A stretch of DNA of 63,524 nt, filler included, from Stramenopiles sp. TOSAG23-3 (taxonomy: Eukaryota): assembly GCA_900128585.1 (NCBI GenBank). It is 6 parts of 6 records of this genome, joined end to end, with 100 filler letters (N's around TTAATTAATTAA, not from the genome) between each part and the next. Parts side by side here need not be neighbours in the genome. Positions count along the whole stretch, not along the records: positions 27,517 to 54,756 come from LT642263.1; 5 more parts are not named here. One strand, written 5' to 3'. Shown in pieces: positions 1 through 63,524 of this stretch (positions within the stretch are counted from its first letter, which is position 1; every line of letters begins with the position of its first letter). Below the pieces are notes generated by a model. The model was not told the origin of the DNA and did not search any database. It was given only the letters and a program-made list of their open reading frames with translations. Made by a program: the position numbers and the translations under genes.

Positions 1-169
1 GGACAGCGGCCATGTATACTGGGGCTCCGGCACCGATACGGGCGGCAACTCGGCCTTGGCGCAAGTAGCGGGCTACACGCCCAACTGGGAATTGCAAACC
101 GGCTTTGGCACTGCGGCTGGTGCTCTTGCTCTTTTTCTTTCCGCGTCCTCCTTTTCCTTTTCCTGACAT
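1..169 (-). CDS. H2A: Histone H2A, 5' part (runs off window start; absent from the ORF track)
   Basis: Manual reverse-strand translation from ATG at 169: [56 protein letters not shown], with the H2A signature [14 protein letters not shown]. Divergent from H2B. Confidence 0.97.
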
Positions 170-1213
170 GATTGTTAGTTTGTTTTGTTTATATGTTTTT
201 TATATAATGTTTGGTTGATTCTTCTTTCAATACTTTCCGTGGTTTCTTTTCTTTCTTTTTCATTTCCATCCGTGCCGGAACAACCCTTGCACGAGTTGAA
301 TTGGATGTCGTTCGTATTATATAGTTGTGGTGTTCTGCTGCTTCTTCTTCTTCTGTAATAATAATTATATTTTTTTTTATTTTTTGGAAGAAGAAGGAAA
401 AAAGGGGTGGGAGAAAAAGAAAATAACATCCACATACCATAGAAACAAGAATTTAAAAAAGATGGAAGAGTTATATACATAGGCAGAGCATTGAATTTGT
501 GAATTGAAACGTTGGTAAAGAGAATATAAAGATATAATATGTATGTAATGTAATATATTTATAAAATATTAACATATAAATAGAACTATCATCTAATAGT
601 ATTAATGTTATAATGATGTATTATTAATGGATATAGTATAATTTCCTATTTGTAATAATGTAATTAAATAGTAATGTACATTGTTTATAGTTACTTCATT
701 TTCAATATACAATATTATATAGGATAATAATTCCTTTCAATTGAAATGTATGGTATTAATATTACACTTTAAATAATATACTATTATTTGGTCGTTTATT
801 TATAGTTTATTACATAGGTATTTTGTATATAATTTTTGAATTAGTATATTCACTTGTTTTAAATGCTATATTGATACTATTTCAAAACAATTTCTTAAAA
901 AAGGGCGCGGAAGATAAATGAAATTCCAAAACTTGACTTTTATTCTATTTTCAATGCTATGTATATGTTATTTTACATAAATATTTTCATTTTCTCTTTT
1001 TTTTCTTCTTCTTCTCCCATTCTTCCTTCTTCTTCTTTTTTTTCTTCTACTACCGCACTACGAGACCTACCACTACGACCGACAGATTCAACTCATGCAA
1101 GAGTTGTTCCGGACTCGACTGGATAGAAAAGAAATAGAAAAGAAACAAACGGAGGGAAGAAAAGAAAAGAATTAACCAAAAAATATATATAAAAACATAT
1201 AAAACAAATCAAA

Positions 1214-1555
1214 ATGGCCAAAACTCCAGCAAAGAAATCCGCAAAGAAAGGTAGCTCCGGCAAACGCCGCCGCCGCAGGACCGAAAGTTTCTCGATCTAC
1301 ATCTACAAAGTCTTGAAACAGGTACACCCAGACACCGGTATGTCCAAGAAAGGTATGTCCATCATGAACTCCTTCATCAACGACATCTTCGGAAAAATCT
1401 CCGAAGAAGCAGGTAAACTTGTACGATACAACAAGAAAGCCACCCTTTCTTCCCGCGAAATCCAAACCGCGGTACGACTTGTACTTCCAGGTGAATTGGC
1501 CAAACACGCCGTCTCCGAAGGTACCAAGGCCGTCACCAAATTCACTTCCGCTTAA
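1214..1555 (+). CDS. H2B: Histone H2B
   Basis: [31 protein letters not shown]...[32 protein letters not shown], canonical H2B histone fold; intronless. Confidence 0.99.
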
Positions 1556-1605
1556 GTGCACTCAGTGAATTCTATTTATTTAAAATAGAAAACCAAAACA
1601 AAAAT

Positions 1606-1621
1606 GGCTTTCTTCAAAGCC
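1606..1621 (+). promoter_or_regulatory. Histone mRNA 3' stem-loop (SLBP-type)
   Basis: GGCTTT-CTTC-AAAGCC: 6-bp stem, 4-nt pyrimidine loop, A/C-rich 5' flank, 50 nt after the H2B stop. Fits the GGYYYT-loop-ARRRCC consensus. Confidence 0.88.
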
Positions 1622-2274
1622 GCATTTAGAACCAAAAGAAAAGGAACGTCTCTTCTACCGTGTACATTTTTTAATTCCCAAGTCTTACAATACTATATTT
1701 CTATGCACAACTCCTTCCCTTAGATCAGAGACTCGGTGGTGAATGAAAGAAAAACTCCTCCATCATGGTTAAAAATTCCGCCGTAGTCAGCAATAGTACG
1801 GTAGTGTAGTTGTAATAATGGATTATTGAGTTAGGATTAGGGTACATACATTACACCCTATAGCACCATTTAAGTGATTTAATAGAAGAGTACATTTTAT
1901 ATTTAAGCAATAACAGCTGATGTGGTGTGGTAATGTTCTTTCTTCTGTGTCTGCTGCTCTGTTGCTGCTACAACACTGTAGCTGATGAAGAAGAAGAAGC
2001 TCCTCTCGCGGCGGCGCTCTTTTTTCTTCTTCTTCTTTTCGGCGGTTCGGCGGTCGTCTCTTTTTTTGGTTCGGGGTTTTTTGTATTAATGTCGTATAAA
2101 AAAAGAAAGAAGATATACTGTAAAATATTAATAAATAATTCTCAAGTTGTATCTGAGATTGACGTTTGTGCTCCTTCGTTTCTACCGACGGAATTTTTGT
2201 GAGAGTGATTATCAAATGGAAAGGGGCTGACAAGTGTTCGTATTGAAATATTTTGTAGGAGGGCAGCCTTGAAA

Positions 2275-3081
2275 ATGAGCAATACAGGCGCAAAGAATGG
2301 TACTGAAGATACCAACACGGGATATTATCAAACCCACTGGAGTAATGTGTACAAGCAAGATGCCAACAATGAGACTGCTTGCGAATGGCATACTTCCTAC
2401 GAAAGGGTTCGATCGTTTTTAAGTCCGTTCATTAGGACAATGGTTGCAGATGGGCAGAAAAAGAGGATTGTAGATATTGGCTGTGGCGGTTCTTCTTTCG
2501 GCAACGAAATTTTGCAAGAGTACAGCGGCTCCTTCGACCGCCTGACTTTGATAGACATCAGTCCAGAAATTGTAAAAATCGTTGCAAAACGGCATGAAGC
2601 GGATAGCCGTGTCCAAGCCTGTGTCGCGGACTGCCGATTCCTGGACTCTATGGTAGAAACGGGGAGCGTCGACGTGATCATCGACAAGGGAACGCTGGAT
2701 GCACTCGTGGGGACGGACGACAAGAAGGCGATGCTGAAGGAATGCTATCGTATATTGAAGAAAACGAAAGGGTCGGAAGGACTGATGGTCTCCGTGTCCT
2801 TTGGTTCGGTGGAACGTCTTCGCCTCATCGAAGAGGTTTGCAGAGACCTGGGTATGCAGTGGAGACTAAAAATCGTTGCAGACGGTGACCCAAGAGATGG
2901 CTTCAAAGCGAACTTTGTTTTCCTTTTAAGTTTGGATGCACTGAATGGGGTTGTCGTAGAACAAGATGCGCTGACAACTGTCGTACTGGATCGCATCGGG
3001 CGTACGGGCAGTATGTTTGTCGACGAAGAAGACGCTGTCAGCGCTGCAGATTTATTTGGTGACGACGAAAAAAGTGAATAA
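2275..3081 (+). CDS. Class I SAM-dependent methyltransferase, METTL13/EEF1AKMT4-like
   Basis: Motif I VDIGCGGS, post-I LIDIS, VDVIIDKGTLDAL motif of eEF1A-KMT-type enzymes. First ATG at 2275. Confidence 0.85.
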   Translation: MSNTGAKNGTEDTNTGYYQTHWSNVYKQDANNETACEWHTSYERVRSFLSPFIRTMVADGQKKRIVDIGCGGSSFGNEILQEYSGSFDRLTLIDISPEIVKIVAKRHEADSRVQACVADCRFLDSMVETGSVDVIIDKGTLDALVGTDDKKAMLKECYRILKKTKGSEGLMVSVSFGSVERLRLIEEVCRDLGMQWRLKIVADGDPRDGFKANFVFLLSLDALNGVVVEQDALTTVVLDRIGRTGSMFVDEEDAVSAADLFGDDEKSE

Positions 3082-3396
3082 ACCGTTTTCGCACGAACGA
3101 AGATATTAAAGCAAGACATTTGTCGAGCCCGAGGGGATAAAGGGAGTTTTATCTAAAGTTATTACGCACTGACTACTGAAAATTCCAAGGATTCATCACT
3201 TCCTTGCAAAATGTAAAAATAAGAAAACAAAAAAAGTTAAAAAAATATAAGAAAATAAGAAAAAACTTTATTAAATTTTTTAAAAGAATAGTGTACGAAA
3301 AACAAATTAATATAGTAGTATGTTTTAAGACTCTCATTTTTAATCAATCACTAGTATTTAGTATTTATGTTTTTTGCACAAACGCCGAACAGTTTC

Positions 3397-4548
3397 CTAG
3401 CAACTCCGAAACAAATCATCCAACCATAATTGTGCTCCTTCGGTTTCCCCATAATCCTCCAATTGCATTTCAGATACAAGTATACAAGGGTCTAGGGCAC
3501 GAAAAAATTCCAAGGCAAAAGAGCGATCCCCAAACAGCACTCGGCAAGCGTCTTTTTGCGTCATTACAACCCGGCTATTTCCCTTGAGGGCAACCTGCTT
3601 TATTTCCCCCATGTCTTTGCTTGTAAAATAGTGGTGGTCCGGAAAAGAAAATTGGGGAGGTACATCCCAGAATTCTGAAGGCAGCAATCCTCCCAAGTCG
3701 ACTAACGAGCGATGAAAAGCTTGGGGGTTCTCAATCCCAGATACAGGGAGTATGTTTCTTTCGTACACCAAATGGTCCGATGCTTCAATGCTTGATTTCC
3801 TAAACACAAGGGCCCCCATCTCGATTTTATCCGGCTCCTGTAATGTCACTGACTTCATTCTTTCATCTCCATCTTCGACGGCCAGAAAATAAGATGGCAC
3901 CATATTTGCTTTGCAAAACTTTGGAATGCGTTCGCCTGCCTCAAAAACACTTTCAATCTCTTCCTTAATTTTCATCTCCTCAACCGATGATACCATGTTT
4001 GTATTGTACAGAACGATCCGAGTCGCCCGAGTAAGCGCATTCAATGGTTCACGAAGTTTTCCATGTGGTATCAACTTCCCATTTGACCATGGGTTGATGC
4101 AGTTTACACAAACGATATCTTCGTCCCGCTCCACGTGCCAAGTCTGGAACGCGTCGTCCAATATGGCAAATGTTTTCTTTAAGTCTATCCCGCTGTCCTC
4201 CACTTTTTGGGACGCTTGTTCCGCCGCCCGGACACGGTTTGAGCCGATCCCAACGATGGTGTTTTCCGGGCAATTGAGTGCGTACTGGTACCTTTCATCT
4301 TGCCCATAGCCACGTGATAAAATCATTGGGGTGTTCCCTCGCTTTGAGCACTCACGGGCTAAAAGTTCTACCAAAGGGGTTTTTCCAGTGCCTCCAGCGA
4401 CAACGTTTCCGACCGCAACGGTTTTCAATATCTGTCCCTGAACTCCTGGGCCTAACCTAAGTGCCTGTCTCCGAGATATACGTCGATGTGTGCGCAAACC
4501 CATCATGTACAGTTTGGAAAGGACAGGCAACCCGCTGCAATCTTTCAT
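3397..4548 (-). CDS. lpxK: Tetraacyldisaccharide (lipid A) 4'-kinase
   Basis: VGNVVAGGTGKTP P-loop, ILSRGYG, ILDDAFQ, LIPHGKLREP, SGIENP, FPDHHYF, MTQKD: the LpxK motifs in order. True N-terminus uncertain (an in-frame AG acceptor lies just upstream). Confidence 0.93.
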   Translation of the reverse strand: MKDCSGLPVLSKLYMMGLRTHRRISRRQALRLGPGVQGQILKTVAVGNVVAGGTGKTPLVELLARECSKRGNTPMILSRGYGQDERYQYALNCPENTIVGIGSNRVRAAEQASQKVEDSGIDLKKTFAILDDAFQTWHVERDEDIVCVNCINPWSNGKLIPHGKLREPLNALTRATRIVLYNTNMVSSVEEMKIKEEIESVFEAGERIPKFCKANMVPSYFLAVEDGDERMKSVTLQEPDKIEMGALVFRKSSIEASDHLVYERNILPVSGIENPQAFHRSLVDLGGLLPSEFWDVPPQFSFPDHHYFTSKDMGEIKQVALKGNSRVVMTQKDACRVLFGDRSFALEFFRALDPCILVSEMQLEDYGETEGAQLWLDDLFRSC

Positions 4549-5051
4549 ACCAGCACGTGAAGGACGAAGCTGTTAAACAAATTTACTACGTGATAGCTGC
4601 CAAAACGAAAGACAAAACACTACCCGCTACACCAGAACTCCACGTATGCTATCAAAGACCCCATCGCTTGGTGGATCGCACTGTGCAAGATTCAAACAAC
4701 TTTTCTTCTCGGGGGCTCAACCTTCTGGAAAAGGCTGTGCTCTTCCTAACATGAATGTTGTGCTATTATGAAGTGCGTGTATGAGAATATTTTCGGAAGA
4801 AAAATACATGCGTAATCTACCACTAATACGGTAAAATAGTTATGATGCGAATGAGCGCATGCGGATAATAACTGTACCGCGGAGGAGGAGTTGTATATAT
4901 TTTTTAGTGGGAGTACCGCCGTAGTACAAAAGAGGAGGAGGAAGAAGAAAAAATAAATATGTATGCATGTATAGGAATAAATAAATTATAAGTATATATA
5001 ATTTGTAGTCTAAATATGGTATAATCAAGAATTGTCCTAGTCCTCCTCTGC

Positions 5052-6494
5052 CTACAATTTGCTTGACATTCGTGCGCGTTTGAACTTTGTCTCCTTGCTT
5101 TGACATGTCGTTTGTAAAGAATTTCCCTCTTCCAACGCAACAACCCTCTGTCCAATTATCTCTTGGCCATGCCCAGTTGGATGAATACCATCGGGCTGCA
5201 TCAACGCTGACATTTCGGCCTCTTCTTGGGAAATTAAATCTAACCCACTCCTGTAATATACTTCGTTGTCACCCGCGGCGTTCAAATTGGCAACGATGGT
5301 TTTTAGAACGCCTCGAAACTGGGAGAGTGTGGCTGCATTTGCGCGTGTCCCCATTGGCCTGTCGTATTGGTCCAAAATTTTCTGTGCCACTGCAATAGGA
5401 GAAATAACTAGGATGGGAACCCTCGGATGACCATCCCGAATGGTTAAAATAAAACCCAACACATTGCTCCGAAATGTCCGAATGCTCATCGATCTGTCGA
5501 TATACACGTTGATACCTAGCTCCAAGGCCACAAAGTCGCAACAGTCCTCATCACGAATTACCCGTGCCATTGTTTGGTCAAGATGACACTGTCCAGATAC
5601 ACCCAGCGACAATAGGCGTGCGTCACCAAAAAGCCTCGAGGCAGTGCCAACCCAGGTCTCCGATGGCCCCTTCGCCTGGGCCGCTTGCGTTATTGAGCTC
5701 CCGTAAACTATCCAGCGACGAGGCAGATACTGCTGAGAAAGAAGGGGGACCATCCTGCCAGGAATCCCCCCTACGTTCTGTTGGATTTCAGCGCTGTGAA
5801 TCTTTATAGAGCCGGTGTGTGGTAACCAGATGCAGACATGGTGCATATTTGTGTCATCGGCTTCGTCTGTGCCCGTAGGATACAGCAGGTTCATCTTTGA
5901 AAAATTGTGCTCATCTACGTTCCCGCCCGTGCTTTGCTGACTAAAGGGGCCAAACAAAACTTCAAATTTTACTGGGCCCAGCTTATCCTCCGTGAAATCC
6001 CCCCTGTCTTGCATTATACGGGTCGCCATATCTTTCCAGTGGCCGCCATCGTCTTTTCTGACCCTTCGACTGGATCCTCCTTCAATCCGTTTTATTCGTG
6101 AAGGAACTGTTTCGGAACTATAAAATTTTCCGTTTACGTAGCAATCGAACTTTAATTCGCTAACAATGTTGTAAATGGCTTCCGCGACATAAAATGTAAA
6201 GTGGTCCGCCGTTCCTGTTTTAAAATACCCGTCCAAGGCTGGGTGCTGCCCAAAGTCGCGACTGCACGTAAGTTTTATCACCGGTGAATTCGTTCTCGCG
6301 CAAAATTTTACCCCAGATGGAACGGACAATTCGCCGGCAAGCAGAGGGTCGATGGTGTTGTTCAAAAGGTCATCTTTCTTACCCCTCAAAGGTTTGTACC
6401 AGTGCCCTTCTGAACTAAGACTTTCGAACGGAGAAGGCTCTAACAGGGAAACATGCCCATCAAAAAAGTCCGACGAAAGTTGCACACGCTTCAT
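5052..6494 (-). CDS. SGNH/GDSL hydrolase, bacterial SsfX3-like
   Basis: Block I YGSSITQ, block II LGVSGQCHLD, block III LELGIN, block V PDGIHP; N-terminal SGVKFCARTNS and IWLPH resemble the beta-sandwich of SsfX3-like proteins. Confidence 0.85.
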   Translation of the reverse strand: MKRVQLSSDFFDGHVSLLEPSPFESLSSEGHWYKPLRGKKDDLLNNTIDPLLAGELSVPSGVKFCARTNSPVIKLTCSRDFGQHPALDGYFKTGTADHFTFYVAEAIYNIVSELKFDCYVNGKFYSSETVPSRIKRIEGGSSRRVRKDDGGHWKDMATRIMQDRGDFTEDKLGPVKFEVLFGPFSQQSTGGNVDEHNFSKMNLLYPTGTDEADDTNMHHVCIWLPHTGSIKIHSAEIQQNVGGIPGRMVPLLSQQYLPRRWIVYGSSITQAAQAKGPSETWVGTASRLFGDARLLSLGVSGQCHLDQTMARVIRDEDCCDFVALELGINVYIDRSMSIRTFRSNVLGFILTIRDGHPRVPILVISPIAVAQKILDQYDRPMGTRANAATLSQFRGVLKTIVANLNAAGDNEVYYRSGLDLISQEEAEMSALMQPDGIHPTGHGQEIIGQRVVALEEGNSLQTTCQSKETKFKRARMSSKL

Positions 6495-6837
6495 AAACGC
6501 TGCTGTATAATTTGGACCTAGATCCAGCTATCCTATTGTTTTGTTGTTTTACCAAAGTCTTATTAATTGGCGCGTTCCCGAACTCGTTTGTAGAAAAAAA
6601 ACTCGCACGGGCTGCTAGGGTGGTGGCCAAGAAACTAATATTACATTTCGTAAAATGCATTGGTTCTCGGCATTTCTAGAACTTTCCACGAGCAATAATT
6701 GTACTTCTTAATTATTTATTTATTAGTCGTCTTTATTTTATTATTATAATTACCATCATATATCTACTACCTACCACTACCAAGGAGGAGGTATAATAAT
6801 CTCATCTCAATATACCGAGTATTATTATTATTATTTT

Positions 6838-7097
6838 TTCTTCTTCTTCTTCTTCTTCTTTCTTCTTCTTCTTCTTCTTCTTCTTCTTCTTCTTCTTCTT
6901 CTTCTTCTTCTTCTTTTCTTCTTCTTCTTCTTTTTCTTTTTCTTCTTCTTCTTCTTTCTTCTTCTTCTTCTTCTTCTTCTTCTTCTTCTTCTTCTTCTTC
7001 TTCTTCTTCATCTTCGTTCTTCGTTCTTCTTCTTCTTCTTCTCTTCTTCTTCTCTTCTTCTTCTTCTTCTTCTTCTTCTTCTTCGTTCTTCTTTTTT
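6838..7097. repeat. Imperfect (TTC)n/(GAA)n microsatellite in a divergent intergenic region
   Basis: About 260 nt of nearly pure TTC; source of spurious poly-K/E/R ORFs. Confidence 0.95.
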
Positions 7098-7367
7098 TCG
7101 GGAAGAAGAAGAAGAAGAGGAGAGAAAGGATTTTATATTTTTTTGTTTTTTTTTTCTTCTTTCTTTTTTTTTTCTCCTCTCCTCTCTCTTAAAAAATAAT
7201 AATAATAGATATTTAATGCAAGTTAAACGGGAGATTTTCCTACCCGTTTCATACAGGCATGTGCAGGAATTTTGAAACGACATATCGTTATTGTTTTCTT
7301 TAAATAGGGTAGGATTCAGTAAACATATATTTATTCCGAGACGTACAGCAACTGCGTTTATTTCAGT

Positions 7368-8498
7368 ATGGGACAAGCAAGCTCAATAGATGGAACAATA
7401 CCCCAAACCATGCGGGCTTTTTTCTTGGTAAAACCTGACGATGACTACGGAAAGGTCCAAACGGAAGTTCGTGTGGTACCGGTGCCAAAGCCTAAAAGCG
7501 GCCAGGTTCTTATTCGTGTGACTGCGGCGCCTATAAACCCGTCCGATTATGGGATTTGGGGACGCTCCGACACGGGTGGCGAGGAGTTTGTCGCAAAACC
7601 TGCGGGGAAAGAGGGCAGTGGCGTTGTTGTTGCGAGTGGGGGGGGGATGACGGCCAACGGAATGCTGGGAAAGAATGTGGGTTTCGTTGACGTGAAAAGC
7701 GGGGGGAGCTACTCCGAGTACGTCGTTTGCGATGCCAGTTTTGGCACCTTTCCGCTGCCTGACACGGTTGCATGCGAGGATGCCGCATCGCACTTTATCA
7801 ACCCGTACACAGTGTGCGGCATTTTGGACACTGCTCGGGCCCGTCACCAAGGCAGCAAGCGGCCAGGGTTGATCCACACGGCTGCGGCATCCCAGGTGGG
7901 GCAGATGATGATAAAGCTCTGCAAACAGCAAAATGTAACGTTGATCAATGTAGTCAGGCGCAAGGAACAGGTTGATATCCTGAAGAGCATCGGAGCGGAG
8001 CACATCATCAATTCGTCGTCGGACAATTGGGAGAAGGAACTGAAAAACCTAATGACGGAGCTGGGTGTGAACGTAGTGTTCGATGCCGTTGCGGGGGACA
8101 TGAGTGGCAAGTTGCTTAGTCTTTTGCCAAAAGGCGGAACACTTTTTCAGTACGGAAAGCTGAGCGGACAGCCATGTGGTGGAATTGAGATGACAGACTT
8201 GAGCTACCACAAGAAAAAGTTCGAAGGCTGGTTACTCACCAACTGGATACTTGAATTTGGCAAAGGCTTGTCCACCTTGATGAGACTTCGTGCAGCGACG
8301 GCGTGCGTCCACGAAGGGCTGTCGTCCACGACCGGGAGCGGCTGGGCCGTGTCCCAGTTTGAAGACTGCGATTTGGATAACCTCTGGGCAAAATTTTTAG
8401 ACATGAAGACGAGCAGTGGGTTTACCGGGCGCAAACTGCGCCTTCGGTTTGACGTTGGTGGTGGCAGCAAGGCCAATGGCGAAGCTCCCTCCGAGTAA
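7368..8498 (+). CDS. Medium-chain dehydrogenase/reductase (enoyl-thioester reductase-like)
   Basis: GQVLIRVTAAPINPSD, GKEGSGVVV, INPYT, TAAASQVG, VFDAVAG; Zn ligands not evident; MGQASS start. Confidence 0.9.
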   Translation: MGQASSIDGTIPQTMRAFFLVKPDDDYGKVQTEVRVVPVPKPKSGQVLIRVTAAPINPSDYGIWGRSDTGGEEFVAKPAGKEGSGVVVASGGGMTANGMLGKNVGFVDVKSGGSYSEYVVCDASFGTFPLPDTVACEDAASHFINPYTVCGILDTARARHQGSKRPGLIHTAAASQVGQMMIKLCKQQNVTLINVVRRKEQVDILKSIGAEHIINSSSDNWEKELKNLMTELGVNVVFDAVAGDMSGKLLSLLPKGGTLFQYGKLSGQPCGGIEMTDLSYHKKKFEGWLLTNWILEFGKGLSTLMRLRAATACVHEGLSSTTGSGWAVSQFEDCDLDNLWAKFLDMKTSSGFTGRKLRLRFDVGGGSKANGEAPSE

Positions 8499-8735
8499 GG
8501 GGGGGAGGGTAACGTACTTTCAAAATTCAGTTAATGCAGAAATAGAAAATGATAATATTTTGTGCCGAAAATTGATATAGACAACACTGGCTGGGGCAAA
8601 TGCAGGGGTGTGAAAAAAATAATTCTTAAATAACTCCCGGGGTAAATGAGTTGAATTCACTCTTATTAAAATTCATCATGTTTTAATTGATTCTCGGCGA
8701 AAACACACAAAAATATTTTTTGGAAATTTTTTAGT

Positions 8736-9368
8736 TTACCCCGGGGATAAACCGTCATAACCTATCCCCTTTCCATTTCCGAGCCACGCCTTTTTTAATG
8801 CCTGTGCTTCCTTTCCATCGTGCGGAAAGGTATTATTTACCAACTGTAGCACATTTAATGATGGTATGCCATTCTTCACTACATTTGTAATCGACGTAAT
8901 GCCATCGTTTCCAATTCGGTTGGATTCCAGATAAAGCCATCTCAGTTTTTTCAACTTCGGCAATGCGCTGGACAAACATACCATTCCGTAGTCGCCGATT
9001 TTATTCTGGGTAAGATAAAGCAAATTTAACGCTTTCATCTGTGGCAAAACATTGGATAAAGATGCTATTCCTTGATCCCCGATTTGATTCTTGTACAAAT
9101 AAAGCTTACTCAATGCTTTCATTCGAGGTAAAGCGTTTGATAAATATACCATGCCTTGATCCCCAATTTGGTTTTTATACAAATGAAGCTCCTTTAATTT
9201 CGTCATCTCACTCAATGCCGGTGCCAGTGTTCTACACCCTTCATCGTTGATCGATTTCAACGAAAGATCCAACTTCCCCTCAAACCCACTTCCTTGCTTC
9301 AGCACCTGTGTACTTTGAACCCCAACAACTCTTTGCACGCCGCTCCAATCAACAGCTTCCAATGCCAT
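8736..9368 (-). CDS. RNase-inhibitor-type leucine-rich repeat protein
   Basis: About six 28-aa repeats LxxLxLxxNxIGDxGxxxL; first in-frame ATG at 9368; start uncertain. Confidence 0.8.
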   Translation of the reverse strand: MALEAVDWSGVQRVVGVQSTQVLKQGSGFEGKLDLSLKSINDEGCRTLAPALSEMTKLKELHLYKNQIGDQGMVYLSNALPRMKALSKLYLYKNQIGDQGIASLSNVLPQMKALNLLYLTQNKIGDYGMVCLSSALPKLKKLRWLYLESNRIGNDGITSITNVVKNGIPSLNVLQLVNNTFPHDGKEAQALKKAWLGNGKGIGYDGLSPG

Positions 9369-10016
9369 AGACTTACCGTTTACCTTCTTATTCAATCCCA
9401 CTTTTTATTACCTTCTTTCCATAAAGCCTTCCTTTTATATAATTTCTCCCATCATTCATTGTTTCTGTCCCCAACGGTTCATCTAGTAATATATAGATAA
9501 TTCTTTAAAAAGAAGCTGAATTTATTTTATAAACTTATATCTATGTACAACAACAGAAAAGAGAAAAAATGCATATTGTAATACTACCTGGTGGTACGGT
9601 ACCAGTACCGGTAGGAAGAAGAAAATTGACCACAAAATTACTGTTGCATGTCCTACAGGAAGATGAGAAATAGGATTATAAATTATAATTAATATAAGAA
9701 TTTTTTGAGGAAATAAAATTATGACATAAGAAGGAAATAGTATGATAATCAAACCAACCCCTGTATTATAATGATAATATGATAAAAAAATAACAAAAAT
9801 ACAGGGCACAGAATGGCGACAAACTTCAATCGGGGAAAGAAAGTGCTATTATAGCGTGGGATCACAGGTCACAGGGAGGGTTATTATTTTTTATTTTTAC
9901 TACACCAAATTATATAGGTAAAAATAATATTACAAAGATAGTAGACTAGCATCCTCCATCTGAAGTTTTTGATTGATCTTGTTGTTGTGTTCGAGAAAGC
10001 ATCATTTTTTTTTTTT

Positions 10017-11033
10017 TTACAATCCGAGGTCAATTCGTTCCAACGAGCCACTGTGGTTTTTGTCACGCTCAAAAAAAGCTTTCATAATGGCCGCAATGTC
10101 GTTCTCATAGACTGGGTACCTCCCTTTTACGAGGTGGTACACAAGCCAATCGTATTTGCTGATCTCCCCATCGTTGTCCAAGTCGTACTCCGAAAAGGCA
10201 TCCTTGCTAATTTTAGAAGACAACAACTTCTTACGGAAGGATTCCATCTGTTGGGACAAGCGATGGTCGATCAAAGCGCTGATGGTATTTCCAAAAGCCA
10301 ACGTTGTAACCGCAAGCCAAATGATCGCGAAAATCTTGGTAACCGCACTCTCTGGACTGACATCGCCGTAACCGACGGTCGTTGCAGACACAACGACGAA
10401 GTATGCACTTTCAATAAAGTCCCTGTCGTCGTAAATGTCGAACACTATGGTGCCCACCGCGAGGAGAAGAAAGAGCCGCGCGCAAGCAATCCAAACTTTC
10501 GAATCCGACCTGTTCGTAAAGCAATCGCATCGCCAAAATCCTTCTTTCCGCCCACCAGTGTTTGCTCTACTCGAGCTGGCTCTAGACGGCGTCACGATAA
10601 CGTCTGCCACCACACGCTCTTGCTTCTCGAGGATCTTCCCTATAAAGTAAGACAACGAGTACCCTATAAACCCCACCCCAAACATAAGATAAAAAATCGT
10701 GAAAGCTTTCCCGGCGTCTTCGCGTGGGTGATAGTCACCGTAACCCACAGTCGTCAAAGTGACGAGACAAAAATACAACGTGTCGACAAAGTCAGCCTTT
10801 GTCCCAAGATTATTCTTTAAAGGAAATATCCACAAATACGCAAAGCTGCCGACGGTTAAGTAAATTACCACGTAGAGTATCGACAGATAGAAAAAGTTGT
10901 CTCGGCTCTTCAAAGGAGCCAGGGGAAGGCGGCCCTCCTTCGCCTCCTCATCGCTACCACTGCTCGTTTCAACACTTCTCAGAAGTGGAGTATCCACGTT
11001 CATCTTTCTTTCAATCCCAAGCCCTTCCTTCAT
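10017..11033 (-). CDS. Two-pore-domain K+ channel with EF-hands (TPK/KCO-like)
   Basis: Two TTVGYGD selectivity filters, four hydrophobic segments, C-terminal DLDNDGEISKYD and DKNHSGSLERID EF-hand-like loops. Confidence 0.93.
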   Translation of the reverse strand: MKEGLGIERKMNVDTPLLRSVETSSGSDEEAKEGRLPLAPLKSRDNFFYLSILYVVIYLTVGSFAYLWIFPLKNNLGTKADFVDTLYFCLVTLTTVGYGDYHPREDAGKAFTIFYLMFGVGFIGYSLSYFIGKILEKQERVVADVIVTPSRASSSRANTGGRKEGFWRCDCFTNRSDSKVWIACARLFLLLAVGTIVFDIYDDRDFIESAYFVVVSATTVGYGDVSPESAVTKIFAIIWLAVTTLAFGNTISALIDHRLSQQMESFRKKLLSSKISKDAFSEYDLDNDGEISKYDWLVYHLVKGRYPVYENDIAAIMKAFFERDKNHSGSLERIDLGL

Positions 11034-11591
11034 TAAACATCCTGGCGAGCATTCAGCCTTTATTACTCTACGTTGTTCTTACATTTTATGTTTTAAGACT
11101 TTATAGTAAAAGCAAATGACAACAAATGGTTTATCAATTTTATAATAAATTAAATGCATCATTTTTTTTTTTTTTTGTAACGTAATAACGGGAGAGAAGA
11201 GAGAAGAAGAAGATGATGGATGAGGAGGTACAGGTATTAATACTACTGCTGGAGGAAGGGAGGGAGGATCGATCATCGGAATCAACAAAAAGGAAAGAGA
11301 AAAAAAAAGAAAAGAAGAGAAGAAGGGGAGGGAGCAAAACAATTAATAGTAACACAGCATTGTAAATAAGATAAATGGAATGTCTATCATAGGTAATAAT
11401 GTGTTTTAAGTACATAATACCAATACAAGGGACAAGAAGTAAATGGAAAAATGTTCAAAAGCGTTTGGAGTTTGGAAGGAATAATAAGCAAGGATGGGGG
11501 AATGTTTAATTAAAAAAATACACACAAGAGTTGTACAACTTGTCGTTGGATTAAAATATATTGACCTACAAATCTTCTCTATATACACGGT

Positions 11592-11936
11592 TTATTGTTT
11601 GAGCGTTAACGTTTCCGTACAAACTGACCGTTTTAACTCCGCGAAGGGGCCTTGCTTCCACGAAGCTTGTTGTTTACTTCTAGCAAGTTCGCTGGAGGCG
11701 GAGCGGCTCCTGCAGGTTTCGGCATGGCAGACTGGCCGGCTGGGGGGGGCAGAAACTGCGCCTGCGCCCGAGTAAAATGATTGCGGTTGAACCGAAAAGC
11801 CGCTCGTGTATGGCGAGGATGGGGCTACACCGCCTCCTGCTGCCGGGGGCAACCAGTACGCCTGCCCTTGTCCCATGGCACTCAGGGGAAGAAGCCCTAG
11901 GCACAAACCAATTACAATTCCTTTAACACCAACCAT
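11592..11936 (-). CDS. Small predicted secreted protein, unknown function
   Basis: GC-rich ORF island in AT-rich DNA; signal-peptide-like MVGVKGIVIGLCLGLLPLSAMG; ACCATGG start context as in RPS9 and RPL27. Confidence 0.6.
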   Translation of the reverse strand: MVGVKGIVIGLCLGLLPLSAMGQGQAYWLPPAAGGGVAPSSPYTSGFSVQPQSFYSGAGAVSAPPSRPVCHAETCRSRSASSELARSKQQASWKQGPFAELKRSVCTETLTLKQ

Positions 11937-12804
11937 AGTTTAATAGTTCAAGCTATTTCTTTAAAATTGATAAAACTTCACGCTGAATTATTGCACGGAA
12001 GTACAACAAATCTACCAACTCAACTACTTTTTCTCTTCTTCCTTTAATAGTTTTGTATCATAATCAGAGACAGCAATCCTTCTGGTTGAAACGACTTAAA
12101 ATTAACACAATAATAAACTTCATACTACATAATAATATCATCATTATTTAAAACTACTTTCTATTTTTTCTTCCCAACAACACTTTTTTTATTAATAATT
12201 CGATGTTGTTGTTATTATACGTTCTTCAGATATAATAAATATATTGAGATTGGTCGATATAGATGATGCTGCTATGTTATATTTTTTTCCTTTTGTCCCT
12301 TTTGACTACTGCTTTGTATTATACTTGGTTGTATAGTCGTCATCCTCCCCCCCCCCTTTTTTTTTCTCTTCTTTTTTAAAGGAAAAAGGAAGAACAAGGT
12401 TTTTCTTATTTTTTAACTGTGAATATATTTTTTCTTCGTATTTATATTAATAAAATAATAGATAAATGTTTGTACTTACACAGTATAAAATAAATATATT
12501 AATATTTACTATAATAATTATGTATTCATTTATTAAATTACCTATCATTATTATTGTTTTAATTCTTCTTCTTTCTCCACTTATATAAAATAAATAAGAA
12601 TGTGATGATGATGGTGAAGAAGAACTCCGGTATAAAATATCTTGAAGTAGTTGATATTTATTGTTACGACAAAGTATTTTGTGATATGAAAATGATCCGC
12701 AAAGTAGATGTGTAAGTTGAATAGTCGTTTACATAATCTCATACAAATAATAATTGCGCACAACCCACGGTCACTGTTTCTTCGCACTTATTTACACAAG
12801 AAGA

Positions 12805-13011
12805 ATGGGAAACGAACAGACGAAGGCTGCCGAACCGGTGGAAAAGCCAAAGCCAGTATTGGGAAAAAGTGGGAAAAAGATCTGTTGTAGTTGCCCAGAT
12901 ACGAAAAAACCCAGGGACCAATGCATTGTTACAAAAGGGGAGGATAATTGCCGGGATTTGATCGAAGCGCACAAGCGCTGTCTTCGTGCCGAAGGGTTTA
13001 ATGTAAAGTAA
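12805..13011 (+). CDS. COX17: Cytochrome c oxidase copper chaperone Cox17
   Basis: [16 protein letters not shown]...[17 protein letters not shown]: CCxC copper motif plus twin Cx9C; 68 aa from ATG 12805. Confidence 0.96.
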
Positions 13012-13958
13012 TGGTAGTCGAGAAGACATTTTTGGACAGAGTCGGCGTTGGTGTTTTTCGACGGACTTTGTTGTTTGTACCAGGTCGCAAGAAAACCCCG
13101 TTTTTCGGTACAGCACTGTTTTGCCGTGCCAGTGAAGGGAATGCCAGGATTGTCTGGCCTATTTGGGCCGACCAAAGGGAGTGCCCATGGGGGCTGAAAA
13201 CTACAAAATACTTCGGGCCAGCCCGTTCGTTTCGTTCGACTCCCCGGTTGGGCGGAATGCGGTTGGACTTGAAATCTTGAGAGATGTAGAAAACAAACCC
13301 CACAGCTCGATTAGAGTTTTCAAGCCATGAAGCGCTCGTAATAATTATTTCCCGGTACCTTTACTGACACACACAAAAAAAAGTATAAAACGTATTACTC
13401 AATGTGTACCCAATGTAAGATTTTTCTTGTAACATTCATCTTCTCACGCGCTGCCAGAAAAACTAAAAACGGACACATACACTCGCTCTCTCTTGCTCTC
13501 TTGACTTTCCAATCATAGAACTCTTTCTGGTCTTTGTGCTGCTTGATACAGATGGTGGTACCGTACCGGTATCGTAACAACTTCTAATTTTCTAACCATT
13601 TCTCCTGTGATGTGGTGGGTAATGAATGCATTTTGCTACTTGGTGTTGTACAATTGGTTAGCCAAAGTACCAAACCCCTGTCCATGTTAAAAATATAATC
13701 ACTCATGATTTAATGCTGTACGCCTATAAATATACTCTACCTTGTCTCTATGTTCTCACTGTGTTGATGTTGTTAATTTACTGGTGGTGCGGGGATACCG
13801 CAGCTAGACGCCAGCGGCTCCGGAGGAAACACGGAAGTGGACGCAATCGTTGGTATTTTAGGAACTCTTTCACTAGACGAGTTTACAAAAGTAGTTGGGT
13901 TTATTTTAATAAAAATGCTTTACGGTTAAACTATGGAGCCACTATATATCCCCATCGT

Positions 13959-14525
13959 TTACTCGTCGTCACCTCCGCCGTTCTTTGCCTTCTTTCTCTT
14001 CTTGCGTCCTGGTTTGCCTTCAGCGCCAAATGGGCTGTTCATGGCGAAGTCAATGTGCTTTTCTGAGTCAACACGGACCATGAAGGATGCAGCATTGGCC
14101 ATTTGTTTTCCGACGCGGATGTGGCGTTGCTTGATCAAGACACGTGCGTGGTGGATGGATTTTGCCAAACCTTGCTGGAAAACTTTGGTTTGTAGTCGGC
14201 GGTCCAGAATCTTGCGAGTGGACAACTGAAGAACATAGTCAAGCTTGAGCATGTCTTCACTGAGAAGTCCGTAGCGTTGCATGCGGCGCAAAAGTGCTTG
14301 CCCTTCGAACAAACGTTTTGGGTCTTTATCTGGAAGCGTAAGTAGCTGACGGGCGGCTTTACGTACTTTGGCTAGAACCAACTGAACTCGCCAGATCTCA
14401 CGTTTACATTTCAAACCATACTCCCCAAGCAATTTCATCTCTTGGTCAAGACGTTCCTGTTCGTATGGACGACGAGGAGCCTTGGAGACTTTGCTATTGT
14501 TTCTCTTGTACTTAATTTTAACCAT
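13959..14525 (-). CDS. RPS9: 40S ribosomal protein S9 (uS4)
   Basis: [62 protein letters not shown]. Confidence 0.98.
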
Positions 14526-16159
14526 GGTTGAACAAAATGAAAGTTGTTTTTATAACTAGGTATGATGTACGTTAACCGATGTTTGCACTTCCCACTACTC
14601 TTTCACGCTTTTCTGCTTTCATACAGCGAACGTACCCTTTCCATTCGTTTGCCGATTGAACCAAAGCGCACGACGAAAGTAGAGTATTTTTTTTTTATGT
14701 CAATGGTAATACCTTGTATATTTAAAGAGTCCCATCATTGCATTGTTTTTTTAATTTATTATTTCTATACTTATTGTACAATTTACAATACTATACTATA
14801 CCTATCTATACATACATCCAACCTGTGCCTATGTATAAAAGAATGTTGTATTAGTAAAGAATGTTTCTTCTCTACTAATTCCATGTAATTTTAATTTTAA
14901 TTTTAGATCGAATTTGATCCATTCTTCCTTTTTCTTTCTTTCTTTCTCTCCCTCTTGCTTAAAGCACATCGTTACAATACTAATATATGATAGGAAGAGA
15001 GATATGGCAACGAATTTCATTTCTTAAATAATTAAGGTACATATAATATGAACAATATTAAATATTATTCAACACATTATATTATATTATAATTATAATG
15101 AAGTAATGTATAAAAAAAAGATATTAAATATTTATATTTTATTTATTTATGTAATTCCTTCCTTATTTTAAATAGGTTGGAATCGATTTGGAAATATGGA
15201 ATATAAAAATAAACAGGTACATAACATACAAATCATTCTTGTCCATTCACTGTTTGTTTTCATAATTACATGAAATAGTATATAATATATACACAGTATG
15301 GAATTCAAAGAACTCTCTCCAAGATTGCATCCTTCCTTTGTATATTAAGGTTAGTAAGGGCATACATAGGGCTAAGTACAATTAATAAATAATAGGTTAA
15401 ATATAAATAAATAATTATTAGTTTTTGTATTATTAGTTTTATAGTTCTAACGTTAATTAAGTATAAAATAAACAGAAAGAAAATGGAAGAAATGGATTAA
15501 ATTTAGAATGGGAGAAATGTATTTATTAATGGGATAGTACGTACACCCTTAATTATTGAAGAGATGAAATATTCCAGTTTAGATGATAGAAATTCATCTG
15601 ATACATTCAAATAGCAGGGAAAAATGAATGGTTGGAGACTCATTTTTTAATAAATAGTAATAAGATGAACACAGTACAGAAAATATAAAATAATAGGAAG
15701 AAAGATAAATAACATCGAATTGTTCATATATAGCTATAGCTATACTATAGCTTTATCATCATCCTGTTAGCTCATCTCATCTTACATCTTACAACTACGA
15801 AACAGTGAGATGAGTGTTTTAATTACAACAGAATAGCATACAACTTACATAAAGAGAGCATAGAATATATATTTAAATAGTACCACATATTGTATACTAA
15901 GTGAAGTATAAGTATAACAAAAGACCTGTAAGATTTGTTTAGAAGGGAGAGAGTGAGTGGTTTAAAGGGTGGGTGGTAGATTTTTCAATGGTGTGTGATG
16001 TTATTTGTTCATAATAAAAAAATTATTCTCTTTTTTTTTTTTTTAGAAGACTAATCCATACTATTTAGGTGTATTTTTATATATTCTTCTTCCTGATTTC
16101 TTCTTTCTTTCTTTCTCGTTTCCTTTGTTCTGTTTGAACGAACGCGCATGCGTTTGCGT

Positions 16160-16173
16160 TCGGTTGCAACCGA
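16160..16173. promoter_or_regulatory. 14-bp perfect palindrome upstream of RPL27 (candidate TF site)
   Basis: TCGGTTGCAACCGA, with a second palindrome CGCATGCG at 16145-16152, about 135-160 nt before the ATG at the edge of AT-rich DNA. Confidence 0.35.
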
Positions 16174-16305
16174 TGTCGATGAGAATGTAGAAATCGGCAG
16201 AAGAAACACGACACGCTCCTACGCACAAACGAATTAAGTAACCTAAAGTTGATCATATCAATTGTTTTTTGTATTCACGTTCATATTTTTAAATAGTTAA
16301 ACACC

Positions 16306-16731
16306 ATGGGAAAAATCTTAAAAAAAGGAAAGGTCGTTATCTTGCTTTCTGGGCGCCACGCAGGAAAGAAGGCCATCATTGTCAAGACCTTTGAAGAAGG
16401 TACCAAGAAGCAAAAGTTCCCTTGCGCTCTTGTTGCCGGCATGAGAGAAGGTCCACGCAGAGTAACCCGATCCATGGGAAAGAAGAAGACTGAAAAGAAT
16501 GTCTCCAAGATCAAGCCGTTCATTAAATATGTTAACTTCACGCACGTAATGCCAACACGCTACCAAGTCGACCTTGACCTTCAGTCAATCATCAACCCAT
16601 CGGAAATTGATAAAGAAACGATGAAGAGTTTGAAAGAGACGTTCAAGAACAGATACTTGAACCAGAACGAGGCCAAGAGTGACAAAGCGTACAACGGTGC
16701 CAAATTCTTCTTCCAAAGGTTGCGATTCTAA
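16306..16731 (+). CDS. RPL27: 60S ribosomal protein L27 (eL27)
   Basis: MGKILKKGKVVILLSGRHAGKKAIIVK KOW motif, SKIKPFIKYVNFTHVMPTRY, C-terminal FFFQRLRF. Confidence 0.98.
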   Translation: MGKILKKGKVVILLSGRHAGKKAIIVKTFEEGTKKQKFPCALVAGMREGPRRVTRSMGKKKTEKNVSKIKPFIKYVNFTHVMPTRYQVDLDLQSIINPSEIDKETMKSLKETFKNRYLNQNEAKSDKAYNGAKFFFQRLRF

Positions 16732-17522
16732 TTTTGTATTAGCATAACTTAGTAGCAGTAGATTTCATCATATTCTTCTACGTTGTATTATATATACCTA
16801 CAATACCACCACCATACCCCATATACTACTACAACTTTATAATGGTACTGTGCACCTGTTGCACATTTTTATGGAAGATAGCCGTCAGACGTTCAGGCGA
16901 TGCGGATCAACTTTTTCTGATTGGGGTCACAAATGGAAGTGGGGGGTGGGGGAGATTGCATTTAAAAGGCTACGAACAAAAGGGTTTAACAGAAAAGAAA
17001 AAATACTTCATGTGTTACTTCGTACTTGAATTTCAATATTCAACCTGTGCCTGCGATCCCTACACCAGCTCGCTCCATGCTTCGCCGGCAGGTCCACAAG
17101 TTTTAAATGATGCAAAAAACTCTCCTCTACCCGGGTCCTAAATTGTGATAAAAGCGCTTAAGTTCTTAAGTTTTACTTTTTGTCGCTCGAAAAAATCTCG
17201 ATACTAAAAACGTTCATTCGCCCCGATTTTCATAACTGTTAATTCTTAACCTTTTCTGTTCAATAAAACTTACCGGTCGTTTTCCCTCGCCAGCCGTTCA
17301 CAGCCTAGGCGCTGAGGGGGGTGGGGAGAGCTCTGCTCGATAAAATTGGTGTAGTTCAAAAAATACAAAGCGTTTTACTACTTACACGTTTCACAGGAAT
17401 AAAAAAAGAGTCTGGGGTCTCTCAATGTTTGGTTTTTCTGCGCAAAGTTTAAAGTTAGAAAGGGCGTTACTTCGTGATTGTCAAAACATAAGGGTAGAGA
17501 AAGCCTGCGTTCGTCCGGCACA

Positions 17523-18614
17523 TCACTTATCGTTCGGTTCTTGGGCGGGTGACGCCTCCTTGTTACGGCGTTTTCTCCATTTTATCGCTCGTAATTCTTC
17601 CATCGATAAGCCGTTGGGCGATTGAAAAACAATGGTAACGTTAGAAGATTTTTTACTGTTTGAAATGCTAACTGCTGGCGGGGGCGTCGCGTTCTCTGGC
17701 ACAACTGTTTTCTTTCCCACAGCTATACTGGGTGCTGCAGTAGGCAGAGGGCCTGGGACAACTTGGCCCATCCCCCCGGCCGGAGGCTTCGACACGGGCA
17801 CTGCCGTAGCCGGTGGCGGCGCAGAGAACAGGCCAGGGGGTGGTTTGAAAGCAGGTAGGTTTGGGCCAGCACCGTCCGCCACACTATCACTATTGTTGAT
17901 TGCCGCTACGTGTGGTGCTCCGGCAATGGCGATCGCTGGCGGCGGTGCGGCAGCCGCAATGCCGGGGGGTGGAAATGCGTTCTTTGGCGGCGGGTATATG
18001 CTATTCATGGATGGGGGCGGGCCAAGGGCTGGGGGCATCCTCCCAGGGGGAGGTGCGCCGTACGACATGGGAGGCGGTGCATAACCGTAGCCCATCGGTC
18101 GAGCATGAGCGCCGTTGTAAGCAGCCATTGGCGGCGGCCTCACCGTGTTGTACATTCCATAAGGGTTCATGGCACCGTAAGGGTTGTACCCACCCGGGAC
18201 TTGCCCGTACGCCGCATACTGAGAGGCCCGGTTGTACTGAAGCTGCGCTGGGCCAGGCGCATTCCCCACTCCACCCGCAACACTATCTGTTGGGCTTTTG
18301 ATCCCAAGCTTTTTCCGCCGCTCTTCCAACGCACTTACGGGTATGCCATTCATTCCAATAAGATTTCTACCTACATTCACATCGTTCCGGCCATCCAGTG
18401 CGTTCGGCACGTACACCAAAGACGTCTTATGGACCTGAAGTGAGTGAGTACAAAGCCCGTATACGTTTGCCGCTCGCCTATTGCAACGCAAGCACTTGAA
18501 GTGTCGTTGGTTCTGGTGGTCTACGAGATCCATTTCTGTTGAAAATTCACGGTCACAAAAATAACACCAAATATCTGGCTTCTCCTCTACTACTTTTCGT
18601 TTCTTTCGCCCCAT
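17523..18614 (-). CDS. ZNF207: ZNF207/BuGZ/SUF4-like zinc-finger protein
   Basis: MGRKKRK...WCYFCDREF...HQNQRHFKCLRC...HSLQVHK...VPNALDGR; Pro-rich middle; C-terminal SMEELRA GLEBS-like motif. Confidence 0.92.
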   Translation of the reverse strand: MGRKKRKVVEEKPDIWCYFCDREFSTEMDLVDHQNQRHFKCLRCNRRAANVYGLCTHSLQVHKTSLVYVPNALDGRNDVNVGRNLIGMNGIPVSALEERRKKLGIKSPTDSVAGGVGNAPGPAQLQYNRASQYAAYGQVPGGYNPYGAMNPYGMYNTVRPPPMAAYNGAHARPMGYGYAPPPMSYGAPPPGRMPPALGPPPSMNSIYPPPKNAFPPPGIAAAAPPPAIAIAGAPHVAAINNSDSVADGAGPNLPAFKPPPGLFSAPPPATAVPVSKPPAGGMGQVVPGPLPTAAPSIAVGKKTVVPENATPPPAVSISNSKKSSNVTIVFQSPNGLSMEELRAIKWRKRRNKEASPAQEPNDK

Positions 18615-19194
18615 GATACAATACACAAAAACCAAAACCAAAACAACTTCTACCTATGCTAAAAAAATATGTTTCGGAGAGCAACACTACCCGCACGTGC
18701 TCGTTCTGGTCGTCTGTCTTCCGTTACACGAATCGCAAACTTCACAAGTAAATTCTCGACGTTCAAAATCCTTGCTTTTTCTATCTTACTGTGTTAACAG
18801 AGGATCTGTTGATCTTTTCCAAAATTTTATATTCAATACAGATTACTTTTGATCTTGGAAGGTTATCGATCTCTCCCTCCTTTTCTTTCTTTCTTTCTTT
18901 CTTTGATTGTTGTTGATTGTGAAAATTAAATGTGCTGCATATAAATTATTATTAATATACCAATAATAATAATAATAATAAAAAAAAAAAAATAAATATA
19001 ATAAAAAAATAATAATAATTAATAGAAGAAGAAGAGAAAGAAGAAGAAGAACCAAGGAAAGAAGAGAAGAGAAAAGTAGTAGCCACAAATATAATAAATA
19101 AGAAAAGGCGCCATTATGTGTCTCAGTCTTATTATAATAATGAGCTCTAATAATTGGTACTACTATTACTATATTAATATTATTGGGAAAATTT

Positions 19195-19380
19195 TCTTTT
19201 TTTCTCTTCTTCTGCTTTCTTCTTTTTCTTCTCTTCTTCTTCTTCTTCTTCTTCTTCTTCTTCTTTCTTCTTTCTTCTTCTTCTTCTTCTTTTGTCTTCT
19301 TCTTCTTCTTCTTTCTTCTTCTTCTTCTTTTGTCTTCTTCTTCTTTCTTCTTCTTCTTCTTCTTCTTCTTCTTCTTCTTC
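19195..19380. repeat. Imperfect (TTC)n microsatellite in a divergent intergenic region
   Basis: TTC runs interrupted twice by TTTTGTC; lies between ZNF207 and REP. Confidence 0.95.
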
Positions 19381-19746
19381 GCGAATTCATTCATGTTGTT
19401 GTGGTGGTGGTGCTGCGCTGCTCCAAAAAACAAAAAAAACAACAACAAAATTTTTTATTTTAATAATAATAATAATAATGAATTACAAATGAAGAATATG
19501 AAGTAGAATTTGATTTCGAAATATGATGAAAAGAAGTAGGAAGGAAAGAATTGCTACGAATTGACGTAAAGATATTGAACACAGAAATTGTTTCTCGTGC
19601 TGTTGTTTTTTATTTTTTAAACTGTGGTTTGTATTTAGTATAGTATTCACCCTACCCATTCACACGTTTCACACCCACGCACACGCGGGCACCCCTGTTT
19701 GTTGACTCGAGAGCGTCTTGCAGCGGCAAACGTTATTTTCCCGGCA

Positions 19747-21996
19747 ATGGAAGACGAAGTTTTGAAGGGTCAATTTGATGCTGTTGTTTTAGGTACTGGT
19801 TTGGTGCAGTCCATTCTTGCGGGCGCCCTTGCATTGCATGGAAAAAAAGTTATTCACATCGATAAGAACGATTTTTATGGTGAATACACTTCGTCCCACA
19901 CCCTCGACAGTTTTCCATCGACCGATGCGAGCCCTGGGGAACGTGCAGAACCGAGCACCGTGCCGTGCGCAGACAATGTAGACACAAAGAGTTTTTCTCT
20001 GCCGACAAGGTCTCTTGCGGGGATGAACGTTTTGTCAGTGTCCCCCAATGGCCTGGGGGAGAGAAAAAAGAAGCTCCAGGCCATAAAAAGGTTCCCAGTT
20101 GGCGCGGTCGTTGACGTTTCCCCGTTTGGCCTAGGGTTCGTCGCGGCGCACCACGACAATGGGAACGCGAAAGTGTTGCTCGACTGGAGGCTGGCGGACA
20201 ACGGGAACCAGAGTTTTGCAGTTATGCACGTTCCGTTCAATCGCTTAAGAAAGGCCTTTCCTGGCACAAAAGTTCGCACGCCCATGGGGGAGGGAAAGCT
20301 ATGGTCGATGAGGAAGAAGGACAATGTCGCGGTGGTGCACTTGAATTGGCGGCTCGCGAACGGAGGGGTCGCCCAGCTGTTCGTTCCCCAACGAACGCTC
20401 CTGAGGTCAAGGTGGCTGCAAGAGGTCCAGGCAGAATCGATAGCAGCAGCAGCAGCAGTGCATGGGAGCACGGCAAACGGCACGTCGGACGCTCTGAATG
20501 GCATGATCTTGAACTCCCACCGGTTCTGCATTGACCTGTCGCCGTACCTGCTGCTCTGCCGCGGCGCGTCCGTCAATTACATCGTTCAGTCCAACGTTGC
20601 GCAGTACATCGAGTTCAAGTCCTTGGACAAAATGCACCTTGCGACGAGCGTCGCGGAGGGGGGCTTGAAAATAAAGGCCGTGCCGTGCACAAAATCTGAT
20701 GTGTTCAAGTCAAGTGAACTGTCGCTGGTAGAAAAAAGGGTCTTGATGAAGTTCACGCGATTCTGCGTTGACATTGGCACCGAGGATGTGCTGAGAAAAA
20801 ACGATCGCACCTTGGGGAGCGGCAGGTCGTTGACAAGGCCGCAGAACAAAAGGGTGGAGAGCTACGATTACGAGGGGCACCGTGAAAAACCTTTTTCCGA
20901 GTTCTTGAAGAATTGCAACGTGCCCGACGGGCTAGCGAGCACAATCATGTACGCCATCGGGCTTCTCCCGTCAAACTGCGAGTCGTACAACTCCGCGGTG
21001 ACCACGGAGGTCGGGATGGCTGCCATCCAGAGCCACCTAGCGGCGCTGGGGCGATTTGGAAATACGGCGTTTTTGACCCCTCTGTGGGGTGCAGGGGAAA
21101 TGCCCCAGGCCTTTTGCCGGCTGGCTGCGGTGAACGGGGGGATATACTTGCTCCGAAAAACTCCAGTAGTGATGAACGTTGCCCTCGGCGGGCAGGGGGG
21201 CACCAGCGAAATGGTCATGATGGAAGGCGAATACCAGACGAGCGCCGAAGCGGACGCGGACGCGTCGTTCCACAGCCTTGTGCTGAGAGACGGTTCGCGC
21301 ATCAAAGGGGAGAACCTGGTGATGGGGGAGGATTACATCCCCTCGGAATTTTTGGCGCCTGAGTCCGGGGACGCTGGGCCTGGGGTTGCACGCTGCGCCC
21401 TGGTAACGAAGACGCCGTTGGCCAGCGACGGATGTGGCAAAGCAATGGTGGTGGTCCCGCCGTTTACCAATGGAATCGGCAACCAGCGAACCATTTACGT
21501 GCTCCAGTTGGACGACGAATCGAACGTTGCCCCGAAGGATTACTACGTGGTCCACCTTACAACAGAAGTGGCGCGCGGGGAAACGAAGGGCCAAGCCGCG
21601 GACGCGGTAGAGTCCCTGAAAAGGGTGGTTGCATCCTTCTACACAGATGACGAAAGCGTCCTGTGGAGCTCTTACTTCACCCGCTCGTCTGCACGATTGC
21701 GACGGAAAGGCGCCGAAGTACCGCGCGGTGTGTTCTTCGTTACCGAAGATTATTCGGCAGAGGCGGCGCCGACGACGGGCGAACCTTTGTCCATGGTCTG
21801 CTTCCAAAGCGCATTCAACCGCGCAAAGGCCATATTTGAACGAATTTGCCCAGAGGGAGAATTTCTGAAGAAGCCCGAAGAGCTCGCCGAGGCCCACGCG
21901 GCGCTTCAGCGCATCGGTGGCGACGAGGACGTAGACAGTGACCTCGAGGGCCTCGAATTTGATGAATCGTTGTACATGGAAGAGGGCGAGGACTGA
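19747..21996 (+). CDS. Rab escort protein (REP/CHM, Rab GGTase component A), GDI superfamily
   Basis: FDAVVLGTGLVQSILAGAL..GKKVIHIDKNDFYG, RFCIDLSP, SNVAQYIEFK, VPCTKSDVF, LGRFGNTAFLTPLWGAGEMPQAFCRLAAVNGGIYLLR. Confidence 0.92.
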   Translation: MEDEVLKGQFDAVVLGTGLVQSILAGALALHGKKVIHIDKNDFYGEYTSSHTLDSFPSTDASPGERAEPSTVPCADNVDTKSFSLPTRSLAGMNVLSVSPNGLGERKKKLQAIKRFPVGAVVDVSPFGLGFVAAHHDNGNAKVLLDWRLADNGNQSFAVMHVPFNRLRKAFPGTKVRTPMGEGKLWSMRKKDNVAVVHLNWRLANGGVAQLFVPQRTLLRSRWLQEVQAESIAAAAAVHGSTANGTSDALNGMILNSHRFCIDLSPYLLLCRGASVNYIVQSNVAQYIEFKSLDKMHLATSVAEGGLKIKAVPCTKSDVFKSSELSLVEKRVLMKFTRFCVDIGTEDVLRKNDRTLGSGRSLTRPQNKRVESYDYEGHREKPFSEFLKNCNVPDGLASTIMYAIGLLPSNCESYNSAVTTEVGMAAIQSHLAALGRFGNTAFLTPLWGAGEMPQAFCRLAAVNGGIYLLRKTPVVMNVALGGQGGTSEMVMMEGEYQTSAEADADASFHSLVLRDGSRIKGENLVMGEDYIPSEFLAPESGDAGPGVARCALVTKTPLASDGCGKAMVVVPPFTNGIGNQRTIYVLQLDDESNVAPKDYYVVHLTTEVARGETKGQAADAVESLKRVVASFYTDDESVLWSSYFTRSSARLRRKGAEVPRGVFFVTEDYSAEAAPTTGEPLSMVCFQSAFNRAKAIFERICPEGEFLKKPEELAEAHAALQRIGGDEDVDSDLEGLEFDESLYMEEGED

Positions 21997-22157
21997 CGGA
22001 GTGGGGTGGGAGAGGTGTAAATAGAGAGGAGAGAACTGTGTCGTTGCGAAGTTGTGCAACGGCGTGAGTAAGAATTCTTACAAAACAAAAACCTTATTTT
22101 TGTAATATATTTAATTATATATGTGTATGTACGATGAGGCTTGGGCGGCCATTGGTT

Positions 22158-23627
22158 TTACTTGGGCTCAATGTCTTTAAACTCTGGGTGCGGCATATCG
22201 AACTCGTCGCGCTTGTCGTTCCTCATGTCCATCTTCGTGGCCCACTGATTCTTCGGGAGTTCCTTGTTCAAGTAATCGTTCTGCACCTTGTCCTTCCTTG
22301 AGTTCGGGTACTGGTTCCAGTCGTCGATTTTGTGCGTCTGATCGCGGTGCCTACGTTCCATTTCTTTTCCGAACTCCAAGGCGGGGTTGGCACCTTGCAT
22401 CTTTCCACCGGTGAGCTCGTTGCTGCCGACCTCGCCACCTTGGCGCTGGATACTATTTCCTTGCGTCTGCCTGGTGAACTGCGAGCTAATTTCTTTATTG
22501 TAGTCGTCTGCTATCTTTGTCTCGGGCTCCTTCTTGACGACCTTTTCCTTCGGCCTGAGGTACTGAATGTCGAAGCCTGGGACGTCGTCTTGGTGCTCCA
22601 TGCGCTGGTTGATGGACAACATGTCGTCGACTTCATTGCCGACGTGCCCCTCTTCTAAATGACCCTCGCTGCTGCGGTCGCGCAGGATCTTCCCCTTGGT
22701 GATTCCGATGGTCGGCGTGCCGCTGTTGACGTCCTGCTTTCTGACCCCGAGCCCAGCCATTTTCTTCTTGTCTAAGATGGTAAGATCTGGCGTGAGGATG
22801 GGGTTCTTCGGCTTCTCGATCGGAGTCCCGCCCTTCCCGGTCTCAGACTCTTTGATGGCCTGCTCCAAGGCCTTCTTCATGGCGTCGTTCACGACGTCCG
22901 TGATCTGCTTGTCGGTCGGGGCGACGTCCTTCAGGCGCGCCGTCAAGATGACGGGGAGCGTCTCGTTGGTCGCGTGGGCGGCGGCCCAGAGGGCCTTGTC
23001 CTCCGTGATCTTTTCGTGGGCCGAATGCCCGATCAAAAGGTGTCGCATGCCTAGCCGGTCGATGAGGCGTTCCCGCTCGACCTGGAGTTTCGTTTCGTTG
23101 GGCAGGATCTTGATCAGCGCCATGATCTGCCTTAGCCGGTGGTGGGCCTTGCCGAGAAAGAGCACGTTCCCCCTCATCTTCTCCGTCCCGTTTTGCCCCT
23201 CGATGACGGTGGTGGTCACGGGCCCGGCCGTCGTGTTGTAGTGGACGAAGCGCTCGCAGCGGTCCCCGAGCCAGTCCCCCTCGCAGACGCACTCCTTCAG
23301 GTCGACGTTGCACTTGCCGTGGTGGCTGCAAAAGTCTAAGTGCGCGCAGTACGTCAGGTCGTCCGGGGTGTCGTCGAAGTCGGAGGTCGGGCGATCGAGC
23401 CTGATCGCTTCGTACTTCTTCACTATTTTTACACAGCACTGGTTGGTGTAGTCGCCCGTGCAGTGCCCTGGCTGCAGAGACGTCGTGCAGTTCCCAGGCT
23501 TGCCACAGGTCCCGGTGACTCCGTGTAGGCAGGGCATCCCGGGGTCCCCAGGCTTGCGCAGGTCTACGCTGGCGGAAGCGTAGGAGGCGGCCAAGGCCAG
23601 CGACGCGACGAGGTATCTACTAAACAT
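22158..23627 (-). CDS. Secreted protein with a Cys-rich N-terminal module and one EGF-like domain
   Basis: Signal peptide MFSRYLVASLALAASYASA; 6-Cys module CLHGVTGTC...C...GHCTGDYTNQCC; EGF CSHHGKC...CVCEGDWLGDRC; long hydrophilic tail. Confidence 0.8.
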   Translation of the reverse strand: MFSRYLVASLALAASYASASVDLRKPGDPGMPCLHGVTGTCGKPGNCTTSLQPGHCTGDYTNQCCVKIVKKYEAIRLDRPTSDFDDTPDDLTYCAHLDFCSHHGKCNVDLKECVCEGDWLGDRCERFVHYNTTAGPVTTTVIEGQNGTEKMRGNVLFLGKAHHRLRQIMALIKILPNETKLQVERERLIDRLGMRHLLIGHSAHEKITEDKALWAAAHATNETLPVILTARLKDVAPTDKQITDVVNDAMKKALEQAIKESETGKGGTPIEKPKNPILTPDLTILDKKKMAGLGVRKQDVNSGTPTIGITKGKILRDRSSEGHLEEGHVGNEVDDMLSINQRMEHQDDVPGFDIQYLRPKEKVVKKEPETKIADDYNKEISSQFTRQTQGNSIQRQGGEVGSNELTGGKMQGANPALEFGKEMERRHRDQTHKIDDWNQYPNSRKDKVQNDYLNKELPKNQWATKMDMRNDKRDEFDMPHPEFKDIEPK

Positions 23628-24052
23628 GCTGCGTTTTTGTTTGTTTGCGTGCAGTGCAATTATTCAAAACTAACGACTCAAACCCGAAAACGAAAACGGT
23701 AAATACTATTGAAATACGGCTGGCAGACAGTGAAATAAAAAAGCACTAACTTCCCACTCACTCGACAGACAGACGAACGGGTCCCAACTCGATCGATGTT
23801 AACGTTCACTCCTTGCTTCGAACGAACCAACAAACAGAACACTCACCGTAAGAAAGACAGGTAAGTAAACGAGCGAAGAAACAAACAAACGAAGAAACAA
23901 ACACTTGTTCACAGCGTCACGCAAGAATGATACGAAAGGACAAGCTTTAATAACCAGACGTTTGTTGTCTTCGCACATCAATCAACCTCTTTTGTTCCAC
24001 TACTTTAACTCTTGTAACAATTTAATAATTTATTTCCTTTCAATATTAGCTC

Positions 24053-24088
<36 letters not shown>

Positions 24089-24459
24089 TTTCTTTTTCTT
24101 TAAATTTAATAAAATAAACGAAAACTAGATCGATGCTATTTTAATGTATTATACTTATATTATGTATATAATTATTCCTATCTATTTATAATATAATAAT
24201 ACCCCCCCCCCCCCCCCTCTTCTTTTCATCTTTTTTAGTTGAATAAAAAAAAGAGGAACGGAGTCTCCTCCTTTTTATTTTAATTTAAAAAAAGAAATAA
24301 ATAGTACATATTTATATAGTGTTTCTATATACATTATACAGTATCAGTTAAGTAAGAATTATAGATTAGATAGAAAGAAGGCTAACTATATTATTTAATT
24401 TAAACAGGTATAAATAAGAGAGATAAGAGAATGGCAGAATTAATAGAATAAGCCTTGCC

Positions 24460-24672
24460 TGCTTCCTTCCTTTCTTCCTTTCTTCCTCTTCTTCCTCTTC
24501 TTCCTTCCTTCCTCTTCTTCCTCTTCTTCCTTCCTCTTCTTCCTTCCTTCCTCTTCTTCCTTTCTTCCTTCCTTCCTCTTCTTCCTCTTCTTCCTTCCTC
24601 TTCTTCCTCTTCTTCCTTCCTCTTCTTCCTCTTCTTCCTTCCTCTTCTTCCTTCCTCTTCTTCCTTCCTTCC
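24460..24672. repeat. Polypyrimidine compound repeat (CTT/CCT) in a divergent intergenic region
   Basis: About 210 nt made almost only of C and T on the + strand, with recurring CTTCCTCTT units. Confidence 0.95.
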
Positions 24673-25319
24673 TGGCCTTTCCAACTGATAAATTCGTTTT
24701 ATAAAATAGGGTATTAATAAAAGGAGATGTTCTATTTATTATAAGTTACCGGTTGATAATATTCATTTTGTTCTCTAATACTGTATGGTATAAATACTCT
24801 CTCTTCTTCTTTTTATTATAATAATATTATTTAAGAGAGAAGAGAGAAGAGACTAATAATTTAATTTAAAATTATTATTTTTATTACGACTATATTATAA
24901 ATAATAGGCAATTTTATTAATTATTTATTATTAGACTATCATAGTAGGTCTTCTATCTATACTCTATACATCTCTACAACAACATCTTCTAATGTGGTGT
25001 GTGTATACAGTACCAATTGGTATTGTGTTATACTTTAAAGGTAGCATTTTTATCTACGTTAAGAGTATTTGATATTCATTAGGGTTAACAAAGATAGAGA
25101 ACGAGAGAGAGAGAGAGAGAGAAAGAGAAAGAGGCTTGTTAAACCAGTATTTATAGATTGTAAAGGGTTTAGTGTGTTTGTACATAGTAGTTCGCATTCA
25201 CGTACAAACCAACGAGACCGTCGTCCTCAACACCAACTGCAGTAGTTAGCTGGAGCGACCCCGGTGACCGGACGAACGAGCGAACGAGCGGGAGGACCAC
25301 GTTGCGGTCTGCGTGCCAT

Positions 25320-26483
25320 ATGTCGTCCAAGGCCACCGATGAGGGGGATTTCAGCTCGAAAATGGCGGACATGGACATAAAGGATTCCGAAATTAGAGGC
25401 ACCGACGAGGGGAAGAGCGGGGAGGGCAGCAGCCCGGGGCGCCTGAGGAAGCGACCCTCCCGCCTGGCCATTCCGAAGAACCTAGACTCCGGCCACTTTT
25501 ACGGGGAAGGCAAAGAGGGCGGGGGCGAGAAGTCGAAAGCGATGAGCAAGGAGGTCATTGCGATGACCGACATGTCGAACGGCGTGTTTGGGGAAGACTG
25601 GGCGTTAGCGGAGAATATCGGGAAGGGAAGCACGTGCACCGTGTTCCGTTGCAAGCGGATTATCGGGGGAAAGGTGACCAACATTTGTTGCGCGGTGAAG
25701 GTGGTCGATAAGAAGCGGCTGGGGTTCGGGCGGAGGAAGGACAACATCCTGGCCCACATTCGCACGGAAGTGGAGGTTTTGAGAAAAATCGGGAGCCACC
25801 CATGCATTGTAAAGCTCGTTGCCGCGTACGAGTCGGAAGCCCAGATCCACATCGTGACCGAGCTGATGGAAGGCGGGGAACTTTTTGATTACATATGCGA
25901 CAAGGAGCAGCTGACGGAGGCCGAGGCGATGCAGATCGTCCGCCGGATCGCGTCCGCCCTCGCGTACCTCCACTGCAACAACATCATTCACCGGGACCTG
26001 AAGCCGGAGAATCTGCTGCTCAAGGCAAAGGGGGACGTCTCCGAGATCAAAGTCATCGACTTTGGCTTCAGCAAGATCGCGTCCAGGACAAAGTCGTTCC
26101 TCGGCACCCAAGGCTACCTGGCGCCAGAAATGATGAAGGCGGACGGGTACACCGCGGCCGTCGACATGTGGGCCCTGGGTATATGTATATACGCCATTTT
26201 GTCCGGGTACCTGCCCTTTGACGACGACCTTGACGAAGAGGAGCCGACGTACGAGGTGCAATTCCCAGACGAGCAGTGGGGGAAAATTAGTGATGAAGCG
26301 AAAGACCTCATTCGTAGACTTTTGAACCCGGACCCGAAGAAACGGATGAACTCGGGGGCGGTCACCAAGCACGCCTGGTTGATGAAGCGCCAGGGGCTGG
26401 GCACAACGTTCCTGGACTCTCCAAAGATGATCGGAAACTTGAAGAAAAAGAAAGGGGACTGGCGCTCGCGCCTCATGGGTTGA
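25320..26483 (+). CDS. Ser/Thr protein kinase, CAMK group
   Basis: IGKGSTCTV, AVK, ELMEGGELFD, HRDLKPEN, DFG, GTQGYLAPE, DMWALG, ISDEAKDLI. Confidence 0.95.
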   Translation: MSSKATDEGDFSSKMADMDIKDSEIRGTDEGKSGEGSSPGRLRKRPSRLAIPKNLDSGHFYGEGKEGGGEKSKAMSKEVIAMTDMSNGVFGEDWALAENIGKGSTCTVFRCKRIIGGKVTNICCAVKVVDKKRLGFGRRKDNILAHIRTEVEVLRKIGSHPCIVKLVAAYESEAQIHIVTELMEGGELFDYICDKEQLTEAEAMQIVRRIASALAYLHCNNIIHRDLKPENLLLKAKGDVSEIKVIDFGFSKIASRTKSFLGTQGYLAPEMMKADGYTAAVDMWALGICIYAILSGYLPFDDDLDEEEPTYEVQFPDEQWGKISDEAKDLIRRLLNPDPKKRMNSGAVTKHAWLMKRQGLGTTFLDSPKMIGNLKKKKGDWRSRLMG

Positions 26484-26695
26484 AGGAGAGAAACGAGATG
26501 ATGATTTGCTGTAAATGTTACTTGTAAGAAACGCTTATATTCTACTAAGAATCTTACACCTCTCTAAAATCTAAAAAAAAGCGTGTGCACAGTGTGCGTA
26601 ATGCTGGATGTTCTGCGTGAAGTTAATCGCGAAGTCCATGGATGGTTAGAGGGGAGCCTTTGGGCCGGCACCTTACAAGCCACCACTTTCAAACT

Positions 26696-27416
26696 TCAAA
26701 CTTCCTTGCCGTCGGCCATGGCCCTGCTCTTCTTCAGAAAAGATGGGATCCTGCGCTGGTTGGAACCATCTTTGGAGCTTTGGTCGAACATGGCGGCCTT
26801 CGCCTTCAGTCTCGCTCGGGCCGCTTTTCGGTCCGAGACTTTCTTGGCCTCTTCCACTGCCTGCTTCTTTGCCAGCGCCTCGGACGCGGTTTCCCCGCCG
26901 CTCTTCTTCATCGCCCTTCGCTTCGCCGCGTTCAAGGTAATCTCTAAACGGTTCATCTCGGTCGAACTTTGGGACAAGAGCTGGGCAATTTCATTCTTTG
27001 CAGTCAGGCCCCTCACCCCCGGCAGGGCCGCCTTCTTGTTCAGCTTTTCGAGCTTCTTCGCCCTCGCTCGCTTCGTCGCGAAGAACTCGTCCAAGGCCCT
27101 CTGGAGGTCTGCAGGCAACCCGGCGGGAAACGTAAACAGCTCGGTCAAAAGCTCGTTCCCCACGCCTGTGACCCCTACGCCGCCTTTCGTCAAGTCGTAC
27201 GGGCAGGACTTTTCCCTCCGGCCGTAGTAAGCCTTCAATATCATGGGCTTGTAGTGCAGCAAAAGGTATTCTAAGAAACTGATGCGGTCGTCGAAGTTCA
27301 GGTCCACGTCCCTGAGCTCTTCCTTCCGCTGAAGGCCCGTCCTTGTTTTCCCGTTCTTCTGAAGGAAATGAGCGGCCTGAATGCAACTGCAGTCGTTCTC
27401 GTCCCCAGCGTCCAAC
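26696..27416 (-). CDS. EF-hand protein similar to calcium-regulated actin-bundling protein ABP34 (5' truncated)
   Basis: AAHFLQKNGKTRT...LRDVDLNFDDRISFLEYLL EF-hand, GVRGLTAKNEIAQL, RARLKAKAAMF; recalled similarity to the Dictyostelium ABP34 family. Confidence 0.75.
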
Positions 27417-27516
27417 NNNNNNNNNNNNNNNNNNNNNNNNNNNNNNNNNNNNNNNNNNNNTTAATTAATTAANNNNNNNNNNNNNNNNNNNNNNNNNNNN
27501 NNNNNNNNNNNNNNNN
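27417..27516. other. Artificial contig linker
   Basis: 100-nt N spacer with a central TTAATTAATTAA (stops in all six frames). Confidence 0.98.
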
Positions 27517-27517
27517 T

Positions 27518-27661
27518 AATTCAGAGGCAGAGTTGGTAGAATCATTTGAAGAATCTGATGATGATGATGGAATGAAAGGAAATGATCGTAAGTTGGGTTT
27601 TCAAGGTGCATTAATGACTTCTGGTAGTTTTACTATGATGGCTTCGTCTGGTTTGGCTTAA
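27518..27661 (+). CDS. 3' end of an unknown gene (truncated by contig start)
   Basis: Open frame from the contig edge: NSEAELVESFEESDDDDGMKGNDRKLGFQGALMTSGSFTMMASSGLA*, followed by AT-rich DNA. Confidence 0.5.
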   Translation, partial: NSEAELVESFEESDDDDGMKGNDRKLGFQGALMTSGSFTMMASSGLA

Positions 27662-29144
27662 GAGGGATAAATGACGTATAGTATTAATTAATTTCTATTT
27701 TTTCTGTTAATTTCTAAAAAATTTCACATAGATCCTCTCACAGAGTTATTTAAATATGTGCCATTCATTATGAACATTTTAGTACATTGCTATAATTGGA
27801 ATAAGAGTATTATTAAGTACAAAATGTATCTGTAAGAATTAAAGCGGCACATCATCCAATCTTTTTTCAGAAGAAGAAGAAGCACATCATCAGCACATAG
27901 AGTTGTAGTGTAATGATTCTTCATTTACAGTGTTTACACACCCGGAATGGAAATCGTGCTTACCATATTATATTTGCTGCTGCCATCATTATGCTTCTCG
28001 GCCGATGATGAAGCTCTCTCATGGTTCATCTCCATCGAATATTGTGTATCTTCAACCTGTAAAATGAGTTAGTCCCAGTTTCACAATATACATTTCCAGT
28101 TACAAATAACATGTGTTCCTGCTTTTTATCAAAAATCATTGTATCTATATCAGACATACTAAATAATAAAATTTGGAGAAAAATCGATCGTTTTGTATAG
28201 CGTTTGTGTGTATGTATGTATGTATATCTCCAGTGAGTCACTAAAATCAATATATATCTTAAATCCAGACCAACCATAAAATTGTACAAAGGGCAGGACA
28301 CCGGTATTCGTGAGCAATCAACTGTGATCACCGTACTGTTTACTGTAATAATAATGTACTGATACGTAAATTTCAAACCCTAAATATAACAAAACGTAGC
28401 ATTTTATGAAGGACGCGCCGATTGATGAGGTCTTAAAACAGTAAGAAGAACTCCACTAAATAATCAATTCAATCCTCCGCCGTTAGTACGCGTAGATTAC
28501 ACACACCGTGTAAATAATAAAATTTGGCGAAAGAGATGGGCTCCAAAATAAGAAGGAAATTATTCCAATTTCGATTGAATGGAATTTAACCACCCACACA
28601 ACCTATTAATTGCACGAAGTGCGGAAGTACGCACATTCAGTGTGGCGGAAAAACGTTTTCGTTTTATTTAGTGTTTTGTACTTCAAAATAGTCAGTAATA
28701 ATATTTTTGAATAGGGGGAAACCTGACATATTCTTCTGATCAATAGTGTCTAATACATTAGTACATTTTTCATGAAATAAAAAACACTGAGCTGCTAATT
28801 CGTTAAAAATCACCCTAATTGTGTGTTCCTGTACATATTTTTCATATTTTTTACTTGTGATAAATAAACCAACTTTCTTCGTCCGATTATGAATAAGAGA
28901 GGACAATTCTAATATCCATTTTCCAATATAAAAATTCTTCAGATAATACAAACTCAGACTCTCTGTAACTGCGGCTATGCAGAGTGGTGTGATTTTACTG
29001 CCTGCCCTAGTTGTGAAAGTTTGTCGGATGGATCAGCAGTAGTAAAGGGATAACACCTAGTCTGAGGTGGGTGCAACGCCATGAACAAAAAGAGGGATAT
29101 TGTCTGTACCCTCTAGCAACACAACATCGATCACAGAACTAAAA

Positions 29145-30572
29145 ATGAGAATGTGTTTTCTACCGATTCTACTTTTCTCTCTTACTTCAACCCGTGCTTT
29201 GACTTTGATCTTTGATATTCATGTACAGCATGGTGGTTTTAGCAAAATGGGTACTTCATGTGGACAAACAGTAGTCATGGAAGTAGACGATACTGTATCA
29301 ACATCAACATACCAAGCAGAAGTCACAGACCCAGCACAACACCGCCTTCTTTACCATACATTATTCCTGGCACTGTTGTTCATTATTATGCCTTACATTG
29401 CAGCACTGTAACTGGTGTCGGTAGAGGTCTAAAGTGGACTGTTCGCGATGTAACAAGTGGTACAGTAACAACAACAGATTGGGTGAGCTTACGCATGGCC
29501 AAAAATAACAAACATTACAGATGTCGCCATCCCCACGGATGGCAGCGGTAAACTAACACTTTCGTGCAGTAATCTAGGTCCAGCCGATAACAAAAACATC
29601 CTGTATGCATATTTTGGACCGTCAACAAAACAAGCCAGAACCATTTGTACTTTTTTAGGCACAGAAGTATCATGCAATACCCCAATGAGCACTGGTAAAT
29701 TGATTCAATTCCTTATCATGATAGCTGGCTAATCAACGGAGAAATATACAATTAATTACATAGCACCTACACTTGAAACAATTACTACTATAACACAGTT
29801 TTCTACAAACGGCGGTGGTGTAATACAATTAAATGACCTTAATTTTAGACTTTTCCATAGATGCAAATTATGGAACTGTTATAAACTTTCAAGCAACTAA
29901 TTGTACAGTGCAAACGAGTCAAACTATGATTGAATGTACGACTGCGGCAGGTTTCGGGGCAAATTTGCCGTGGACTTTAAGCATGAATAACCAACCGGTT
30001 TTAACTAATGGTATAACCAACGAAACCAGTCTTCAGGCATCTTACGATCGTCCAACAATTTCAAGAATCTTACCATTTTAAGACAGTTTCAACGCCAATA
30101 TTGATGCACACCTTACAACAGGTTCTCAATATGTTTATGAGGTAGTGCGGCAACGGTTGATGTCTGGTATCAACAAAATGCAAATACAATACCTTCTGCT
30201 TCCAAAAAACACGCAGCAAATTCATGTGTAGTTGCGTCAGATTATATTCTAATCAAATGTGCTACAGCAGGTGGCATTGGTGTAAACCATTCATGGCATG
30301 TTGCAATTGCAGGTCAACAAGAGTCATTGACAAATGGAATAACTTCTTCTGCAGGTGTGGGTATTGAACAAGTTTTAAATGGTGGCGCAGAAATGTTGTC
30401 AGCTGGTGGCTCTGAAATAATGTTTGAAATACATAACCAAGGACCAGGCACTCCCGCAAATAAAATGTACCTGTCGTTTGACAATTTTCCCGCAAACAAT
30501 GCGTGTACTCATAACAGGAGGAAGAAATCCCGGACCGTGGTATCCACCAAAGAATTTAAGAGATTCACATAA
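29145..30572 (+). pseudogene. Decayed gene for a secreted or surface IPT/TIG-repeat protein
   Basis: Signal-peptide-like MRMCFLPILLFSLTSTRA, then recurring IPT-type motifs in different frames (GVGRGLKWTV; IECTTAAGFGANLPWTL; IKCATAGGIGVNHSWHVAIAGQ; SYDRPTISRI), broken by frameshifts and TAA stops at 29730 and 30079. Confidence 0.7.
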
Positions 30573-30846
30573 TAGCCCAGCAAATTATTTAAGTTATATG
30601 AGACACAAAAAACAACACTTTGTACAACTGGGCAAAAAACGGTGAAGCATGTCGAAATTCAGGTACACCTTCAGGAGTTTTTGTTGGACATAATGGACTA
30701 GTTAATGTCCATTAATAACACGCAGGATAGAAATCGTGGATAAATAAGAGTACTGAGAGAAGCATAAACATTTTAATATAACGAGACTGATTATAATATT
30801 CAGATATTAAAAGTCTAAAATATGATTTACTGGACATTAAAATTTG

Positions 30847-30956
30847 AAATACCTAAATAACAGCCATTATTTGTTGTGTCATGAATTGCTTAGAAATAAA
30901 TTCGCAATTTTTAAATACCTAAATAACAGCTATTTTGTTTTTAACATGAATGCTTT
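30847..30956. repeat. Degenerate tandem duplication, 66-bp period
   Basis: AAATACCTAAATAACAGC at 30847 and 30913, each followed by similar TATTT...CATGAAT(T)GCTT. Confidence 0.7.
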
Positions 30957-31271
30957 CCGTGCGATGCGGTAGGACTTGTTTTCATACTTCTTTCCATGCA
31001 ATACGAATTTGCTTTTACCAATTTGCTTTTCTATTAAATCAAATGCATAATATCATAAATACTTCGGAGCTAACAATGCGGCACACCGCCGCGCAATACG
31101 ATCCAGCGAAAGACTTTCGCCTTTGTTACCACTGTGGACTAATGTAAACCCCACCAAGAGCTTCGTCTGCGATTTCTCTCGTGCTGTGATATCAATTTTT
31201 GCCTCGCGTAAATTATACTTTAAAACTTCTAAAAAGTGAAATTTATATGTGCTGGGAACAATGCATGCATA

Positions 31272-34200
31272 TCAAAAATGTTCGTGTTGCAATTCGTACG
31301 GCCAACGAAGAAATCCTTTTCGCGGTCTTTGCGCTTTAATGGGGTGTTGCGGTGATGAACCCGATCTAGGAGAATGCTTTGTTGAAGTGCTTTTATTTTT
31401 GTCTGCTGCTAACTTTTTATTTGAAATTTCCAAAAGATTTTGTGACCATAACAGCTTCTCCTGTTTCACACCATTATTATTTAAACGCACAGTTTTGCTC
31501 ACCAGAGCCTCTACTTTATCTAGTAAAATACGAGGACTGTCAACTTGCTGAAAGTATAATCGCTCTATTTCGCGGTTAAATGTTTCGGGAACAAGGCCGT
31601 CTTGTGGCCCGGGGCGCAATTCGTCTTGAAATGATGGTAAATACTTGCCGATGTTATCTTTGCCATCTTGGGCACTTACTTTCTGGGCGCCGAACTTTTT
31701 GTTTGCGTTTTCAACGTCCTCGTCAGACTCTACACTTCTTGTTGCAAATGTTTTCTGCAGCGATTGTGTCCTTCGTATCCCCTTCAAACCCCATATACCC
31801 AGGTATTGGCCTGACTTGAAAATCAAGATTTGAACGAAGGTACAAACAATTAGCATACCAAGTATTAGAATTAAACCCATTGGGAAGTCATCGAATGGAT
31901 AATATCGCGGTAGTTCGTCTAAACTTGAATACAACATAAACAGAGCATACACTGTTATGATCTGCCCAAGAGTTACGATTGAAACTAGAAAATAAAACTG
32001 CTCTGAAAAGCACATTTGGTGAATCTTCAAGAATGAACTCTGCTCTGCGCGAAATTGATGTGCTTTCGGTTCATTCTCATCGCCCCATTCTGGGTCAACG
32101 TCTCTGAAATTTTCATCCAGTATCCATCTCTTCTTTCTCCCATAAAATTTGTTTGTCATATCCTTTAAATAATGATGAATTTTCATTGCAAAAGCAAATT
32201 CTAAAATATTTTCAACGAATGCGTCAACAATAACCTGAAATACAAAAATTACCACTCCAAAAAATATTGTAATGAGCAAATCTTTTTGACCATACATGGA
32301 TTCTACTTTCAAAAAATCAGAAAACATAATCACTAAAAGAGCAACAGGTATAGTAAACATTTGCGAGACAGTTGCCGTTGAATTCAAATACTGATGCTGA
32401 ATAATTTTGGTCAATTTTTTAAGATCATTAGGTTCCGCTTTCTTTTTGTCTTCTGCGTCATCCCGCTCCTCCTCCACTGCCCATAAACTCTGTAATTTTT
32501 TAATAATAGCAGCATATTTTTTAAAATGTTCTTCCAGCTTCGGCATAATTGCTTGTGCTAGGGGAGACAATAATTGAGTACCAGACGCAAACACTACCAG
32601 CATAATGTAATTTATCATAAATTGCGTAAACGCTACAGTACCCATGGACATTGTCTTGATGATTGTTTCCTGGCACATCCTGTACGGTGCAGTTGAAAGT
32701 CTATCCGGTATTGCCTGGTCCAGATAAGTCAGCAAACCTGCACCCGATACTTTCATTATTAACGAATACAAGGACACGTCTGCTTTGTAAAAAGATCTAT
32801 TGAGAGAAGATAAATAAAGCGTTAGAGAGTTAAAGGGAAAGGGGAGGGAAAACGTGGTTAACGGGGCTAGAAATTTTATTAGCAACTACTTACGTTCGCG
32901 AAATCATTATCATCAAAGTCTGAAAAAAGATGAAGCCTATAGTATGCAGCAATACCTGACTTCTTCTCCACAAATTCTTTTTTGTCACACTATTTTTTTC
33001 TTTGGGCTCTAGTGGGTTTGTTGCATTTGCAGCTTTTATAACAATTATAACCCCCAGCAAAGTGTACGACAGACCCATTCGTCCTTGTTGGGTGGTTTTT
33101 ATCACCATTTCGGAACGTTCACCAAAGTAGTAGACATTGCCGTCTAAAGAATCTGTTAATAGAGGCCCCAAATAATCTTTATGCAATATCATTTGAACAA
33201 TAAAAACTATGAGAAATGTGGGAAGAAATGCATAACCAAACCCTAAAATAGCAGGCCCACCAATTAATGTTATCCCGCTAAGAATTTCCATCTGGGGGTG
33301 TGGGATTACAGAATTAAAACGCTTCGATTTCAGCAGTGCCCACCAAATAGAAAAAAACATCATGGTTATAAGAATCCCAACAACAAACGAAATAAGTACA
33401 TACAGCGGCATCGGGAGGCTAAAGTTATCTAAAAGGCCCATGTAATCCAAATGTCTAAATGTTGTTCTAAATGTGTACTCTAGATGCCGTTGTCTCTCCA
33501 GGTTTGTTCTGGCTGAGGTGTATGCTGCAGAACTCCTGTAGTCAGAGAAATATATTGTTGCTTTCGCAATTTGTTTCCTATCTTCCAATTCTTGCCAAAA
33601 TTCGACGAGCATATGAACAAGTTTCGGGTAAGATCGTGGACCTTCATTTTCTACGGGCTCCGCTACAACGACAGTGCCTGTTCTAATTACTTCCTCGTTA
33701 ATATTCACTTTTGCTTTCATCGGCGAAACGGGAACAGCGTGGTACAGACGATACCGATCTAGTTTTTCGTTTTCAAACTTAATGAGTCGATTTACTTCTT
33801 CGCTCTGTTTTTTCTCGTTGATAGCCGTACCCATAGCTTTTAGCCACCCACCAAATTCGTAGCTTTTCATGGGTTCTCTAGACAAGAAAAAAAGGAATTC
33901 GGGAAAATTGCCTTCAAACCAGTAAGCCCGTGACGCGTCACCAGTTGTGATATCTTCCTCGTAACGGCAATGTAACCGGACATCACAATAATCGGTTAAT
34001 TTCTCCGAAGAAATCAAATCGAATTGGGATGTGGTGGTTGTTTCGTTAGGTGAACGGAATATGCACTGTTCAGAATTTTGAAACAATTTCCAGAGAGGCA
34101 CGTGGCTATCGTAACCAGCACAATTGGATACGTATGGCATGTATGGAAGTGTCACATGACTTAGGCCGCCGGTCCAAAACCCACTCGCAGTCCTCTTTAT

Positions 34201-37200
34201 GTCATCTGGTAACCTGGTCGTGCCCCTTGACACGGGATCATCTGGGCCAAGCTGAAATTCCGATGCTGCAACGTCTAAGTTGATATCATACCCCCTTATT
34301 GATTGGTCGTGTTGTAACGATTTCATCAAGGCCCATTCTCTGGTGTTTTTTGCAGAGTTTAAAATTGATTTTTTCGAACCTTTGTTAACGTAAACAATAC
34401 CATCAATTTCCTTTTGCACCACTAAATCAGGCTTATATGGAGCAGCATCTTTCAGAATTAACGAGCCAAACAACACTTTATGCGGTCCCCTGGATAATTT
34501 GTGCTCATTCGGGGTTAATTCATCGGTGTAATCCCTTGCGTACATTGTAGCAGCACTGTTTAGTGGCTCAGATTCATGCACATAATGGTTGTGTAAATTC
34601 AGGGGCAGTGACCACGTAAATATTCCCGAGTTGTATATCGCAATAAAGCTCTCGTAAATAGTATCGCCAGAAAGCATCGGTACTTGTGGTTGTTCCACCA
34701 CCCAACGCAATGAATTTGAGAACAAAGGAAAAGCATTGCTGTAGTGCCTCCCGTTTAGTACTTCAATTTCTATCAAAATCGTGCAATTACGTCGAGCCAA
34801 TGCTGTCAGATGTATTAACCCCGTTGATGCAAGTTGTTGACGAACCTCCGATGTAAGCCCAAGTTTAGTGCTTCCACCCACTGTGGAAACTTGTCGAGCC
34901 GTTTGAGGAAGGCCGTAACGCTTTACAATATTACCCTGCAGTGGCCCCTTATCATTTGCGCAGCTCCTCGTGTTTGTGGTTGTTCCAACCTTCAGAACAC
35001 GGCACGGCCTCCCGATATCAACGCCCACCGGGGGAATTTCGAATTTACTGCCATCATCTGTAAACATAACGCCAAGCTTTTCACGAGACTTGAAGTGTTC
35101 ATTTTTAATATTTTTACACCACGACAAACACACATCTCGACCTCTTTTTGTTTGCTCAAGACGGTAATCAAACGGGGTCTTAATTCGAATATCGCTGCTC
35201 ATTTCATCGTTACATCTATCCGTGTAGAAGTTGCCACCAGTGCCCCCACAACATACACCATCTGCTTCACAATGTGAATTTAAATCTTCAGATGCCATTA
35301 ACTCTAAGAACTCTATATTCGATAACATGCTATCGAGCCCTGCATATGTATCGAAGCGGGTTTTCTGCGCTGGATAGTCAAAACCGGGTAAATTGTTTTT
35401 CCTGACTTCTTCAAACGACAACTGGTTGTCTTTGTTCTCGTCAAACTCGGCTTTCATGTTTGCCCAATTGTTCCACGGGGACTGCTGCCATTGCATCTGG
35501 CGAACAGTCCTCACTTTTCGCTGTTTGATTTCACTGCCCATGTAACCTAGAGACGTATAACAAGAATCAGCCGTAGTCGTCGTGCACCCGACAGGATTTT
35601 TAGCATTCTCTGGGTGCAATAATTTATCGATCACGCCGTTATCCTCCGTCCGGCCTCCAAAAGGGTCCAATTCTGAATCAAAACGGCACTGATTTGGTCC
35701 TAGAGTTGGCACTGGCACTCCGATAAGGCACCAAGAACAGTCATAGTCATACTGGCACCGTTCCCCAAACACTCGACGCTCCTTCTTTCCACCATAATCC
35801 GAGTCTAAGGCTTTCATTGCGGAATCCCACTGCTCTGTCCAGCGTCGATATGGGAAACTCATATATTCGTCTTGTATATTATGAAAATCAATTATTTCTT
35901 GATCGAATTTGGATGCTTTGTCTTCCGTGCCCGCACCTATACTAGCTTCATATTGGTAAAACGGACTGTACCGGGAGTCTTCACCTAATGCTATTAAAGT
36001 ATCATAATCGATTACCGGAAAGTCGTCCACGTATAATGCTATTCTGTAGTCATTATCGTACACAAGACCACTGGCAATAGCTTTTGAAAAATTAAATCTA
36101 AAGTGAGCAACTTGCAAGGTTTGTATTGCGTAAGAAAATGTTGTGTCTTCAGGGTTCAGTATAGGCAAATTGTCCCAATTCGTTGGAGAGGAAATGTCTC
36201 TGGTGCTGGATAGTTGCTTGTAAGCATATGGGTCTAACTCAAAAGAAACATGGGTCGTGGGGTTAATAGAAACTACACGGTCACCATGAGTCCTTAACCA
36301 GTTCTTATCCAATATACAATCATGAACAGACCCTTTCTGAGACTCTGATTTAGTGCCTGGGGGGCAAGGCACACCAACCCACGACCCGGAGGGGCAATAA
36401 TGGTTCTTAGGGCAACTACTCTGTTCTCTTTGGGTTTTTAGCGTTCCCAGGGGGCAAATAAAATTCTCGGGGCAAACACCAGATTCCCGGGCCTGCTTTT
36501 GAGTAGACTGCTCGTATACGGATCGAATGGTCGAAACTTTTTCTTCTTTCTCAAATTGGACGCTTTTGAAGGTCTCTTGCATACAATTATCTGCCACCTC
36601 TTTGAAGAAGGCAGACCCAGGCTTATCGCCCGGTTGTGTGCCGAACAATATCCCAGAATATGTGCCTAAACCGCAGTAAAAGCCAGCAGGGCATTTCATA
36701 GAATCAAGGTACTCACTCGTACCTGAACTGCAGAGGAACCCTTCCTGGCATTCTTTACAATGAGAAATTTGCCCACTTGGCTGCACTCGTTTAAAGCAAT
36801 CAGTTTGTCCCAAAAGATCGCAAAAAAATCCCGATGGTGTCGACATACATGTGGACGAAGAGTTTGAGCCCGTGAAGGGTAAATACGTTCCTTGTGGGCA
36901 GTCTTGACACCGGACTTCTTTCCCAGTCATCGCATAGGATAATTCCATGAAGCGCCCCTTTTGGCATGTCTTACAGCCGCTTTGGCGCGTTTCGTCATTA
37001 TAGGTACCAGATGGGCAAGTTTGACACTCTTCCGACCCAGTAATTTTGCTGAATCTCCCAGTTGGGCAATCAACAGGAAATGATGCGCCGGCTTTCGGTA
37101 CATGAGTTCCAGGAATCGCAGGGGTTGGATCTGTCGAACCTCTAGGGCAGAACGTTCCAGCAGGGCACTGACCACTTCCTTTTTGTGTTGCGCAGCCAAA

Positions 37201-40200
37201 TTCAATGTATGCTTCGCCTGTGAAAGGGTTGGTTGACTCTGTGCGACATAATCCCACCCCGGGTTGACAGTAATACCCAGGCGTGCACAACTGGGGCCAG
37301 CCCGCCTCTCCCTGTTTGGCACCGTTGAACTCGTTGGTAGAAACTCCCGGGAGACAAAAGGTACCATTTGGGCAAGGCATTGGTCCTTTAAATACAAAAC
37401 TGTGTTCTTCTGCTGTTGCAACTATCCCCAATGCCTCTCCGCTGTAACCAGCATGATGATTTGGATCAACGCCTTGACCAGGAAACCTAGTGTTTGTCCC
37501 TTCTTCACAGTAATGCCCTTTCAGACACTGTATTTGCTCGCCTGAAAACGCCGGAGCGCATTGGGGACAAGAGGGGTTGCACGTCCAGCATATTTCACTA
37601 TGCCGGCAAATGCTGTCAGCTTCAATCCACTGGCACAAAAATGTTTGCCGACATTGGCCTACGTTTAAATCTTTGCAAACAACGGTGGAGCTCGTATACG
37701 CCGGTCCTAAACAAGTCCGTGAATCATCTTCCGCGTCAATAGTACTTTTTCTGACCGGGTATATTTCACAAACATCTAATTGACATATGAATCCAGCCTT
37801 GCACGGAATCCCGTCATACATGCGCGAGTTGGGACACTTCTTCCCGGGTGGACATTTTCTGCATTCTTTTAGCCCAAGGGTAGGACCGTACGTTCCAGGT
37901 GTGCACGTTTGGTCCAATGAACGGCCTTCTGTCGTAGATGCACGGCCCCGTCGCGCATAAGGGGCACTGATAATATCGGCGCCTGTAGTAATATTTTTCC
38001 CAGATGTTATGCCAAGAGCATATGAGCAGCGGATAATTTGGTCAATCGGTATTCCAGGAGTAAGCAAAGAGGGTGGTTTTGTGCCCTGGCAACCAACAGC
38101 AGATTCGTTACGAATACATCGTGGACACTCCAGCGGGCAATTATCAGTACTATCGGTATTCGGGCTGCACAACTTGATGCAATCTAGATGGTTCATTGGG
38201 CACTCGGGGCTGGCGTCCATTTCAACGGAGCAGCTCTTTTCCCCACGATACCAGTCATGGGTTTGGCACATCTTATTCTGTCCGCATTTGAAAAGGGAGC
38301 AAGTTTGGATTTCTGGTAAATCCCGGCCTACGTAGGCGTACAATGTTTGGTCAAACGTTTCAAATATTGATTTTGGAGATGGGCAAAATTGCCCTTTCGG
38401 GCATTTACCGCTTCCTGCCGGAGACGTTGCGCCATATCCACAAAAAAAATTTTGTAAGCATGGCTGTGGGTAACTATATTGTGTAAAATCGACTGAAACC
38501 TTCAGATTTACTTTTTCCGATGGTTCTGTTACAGGAGGTGGAAATGTTCTCGGGGCTTTGTCGTCGTCGGCATTATATATACTTGTACAAAACTGCCTTG
38601 TTGGCTCTGTTATATAAGAATAGTCTGATCCACTGACCTGTATTTTGTACTGTTTTGTTACCGAGTCGCAGTTTTTTCCATCCAGTGAATATTGACCCTC
38701 TTGGACTCCCCACGTGCTAACATCTCCCTGGGTTGAAGCAAACACCGCAAAATATTGACCTTCGTAAGACGCACGAAAAAACTGTACTATCTTACCGCCT
38801 ACCTTGATTTCCTTCAGATTATTAACGGGGAGATCTTCTTCCCATTTATCGTTTGCTCCACCAACTATACATTCCGTGGGGCGCGGACAATTTTCGTACG
38901 CGTTCCACTTCGCTACACCGGCAAGACAAAACACACCTGGGGGGCACTGAATTGGACCACCGCATTTCTCAGATTCACACTGAAAATACAAATGTCGTTC
39001 ACTCCGTAGTTCTAGGAACGCAAAGTCAACCCCATGATTAAAAGGGTCGTAAAATGCTATTTTGTCTTGTACATCGGGATAATCTTCCTTATTAACCATG
39101 GTAATTTTCGGGAAATATTTCGTGCCATCAGAGATTGCACAGCCGCAAAACTGTTCGGGGCAAACTAAAGAAATATTAAATATTCGAGCCGGTTGATAGA
39201 AATACATAACAATCTTATTTGACAAAAGGTTTCCCCCATAATTGATTGCACTAGCAATGATGCACTTCTCATTCGGCAACTGAATACTTTTGGAAACATC
39301 TTCCCCGGCAAAGATTCTATCAGACAAGGGATTGGAATAATGCAATGTGATATGTTGCATGAAGTTGAGATTATCCCCAAGAAAAAGTGTAAAGTAGGCA
39401 TCGGAAAATCCTGCGCCTGAGAATGCACTCTCCAAACTCACCGTCTTTGCCTCCCTCGTCAGTATTCCATGGGATGATATGTGGGGAACATTTTTTGACA
39501 TAATGGAGAAGTTCATTTGTTTCAGGCATTTATTTCTAGCGCGTTGCTGGGAAGTGCAATGGATTGCAGACAAAGGTCTAGCAGGACGACCGTTTCGAAA
39601 TTTTAGCACAAGAGTGCGATTTTTTTGAGTTGCATTCCCCTGCCATACTGTATCCCGCACTAAGTAGGGGAAGCTTTCCTTCAAATGTTGGTATAACTTG
39701 GTTGACGAATTGCTTAGTGCACAGGGGCTAATGCAAGAATTGCTCTGGAGTCCTGGGTACAATAAACGAATATCATCCATCTCACCGCAATCAAAATTAA
39801 TAGGAATAGTCTGCTCTAGCACGAGCTTGATAATTCTCTTTCCCGCATCAAATAGCTTTGCGTTTAAAGCGTGGACTAAACACGTACCACCAAACCCACA
39901 TGATATGACGGATCCTTCGGCGGCAGTATCAATTTGATAAATTCTGTCGCCTGCTTTGAAACTATGGTACCCCAGGAAAGAAATATTTTGAATAGACGTT
40001 ACTGTGGATATGAAAGCTCGCCCAGCCTCATCTACTAATTTAATAGGTGTCGTAGGCGGCAATCCTGTTGACCGGTTATATAGCTTTACAACCGTGACAT
40101 TTCCGTCTCTGTTTGAGATATTTTCAACGTTTTTGCTCTCCCACCTTTGATTACAATCTGCATGTACCTGCAAGTGAAAACTTTTATTCCTTTGTATCTC

Positions 40201-43200
40201 TATGGTGTGACTCGTTCCGGTGGAAAGGGGGGGAAGAGATAAATTACTCCAATATCCGGATTTTACCACAGTCTCGTTATCATTGCAACTAGAAAGACGG
40301 ATATCGTGCGAAAATGGTGGCATTGCAGAGCCTATTAGTATTCGTTCCCAATTTAACATTGACTTCTCTATAGCAACAATAGCATAAAATTTTGTTCTTC
40401 CTAATTTAAAAATATTTGTTGACTGTAACAAGCGACTGGTCATACACTCTGTTGACCTCTGCTGGGAGTCTACAAACTTGAATGACCCAGTCGTGGTACT
40501 TATGTTGCTTTCGATCATATACGGCGCAGATGACACACATTTTGATTGAAGAACATCTACTTTGTCATCTTTATTCAAGGCGTCTATCATCTCAGAAAAC
40601 TCCGTAATTCGTGGGTCGCAATTCGGAGGTTGTGAAAAAGAAAATGTTGTAACAGGTAGCACGTTAGGGGGATCGATTATATCAATGTTAATTATTCCAT
40701 CCGGCTCTTGCACAGTCACGTCTACATTACTAATATTAGGCAACGATAGCAGGTGATTTTTTAACTCTTCAATATCTATGTTCGAGCAAGATATTTTAAA
40801 GCACGCATGTTCCCCTGTCGGCGTAACGTAATGGCTAATGGAAGATTTATATCCAAACCGCATGTATGGTTTTGATGCGTCACACTGAAAAATTAGACGC
40901 GTTTCGCCGATCACTATTGGAGGGGCGTGTGTTGCTTTCTTTTGCGTAACCCTTAATTCAATATGGTAAAGTGCATGCATAGAGTCAAAAAAACGCCTAA
41001 TGCTACCAAATGTTCCTTCCATATTTTGCATAGACTCAGCCTGCACTGTGACGTTGTGGATATTGGGGAAAACATCTTTCAACGCATTTGAAATGTTCAT
41101 TTGTCCAGCCCCTGTTCCTAAATTTACATAATCAATGCATGGCGATATATGTTCCTTTTGCCGCAAATAAAACTGCCCCGTGTTGCCCACAAATAAATTG
41201 CCGTCAGTATGAAACTTAATTTGATCGGTCCAAAAAGAAATTTTGTGAACATTTTTGTGCTTTGCAATTGGGCTGGTTGACGAAAATATATCAGGGGCAG
41301 TGACCACATGGACATCAAATTTTGTATAACTCGAAGCGGCATAAGATTTAAGCACGTATCCCTCAGCGCTTACATTATCCGCCCCTGGTTGCACTAAGAA
41401 ATCATCAACTTCCAAAAAAATAGCATGACTGAATACAACACTTTGAACAATTGATATCGAGTACTCGAACGCACTATTAGGCACAGTGGAGTTATACGAG
41501 TAGAATTTTATTCTGTTGCCAGTTGCAACGATGCTCTTGTAATGGGGCGAATTTCGACGTAGCTCGTTCTGTTTTAAAGTTGCAATACTCCTTTGTCCAC
41601 TTAACCTGTCTACCGTTTTTACTTCAAAATTATGTGTGCACGATGCGAGGCTAGACAAATATAGAATTTCACCTGTTTGCACAGGTTGCCAAAAATTCTC
41701 GGGTAAAATGCTGCTGTTGTTCCTGTTAACAGAGTCAGGTGTGTTCGAGACGCTGTTTCGTCGGAAAAACTGCAAATTTCCTGAATTGTTGCTTAATGGG
41801 CGAACGACTAATTCTCCAGGTAGGTATGAATTTCTAGATTCTTGAAATTCTCCTTGAAATAACACATTTTCAGACAACAGGGCCCAGAGTCTTCTTTTGT
41901 CGACAAAATATTTGTTGTCCCCTAGAGCAAATCGTGATCGTACAGGTGGAGAGGCAATAGAAATAAGTCGGCTATGGCCATCATCATCAGACACATTAAG
42001 AGGCCACCCTGTTCGAAACGTTTTTCCTTTACTCACAACGTGAACAGTATAACTGCATGTATTATTCACACAAGCTATCGCGTTCACAAATCCCTCCGCA
42101 CTTGTTGCAGGCTGAAAAATACGAGCGTTGGTCTTTATCCAGTTGGAGTTCAAGATATCAAAGCGAAGCACATGAGTCAATTCAAACGTATTCAACATAT
42201 TGTAGTTGGCAAAAAACTCTCCTTCAACCATAACTTTGCACGAGCCTTCGCTCTTTTCTATACTGAATGCATCCTGGTCGAACAAAGTCCCTCTACCGTC
42301 GATCTGAAGTACTGATAATTCACCCTCCTCAAAAGCAATTTGTGTAATTTTGTCTCCTGGCAGACAGCAGTCACGGTGATCTTGGCATTCTTTGGCGTGT
42401 GTGCCAGAGACGCTCGCCCCCACAAAGTTAGCGTTGACGCACATGCGAGGAAGTATACACGCTGGTTTGAAACAAGCAAAAGAATGAAACGGAAATTTAC
42501 AGCATTCGAATTTATTCAATTTTTCTTCTGAGCATTCTTGAACACAGCAGTCTCCCATGCTGCCGCTCGATTCTAACTCGTTAGCATTGCAAGACAAGTC
42601 TGCGTTTCGTTCGCAACAAAACGGCAACTGCCCTTTACAATCTGAGTCCAATCTACAAGATTTCCCGTGGGTTATGCCCCCTCGGCAAGTGCCTTGACGA
42701 TCCTGGGCCAACATAGTCATTAAATCCATAGGCTCGCATGTGTGTGACCTGCACGGCGTAAGAGTTTTTCTGCCTTGGGGACAGTAGTGACCAGCACTAC
42801 ATGGAGTTCGTGGGAATGTCAGGTTTTCGGCGTTGCAAATGTACCCCGGGGGGCATGTGACAGTTGAAACAAGCCCAGTAATTTCACTATTATCAGTAAA
42901 TACTGCAGGACAAATAGACCCAATTGGACACCCTTTGCAGTCTTCCCTTCGGGGCACATCATTATATGTGCCGGGTTTACACCTTACACCCTTAATTTGC
43001 CCCAGTGATGGGCATCGATTCCCTGCATCGCACGCAACCCTTCCGAGTTTTGCAGGCTGAAGTGATTCGTATGCAGGACAGTAGAATCCTTTTGGGCACG
43101 CCCCCTGCCCCTCTGGCAACGAGGAGCCCCGTTCACATTCGAAGCCGGAATAACACACATTTACGGCCCCATTAGTAAAACTTCGTGCCCCCGCATCTTC

Positions 43201-46200
43201 CCTGGAAGAAGTGGTTCGCATACGACAATAAAATTTGTCTGTACACGAACAGGGACGTTTCGGACTTACCTGAAAAGCATTGGATTCACAATATTGTGGA
43301 AGTGTAAAATCAAGGTTATTTTGGCGAAATTTTTTTACCTGATCACGTATACTGAGACCAACTTTTGCCGTCCCTGTACCATCAACATCAACATAATGAT
43401 GCTCAAGTTCTCCGGAAGGGTCTAACCAACCTTCCCATGGGTGTGTCTCGTATGACTCTTGAAAAATCCCATTCATCAATCCAATAATTTTGTTTTTCGA
43501 CATTTCTGACGCAGTCCCAACCGGGCAATAGTGCCCCGGCGGGCAGAAGTTTGTTGCCAACCTAGACCCAACTGCCAGCTGCAGTGATGGTACTGAGATT
43601 ATTGAATCAAAAAAACGCGATTCGCCTATTTGTACATCTGGATCACAGATATATCCTGCTGGGCAATCTTTTGGGGTTTGCATTCCAGCAGTTTCACATA
43701 TTTTCCCCTGGGGGCATGCATTGCATAAATACTGCCCTTGCAATTCTTGGCTGGTTCCAGGCGGGCATTTTACAACCCTACCCAAGGTAAATGGCTCGAT
43801 CATCACGTTGAAATATATCCCATCTTCAACATCTGGGGCTGAAAATGTTACTGAATTTTCGCTGAAAGACAAAACTCGCAATACCTTCCCCTGCAGGTAA
43901 GACTCTGTACGGCTTGCAACTTGTATTTGCATACTCATACCTACCGATATACCCAGGGAACCGCCGTTATTTACCATTGTTGCGGTCGCAATGCCACCCT
44001 GCGTGTAAAGCCGAGGGCTTTGAATTTCTTTCACCGGGCTATCGACCGCACCATCCGCTGAACACATACTTCCTTTCCGGCATTCACGTTGTGCGTGCGC
44101 AATTGCATAGTCGGGAACGTTTTTCAGTTTGCAATTAAAGCCCGCAGGGCACGAGCGAGCGTATAACACTTTGTTTGAAGTTTCCGCCTCCTGATGCTCT
44201 CGCACACGCCCATACCACGACGGAAGAAAAAATTCGGTTCGGTTTACCTCCTGCAGAGGGTTCCACTCAAACTTTGGTGAATATGGAGACGAGCCACAAA
44301 CAGAGTATAGTTTCTTATCTAGCTGACCAATAAACGCAGGCGTCGAAGATCCTCCAAAAACGCATCGAAAGTCTTTCTTTTGAAACATTAAAACGCCTCT
44401 TTTTAGGTACTTTTTGGATTTCCATGTCCGTTGGGTATGGATTACAAACAGACTAGAATTATTTGTGGCGGACTGTCCAATTTTGTAGACGATCCCATTC
44501 TGCTTAAAAGCAACGTAAGAAAACTTTCCTCCTTGATATAAACCTGGGATAAGATCAAAAGACGCAAGTGTAAGCTCGTCTCTAGCGTCATTTATATCCT
44601 CGATTACATGACGTCCCTTTAGCGTTTGAACAGATATACTGCCCCTGAAAAGCACCGGAAGTGCTACACAATTTACAAGGGTCGATTTGTAGACATTGGA
44701 TGTAACAATCAAGTACTTATTTAGGCCTTCCACTACAGAATTTGGTACTCCAAGATCAGAAGGCAGAGTTACGATCGGTTTACTGGCTGACGCATTTCCT
44801 GACCTACAGGCGCCATTTACAATGGTGAATTGTGTCTCAGTAACCTCTGTTTTGTCATCCTCACAGTTCCCCCTTTTCCCAATACCTTCAAAAATTAGTG
44901 GAAACGGCCGGGGAGGTTGTACAAACTGTATGAGCAGAGTTGTCCTATTGTTTTCCTCTGAACGATTAACGTTAACCTTAGAAATGTGCTTAGAATGCTC
45001 CAATATTGCTTTAATCGAACTGTCAGATGCTGTTGTATTTGTGCATTGCAAAAATTCTTTGTCGTACGATAAACGATACCACAATACCACATTACTTGGG
45101 AAACTAATGGTCTGGTTTTCGGTGCCATGAGCAAACGAACCCTGTCCATCATACTTCACTTTGACTGTTTTGGTCTGGTCGACTGGACCTTTGCCAAATA
45201 TTACATCGTGGTGTGAATGTCCTCGATGAGACAAGCGAACATTGTCAAAATCTTCAAACTGGAAAATATTCAGAGAGTACTGGTCCAGGCATTTGCTCAC
45301 TTTTTTTATTTTATCACCTACGATAAGCTTGTACTGTGATAAACCTTTTTGAGGAAGCACGCTAGTGACCCGCACCAGATTTTTAACAGTATCGCCTCTG
45401 ATTGCGCGCAAATGTACGGTCTTAGAAGCAGCGAGGCAAAAGCTATGCGAAGGTTGAATGAAGTCTACATGAAAGGGAGACCAACCTATCGGAAAATAAA
45501 GTTCGAGAGAAAAAAATCCAGTCGTAACGTTTCCAAGATGTGTAACTCTCGATAACCCGTGTTGTGATAGAAATCCCATGACGGATTCTTTGATAGCTTG
45601 CATGTTCTGATCAATACTTATGCAACGACTTAAAGTGCCATTGAATTTAATTCGAAAAGCGTCAGGTTGTACAGGTTGCACGTTGCTTGAAAAATATACA
45701 GTCACTTTAGGCGAAGACGAAAACGCCAATTCAACCTGGTCCTTTGCGTTGAAGCGCCCTTCCAGTGGCACAACACTTATACTGGTGCCTTGTTGGTCGG
45801 ACAGGACCAATCCGACTGCAAGAGAGTTAAATTGGCGCAAAATTGAACCACGTTTAAGATACACATTCTTCATTCCTGATAGAATCACAGCACTAGAATG
45901 CATGAAACCGACTTGGTCAGAGCAATTGGTCTCATCCAAACAATGCTCCCACGTTGTTGAGAGGTGTGAGGCATTTTGCAACCTAAACCTCTGCCTTAGT
46001 TTCAAGTATTTCTTATTCGATTTAAATGACACTTGACACAATGTAACTGGAAGTTTCAAGTTAGAGCACGTAAGCTTTAACCGTTTCTCAACAAACAGGG
46101 ATTTCAGCAACACGCCTTTAACGGACAATACCGGGTGTTTGTATTGTAGTACTGTCATTTTCTTATCGCAATACGGCTGCTGCACACAGGTCAAAAGGAT

Positions 46201-49200
46201 AGTGCTTCCAATTGGGGCTGACAAGTTCGCCTTAGTTTGCAGGGTTAGTTTGAGCGATTCTTCCTGCAGAGCATACGTCATAACATGTATTGGTTGGATG
46301 TTGTCACCCGTGTTCATATTTATTTCTGCGCCTTTCTCAAGGTTTGCTTCAGGAGCGCTTAACTTTATCCGCGCTTCTGTAGCTAACTCCGTTGCTACTT
46401 GCAAGGCTTCGGTGTGCTCCCCGTAATCCTTTGCTCTTACATACAGCCTATAATTCAAAATTAATACAGCAAATATGCTATGGTTTTCTAATGTGTAGTT
46501 TCTAGGAATGTACTCCACACGTTTCGTTACGGTAACACAACTCGATGTGAAATTACTGATCGTGTATACATTGTTCAGTACAGAGAGTGTAGAATTTTGT
46601 AGTGAAATGGTTTTTCCAACCGCTAAAACGGACACGTTTAATTTACGTGAAAAGAACATAATTTCCCTTGCATTCACATTTACTTTGAATACCATATATC
46701 GTTCTAATCTTGTCACTGTTGCAGTATAGGATTGATTGAGATCTCCACCAAAAAGCTTAATACGGTCCCCAATCTTAGGCATCCGAACCCGTATTCCAGG
46801 AAATCGAACAATTACCAAAATTTGAGAATGCGAAAGCTCGTGAAGACTTACATTTGTGGAAATAATGGCGATATTATTTACATTAACGGCGTCGGAAAAT
46901 GCATGAATGTATACAGGTGCGTTAGCGCCATAGACACTTTCTAGTGCTTCTCCATGTGCACTTACATGAATAACTCCAGTACAATGGTGGTCCAAATTCA
47001 CGTTGCAAGGTGTATCGAGGAGCGATACATTCTGAATGAAAACTTTCTCATTCCAAGCGGGGAGGTGCACGTACCCACAAAAGCTTCCATCACAGTTCAA
47101 AATTACCGTTTGGTGCCCGCCAAATTGAAATTCTATGCTGTCCGTACGCTTTAGCAACCCCTCAGAAGAATTCAATGCTGTAATAACACCATAAATACCA
47201 TTGACTGTTTCATTCTTGATCCCAACAAATTGAATAACAGCACCAGGACTTGGAAGTGGCGCTTGCGATGAAACTTCCACGACTACTACCCCGTTACCGT
47301 TTTGGACATACATGCTGAATATTGTTCCCAAATACGAGGGATTTAATACGCGCATAATCCCTCCGTATGCGAGACCCGAGTCTCCATAGTATCCTGGTAT
47401 CAGAAAAATACCGTTGCACAAGACAGTTTTACCCGTCAAATCTAACGTTGCTAGAGTTCGTGTATCGCCTCCTGAGAACTTGGCGACAAAACGAGTATTC
47501 TCAAATACTTTCCCGCCCCTGTACAGTCCATATGTATTGGGACTCTCTACCGATATTTTAAAGTGCATGCCACTGACCAGATCAACGCCTACCTTTAAAT
47601 CGACGTTGTGAGACCATACCGATAAGGCACAATTAAGGAAGGTACCGTTGTGTTCAGATACACGCATTTCAGGACTGACTATGCCACTAAATTGGTTTGT
47701 ACTTGGTACTTCCGACACTATCACCAGCAGCAAACTCGTGTAAGGGTATTTTGCATTTTCCATTTTTGAAGCGCCTAGTTCTATTTTCACCTGGTCATCA
47801 GGCACCAGAGCCATGGGTCGGTCCAACTCGCATGTTAAAGTGGTACTAGATAAATTGACATGAACACAAGTTGCAGTAATAGCCTTTAAAAGGATAAACT
47901 CGTGGGCACCAGTATTCTCCCCTTCTACAGCGATTTTGTGCTGACCTTCCAGGAGAAGAGACAACACACCAACCACAGTATCTGGCGCCTCCGTTTTGAA
48001 AGCAACAACTGCATGCTTCCCGACATGTAATCCATTTCCAAGTGTTACATGAGGTCTTCCCTCTTTTATTTCAACGCTCTCAACTGAGTCTCGGCACTCT
48101 TGCGCGCATATGTATGTGATTTGATGAACGCCATTTAGGAATCGCTCAGCATCTGTTATGGTGATGTAATCGTTTACCTTCGAACTTATATGGGAATCGA
48201 TGTAAATAGTGGCGATTGAATCAGTAAGCAAAATTTCGGAAATTGTTGCACGAAATAATTTTTCGACAGAGAAGCTATTGTCGAAAATATCAACATTCAT
48301 CGTTGATTCGTGAAATGGGCATTTTATGCCTGGGCTGGAAAGTACTACCAAATAATTTCCATTGCTCCAATTTTTGTAAGATAGGAATGTGGCATTGCAA
48401 TGAAATATGTCCTCATTCATGGTAAAAATTGTTTGAACATGACTTACAGAATCTGGGGCACTCAAAATTTCAACAAACTGTTTATCTTTTGCTGGTTTTA
48501 AGAAGCTGGGAGTATCTGTTACTGCGAATGCATGATCCCTGAGAATATAAAATTGCTTAATCCGAGTAACCTGCGATCTACTGTAAAAGTTGGTGTTTGG
48601 TCGTTTTGCTGGATCCCTAATTTTCAGCGCGGTATAAATCGCGGTGCCAGATGGACCGAATGAATTCGTAAAAATGGTCGGCGAGGATATCGAATAAAAA
48701 CGCACAGTTCCCAGTGCCGAATTTGATGACTCTGCTTTTTTTGGGCACAATGAAGTGGCGTTGCCGGTGCTCGATATGTGTTGACATGACAGTCTGACAA
48801 TAGAATTACTTAACCGATGTTGAGTTTCAAAAGCAATATGCAGGTGCCCCATCATTATTTCTGTAGATACTTCAATTGAAACGATTTCATCCGAGTGAGT
48901 GAGACCTGACAGATCTCTCCGCAATATATTTGATATATCTTCCGCAGTTGAATATTCTTCAAACGAATACGATTTGTTCCAGATGTAATGTGGATCATTG
49001 GAACCAATTTGATAGCGAAGAGAAAATGTGTTGTTCGTGTAAAACTCTTGAGTATAAGTTTCCGTTATGCGTGGATTATGGACAAAAAACTGTTCTAACA
49101 GTTCTATGTAGTTACCCCCAGACTCAGAATTGCAACTGACGGCACTACTGAGTTCATTATCCATTGTTACTACCGTTATCGAAGACAAATTATTCACGGC

Positions 49201-52200
49201 AGCGATTGTGTATGGCCCAATAGTTTGTCGATGAGACCCACACATTCCTACAAAGAACGAATCGCCGACCTGGGGGTTAATGGTGGTAATAAACGCCCCA
49301 ATTAATTTTTCTTCATCTCTACTCGAGAAGGAACTACCGAGTAGAACAAAGTCAACCTCTGACAAAATCAGTACTTCAAATCCTCTTGCCGAATTTGTGT
49401 ACACACCAGACGAATTTCCGATATAGATTATATTCCCATCTTCAAATTTGTGCTTAAATTTCGTTCGCAAAACTAGAGGGCTAAAATTTACTACCTTCAA
49501 TACTTCGTGGTAACTGTAGTATATCAGAACACGTCTCGTAAAATTCATAACCCTAGTTAAAGTCCAGGAGTCTGCAACGGTCACGTTTAAAACGCCCTCG
49601 TCTTCGGAAAGCAACAGGATAGAAGTTGAATTGATTGCGTGAATAGCGAAGTCACGACCATTTAAATGAGGAGCACCAGGAGCGTTTTCCAGTCTCACCA
49701 CATCGCCGGCAGTCAAATTGTGTGCAGACACAAAGATGACAGTGGGAGGATTGCCCCAGATGAGGCTCAAAATTTCCATCTCATTTCTCTGTAAAGTCGT
49801 AAGAATATTTTTTACTTTTGCTTTCACTTTCCCAACAATATTGAAATTTTCATTAATTTGAAAACGTTTTTGCATTATTTTTACAAACATTGTTTGTCCC
49901 ATTTGCAACGTTGGAGCCCGAAAAGATTTAGACAAACTAATACGGATAAAATCTTTGAAGAAATGAACATTTTCGACATCAAATAGACCACCCGCAGATT
50001 GAAGACTTGGAGTTACTGAGAAAGGGACAGGGGTGCTCCATCCAGGATTTTGAACAACAAACCCAGCACCAAATTTCCCATGGGAGGTTCCAGGCGGGGT
50101 TTCTAAGTACACACAATTATCGGAAGGACCGAACGACAAAATACGAAATATTCGATTAACCCGAAAGTCTACAGAACTTGAAACATAAAAATAAGAACCA
50201 TTCGCTAGCTTAACTCTCTCGAAATTGGAAGAAGTGAATTCTAGGACAGTAACATTTGTCTGTACAGACATAGCGGAGAAAGGAGTTGATGATTCTAAAC
50301 TGTGCTGCAGCATAATTGATAAATCAAGTTTTTTGGATCCAATGGAAATTCTGCTAAATCGACTCCTTGTAAATTTACACAACAAATTACTATTACTGTG
50401 CCAATACGAGCTGTCAGACAGCAAAACAATGCGCATTTCCCCAACTTTCATATCACGATTAGATGATACTTTACCTGTAGAAAAGAAAAAGTCTACAAAG
50501 GATCCCACCCAAATAATTGTGTGAAACCCTGTAAAAGCAGGATCATTACCAGCGTATAGTTCTAGTTTTGATCTTGGTCCCAACACACCAACAGACACGA
50601 CTCCTCCATACATGGTGACATTAGAAATACTCTCTCTTGATTCAAATTCGATCTGAAACACATTCAAATTTTGAACTTTCTGAACTCGAAATGCCCCGTG
50701 TATCCTGTAATCTAAAATTTCAAGATATACCAAGTCCTTCTCGAACAGCACTATTGGCATTTTTGTGGTTACAACAGCAGAATTGGTAAGTTGGAAAACC
50801 TCGACGGAGAATATTTCCACCGATACAATCGGGGTTGCTGTCTGGAAACTCACTTTTAGCATCTTTATATGCCCACCAAAGAAACCAGAGGAATATTTTC
50901 GATCCCCTTCCTTAACAACTAGTGAGGATTCAGAGAGGACCTCTTGAACTTCGTGATAGGATGTTGCGCTCCCTGGTACATATAGCATCCCTGTAGTATA
51001 GGTACCATCTGGCATGAAAGGCTCGCTTTGCAGCAAAACACTCATCTTCCGCACCAGAAGAACTTTATACGTGCCTCGGAGACTAGATGAGTTCAGATCC
51101 ACTTCCAAATCAAGAAATTTTGAAGTCTCAGCAACATTTAAACTGCGCAGTAATGTTACATTGATCAATCCACCTGATAAAAATACAACTTTGGATTTCA
51201 CACCTTCGTAAAAAGTGGTAACTTCAAGAAAATCCCCTGGTAAAAATGTTTTTACCGCGGCATGATGAAGCTTAATCAAATTGCTCCCCGGAACTTTAAA
51301 CCCATTCTTTAATGTTGCCAAAACAGATGTAATACTAGATATTTGCATCCCCTCTTCGGTTGCAGACGTCATTCTGCAAATTGTGTTTCCGTTTATGTTG
51401 AGTTTTGTGTTACCCACAACAGCTTTGCATGCATTTAACGACGGTTGAACAGGCATTAAATCCACGGAACTATACAAAAACAACTTATTTCCTGTTACAT
51501 TTTGCACTCTGTACATCCCATTAATTTCCTTTTCGTGGCATGCAATTATCTCCATTCGATCGCCGATATGTACGTTTAGAGGCGTCGCAGTGCTCAATGA
51601 AATAATTTTACAAGAACGAAAGAGAGGTGATGCACCCGAAGAGTTAGAACAAATTACCTCGATTTGTTCGACGAGACTGCTCCGTCCGAAAGTCACATTG
51701 ACAAAGGTGTCCTCAGAAAGAGGTGAGCTATCGGGTTGAATTGACACGATTTCTGGTTTGTTCATGATAGACAATGTCACCCTCTGCCCGGAGTGCAGAG
51801 AGCTGTGACGACCCGACCAAAGATCACCTAAGTGTCCGCCGCCTTCGATTCCGTCATTTATAACGTACACAAGATATTTTGCTCCAGCTACCAGAGACCT
51901 TGAAATCGTACAAACTAAATTTTCAGCCGATTTGTAAATTGCAGGCAGTACAATTACATTATCATGCATCCCACTATATTTGGACTCCAAAACGCAATGG
52001 CAATTTGGAGAAAATCCACTGCCGGAAACAGAAAAATCGGTGCGAGTCCCAGAGTATAGAAAGGATGGTGAAATACTGTGCACAGTCGGAATGAGAAACA
52101 CTCTATATTTTTGAGAGCATAATAAATTTATGCACACTACCACAAAACTTTTTGTTTCTCCAACAGTTTTTGTACTTTTGTCCAAAATGCACGTAAGTTT

Positions 52201-54756
52201 AAATAATTGGGTCACGAGTGTGACGTTTCGGCATCTGCTCCCTCCAACAAATACGTGCAAAAAGTGTGCATTTGTGCCAAAATTTTCGCCGTATATTGTG
52301 AAATTTCTCTCCCCTGCAGTATACACAAACTGGTCTGTATAAAATTGACCCTGATCGACGGGCACAAGGCCCGCCTCTACTTTGCGAATAATGGGCGCTT
52401 GGTATTTCAAAACTGACCCCGAATGCAAATTCGTGTTTCCGTTCAGTGGATATAGAGTTTTGTGTTTAAAGTAAGCTGATGAAACGGATATCTTTAGGCC
52501 TTCACCCGAGCGCGGCGGCAGAGAGCACGAAACGGCGCATACATCAGTGCTCAGCCAGTTATAACCGATAGGCTGCGTGAGAGTTGTTATGACATAACCA
52601 TGCCCATTATTTTCTAGATCACCCGGAAATGCCTCTTTAATTAGGAAAGTAAAAGGATTTACAACTTCATACACTTCGTATAGCTTTCCTACTTTTTTGA
52701 AATTTGTTTCGTCTAGAAATGATATTTGAGCTCCGTCCTCTAGTGCAAGTGGAGATCCTCGGGTAGTCACCAATGTGGCATTCTTGTAGGGAATCATGGT
52801 CTTAATGGCCCTATATTTATCACCCAAATTACGATTTTTTGGTAGTTTCTTGAGAAGGCATCCGAGGCTTGTTTGCAGATCTTTGCATTCCCGCAGCCCA
52901 ATTTGAACGGACATAGTTACGATAATGGAGCCTGTGTTATACATGGTGTACGCAGGCGATGAAGGAACCAGTACTGTCACCACGGTAGGGTCAGCCGTCA
53001 CATTAGTTACGGTATGATCACCGTCTAGTTGTTTTTTACCCGAATCATATATCCTAATTTTTGAACCATTCTCAATCTTAAGCGGATTTATCAAGGTCAG
53101 CTTGGCCCGCCCATTTCTCACAGATATGGTTTGAATCCCACTTCTCTTTCCAGGTCGATATACCCACCCACTTTTGGCTTTTAGTTTTGACGGGTCGTTC
53201 TCATTTTTAAAGTGCTTCATATAAACTGGCCACAACCTTCCACCGATAATAGGAGTGTCACAATCTGACGCAGAGCAAATACGCGATTGTAATAAGATTG
53301 TAGAACTGTCAAACACTTCACTAATAACATACGTTCCATTTAGTTCCATGTAAACCGAATGTTGAATTTTCACTACGTCACCAGCGGTAAACGGCAGCTC
53401 ATTCCCTGCAATTGTAATTTGGGTCTGCATCCCGCTGGCGTCTAACTGAATTATGGAAATATAGAACGCTGGAATATTAAAAGCGAAGACTTTGTCTGAA
53501 ACTTTCTTCGAAACTACCCATACATCATTTAAAAATTCCATGGGGCAATCAGAAACTGATATTGAATCTCCTTCATCGACAATGTCACCCGACACAAAAA
53601 ACCTCGCCTCTGCTACGGCTGAAAAAAAGAAAATTGTTACATTCACAATTTTAACTTTTTCTCCCATATGAAAGGGGGATCCCAAAAGCACTAGCGTATC
53701 ACCGCCTTGAGGGTTACATACTATGTCGTTTTGCGCCGGACTAACTGGATCCAAACGCCCGTGCAAACAATTTAATGTATGGGGAAGGTACTGGTGTGAC
53801 GGAACGACGGCTTGGCCTTTTGAAAACTTACTTATTCGATGCATTCCATTAATATATGGCAAATGTACAAACCTTTTGATTTGCAGTGTGCAGCCAGACA
53901 GCAGTGTTGGTATTATTGTATTTTCAGAGGCAGTAATAAGCACCGTATTATTTGTAAAATTGTTGTTGTTGCGAACGACAGCATATCGACCGTTGAAAGA
54001 ATAGTTATTGCAATATTTGATTTTCACGAAATCTGTATCGTTTATTGGCGTGGAAAAGCTCATTGCAGTATATAAAATAATTTTCTGACCACCGGTAAAT
54101 TCTGCATGCATAATTTTTGTTTCCAGGTCTGCACATCCAGAAAGCTCGGCGTGCATACCCCTGTAAAAGCGCCGTTTTCCTTTAATTTTCAAGCTCATGT
54201 ATTTACCAGTGGAAGCGACATGTATGTTCCCGTCCATATTCAACAATGGGATTCCAACTTCAAGTGAACCTCCCCATATCGTCTCTTCAAACGGTGCCGC
54301 CACATTCAGCGTTAAAATGGAAAATGCGGTCACTGTCGCGCAAACTTGGGTAGAGTCCCGATTGAAGCAGCGAAACGGATTTGCAGAAGCACTAAAAGCA
54401 TAGAATGCGGCATTATGCGTGAATGTGCAGATTGCAGTAGAAAATGAAATTGAGTTTTTAACAGCTCCACTATGACGAAATGTGATATTTATGCAGCTGT
54501 CTCGCGGTGCGGATACTTGTGCAACGACATACACCCCATTTGCATATTCACTACTACAATTACTCAATGTAAAATAGTCTTCCAGTGTTATTTTGATATC
54601 CCCGCATGCAAACACAGTTCCGTTATCAGCGTCTATGTTGACAATTGTGCCTACTTGTTTGAGTAGTCTAGATACATGCATAACGGTGGTCTGTACTCCA
54701 TTTGACACCATAATTTTATCGCCTTCTTGCAGCATGTACGACGATACTCCCAAGTG
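31272..54756 (-). CDS. Giant (at least 7,795 aa) multi-domain, multi-pass membrane protein, CRMP-like; exons 54756-32894 and 32796-31272; 5' truncated
   Basis: The 7287-aa ORF joins the 537-aa ORF in frame through a GT-AG intron (...ISRT|SFYKAD...). Contains GDxVxI...LNGxYxV beta repeats, IPT/TIG domains, many CPxGxYCPxG repeats, EF-hand-like DENKDNQLSFEE and about 9-11 hydrophobic segments at the C-terminus. Confidence 0.9.
32797..32893 (-). other. Spliceosomal intron (97 nt) in the giant gene
   Basis: Donor AC|GTAAGT, branch CTCTAAC (32827-32821), pyrimidine tract, acceptor CAATAG|; removal fuses the two ORFs in frame. Confidence 0.92.
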
Positions 54757-54856
54757 NNNNNNNNNNNNNNNNNNNNNNNNNNNNNNNNNNNNNNNNNNNN
54801 TTAATTAATTAANNNNNNNNNNNNNNNNNNNNNNNNNNNNNNNNNNNNNNNNNNNN
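54757..54856. other. Artificial contig linker
   Basis: Same N-TTAATTAATTAA-N spacer. Confidence 0.98.
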
Positions 54857-55759
54857 CGCCGGCGGGGACGGCCCCCGCCGCGGCGTTGCCCTCGTCGCGC
54901 CACGTCACGACGTCCATGCCGCTGTAGTTGACGCCCAGCTTCTGGGCGCCCCGCCGCGGGCTGCGGCCGCCCGTCCTTCGCGCGGAAAGGATGGTCCCGT
55001 CCGCGCGGTCGAATCGAGCGCCGGCGACCCGGTCGTGGGTGACGGCGGCCTCGGAGGACTTCAGCGCGTCCATCAAGTCCTTGTACTTGAACTCGCACGG
55101 CGTGGTCCGCAGGAGGCGGGTCAGCGCGGGCGTCTCCACCACCCCGACCGACAGCAACGATTGCCGGAAGGCCTCTACACTGCATAGGCCGTTGTCGAAC
55201 CGGCTGTACAGGTCTGCAATAGTACTAGAATTCTGCCGAACCGTCTTCTTCTGGGGGGTGTCCCCGAACCGTTCCATCTCCAGCGCGTGCTCCACGGCCC
55301 GGTTCACGTTCGCCGCCGCCTGGGGGGGCGTCATGGCCTGGCCGGGCCCGGCGGCCGGGTTCCGCTGGACGGCCGGGGGCTGCTGCATTCGCGCCGCATT
55401 CTTCTGTGCTTCCAGCGCCCTCTTGTCTTCGAAGTCCTCGACGAACCGGGAGTAGTCCACGTACCCTTGGGCGTCCGTTTTGCACCCAAGCATAACTTCG
55501 TCCACCACCGGGTGGCCCAGCTGAAGCCCCAACGAGTTGATGGCCTGCTGAAACTGCTGCGCATGGACTATAAATCTACGATTGGTCGGAATCTTTCCAA
55601 GGGCTACATAAAATGGTGAAAGAGAAAGAAAGACGTTAGTGAATGGTCGAAAGAGGGACGAGCGAAGAAACGATAGAATATGTATACAGAGAAAGAAAGG
55701 GTCGCCGAAGACGAAGACGTACCGTTGATAATATCCTCTTTCATATAGGAAGCCTCCAT
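54857..55759 (-). CDS. EF-hand-like protein, 3' truncated; exons 55759-55723 and 55603-54857
   Basis: MEASYMKEDIIN|ALGKIPTN... after removing a GT-AG intron; degenerate EF-hands (KTDAQGYVDYSRF; RFDNGLCSVEAF); GC-rich codon usage. Confidence 0.7.
55604..55722 (-). other. Spliceosomal intron (119 nt)
   Basis: Donor G|GTACGT, branch CACTAAC (55641-55635), pyrimidine tract, acceptor TGTAG|; joins the ATG exon in frame. Confidence 0.85.
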
Positions 55760-56321
55760 TATTCAAATGCAATGTATAAATATAACCACGTTATTCAATT
55801 AGCAATGAAAAAAAATCCAACAAGAGAACGACAGAAACGAACAAAAACGCAATGAAGAAGTCAAACCTTTCCGTTGTTCAACGTTCACGTTCCTTTTCAT
55901 TTCCGTTTCCCTTTCCTTTCCATCTCTTTCTTTTGTATAAAATTGCACAAAATCACATTTTTTTGGTCATAAAATTTTTGGATCCAAAATTCAAATATCT
56001 TCATAATTTAAGGAAACCCTTTTATTCTTTATGTAACTATACTGTTTGTATTCTCGTTTATCTATCTAAAATACTTATCTAATTCTATTATCATATTAGA
56101 GTACTAACATTTGTACTTTCTTATCCTAAAATATATAATACAAATAACGTTGGAATGTAAATTTTCTAATCCAAATTGAAAATGGTTCCTACTGTGTTCA
56201 TTAAAAATCGTTTTTTTTTAACCGACGGTTTTAAACTAAATGTTTTCTACTTTGTTAATCATTATAATATTTTTTGTCTTTTTTTTTAGATTTTTAGATT
56301 TTTAGATTTTTACTTAGATTT

Positions 56322-56949
56322 TTAGGAATAGCCCAAGTATCCCCAGACACTGGATCGATTGGTGTCTTTTTTCTTTTTGGATGGCATGACGGAGTCTTCG
56401 GATAAGTCTGGGAAATCCAAACATTTCCAGGCGGTGTCAAAAAAGATAGGTTTGCAGGCAATGGCTTTCAATTGCGGGGGAAAATGGGCGATCGTGTGCC
56501 CGTCTGCCTCGTTCCCTTGGTCGAACTCCCCGACCCGTTCCAACAACGTTTTCTTCCCTTTTCTCCCGGCGGCCGCCGCGTCGTCGTCCGCGGTGCCGCC
56601 CCCTGTACAGTCCTCGGCCCCCTTGGCGAACAGTGCGGCCTTTGCGCGGACGACGGCCTGGCGCAGTTCGATCTGCGACTTCAAGGCCTGGAGCTTTTCT
56701 AATTCCTTCGTGACGCTCTGCTGGGTGTTGATGTCCGAGAACTTGGACGCCCGCTCCCGGTGAAGGTCCATCGCCTGCGAGGCCGTCTTGGCGGCCTTTT
56801 CCATCAGGGCGGCGGCCTCGACGAAGCGTCCCCGCTGGACGTAGACCTCCCCGGCGTAGAACGAGCAGCAGGCCTGGCACCCCAGGCCCAGCGCGTCGAC
56901 CCCGCTCTTGACCGAATCGTCCCGCTCGACCCCCGGGACCGTGCTCATG
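56322..56949 (-). CDS. SRP68: Signal recognition particle subunit SRP68, C-terminal part
   Basis: IAHFPPQLKAIACKPIFFDTAWKCLDFPDL matches the SRP68 C-terminal FPPxxxPxPCKPLFFDLA motif; ends in WGYLG; 5' truncated. Confidence 0.88.
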
Positions 56950-57049
56950 NNNNNNNNNNNNNNNNNNNNNNNNNNNNNNNNNNNNNNNNNNNNTTAATTA
57001 ATTAANNNNNNNNNNNNNNNNNNNNNNNNNNNNNNNNNNNNNNNNNNNN
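56950..57049. other. Artificial contig linker
   Basis: Same N-TTAATTAATTAA-N spacer. Confidence 0.98.
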
Positions 57050-57213
57050 TCCGGGCTTGCCTTGTTCGCCCCATCGACAAAGACTTTACGCACGCCTTCG
57101 TTCGTCCACATTGGGACTTGGTTTTCAGAAGCAGAAGCTAACTTGCATAACCTAACAAGCGTGGCCATACTCGCATCAGCCAGGACTTGACTGATACTTG
57201 CTTGCGCGGACAT
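57050..57213 (-). CDS. 5' end of an unknown gene (truncated by contig edge)
   Basis: ATG at 57213, open to the contig edge (MSAQASISQVLADASMATLVRLCK...); divergent from the kelch gene. Confidence 0.45.
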
Positions 57214-57831
57214 TGCTATTCCCTAATCGTTAATAGCTGGCAAGAAAATACTGAGAACAATGCGGACCATTAACAATTCAAAAGAAAATTTTAAAAAGCG
57301 ATAAAAATAATCACCACTACATATATTTTGTAACGAAATACTCCTTCTTCTAACAAACAAATCAAACAACCAACACACTAGAAATGTAGTCATCGAGAAA
57401 TAGCTGTGGGTGTGCGTGTTCGTCTGCGCGCTGCTACCAATTCCATCATGATTAAATAAAGTAGACTAATTATTAAAACAAGTACAATTCCTGATACCGT
57501 AGCTTGTGGTGATGTTATAGAGACTATTAATACCTGGTGCTGTAGCTATCGTAATGATTAATTAAAGCGGTAGCAGTCGTATTTTATTGTAAAAAATAAC
57601 GAGACTTAAACTTCTTCGAAGCACCATATGTCTCCTGCCCCAACTGAAATCGTGTAACACCTCGCCAAAAACGCAAAAGCAGCCTCCGCCCCTTGCCTTT
57701 TCTTTTCTCCTGAGACTCGGCTTCCGCAGGTCACAGAACAAAGAAACTCGCTTTTTGAGAGTGCGGCCGTCGGCCGTTTGTCGCTCTGTGCCCGCGAACT
57801 CCTTCATCTCCTCTGCGCCTCCCGTCGCCCC

Positions 57832-59142
57832 ATGTTCGCTCTGCTGCTGTCGACCGTCGTCGCCGGCGCGCTCCTCTGCCGCCCGGTGGCGGCCGGGGCG
57901 GCGTCGTGGTCGACCGTCTCGGCCTCTGGCACGGCCGCCGGTCGTTCCAGGCTCTCGCTGGTCGCGGACGGCGCCGCGATGTACGCCTTTGCCGGTTACG
58001 ACTCGGCGACCTACAACGACGTCCATAAGTTCGACCTCACGAGCTCCACGTGGTCGACGCTGTCCACGACGAACGCCGCCCCTTCAGCCCGGGAGAACCA
58101 CGCTGGCACCGTGCACAACGGGAGCATGTACGTCTTCGGAGGAACAACAGGCACCGCGAACACCTGCCAGGGGCACGCGAACGATCTGTTCTCATTGGAT
58201 CTGACGACTCGCGCGTGGACGGATCTGACTCCCTCTGGTACCCTGCCACCTGCCCGCGACTATCACACTATTGTGATGTGGGGCTCAAAACTCATCCTTT
58301 ACGGCGGCACTTCACCACATTCCTGCAGCACTGTGCAGCACCAAGCCGCTTGTGGCATCACGCGGTACTATTGCGACGATGTATGGAGCCTGGATCTGTC
58401 CTCCAACACAGCCGCGTGGACAGCGCTGTCAACGACGGGCACAACGGTTCCCGCAAAGTGGGGACACTCTGCGAACGTGCTGGGCGACTCGATGTTCGTG
58501 TTCGGAGGAGCTGACCAGAATACGGGGTCTTCCACACACTCAAACACACTGTATCGGCTCGACCTTGCCACAGAGGCATGGTCCCTCGTCAACGTCTCAG
58601 GCAGCACAGTCCCCATTAGGACAACATTCGCATCAGTCCTGCGCGGCTCCTCGATATTTGTTTACGGCGGCTACGCCACGGAAGGCGGGACTGGGGCCTT
58701 CAAAGACGACGTCTTCGAGCTGGAGTCGCTGGCCGACGGATCAGACCTTGCCGCATTTCGCAGCCGCACGCCAGATGGTAGCACGGCGAGTAGTATGAGT
58801 GGAGGCAAGGCGATCCTCGACGGGGGCGATATAATGGTGTTCGGAGGATACGGTCCATTAGATAGCGGGGGATATGGGTTTGATGATACCATCTACCGCC
58901 TCACGCTCGCTGTCTGTGACGGGACCTCACTCGCTGTTGCTAACGCTGTACGCCACGGTAGCACAGCAGCATCGTCAGAGCCCGAGGGCTCCGAGGCGGT
59001 CTTTGCCTGTACGTACGGTGCTGCTGGATCGTTTGGCAGCCTAACCTATACATGTGGTGTTAACGGGGCTTTTACGACCTCTGACCCTGCCTGTCCGACT
59101 GCGGCTCCGACCTGTGACGGTAGCGCGGACTCGTATGCCAAC
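57832..59142 (+). CDS. Secreted or surface kelch-repeat beta-propeller protein (3' truncated)
   Basis: Signal peptide MFALLLSTVVAGALL; six kelch blades (MYAFAG, MYVFGG, LILYGG, MFVFGG, IFVYGG, IMVFGG), then a sushi-like Cys module. Confidence 0.88.
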
Positions 59143-59242
59143 NNNNNNNNNNNNNNNNNNNNNNNNNNNNNNNNNNNNNNNNNNNNTTAATTAATTAANN
59201 NNNNNNNNNNNNNNNNNNNNNNNNNNNNNNNNNNNNNNNNNN
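59143..59242. other. Artificial contig linker
   Basis: Same N-TTAATTAATTAA-N spacer. Confidence 0.98.
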
Positions 59243-59246
59243 CGAT

Positions 59247-60056
59247 ATGTTCACTCGTCCGGAGAAAATTGAGGAGTTGAAAACTGATCTTCAAAAGCTA
59301 AAAGAAAATGTACAGCAAGAAGCTACTAATGCAATACCTCAGCGACAAGCAAAGGAGGTCACCACCAAGCTACGAACAGAAGCCAAGTCAATGAAAGAAA
59401 AGCTAAAGAAGCTCAAGGAGAAAGAACAGGAGATGGAAGAGCAGCAGAGAAAACTGGACCAATTAATGTCAGCCGGAGATCCGGCCTCTATAATGAAATT
59501 TTTCGAATCTCAGGGAATGAACATTAATGATATTCAAAAAATGATTGGAGGATCAGACATGGACACGAAGGATGTAATCAGGAAAACTGCCACACAAAAA
59601 GCAAAAGCGTTCTCCAAGGAAGAGGAGGAAGAGATTGACAATACCCTAAAAGTAACCAGTCAATTGGAGCAGACCTTTTTAGGCAATGCGGGGACTGTAG
59701 AAGAAGATTTGCGAGCGCAGGAACTTGCAAAAAAGCAGAAAGAAAGGCAGGAACAAAGAGCGCAGCAGAAGCCGGAGAAACAGACGATCATCCCAGAGTA
59801 TAGCCAGCTGATTCCGTCGAAGGGGAAAAATAAAGGGCATATAGTGGTCAAAATAAAATTGGGGTTGTTGCACTCAGCAGGCGACTGTCAGCTCGATATC
59901 TCTGACACCCAATTTCGTTTGTTTGCCCCAACTCCAGACGGGAAAGCAAACTATCTTTTGAACTTTTCCCTACGGTGCCCAGTTAATCCCTCGGCAACTG
60001 TTGCCAAGTGGATCAAGAAAGACAGTACACTGAAAGTCGTCCTCGACCATGCGTAA
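59247..60056 (+). CDS. Coiled-coil protein with a C-terminal PIH1-type CS domain (probably 5' truncated)
   Basis: PEYSQ...IVVKIKLGLLHSAGDCQLDIS...YLLNFSLRCPVNPSATVAKWIKKDSTLKVVL resembles the CS domain of PIH1D1/DNAAF2. Confidence 0.72.
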   Translation: MFTRPEKIEELKTDLQKLKENVQQEATNAIPQRQAKEVTTKLRTEAKSMKEKLKKLKEKEQEMEEQQRKLDQLMSAGDPASIMKFFESQGMNINDIQKMIGGSDMDTKDVIRKTATQKAKAFSKEEEEEIDNTLKVTSQLEQTFLGNAGTVEEDLRAQELAKKQKERQEQRAQQKPEKQTIIPEYSQLIPSKGKNKGHIVVKIKLGLLHSAGDCQLDISDTQFRLFAPTPDGKANYLLNFSLRCPVNPSATVAKWIKKDSTLKVVLDHA

Positions 60057-60167
60057 TTTAGTTAATTAAATATAAAACGTATCTTCGATAAACTGAATTA
60101 AAAAGGTTTTTAGTTTTCTTTTTTTAAAACAAAATAATCTCAAATTGTGCAAACGATCTCCACGTGT

Positions 60168-61333
60168 TTACGAATCTGCAAAGGAAACCAGGTTCTTCTT
60201 TTTTTTGCCTTTTCTGCTTTTTTCCCACATGGCCCTTCGAGCGGCTCGGTTGTGCTCTTTTCTTCGCTTCTTGTCCTCTTTTTTCTTGGCGTATTTCACT
60301 TCCTGTGGTGTGGGAGGCTGAATTTTAGCCGGCAAATCATACAGGACGCGGACTATATCCAAGCCACTAATGTTTGCCCGGATGCTTAAATTATCGCTGA
60401 TGAAACACACTGAGGTCAGTTCGTCAATATTTTTTTTCATCAACTCGTGCAACCGCACGATAATTCGAGACGCATCCAGACAATCTTGGCGCTCAGCTTC
60501 GGCTTCCATTTCTTCCATAGACTTTTGTTTTGGTGTTTCGCCATGAAGATTGTAATGGTCTTCGGGAGGCGGTGCATTCATCTCGTCTTCCCAGCCCTCC
60601 GCCTGTGCGCGTTCAATAAACTTCTGCATGTCTTCGACGTCAGTTTGAAAGGTTCTCCTAATCATCATAATTTGCTGGGCAAATGCCCCAGGATGCCCCA
60701 ACAGCCAGCACAACATGTTACAGAGATTTGCACTATTCATAGGACTACCATCATCGTGGACAGTCGCCCGGATGTTGAAGAATTTCTTAAGCGTTGCCAT
60801 TAACCCGCTACCTCTCATCTTCAGTTTGTTTTGGCGCACGTAGCGGAATAGTGAAGCGAACCATTTGGCAATTGGGCTATTGCCACGCCCCGGGAACAAG
60901 GGCACCCCGACTGGCTCCATCAAACGCCTTCCAAATGATTCCGAACATTCAACATTAGCGTATATTTTGGCCTTAAAAAAATGTGATAACGAACCAATGT
61001 GTAAGTTGGCCATGTCACGTGCCAAATCGCCTTCTCCTAGTGCGTACGCCTCCTTCAGCCCCTTAGCTGTCAGGCCGATCCCGACCCCGGCCTTGCAGGC
61101 GTCGAATTTATCTTCTGCAATTGCGTCGGTATACTCCTTCGGCGTTGGGAACAGAGGCACCCTGACAGCTTTGTTCAGCACATTAATTTCTCCGTACGAC
61201 AGCCCACCGTCTTTGTTGGCATCAAATTTCTTAAATATGGCGTTCACGCAGCGTTTGGCTAGGTTGGTCAAGCCGCGGACAAACGACCCACTTCCATCCG
61301 CTGATGGGACCCACTTCACCGTGTTTGTGTGGT
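60168..61333 (-). CDS. EF-hand-containing protein (5' truncated)
   Basis: IFKKFDANKDGGLSYGEINVL canonical EF-hand; frame open to the contig edge; basic C-terminal tail. Confidence 0.72.
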
Positions 61334-61433
61334 NNNNNNNNNNNNNNNNNNNNNNNNNNNNNNNNNNNNNNNNNNNNTTAATTAATTAANNNNNNNNNNN
61401 NNNNNNNNNNNNNNNNNNNNNNNNNNNNNNNNN
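61334..61433. other. Artificial contig linker
   Basis: Same N-TTAATTAATTAA-N spacer. Confidence 0.98.
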
Positions 61434-61434
61434 A

Positions 61435-62592
61435 CAAGGAAAAGACGAAAAATTCCCTATCCGTGGTGCGTGCGGCACTCCAGGAAATAACGACCAAATC
61501 TTTGTCAGCCCAGACCCAGGCCATGGGTTTCTCTGGACAAAAATGATAAGAAACGAAATTAAGCCCATGGATTTTGGCCCAGATCAAAACATTTCTGTTA
61601 AAAACTGTACCACAAACACATGCGAAGAAAATAAATTGTGTTACGACAGTTCTTGTCTGGTTGCTACTTCACAGTGCCAAGGTTTCGTTGAAACTGAAAT
61701 TGGTTGCACATCAGCTGTCAGCGGAAAAGCAAGCAAAACTTGTGACGCAAACATCGACCTTACGAAAACGCACGGGTACTGCGAATGTGGAGGAAACGAA
61801 ATAGTATCGACTTGTGAATTGCGAGACATACTGCCCAATGATAAGACAAGTGTAAGTTGCGCAGAAGTCTGTAAGTGCCAGACTAACCGTACCACCTGTG
61901 CAGGGCAAAACGAACGATGCTCTTGTGACGTAGATTACAAATTCATACCCGGCAAACCGGACTGGATCATTAACAATCCCCAATTTGAAAATTCCAAATG
62001 TGTCTACGGTTTCGGGCCAATAAACGCTGACAAAGAGGCTTGGAAAGGCAAAACGGCAACCGCCTGCGGAAGGAAATACGTGCATTCTTATGGCCGCGAA
62101 ACAACGTGGATCGTCATCCTTTTCACTTTTGCAATCTTCATTCGTGTAATGCTCCAAGTGTGCCAAATATATTGGGGCTGCAGTGAAGACGACCTGCGAC
62201 TGAAAATCTTATTTACTACCGAAACGTTTATGAGAATTTTCAGCCTCTGCAAGTACGGGTTGAAAGCAGTGAACGACGCAATCGATAATGAGCACGAGCA
62301 AGGTTGGCCATGGCTAATTGCGCTCATAGACTCGATATTCACCTCTATTGCCACACTTGGCATTTCGTATGGTGCAGACCCTTTCCCAGAAACAAGTAAA
62401 GGACGTTTTACTTTGCTCTTCCTTTGGATCAGTGCAATTCGCGAAATTGGAAAATGCCTGATCAAGATAAAGACATCGGTTCAAAAGAAACAGTGGTATG
62501 TCACTAAGAAAAGTAAGCACGTGGAATGTTGCGGGAAAACCATTCGCTGGTGTTTGGTAAGCTACGAAGAAGAAGAACCGGCGAAAGCTTAA
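61435..62592 (+). CDS. Cys-rich ectodomain membrane protein, unknown function (5' truncated)
   Basis: Frame open from 61435; many Cys in the N-terminal half; about three hydrophobic segments (WIVILFTFAIFIRVML, WLIALIDSIFTSIATLGI, FTLLFLWISAI). Confidence 0.7.
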   Translation, partial: QGKDEKFPIRGACGTPGNNDQIFVSPDPGHGFLWTKMIRNEIKPMDFGPDQNISVKNCTTNTCEENKLCYDSSCLVATSQCQGFVETEIGCTSAVSGKASKTCDANIDLTKTHGYCECGGNEIVSTCELRDILPNDKTSVSCAEVCKCQTNRTTCAGQNERCSCDVDYKFIPGKPDWIINNPQFENSKCVYGFGPINADKEAWKGKTATACGRKYVHSYGRETTWIVILFTFAIFIRVMLQVCQIYWGCSEDDLRLKILFTTETFMRIFSLCKYGLKAVNDAIDNEHEQGWPWLIALIDSIFTSIATLGISYGADPFPETSKGRFTLLFLWISAIREIGKCLIKIKTSVQKKQWYVTKKSKHVECCGKTIRWCLVSYEEEEPAKA

Positions 62593-62822
62593 ATAAAAAT
62601 GTAATAATTGAATTTCGTAAAGAGTGTAATGAAATTTAAAAAAAAAAGACCGGGAGGAGATATTTGTTCTTGAACTCTGACATCCCTTTTTTTCTTTTTT
62701 ATATTATCGAGTCTTAAAACATACTATATATTTGGTTTTTTTTTTTTTTTATAATAATAATTCTCAAACGATCACGTAACATTTACATAGGATTTTTTTT
62801 GCGTTTTTTTGGCATCATAATA

Positions 62823-62916
62823 TAACCCTAACCCTAACTTATAATATCGAGATGGATGAGATGGGGAGGAGAGTCTAACTTATAATATCGAGATGGATGA
62901 GATGGGGAGGAGAGTC
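62823..62916. repeat. Two telomere-type TAACCC units fused to a perfect 41-bp tandem duplication
   Basis: TAACCCTAACCCTAAC at 62823-62838; CTAACTTATAATATCGAGATGGATGAGATGGGGAGGAGAGT at 62834 and 62875. Confidence 0.85.
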
Positions 62917-63365
62917 AGTTCAAAAAAAGTGTTCAATATTATATTTAGATCTGCTGACGAGAATAATAATACCAGTAATACTATTGATATTATTCATAAA
63001 ATAATAAAATAAAAGGAAGGGAAGGGAAGACAGGAGGAAGGGGAAGGGAAGACCATCATATCATATAATGCAATTAAAAAACATTGAAGTGCCTTTCTTC
63101 ATGAATAATAATAAGGACACATCATTGTTAAACATAATAGATTCTTCTGTTCTGAGTTACCCCGGTAGTAGTAGATGCTCTACCATATTAATATACGGTG
63201 GAGTTTGTGTGTGCGTTCGGACCTTCAAAGTATAATAAGTTGCACAATGGAAAAGTACAAGTCTGTGTATTCGTTGCAAAACTATGAGCAAACCAACAAA
63301 TTGAAAAAGGAAATTTAAAGATCATAAAGTAACAACAAGAAAAGAATTTTTACAGCACATACAAC

Positions 63366-63524
63366 ATGAAAATCCAAAGCATTGCAATGTACGCGTTGGC
63401 AGCCATTGCCACGATTACTGGCCAGTCAGAGGCTCGGCTTGGCGAGGGCCGTCGGCTTGGCGTTGTGAACGCATGGAATGCTGGTTGGGCCAGGCACTAT
63501 GCTGCTGGAGGGCCCACGCCCGGC
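63366..63524 (+). CDS. 5' end of a predicted secreted protein (absent from the ORF track)
   Basis: MKIQSIAMYALAAIATITGQSEARLGEGRRLGVVNAWNAGWARHYAAGGPTPG, open to the window end; signal-peptide-like start. Confidence 0.65.
   Translation, partial: MKIQSIAMYALAAIATITGQSEARLGEGRRLGVVNAWNAGWARHYAAGGPTPG

Follow-up and report, generated by a model that had tools for sequence, protein, structure and literature searches.

In adhesion GPCRs and polycystin-1, a multi-pass core bears a very large ectodomain of modular build, and such proteins are thought to turn contact or force into a signal. This picture is also given in the discussion of PMC9670195. CRMPs are presented in PMC9815656 as apicomplexan-specific contact sensors, with Dictyostelium look-alikes mentioned in passing and a "conserved core" consisting of a pair of EGF-like domains together with the TM helices. 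According to PMC9815656 and PMC9670195, TgCRMPA/B and Plasmodium CRMP1-4 are very large proteins with a variable adhesive ectodomain, whose EGF-like or ephrin-receptor-like cysteine repeats immediately precede a multi-pass C-terminal core. Nine TM helices are predicted in this core, the C-terminus is cytosolic, and conservation covers both the helices and the final cysteine repeats. In PMC9670195, the Tetrahymena proteins TtCRMP1/2 are described with a GAIN-like domain and five TM helices. In rhoptry discharge, CRMPs operate as A/B heterodimers together with MIC15 and TSP1.

The giant gene described here lies on the minus strand of one contig (27517..54756) within the window, the whole 63,524-nucleotide stretch of DNA analysed from Stramenopiles sp. 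TOSAG23-3. It consists of two exons and one intron, and all features below are on the same strand. Exon 1 (32894..54756, 21.9 kb) encodes residues 1-7287 and 2 nt of codon 7288, and RNA contigs follow the DNA colinearly over 32894..51099. The 97-nt GT-AG intron (32797..32893) falls within the membrane core and has the boundaries ...CGCGAAC/GTAAGT...TCTCAATAG/ATC (32893..32797), a splice junction identical to that of the JGI model P0001. Exon 2 (31272..32796, 1.5 kb) encodes residues 7288-7795 and the stop codon (31274..31272). The corresponding stop-to-stop ORFs span 32890..54804 (7,304 codons) and 31272..32885 (537 codons), and conceptual joining of the exons yields a single frame with its sole stop at the end. 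Because the frame is open at the contig edge, the length of 7,795 residues counted from the N run is a lower bound; at this edge an artificial linker, one of five in the window, occupies 54757..54856 (44 N, TTAATTAATTAA, 44 N). The contig edge thus cuts the 5′ end of the gene, which lacks its N-terminus and any signal peptide. A complete relative of 6,372 residues, P0008, begins with MGIKRWWLVLLVAATLA, which is signal-peptide-like as judged by eye and agrees with an extracellular N-terminus. An initial sequence-only reading had proposed this exon-intron arrangement, a length of at least 7,795 residues and a gene still open at the contig edge, and ORFs, splice-site sequence, RNA contigs and the linker bear out all three.

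The most conserved part of the protein is C-terminal. A juxtamembrane domain (33427..34161, residues 6866-7110), delimited by conservation and an AF2 model (pLDDT 81.2, pTM 0.80), carries the signature LPYxPxxSNCxGxDS...DxC...CxYEE...WFE with four near-invariant cysteines. The strings LPYMPYVSNCAGYDSH, CRYEE, YWFE and QMCFSEQFYF, quoted in the sequence-only reading, are all present in the translation. The domain is followed by a membrane core of 9-11 helices (31800..33411, residues 7116-7620), assigned from hydropathy, AF2 and conservation. Hydropathy over residues 7115-7614 gives eight strong and two to three weaker membrane segments, in agreement with the earlier estimate of about 9-11. The AF2 core model, predicted from a 46-row alignment and covering 982 residues, more than the core alone, shows 11 helices, of which 5, 6 and 7 are linked by turns of 3-4 residues (pTM 0.76). 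Conserved core residues are G7172, R7226, D7479, E7487 and Q7554, the last within the CFSxQxYF motif; in P0001 numbering, the four cysteines, G362, R416, D669, E677 and Q744 are near-invariant in the family, and D669, N674 and E677 are located at the inner end of one core helix. From the model, the topology is probably N-out and C-in, with which the loop charges agree, and 9 or 11 passes are both compatible. The basic, partly helical tail (31275..31799, 175 residues) is predicted to be cytosolic by the positive-inside rule, and its pLDDT is low beyond an amphipathic helix.

This C-terminal module, the four-cysteine juxtamembrane domain plus 9-11 helices, is widespread. An exhaustive search returned 299 relatives at E<=1e-3, 86 of them at E<=1e-10, and the best 150 of the 299 were examined. 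The module is colinear in relatives whose lengths run from 0.8 to 7.5 thousand residues, as are the core motifs R.GR.G, GWK..Y and CFSxQxYF. Relatives range over cryptophytes, jakobids, ciliates, stramenopiles and ancyromonads, with named members in Guillardia, Andalucia, Tetrahymena, Cantina and Fabomonas. Juxtamembrane domain and core are shared, at E values of 1e-8 to 1e-60, with Guillardia theta XP_005821996, Andalucia godoyi ANDGO_00679, the Tetrahymena thermophila tandem trio EAR82336-8, P0008 and P0002. The last two are marine metagenome proteins. In a FastTree phylogeny, the giant protein groups with P0002, P0008, P0007 and P0009 with a local support of 100. The module is matched by no Pfam family, whether in the pieces of the window or in any of the 16 members scanned at E<=1, and no sequence relative of the module was found in the PDB.

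Several of these uncharacterised homologues resemble the giant protein beyond the module. Guillardia P0176 combines five TIG stretches (Pfam TIG, 8.4e-53), Ephrin_rec_like repeats (26.3 bits) and the module, and the same layout is found in P0058 and P0049; many homologues have this order. The giant protein itself has the juxtamembrane signature, the colinear core and ephrin-receptor-like cysteine blocks. By these sequence relationships, it belongs to a large, unnamed and uncharacterised pan-eukaryotic family. The constant part of the family runs from ephrin-receptor-like, cysteine-knotted repeats through two stalk blocks and the four-cysteine juxtamembrane domain to the 9-11-helix core, and everything N-terminal of it varies among lineages. 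Since 299 relatives can be detected among eukaryotes, and several of them repeat the layout of TIG, ephrin-like repeats and module, the earlier description of the locus as the best candidate for an undescribed system is overstated. The module nevertheless merits a family model, as Pfam is without one. Beyond its own species, the giant protein reaches at best 33% identity, its N-terminal half is unrelated to those of the homologues, and it has an EF-hand-type loop and an additional insert of ~1,300 residues.

The position of this insert is defined by the cysteine-rich regions. Cysteine density peaks at residues 3536-4130 (array 1, 42367..44151) and 5251-6140 (array 2, 36337..39006), where two Cys-repeat arrays had been predicted, and all 16 CxxGx[YF] motifs fall inside the two arrays. 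Array 2 is ephrin-receptor-like by density, motifs and a weak Pfam signal: Ephrin_rec_like/GCC2_GCC3 (PF07699) reaches 21.8 bits over four stretches, short of the gathering threshold of 23.1, and blocks homologous to the ephrin-like arrays pass the Pfam cutoff in P0049 (33.0 bits) and P0176 (26.3 bits). Within array 1, residues 3660-4111 can be aligned to relatives such as P0008, and the cysteine blocks at 3830-4000 and 5790-6035, N-terminal of the module, to most relatives. The arrays are separated by an insert (39007..42366, residues 4131-5250), and the ~1,300 residues from 4112 to 5420 have no match among ~200 fetched relatives; the closest full-length relative has ~117 residues in place of the inter-array insert. 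Two conserved stalk blocks, residues 6092-6245 and 6612-6745 (34522..34923), align to relatives. The sequence-only reading had listed EF-hand-like loops, of which one canonical loop is present, the pattern match DENKDNQLSFEE (35407..35442, residues 6439-6450), situated in an insert particular to this lineage. EF-hands are helix-loop-helix units whose 12-residue loops usually come in pairs; no second loop of the pattern DxNxDxxxxxxE occurs in the giant protein, and no Pfam EF-hand was matched.

The N-terminal ectodomain (44152..54756, residues 1-3535) is beta-rich and lineage-specific, and the first 3,660 residues have no match at E<=1e-3 among the ~200 fetched relatives. Two features attributed to it beforehand were recovered in part. 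The E1_FCCH-like beta repeats are about ten divergent units of ~80 residues with the signature GDxVxI...NGxYxV, detected only by motif and by a self-trained profile; Pfam E1_FCCH is sub-threshold (18.7 bits versus a cutoff of 29.5). For the IPT/TIG domains (51607..52395, residues ~788-1050), Pfam TIG (PF01833) scores 19.4 bits at residues 813-865, below its gathering threshold of 20.9, and a TIG profile built from members of the family finds residues 889-973 significant (i-Evalue 8.8e-6) and the neighbouring domains not significant. This indicates a divergent, TIG-like region. TIG-like repeats may be encoded by the neighbouring gene as well.

In architecture, the comparison with CRMPs is a fitting one. 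The giant protein resembles them in its size, its variable ectodomain, the cysteine repeats directly before a multi-pass core, the extension of conservation into the last of these repeats and its putatively cytosolic C-terminus; against the nine TM helices predicted for CRMPs, it has eight strong and two to three weak segments, or 11 in the AF2 model. In contrast to CRMPs, it lacks Kringle, MAR and CLECT domains by Pfam, its cysteine repeats form two arrays set apart from each other, its first 3,660 residues are unmatched, and its host is marine and presumably free-living. Homology of its core to true CRMPs is conjectural, and the CRMP name is carried by none of the 30 relative clusters looked up (from the best 150 of 299 matches). 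The ciliate link drawn in the sequence-only reading is likewise tentative, the Tetrahymena members of this family being the trio EAR82336-8. The prey-sensing or extrusome-linked role proposed there is speculative, as is the flagellate host. Members occur in a phototrophic cryptophyte, a jakobid and ciliates, organisms of very different lifestyles, so a prey-specific role is unlikely to be ancestral. If the link to CRMPs is true, the parasite invasion sensor would be a single offshoot of an old family of eukaryotic surface receptors, which would then be open to study in free-living, tractable organisms. The giant gene provides an abundant, RNA-verified open-ocean example of a family whose build is that of the contact sensors required for invasion by malaria and Toxoplasma parasites.

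We consider it probable that this intact, transcribed gene encodes a giant cell-surface receptor or adhesin of a cosmopolitan marine protist, from a family with a constant core and a variable N-terminal part. The N-terminus would lie outside the cell and the tail in the cytosol. The variable beta-rich region, with its TIG-like and FCCH-like repeats, would bind a surface or ligand, the disulfide-rich repeats may form a stiff stalk, and the conserved polar core would relay the event across the membrane, a role proposed for the apicomplexan CRMPs, whose architecture matches.

A different reading, tentative and rather unlikely in our judgement, is that the core has the OSCA/TMEM63/TMEM16 fold, ten helices preceded by an additional N-terminal one, works as a channel or lipid scramblase, and acts as a tethered conductance gated by contact or force rather than as a receptor signalling through partners. 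An OSCA-like one-plus-ten layout predicts that TMEM16 alignments start at helix two and OSCA and TMEM63 alignments at helix one. This is the pattern seen, with TMEM16 beginning at model helix two (residue 338, chain residue 151) and OSCA and TMEM63 at helix one (residues 294-315, chain residues 3-40). The 11 modelled helices with their short turns, loop charges suited to an 11-pass N-out/C-in protein, and the clustering of D669, N674 and E677 point the same way. However, every Z score is under the tool's noise mark for helical bundles (~13), with rmsd values of 6.5-12 A and identities of 5-12%, and many of the structure-match rows are repeat entries of one protein. Foldseek TM-scores are near 0.1, with BetP transporters ranked first, the small alignment and added length of the model weigh on any such match, and no Anoctamin, RSN1_7TM or TMC Pfam match was obtained in the window's pieces or in any of the 16 members scanned at E<=1. 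The TMEM16, OSCA, TMEM63 and TMC channels and scramblases are also without giant ectodomains. It is doubtful that the core has an OSCA/TMEM63-type fold which, if the family includes the CRMPs, the malaria and Toxoplasma invasion sensors would share as tethered channels or scramblases opened by contact or pull. This would provide a direct physical route from surface touch through calcium entry or membrane remodelling to organelle discharge. The weak but consistent TMEM16/OSCA resemblance offers a concrete, testable mechanism for proteins with no established signalling mode.

Other multi-pass proteins were compared as well. Meckelin (TMEM67, PDB 7FH1) gives noise-level scores and is absent among the matches to the core, it combines a beta-rich domain with seven helices versus 9-11, and the giant protein has no Pfam Meckelin match. 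The likeness to adhesion GPCRs and polycystin-1 is one of analogy only and lies in the combination of very large modular ectodomain and multi-pass core. The fold and family matches listed include none to 7TM or GAIN, nor is a GAIN chain among the rows listed for the juxtamembrane model, and the HL that immediately precedes helix one is replaced by PL in the family consensus and so lacks conservation.

It is improbable that the protein is a passive structural adhesin or cell-coat component whose multi-pass block is a strong anchor without signalling or transport. The ectodomain makes up 91% of the protein and consists of repeats and disulfide-rich modules, its first 3,660 residues evolve too fast for any relative to be matched, as is common among adhesins, and the neighbouring gene perhaps shares the TIG-like repeats. 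One helix would suffice for anchoring, however, and the core and juxtamembrane domain are the best-conserved parts across the 299 relatives, with near-invariant charged or polar residues in or beside helices and conserved long cytosolic loops. That polar residues within the helices are conserved speaks for a part beyond that of a passive anchor.

An assembly chimera or dead gene is scarcely credible: the window is made of concatenated contigs and the gene reaches a joint, but this joint is the artificial linker outside the gene's own contig, the 7,795 codons contain no stop, DNA and RNA contigs of >=99% identity tile 31100..51099, and an 8,278-nt RNA contig from an independent study joins the tail, spliced intron, core and cysteine array 2. 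No joint besides the 97-nt splice was reported between these contigs and the window in 31100..51099, where a chimeric join was looked for, and RNA contigs from run X12 occupy all 30 bins of this interval. Metatranscriptome runs X10, X9 and X12, from three studies, each contain one contig with 32797..32893 exactly spliced out, and DNA run X14, compared alongside, retains the intron; the RNA check proposed in the sequence-only reading thus came out in its favour. The giant gene is real, transcribed and from a widespread marine protist, with at least half of the sampled words present in 20 of the 24 listed runs, from 13 studies.

The giant gene lies on the minus strand of the contig at 27517..54756. 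The window is made up of six or more contigs, between which stand five artificial linkers of identical sequence (44 N, TTAATTAATTAA, 44 N; 27417-27516, 54757-54856, 56950-57049, 59143-59242 and 61334-61433). An ORF scan of the minus strand found two frames free of stops: 32890..54804 (7,304 codons), which extends into a linker, and 31272..32885 (537 codons). The sequence between these two ORFs holds a 97-nt intron, GTAAGT...TCAATAG (32893..32797, minus strand), and joining the exons gives one frame of 7,795 residues, which runs from the contig edge to a single stop at 31274..31272. Re-reading the sequence bore out the sequence-only reading in its coordinates, its length, its description of the gene as open at the contig edge and the peptide strings it quoted. 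The first 300 residues yielded no extension of the 5′ end when searched against metagenome contigs (443 pattern matches, none confirmed), and an Rfam scan of the window gave no match.

Pfam recognises nothing above threshold in the giant protein. Sub-threshold matches are TIG at residues 813-865 (19.4 bits; cutoff 20.9), E1_FCCH at residues 1677-1712 (18.7 bits; cutoff 29.5) and four Ephrin_rec_like stretches near residue 5900 (21.8 bits; cutoff 23.1); TcdA1_RBD_3 (E 0.13) was treated as noise, as were LapA_dom and DUF6560 in family members (E 0.04-0.09). A TIG profile built from the 548 such domains of 62 fetched relatives matches residues 889-973 with an i-Evalue of 8.8e-6, and the flanks only weakly. 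The first 2,760 residues also contain about 10 units of approximately 80 residues with the signature GDxVxI...NGxYxV, a repeat whose sole support is a self-trained profile, the E-values of which are not evidence. Cysteine density marks two arrays, at residues 3536-4130 and 5251-6140, which together hold 16 CxxGx[YF] motifs. The EF-hand pattern fits a single loop at residues 6439-6450, DENKDNQLSFEE, for which Pfam makes no call, and the last 700 residues contain eight strong and two to three weaker hydrophobic segments.

The C-terminus places the giant protein in a large family. Residues 6600-7287 were searched exhaustively by phmmer in a set of 1.84 billion representatives, which gave 299 relatives at E<=1e-3, 86 of them at E<=1e-10. 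Among those examined, drawn from the best 150 of the 299 matches, mapping of the giant protein's last 1,000 residues reveals a colinear C-terminal module of about 780 residues in fetched proteins that range from 0.8 to 7.5 thousand residues in length. Its juxtamembrane domain carries four near-invariant cysteines and the motifs LPYxPxxSNCxGxDS, DxC, CxYEE and WFE, and its membrane core carries an invariant glycine and arginine together with R.GR.G, DxFxxNxxE, GWK..Y and CFSxQxYF. No Pfam family matched the module: the window's pieces gave no hit to it, nor did any of 16 members scanned at E<=1, and none of these 16 matched PF06011 of the fungal Flc/Pkd2 'TRP-like' family at the same threshold. 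With P0001, a near-identical JGI gene model, as query, the PDB held no sequence match at E<=1 and the ESM Atlas no usable match. A family profile drew only chance rows from the PDB, the best (E 0.011) being a nicking endonuclease that matches the tail, and exon 2 drew only TMEM117 from the ESM Atlas, at 0.76, which is below lead level.

Identities were looked up for 30 clusters of relatives, none of which bears the CRMP name. Named clusters comprise Guillardia theta XP_005821996 ('IPT/TIG domain-containing protein'), Andalucia godoyi ANDGO_00679, the Tetrahymena thermophila tandem trio EAR82336-8 with orthologues in two other Tetrahymena species, two clusters of Cantina marsupialis, Fabomonas tropica and one transcriptome entry; the remainder are unnamed or 'hypothetical protein'. 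The Guillardia relative P0176 has five TIG stretches and an Ephrin_rec_like match of 26.3 bits, and the order TIG, ephrin-like repeats, module is seen in P0176 and in two further relatives, P0058 and P0049. In a FastTree of 73 modules, for which we give local supports only and in which long branches were flagged, the giant protein forms a five-row clade with the relatives P0002, P0008, P0007 and P0009 (local support 100), the highest identity outside its own species being 33%. The named taxa are spread over other clades, with several paralogues within single organisms. In three relatives of 1,121-1,125 residues (P0003, P0004 and P0005), the relationship is confined to the later two thirds of the membrane core (E 5e-7 to 6e-6); they begin close to where the first helix ends, have no ectodomain and carry a coiled-coil-like tail of about 600 residues. 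Either their gene models are truncated or they form a branch of the family that has no ectodomain.

The constant part of the family extends well past the membrane. When the ectodomain (residues 1-6850) was compared by phmmer with all fetched proteins, blocks aligned in the same order in relatives: residues 3830-4000, 5790-6035, 6092-6245 and 6612-6745, with residues 3660-4111 and 5421-6045 aligning in the closest relatives only. Residues 1-3660 and 4112-5420 matched none of these proteins. In P0008 (6,372 residues), the closest full-length relative, the two cysteine blocks are about 117 residues apart, whereas in the giant protein they are about 1,300 apart. Together, the aligned and unmatched blocks indicate a conserved stalk plus core, to which are joined an N-terminal half particular to the lineage and two inserts: one between the cysteine arrays and one, carrying the EF-hand-type loop, between stalk blocks. 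The start of P0008, a complete relative, resembles a signal peptide as judged by eye, which supports an extracellular ectodomain.

An AlphaFold2 model of P0001 built with 46 aligned relatives (mean pLDDT 74.3, pTM 0.76; residues 56 to 845 confident) shows a mixed alpha/beta juxtamembrane domain followed by 11 long helices. Helices 485-506, 510-529 and 534-581 are linked by turns of three to four residues in the model, and would thus have to cross the membrane all together or not at all. Read from the sequence and this model, the core may be 9-pass or 11-pass; either count would give an extracellular N-terminus and an intracellular tail, and either fits the loop charge. As to a GAIN/GPS element before the first helix, an idea prompted by the HHpred match of the TtCRMPs in PMC9670195, no GAIN domain is among the rows shown for the juxtamembrane model, and the HL at that place is not conserved. 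Foldseek found no PDB match at E<=0.001 for the juxtamembrane domain or for the whole module, where TM-scores were about 0.1 and BetP came first. That the core is a channel or scramblase seems unlikely. TMEM16 alignments start at the second helix of the model and those of OSCA and TMEM63 at its first, which is the pattern expected of an OSCA-like layout with ten helices and one extra. However, every score in this comparison falls below the tool's noise mark for helical bundles, rmsd values are large, many rows are repeat entries of one protein, and the sequence-family signal is absent. We regard the modelled resemblance to TMEM16, OSCA and TMEM63 as a lead and not a finding, and our literature search found no paper joining CRMP, TMEM16 and Toxoplasma.

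The sequence-only reading had likened the product to the cysteine repeat modular proteins (CRMPs) of apicomplexans. According to PMC9815656, a CRMP combines several cysteine-rich domains with nine TM domains, and its 'conserved core' is made up of two EGF-like domains plus the TM domains. There the family is termed apicomplexan-specific, Chromera is credited with many diverse copies, Dictyostelium Q86I19 and two other Dictyostelium proteins have a similar nine-TM part in AlphaFold models, and CRMPA and CRMPB are predicted to form a heterodimer through their TM parts. PMC9670195 proposes that CRMPs sense contact with the host and so trigger rhoptry discharge, the N-terminus being extracellular and the C-terminus intracellular, notes that PANTHER labels TgCRMPa and PfCRMP1 GPCR-like, and gives TtCRMP1/2 of Tetrahymena five predicted TM helices and a GAIN-like HHpred match. 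Set against these accounts, the giant protein fits the architectural definition point by point, a likeness of layout drawn from published descriptions. At the level of architecture the CRMP comparison stands, and the interpretation as a whole is supported in part. We did not find EAR82336-8 in the literature, and the main text of PMC9670195 has no accession map; the difference in TM count suggests that the trio need not be TtCRMP1/2. By architecture, the giant protein is apparently a very large, divergent CRMP-type modular multi-pass receptor, and its family is widespread, unnamed and unstudied outside alveolates.

The giant protein is expressed and belongs to a conserved pan-eukaryotic family, in which conservation is strongest in the cysteine stalk, the juxtamembrane domain and the polar multi-pass core. 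We favour, with some reserve, a receptor. The variable beta-rich N-terminal region, held on a disulfide-rich stalk, would bind a surface or ligand, the juxtamembrane domain would couple this binding to the core, and the core with its conserved cytosolic loops and tail would relay the event inward. A passive adhesin, in which this relay would play no part, strikes us as quite improbable. By analogy with CRMPs alone, a receptor of this kind could possibly act, in a flagellate, as the prey sensor coupled to extrusome discharge that was first envisaged; that the family spans organisms of very different lifestyles speaks for any such role being lineage-specific. Our analysis adds an RNA-verified, cosmopolitan marine example of a CRMP-type receptor and a testable structural lead on how such cores might work.

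Independent samples make an artefactual gene scarcely credible. Of 24 runs listed, 20, which come from 13 studies, contain the 4-kb 3′ part in almost unchanged wording; every one is a metagenome or metatranscriptome of marine or seawater origin, and four tiny runs of a coded 'organism A' may represent the source. Contigs from one DNA run and from three RNA runs, each of a different study, were aligned to 31100..51099. In each RNA run one contig lacks precisely the interval 32797..32893 (plus-strand CT..AC), and no contig of the DNA run does so; the JGI model P0001, from another sample (982 residues, 96% identical), has the same splice junction. A single 8,278-nt RNA contig spans the tail, splice, membrane core and cysteine array 2, contigs of RNA run X12 cover 30 of 30 bins, and no further joint was reported in 31100..51099. 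The RNA checks that had been proposed across the intron and along the exon therefore favour the gene as drawn, with colinear contigs and no chimeric joint in this interval, and they support the intron, the physical link between core and ectodomain and, as far as 51099 at least, the long exon as one piece. At position 33940, in the juxtamembrane coding sequence, all four runs have G where the window has A, which is a minority allele or assembly error.

Downstream of and convergent with the giant gene, 29085-30572 (+) holds a run of short ORF fragments with TIG-like sequence, one with a sub-threshold Pfam TIG match (E 0.0035, 17.7 bits); a further surface protein built of repeats is probably encoded here, by a gene with several introns. 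The first contig (1-27416) carries eukaryote-type genes. Its minus strand encodes a two-pore-type K+ channel that has paired EF-hands (10017-11078), and its plus strand a Rab GDI/REP-like protein (19639-21996, where the sequence is GC-rich) and a protein kinase (25191-26483). A zinc ADH and a GDSL lipase are found on this contig as well. The first contig also encodes an LpxK-like tetraacyldisaccharide-1-P 4'-kinase (3397-4572, minus; Pfam 3.2e-45), an enzyme unusual outside bacteria and plastid-bearing lineages. The short contigs at 54857-56949, 57050-59142 and 59243-61333 are each about 2.09 kb, and the last piece, 61434-63524, reaches the window's end; GC in this region is 0.43-0.51 per 2-kb bin, and the source organism need not be that of the giant gene. 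At 62834-62915, a 41-nt unit is duplicated exactly in tandem.

Follow-up and report, generated by a model that had tools for sequence, protein, structure and literature searches.

A giant spliced membrane-protein gene of a marine stramenopile, with a recurring module in its N-terminal half that resembles FCCH domains at the sequence level

The window analyzed here, a stretch of 63,524 nt from Stramenopiles sp. TOSAG23-3 (GCA_900128585.1), contains in its part from LT642263.1 (27,517-54,756) a giant gene on the minus strand, whose two exons encode, as read from the ORF and its translation, a protein of at least 7,794 aa (Table 1). The ORF that contains exon 1 occupies 32890-54753, and position 54756, at which the finding ends on the right, is in the sequence the end of the contig and not the start of the gene: since the contig linker interrupts the ORF at 54757, the 5' end of the gene lies outside the window, and because the gene runs into the contig edge, the N-terminus and any signal peptide are missing. 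The gene is transcribed and spliced in a marine protist. In all four marine metatranscriptome runs, which come from four studies, contigs join 32796 directly to 32894 and so leave out 97 bases, the ends of which read CT..AC on the plus strand. Every one of the 30 bins of 31200-51199 is covered by RNA contigs in runs X10 and X13, the intron being the sole joint. Three hydrophobic helices lie in aa 7119-7285 (at aa 7119, 7168, and 7267), and translation and hydrophobicity of exon 2 add four more together with a charged tail. An earlier note on this DNA had described the product as a eukaryotic membrane protein, a description that is borne out by the spliced GT..AG intron, by these helices, and by the eukaryotic character of the flanking genes.

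Table 1. Features of the giant gene and its product, with positions counted along the window
Feature	Position	Strand	Basis or remark
Artificial contig linker	54757..54856	.	N run, TTAATTAATTAA, N run
Exon 1	32894..54753	-	7286 codons + 2 bases; frame open to contig end 54756
Module aa 36-114 (HMM aa 53-82)	54412..54648	-	leave-one-out 12.4 bits, 0/50 shuffles
Module aa 223-272	53938..54087	-	HMM; first of close pair
Module aa 264-340 (HMM aa 269-320)	53734..53964	-	HMM; second of close pair
Weaker module aa 383-438	53440..53607	-	scan windows aa 331 and 361, 23.3-23.5 vs 16.6
Module aa 437-514 (HMM aa 441-490)	53212..53445	-	leave-one-out 23.4 bits, 0/50 shuffles
Module aa 543-616 (HMM aa 547-595)	52906..53127	-	leave-one-out 5.5 bits, 0/50 shuffles
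Weaker module aa 653-727, without NG motif	52573..52797	-	profile scan; windows aa 631 and 661, 22.5-22.7 vs shuffle maximum 16.6
IPT/TIG domain aa 812-864	52162..52320	-	PF01833, E 5.5e-7, 29.9 bits vs cutoff 20.9
Module aa 1043-1118 (HMM aa 1047-1096)	51400..51627	-	leave-one-out 14.9 bits, 0/50 shuffles
Module aa 1664-1740 (HMM aa 1670-1716)	49534..49764	-	most canonical FCCH-like
Module aa 2175-2252 (HMM aa 2179-2225)	47998..48231	-	leave-one-out 2.4 bits, 1/50 shuffles
Module aa 2484-2576 (HMM aa 2488-2536)	47026..47304	-	leave-one-out 2.2 bits, 1/50 shuffles
Weak module-like stretch aa 2640-2765	46459..46836	-	scan 16.8-18.8 vs shuffle maximum 16.6
Cys-rich repeat block 1, aa 3530-4030	42664..44166	-	BLASTP to P0004-P0008; cysteines per 500 aa
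Weak module-like stretch ~aa 4905-4985	39799..40041	-	18.1-18.6 vs 9-module profile
Cys-rich repeat block 2, aa 5380-6150	36304..38616	-	BLASTP; ephrin-receptor-like repeat aa 5899-5935
Weak module-like stretch aa 6631-6750	34504..34863	-	scan 19.0-19.6 vs shuffle maximum 16.6
Juxtamembrane and first transmembrane region aa 6843-7272	32938..34227	-	BLASTP E 2e-25 to 9e-16
Intron, spliceosomal, 97 nt	32797..32893	-	GT..AG; donor GTAAGT, acceptor ..AATAG
Exon 2	31272..32796	-	1 base completing the split codon, followed by 507 codons + stop

By its C-terminal region and its Cys-rich blocks the protein belongs to a family of giant oomycete-type TIG/Cys-rich membrane proteins. Both blocks are common to all five giant proteins of this type that were compared by BLASTP (P0004-P0008), and they align with proteins that carry PF07699 (Ephrin_rec_like), a domain whose own match at aa 5899-5935 (E 1.2e-4, 22.3 bits) falls just under the cutoff of 23.1. 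The juxtamembrane region aligns with P0004 (E 2e-25), P0006 (E 1e-16), and P0007 (E 9e-16), whereas P0005 matches only partially, at aa 6788-6967 (E 6e-11), and P0008 not at all in that region. The Pythium brassicae hypothetical protein PybrP1_009425 (P0004, 7627 aa), an example of such giants from oomycetes and other protists, is alike in its Cys-rich blocks, C-terminal region, giant size, and TIG domains, but giants of this type differ in their N-terminal parts, which carry TIG-type Pfam domains: aa 1-3530 gave no BLASTP alignment to any of P0004-P0008, and the HMM of the modules described below finds no copy in these five proteins. In the protein studied here one domain only, and none of the modules, belongs to PF01833. 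The sole homologue found for the N-terminal half, P0014, is distant; it keeps the motif positions, including those of the module at aa 36-114, and starts at a Met aligned to residue 7, with no hydrophobic leader. Within the wider giant family, the module array looks like an extension of the N-terminus that is particular to one lineage.

The N-terminal half contains a degenerate module, the recurrence of which had been proposed in the earlier note and is confirmed by motif counts as well as by profiles. The minus-strand ORF, when translated, contains all five peptides quoted there as examples, and the two for which it gave positions lie where it had put them, at aa 455-480 (53314-53391) and aa 1679-1708 (49630-49719). 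The motif [VILMF][NDS]G.[YFHW].[VIL] occurs seven times in aa 1-3644 and not once in aa 3645-7287, while in 1000 shuffles of the N-terminal half it has a mean of 0.53 and a maximum of 4 occurrences, none of the 1000 reaching seven; a composite pattern of a GD-type strand, 6-14 aa, and an NG-type strand, devised only once the data had been seen, likewise counts seven against zero between the two halves (shuffle mean 0.05; seven reached in 0/1000). An iterated HMM places nine modules over a shuffle-derived threshold, and the seven of them that do not adjoin another have leave-one-out scores of 2.2-23.4 bits, each value being reached by at most one of 50 shuffles of 3700 aa, the adjacent modules at aa 223-272 and aa 269-320 not being independent in this test. 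A sliding profile scan yields five further loci (aa 331-450, 631-750, 2611-2790, 4861-5010, and 6631-6750) above 16.6, the best of 150 shuffles. The count is nine robust and about 14 detectable modules, so that the "well over a dozen" copies of the earlier note stand as a generous upper end, for which the five scan loci have to be added to the robust nine. Several more candidates picked by eye fell short. Among the single modules, that at aa 437-514 has a GG-type last strand at its end, the close pair at aa 223-272 and aa 264-340 has one strand-like stretch in common, and the weak stretch around aa 4905-4985 sits between the two Cys-rich blocks and scores about 19 against viral FCCH. At the DNA level no repeat is visible, as the earlier note had also remarked (TRF, 0 rows; direct-repeat search, 0 families), and because such repeats are absent and the copies are only 10-30% identical, the array is judged to be old.

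The FCCH (first catalytic cysteine half) domain is a small barrel that forms part of ubiquitin E1 enzymes and also decorates phage tail tubes and tail proteins on their outward side. Likeness to it is clearest in the canonical module (aa 1664-1740). Pfam E1_FCCH (PF16190) matches aa 1676-1711 at E 5.8e-4 in a scan of 2500 aa, with 20.3 bits (18.7 for the module alone) as the best score of any module against a gathering cutoff of 29.5 bits, which none reaches; when 11 modules were scanned singly against Pfam, E1_FCCH was matched at E <= 10 in one. The phage profile phrog_584 ("major tail protein") matches aa 1669-1718 at E 3e-5 with 24.9 bits, over profile positions 30-78 of 218. The best tblastn match of the module is a Xanthomonas phage tail protein (32% over 53 aa, E 0.03), in which the matched stretch is an E1_FCCH domain (Pfam, 41.8 bits) that phrog_584 covers with positions 18-97. 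An HMM of 82 FCCH stretches from IMG/VR gives the canonical module 12.5 bits, where the best of 100 shuffles has 2.1, and hhalign aligns it singly with viral FCCH at a probability of 86% and a score of 33.5 (shuffle maximum 14.0).

The likeness extends to the modules as a family. Aligned by hhalign with these 82 viral FCCH stretches, the 9-module profile has a probability of 81% and a score of 32.9 over 67 of 91 columns, and without the canonical module it still has 43% and 26.7 over 65 columns. When the columns were shuffled 60 times, neither score was attained (maxima 15.2 and 20.4, respectively), and the reversed profiles reach 10.2 and 7.6. The similarity extends along the entire domain and keeps the order of the motifs, as in an FCCH-type barrel in the wider sense, and a resemblance of the modules to FCCH, unlike one to TIG (9.5 for the 9-module profile against 29 TIG repeats, run as a specificity control), is supported at this level. 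Language-model neighbours of two separate fragments are the viral E1_FCCH cluster (0.92, 0.91) and Phage_tail_3 (0.91, 0.90); the "recognition" values of this atlas are low (2137 and 1822). The likeness to the E1 FCCH domain claimed in the earlier note holds for the profiles but is individually recognizable in only two of 23 segments: compared with viral FCCH, these two score clearly over shuffles of themselves, and 16 of the 23 do not exceed theirs at all. In addition to the canonical module, that at aa 437-514 scores 22.3 over 70 columns (shuffle maximum 15.0), and in an unbiased sliding scan just two loci outscore all windows of the C-terminal half. The 9-module profile gave no meaningful match among PDB sequences, and against a single phage protein hhalign returned a probability of 7%. 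The modules were first picked by the FCCH-derived motif of the earlier note and are therefore biased toward an FCCH match. An alternative that we hold to be unlikely is that they are a lineage-specific small beta domain without common descent with FCCH, in which GD...NG...GG would be generic to small barrels with tight turns and one or two copies would look FCCH-like by chance; against this speak the order and the 65 columns kept by the profile without the canonical module (26.7 versus 20.4), the low TIG control, and the convergence of the two fragments on the same viral FCCH cluster.

The earlier note had proposed to examine the modules by an HMM and by AlphaFold and Foldseek; the former gave the match to the viral FCCH profile, whereas the AlphaFold models reached a pLDDT of only 48.3 with 14 paralogues and 64.8 with 66 viral FCCH rows added, the latter model having only four strands and leaning on the viral rows, and Foldseek with these poor input models found nothing at E <= 0.001 in the PDB and BFVD. 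The weak BFVD rows are phage tail and baseplate proteins and two giant-virus proteins, and the weak structural match to FCCH is tied with unrelated small barrels.

The module may have come from a virus, a bacterium, or the cell's own E1, and three readings of its origin deserve to be weighed. Along the lines of the earlier note, a phage or a giant virus of the protist would have supplied a virion module that was amplified and put to binding bacterial surfaces, for example in prey capture, a reading that appears quite improbable to us: the phage tail proteins that are the nearest named relatives of the canonical module, the mostly viral neighbours in the language-model atlas, and the weak BFVD rows would all suit such a capture, but no phage sequence matched a query of 2750 aa in tblastn at E <= 1, a scan of IMG/VR with aa 437-1897 gave no close viral relative, the best phage match is the modest one quoted above, and FCCH is equally a cellular domain, the viral FCCH profile matching the solved FCCH of UBA1 (2lzj/2v31, E 2.8e-7) along with phage tail proteins, and its search also leading to UBA6 and UBA7. 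Very improbable in our judgement is that the protist acquired the decoration barrel found on the outside of tailed-phage or giant-virus particles and, by multiplying it, built the far end of a giant receptor; if true, the weak glycan or surface contacts with which virions cling to bacteria would be reused by a eukaryote to catch or sense its bacterial prey, and an adhesion module would have passed from virus to host onto an older giant-receptor chassis. The least probable of the readings considered here derives the array from the FCCH of the host's own ubiquitin-activating enzyme, duplicated, shuffled into the gene of a surface protein, and diverged. Eukaryotic E1 enzymes do provide solved examples of FCCH, a domain that is, to our knowledge, universal among them, and the Pfam E1_FCCH score of the canonical module would agree with such a source; the phage-family profile phrog_584 nevertheless scores higher, and it would be unusual for a domain of a cytosolic enzyme to end up in an array that is secreted.

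We favour, with modest confidence, the reading that the N-terminal half is a string of FCCH-type barrels on a giant membrane protein, with a role as spacer or in contacts. Judged by their sequences, the modules would most likely be six-stranded FCCH-type beta-barrels. By its sequence the protein falls into three parts: a distal part of about 3,600 aa, in which small and highly diverged beta modules, each 70-80 aa long, are interspersed with other short domains, among them at least one TIG; a middle part with the two cysteine-rich ephrin-receptor-like blocks; and a C-terminal part in which the conserved juxtamembrane region is followed by some seven or more transmembrane helices and the charged tail. 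In the arrangement that we infer, which assumes the barrel fold, an extracellular location, and a spacer or binding role, the modules would lie as beads on a string that keeps the far end of a cell-surface receptor or adhesin off the membrane, and the string may offer many weak contacts to surfaces or glycans.

For an FCCH-type domain, an expressed protist membrane protein of such size would be an unusual setting, as comparison with known systems illustrates. Relative to the FCCH of ubiquitin-activating enzymes (PF16190; UBA1 2v31/2lzj, UBA6, UBA7), for which the modules score below the cutoff, the protist protein has no E1 context, bears many copies per chain, and is far more diverged. The barrel of phage endosialidase tailspikes (PDB 4hiz, 1v0e, 3gvj) gives a match on a level with the other ties, and no module matched the endosialidase barrel families of Pfam at E <= 10. 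In sequence, the canonical module is matched best by phage tail FCCH proteins, among them the podovirus-type tail protein of Xanthomonas phage MET23-P3 (UEW68391.1). That phage tail tubes bear FCCH has already been published (PMC13576161). In siphoviruses the tail tube proteins have PF08813 with an N-terminal FCCH (phrog_584; PDB 9l0f, 9jlf), and in phages FCCH is an outward-facing add-on (PMC13576161) that may be likened to the surface array proposed here. The tube domain itself is absent from the protist protein, since the phrog_584 match is limited to the FCCH part of that profile, and Pfam finds no match to PF08813 (Phage_tail_3) in it. In phage proteins each subunit bears a single FCCH, which is joined to a tube or tail domain, whereas the protist chain carries 9-14 copies.

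The giant minus-strand protein P0001 is encoded by an open reading frame that encloses the whole of the region under study, has no start codon at its upper end, and remains open right up to a contig linker composed of two N runs around TTAATTAATTAA with stops in all six frames. Because of this linker, the window is to be read as joined contigs, and features on its two sides are not true neighbours; an ORF beyond it was rejected as the continuation of the gene, since it belongs to another contig. At the lower end, the frame of exon 1 meets a stop within GTAAGT and is restored after an ..AATAG acceptor 97 bases on. This joint (32796 to 32894) is exact in four of four marine metatranscriptome runs, which come from four studies, and the intron ends read CT..AC on the plus strand, that is, GT..AG on the strand of the gene, with two runs covering all 30 bins of 31200-51199 and showing the intron as the only joint. 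By its RNA joint and coverage, the gene is thus eukaryotic, transcribed, and spliced, and from the contig edge onward it comprises at least 7,794 codons. Of the 24 runs listed, 20 (12 studies) contain the stretch 31200-36000, the runs being marine or seawater metagenomes and metatranscriptomes except for five rows with coded organism names and three unlabelled ones; the occurrence of the transcript in marine RNA libraries of several studies points to a widespread, probably uncultured protist as its source. The neighbouring genes are eukaryotic as well, and encode SRP68, a Kelch protein, Rab GDI/REP, a protein kinase, and Piezo.

Features of the window and of P0001 (aa numbers are codons from the contig edge)
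Feature	Window position (strand)	Position in P0001 (aa)	Remark
Giant ORF	32890-54753 (-)		7287 codons
Region under study	43820-54756
Exon 1	32894-54753 (-)
Intron			97 bases
Exon 2	31272-32796 (-)		507 further codons
Contig linker	54757-54856
ORF beyond linker	54801-55772		Other contig
Canonical module		1670-1716 (1664-1740)
Close module pair	53734-54087	223-340	48 aa apart
Segments picked by eye		1318-1392, 1497-1571, 1748-1826, 1824-1897, 3588-3664	Failed profile scan, uncounted
Segments picked by eye		1150-1262, 1393-1447, 1590-1655, 2290-2390, 2800-2880	Failed profile scan, uncounted
Second short module type	~39600-49010	~1915-1985, ~3030-3100, ~3215-3290, ~4390-4560, ~4990-5050	No Pfam match
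TIG domain		812-864	One domain (Pfam)
Cysteine clusters		3501-4500, 5001-6500
Ephrin-receptor-like repeat		5899-5935	Close to Pfam cutoff
Juxtamembrane and first transmembrane region		6843-7272
Hydrophobic helices (by hydrophobicity)		7119-7285	Three, with four more in exon 2; none N-terminal of 7119
LpxK ORF	3397-4548 (-)		Pfam E 2.9e-45
Piezo TM1-24 fragment	18843-19448 (-)		E 1.3e-8; adjoins further ORFs (17523-18641 (-))
High-GC stretch	20001-24000		GC 0.54-0.58 vs 0.33-0.47 for most of window

Elsewhere in the window, an ORF with a strong match to LpxK (lipid A 4'-kinase) stands amid otherwise eukaryotic genes, and could represent either an organelle-derived gene of the lipid A pathway or a contig of other origin. 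The Piezo fragment and its adjoining ORFs probably form one multi-exon gene for a Piezo-type channel, and the high-GC stretch spans the Rab GDI/REP-like ORF together with an ORF without family.

The earlier note had described a degenerate module recurring along the N-terminal half of P0001, and its recurrence is borne out by motif counts, shuffles, an HMM, and leave-one-out scoring. The NG-type motif occurs seven times in the N-terminal half and is absent from the C-terminal half, a count of seven being reached by none of 1000 shuffles (mean 0.53), while a composite pattern, formulated only after the data had been seen and requiring a GD-type and an NG-type strand at the right spacing, was found seven times against an expectation of 0.05. 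An HMM started from the motif sites and refined in successive rounds, with a threshold taken from shuffles, converges on nine modules. When each was left out in turn, the seven modules without a trained neighbour scored 2.2-23.4 bits, values reached by none or one of 50 shuffles (3700 aa) in each case and partly reflecting selection, because the anchors were picked by motif; the GD-type strand and the flanking hydrophobic strands align although they were unselected. Sliding the nine-module profile over the whole protein adds five loci, two beyond the region under study, that score higher than any of 150 shuffles, and the number of modules, once put at well over a dozen, becomes nine robust and about 14 detectable ones. 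No DNA-level repeats were found in the window and the copies are only 10-28% identical to one another, so the array must be old, as had been proposed. Two modules (aa 223-340) lie close together and apparently have one strand-like stretch in common, which could reflect strand swapping or partial nesting.

The evidence that the modules are FCCH-like comes from sequence and is moderate. The canonical module scores 20.3 bits against Pfam E1_FCCH, under the cutoff of 29.5, and matches phrog_584 ("major tail protein") at E 3e-5; used alone against phage genomes, it retrieves 201 records (E 0.03-10), mainly minor tail proteins of Mycobacterium phages and a group of Xanthomonas phages. The best of these matches is a 463-aa tail protein of Xanthomonas phage MET23-P3, whose matched stretch is itself E1_FCCH by Pfam (41.8 bits) and also matches phrog_584. 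From IMG/VR, 82 viral FCCH stretches were gathered, and in a second scan 561 of the 600 pattern matches examined encoded a relative. The HMM built on these viral stretches gives 12.5 bits on the canonical module, compared with a maximum of 2.1 in 100 shuffles, and none of the remaining modules rises above noise with it. Profile-profile comparison of the nine modules with viral FCCH aligns 67 of 91 columns (probability 81%, score 32.9), and leaving out the canonical module still aligns 65 columns (probability 43%, score 26.7); neither score is reached by any of 60 column shuffles, and reversed profiles give 10.2 and 7.6. As a control for the likeness of any beta repeat to any other, the nine-module profile scores 9.5 against 29 TIG repeats, and TIG against viral FCCH scores 10.3. 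Among single segments compared with their own shuffles, aa 1664-1740 and 437-514 stand clearly above, five are marginally above (one of them off-register), and 16 of 23 are not; when windows along the protein were scored against the viral profile, these same two loci alone outscored everything in the C-terminal half. In a protein-language-model atlas, two non-overlapping fragments fall to the same named clusters, viral E1_FCCH and Phage_tail_3, with low recognition values. The FCCH query also drew in a second phage repeat family (IMG/VR loci L006-L010) with the motifs HG...G..V and ..YYV..VT.NTFQ, which scores 24.0 against the protist module profile (probability 22%) and may be a sister barrel family.

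Structure prediction speaks neither for nor against any particular fold. AlphaFold with 14 paralogous rows reached a pLDDT of 48.3; for aa 437-514 with 66 viral FCCH rows it gave four strands (pLDDT 64.8, pTM 0.55), a model that is not independent evidence, being guided by those rows. Both models are weak. Foldseek returned nothing at E <= 0.001 (best E 0.55 in PDB and 0.066 in BFVD), the entries short of that threshold including ATP-synthase N-terminal barrels, endosialidase barrels, SlyD insert domains, and phage baseplate barrels; among the 50 rows listed each time, no title named an Ig or FN3 chain, though the second model was the one guided by viral rows. By sequence, the module profile met chance-level rows alone among solved structures, and the C-terminal 1120 aa and exon 2 met none or chance rows. 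The interpretation proposed earlier is partly supported: by sequence, through the sub-cutoff Pfam score, phrog_584, and the profile-profile scores, the modules are FCCH-like, and they are putative barrels of that type.

The module had been proposed to be a virion component captured and then amplified in a eukaryote. Nothing in the results demonstrates such a capture: among viral sequences, the best match shares 32% identity over 53 aa, the phage and IMG/VR collections searched contain no close relative, and the same domain type occurs in cellular E1 enzymes too. A tblastn search of phages with 2750 aa gave nothing at E <= 1, and neither an IMG/VR scan with aa 437-1897 nor a metagenome scan with the query A3 yielded a relative.

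The two halves of P0001 differ in their relatives. The C-terminal half is matched by five giant proteins of oomycete type, the best being a 7627-aa hypothetical protein of Pythium brassicae; all five have the two Cys-rich blocks, and the juxtamembrane and first transmembrane region is full in three of them and partial in one. No part of aa 1-3530 aligns to any of the five, and a comparison of the N-terminal half with giant proteins gave no relative. Against 1.84 billion representatives, aa 1-1200 found 10 matches, namely four fragments that are 93-100% identical, the distant homologue P0014, and others that match the TIG domain alone. P0014, a 547-aa protein from a metagenome contig, is collinear with aa 9-543 at 23% identity and is the sole true homologue of aa 1-1200, and among shorter proteins aa 1200-3644 met nothing beyond fragments of 98-100% identity, so that in these searches the N-terminal half appears almost an orphan. 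On a short contig, the 190-aa protein P0009 is 98% identical to aa 184-315 and unrelated at both ends, which points to a short assembly with either frame errors or a variant transcript.

An extracellular location is suggested by the Cys-rich blocks, the TIG domain, and many N-x-S/T sites; no signal peptide is visible, the gene being cut off before its 5' end. On the simplest reading, P0001 would be a receptor or adhesin of the cell surface with the modules as its half farthest from the membrane, where, strung together as small rigid barrels, they could serve as a spacer and perhaps bind weakly and multivalently. Spacer or weak binder is also the usual interpretation of outward-facing decoration domains on phage tails, and P0001 is a candidate for a role in recognition at the cell surface. 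Between the barrels and the Cys-rich blocks, a second short module type was read by eye from the translation and seems to mix helix and strand. The FCCH barrel is known as a part of E1 enzymes. More recently, it has become known as an addition to phage tail tubes that faces outward, as described in PMC13576161. A literature search confined to FCCH and phage-tail wording found no publication describing arrays of FCCH-type domains in the surface proteins of eukaryotes. What P0001 would add is a known domain type, FCCH-like as judged from sequence, in the new setting of an expressed eukaryotic membrane giant, and if its distal half truly consists of FCCH barrels, this small domain would serve viruses, bacteria, and eukaryotes alike as a general building block of surfaces. 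The proximal half, with its Cys-rich ephrin-receptor-like blocks, conserved juxtamembrane region, and multi-pass anchor, is common to giant proteins of oomycetes and other protists, whereas the distal part carries TIG-type domains in those relatives and FCCH-like modules in P0001; a conserved receptor chassis of Cys-rich blocks and multi-pass anchor can, it seems, bear different distal arrays in different lineages.
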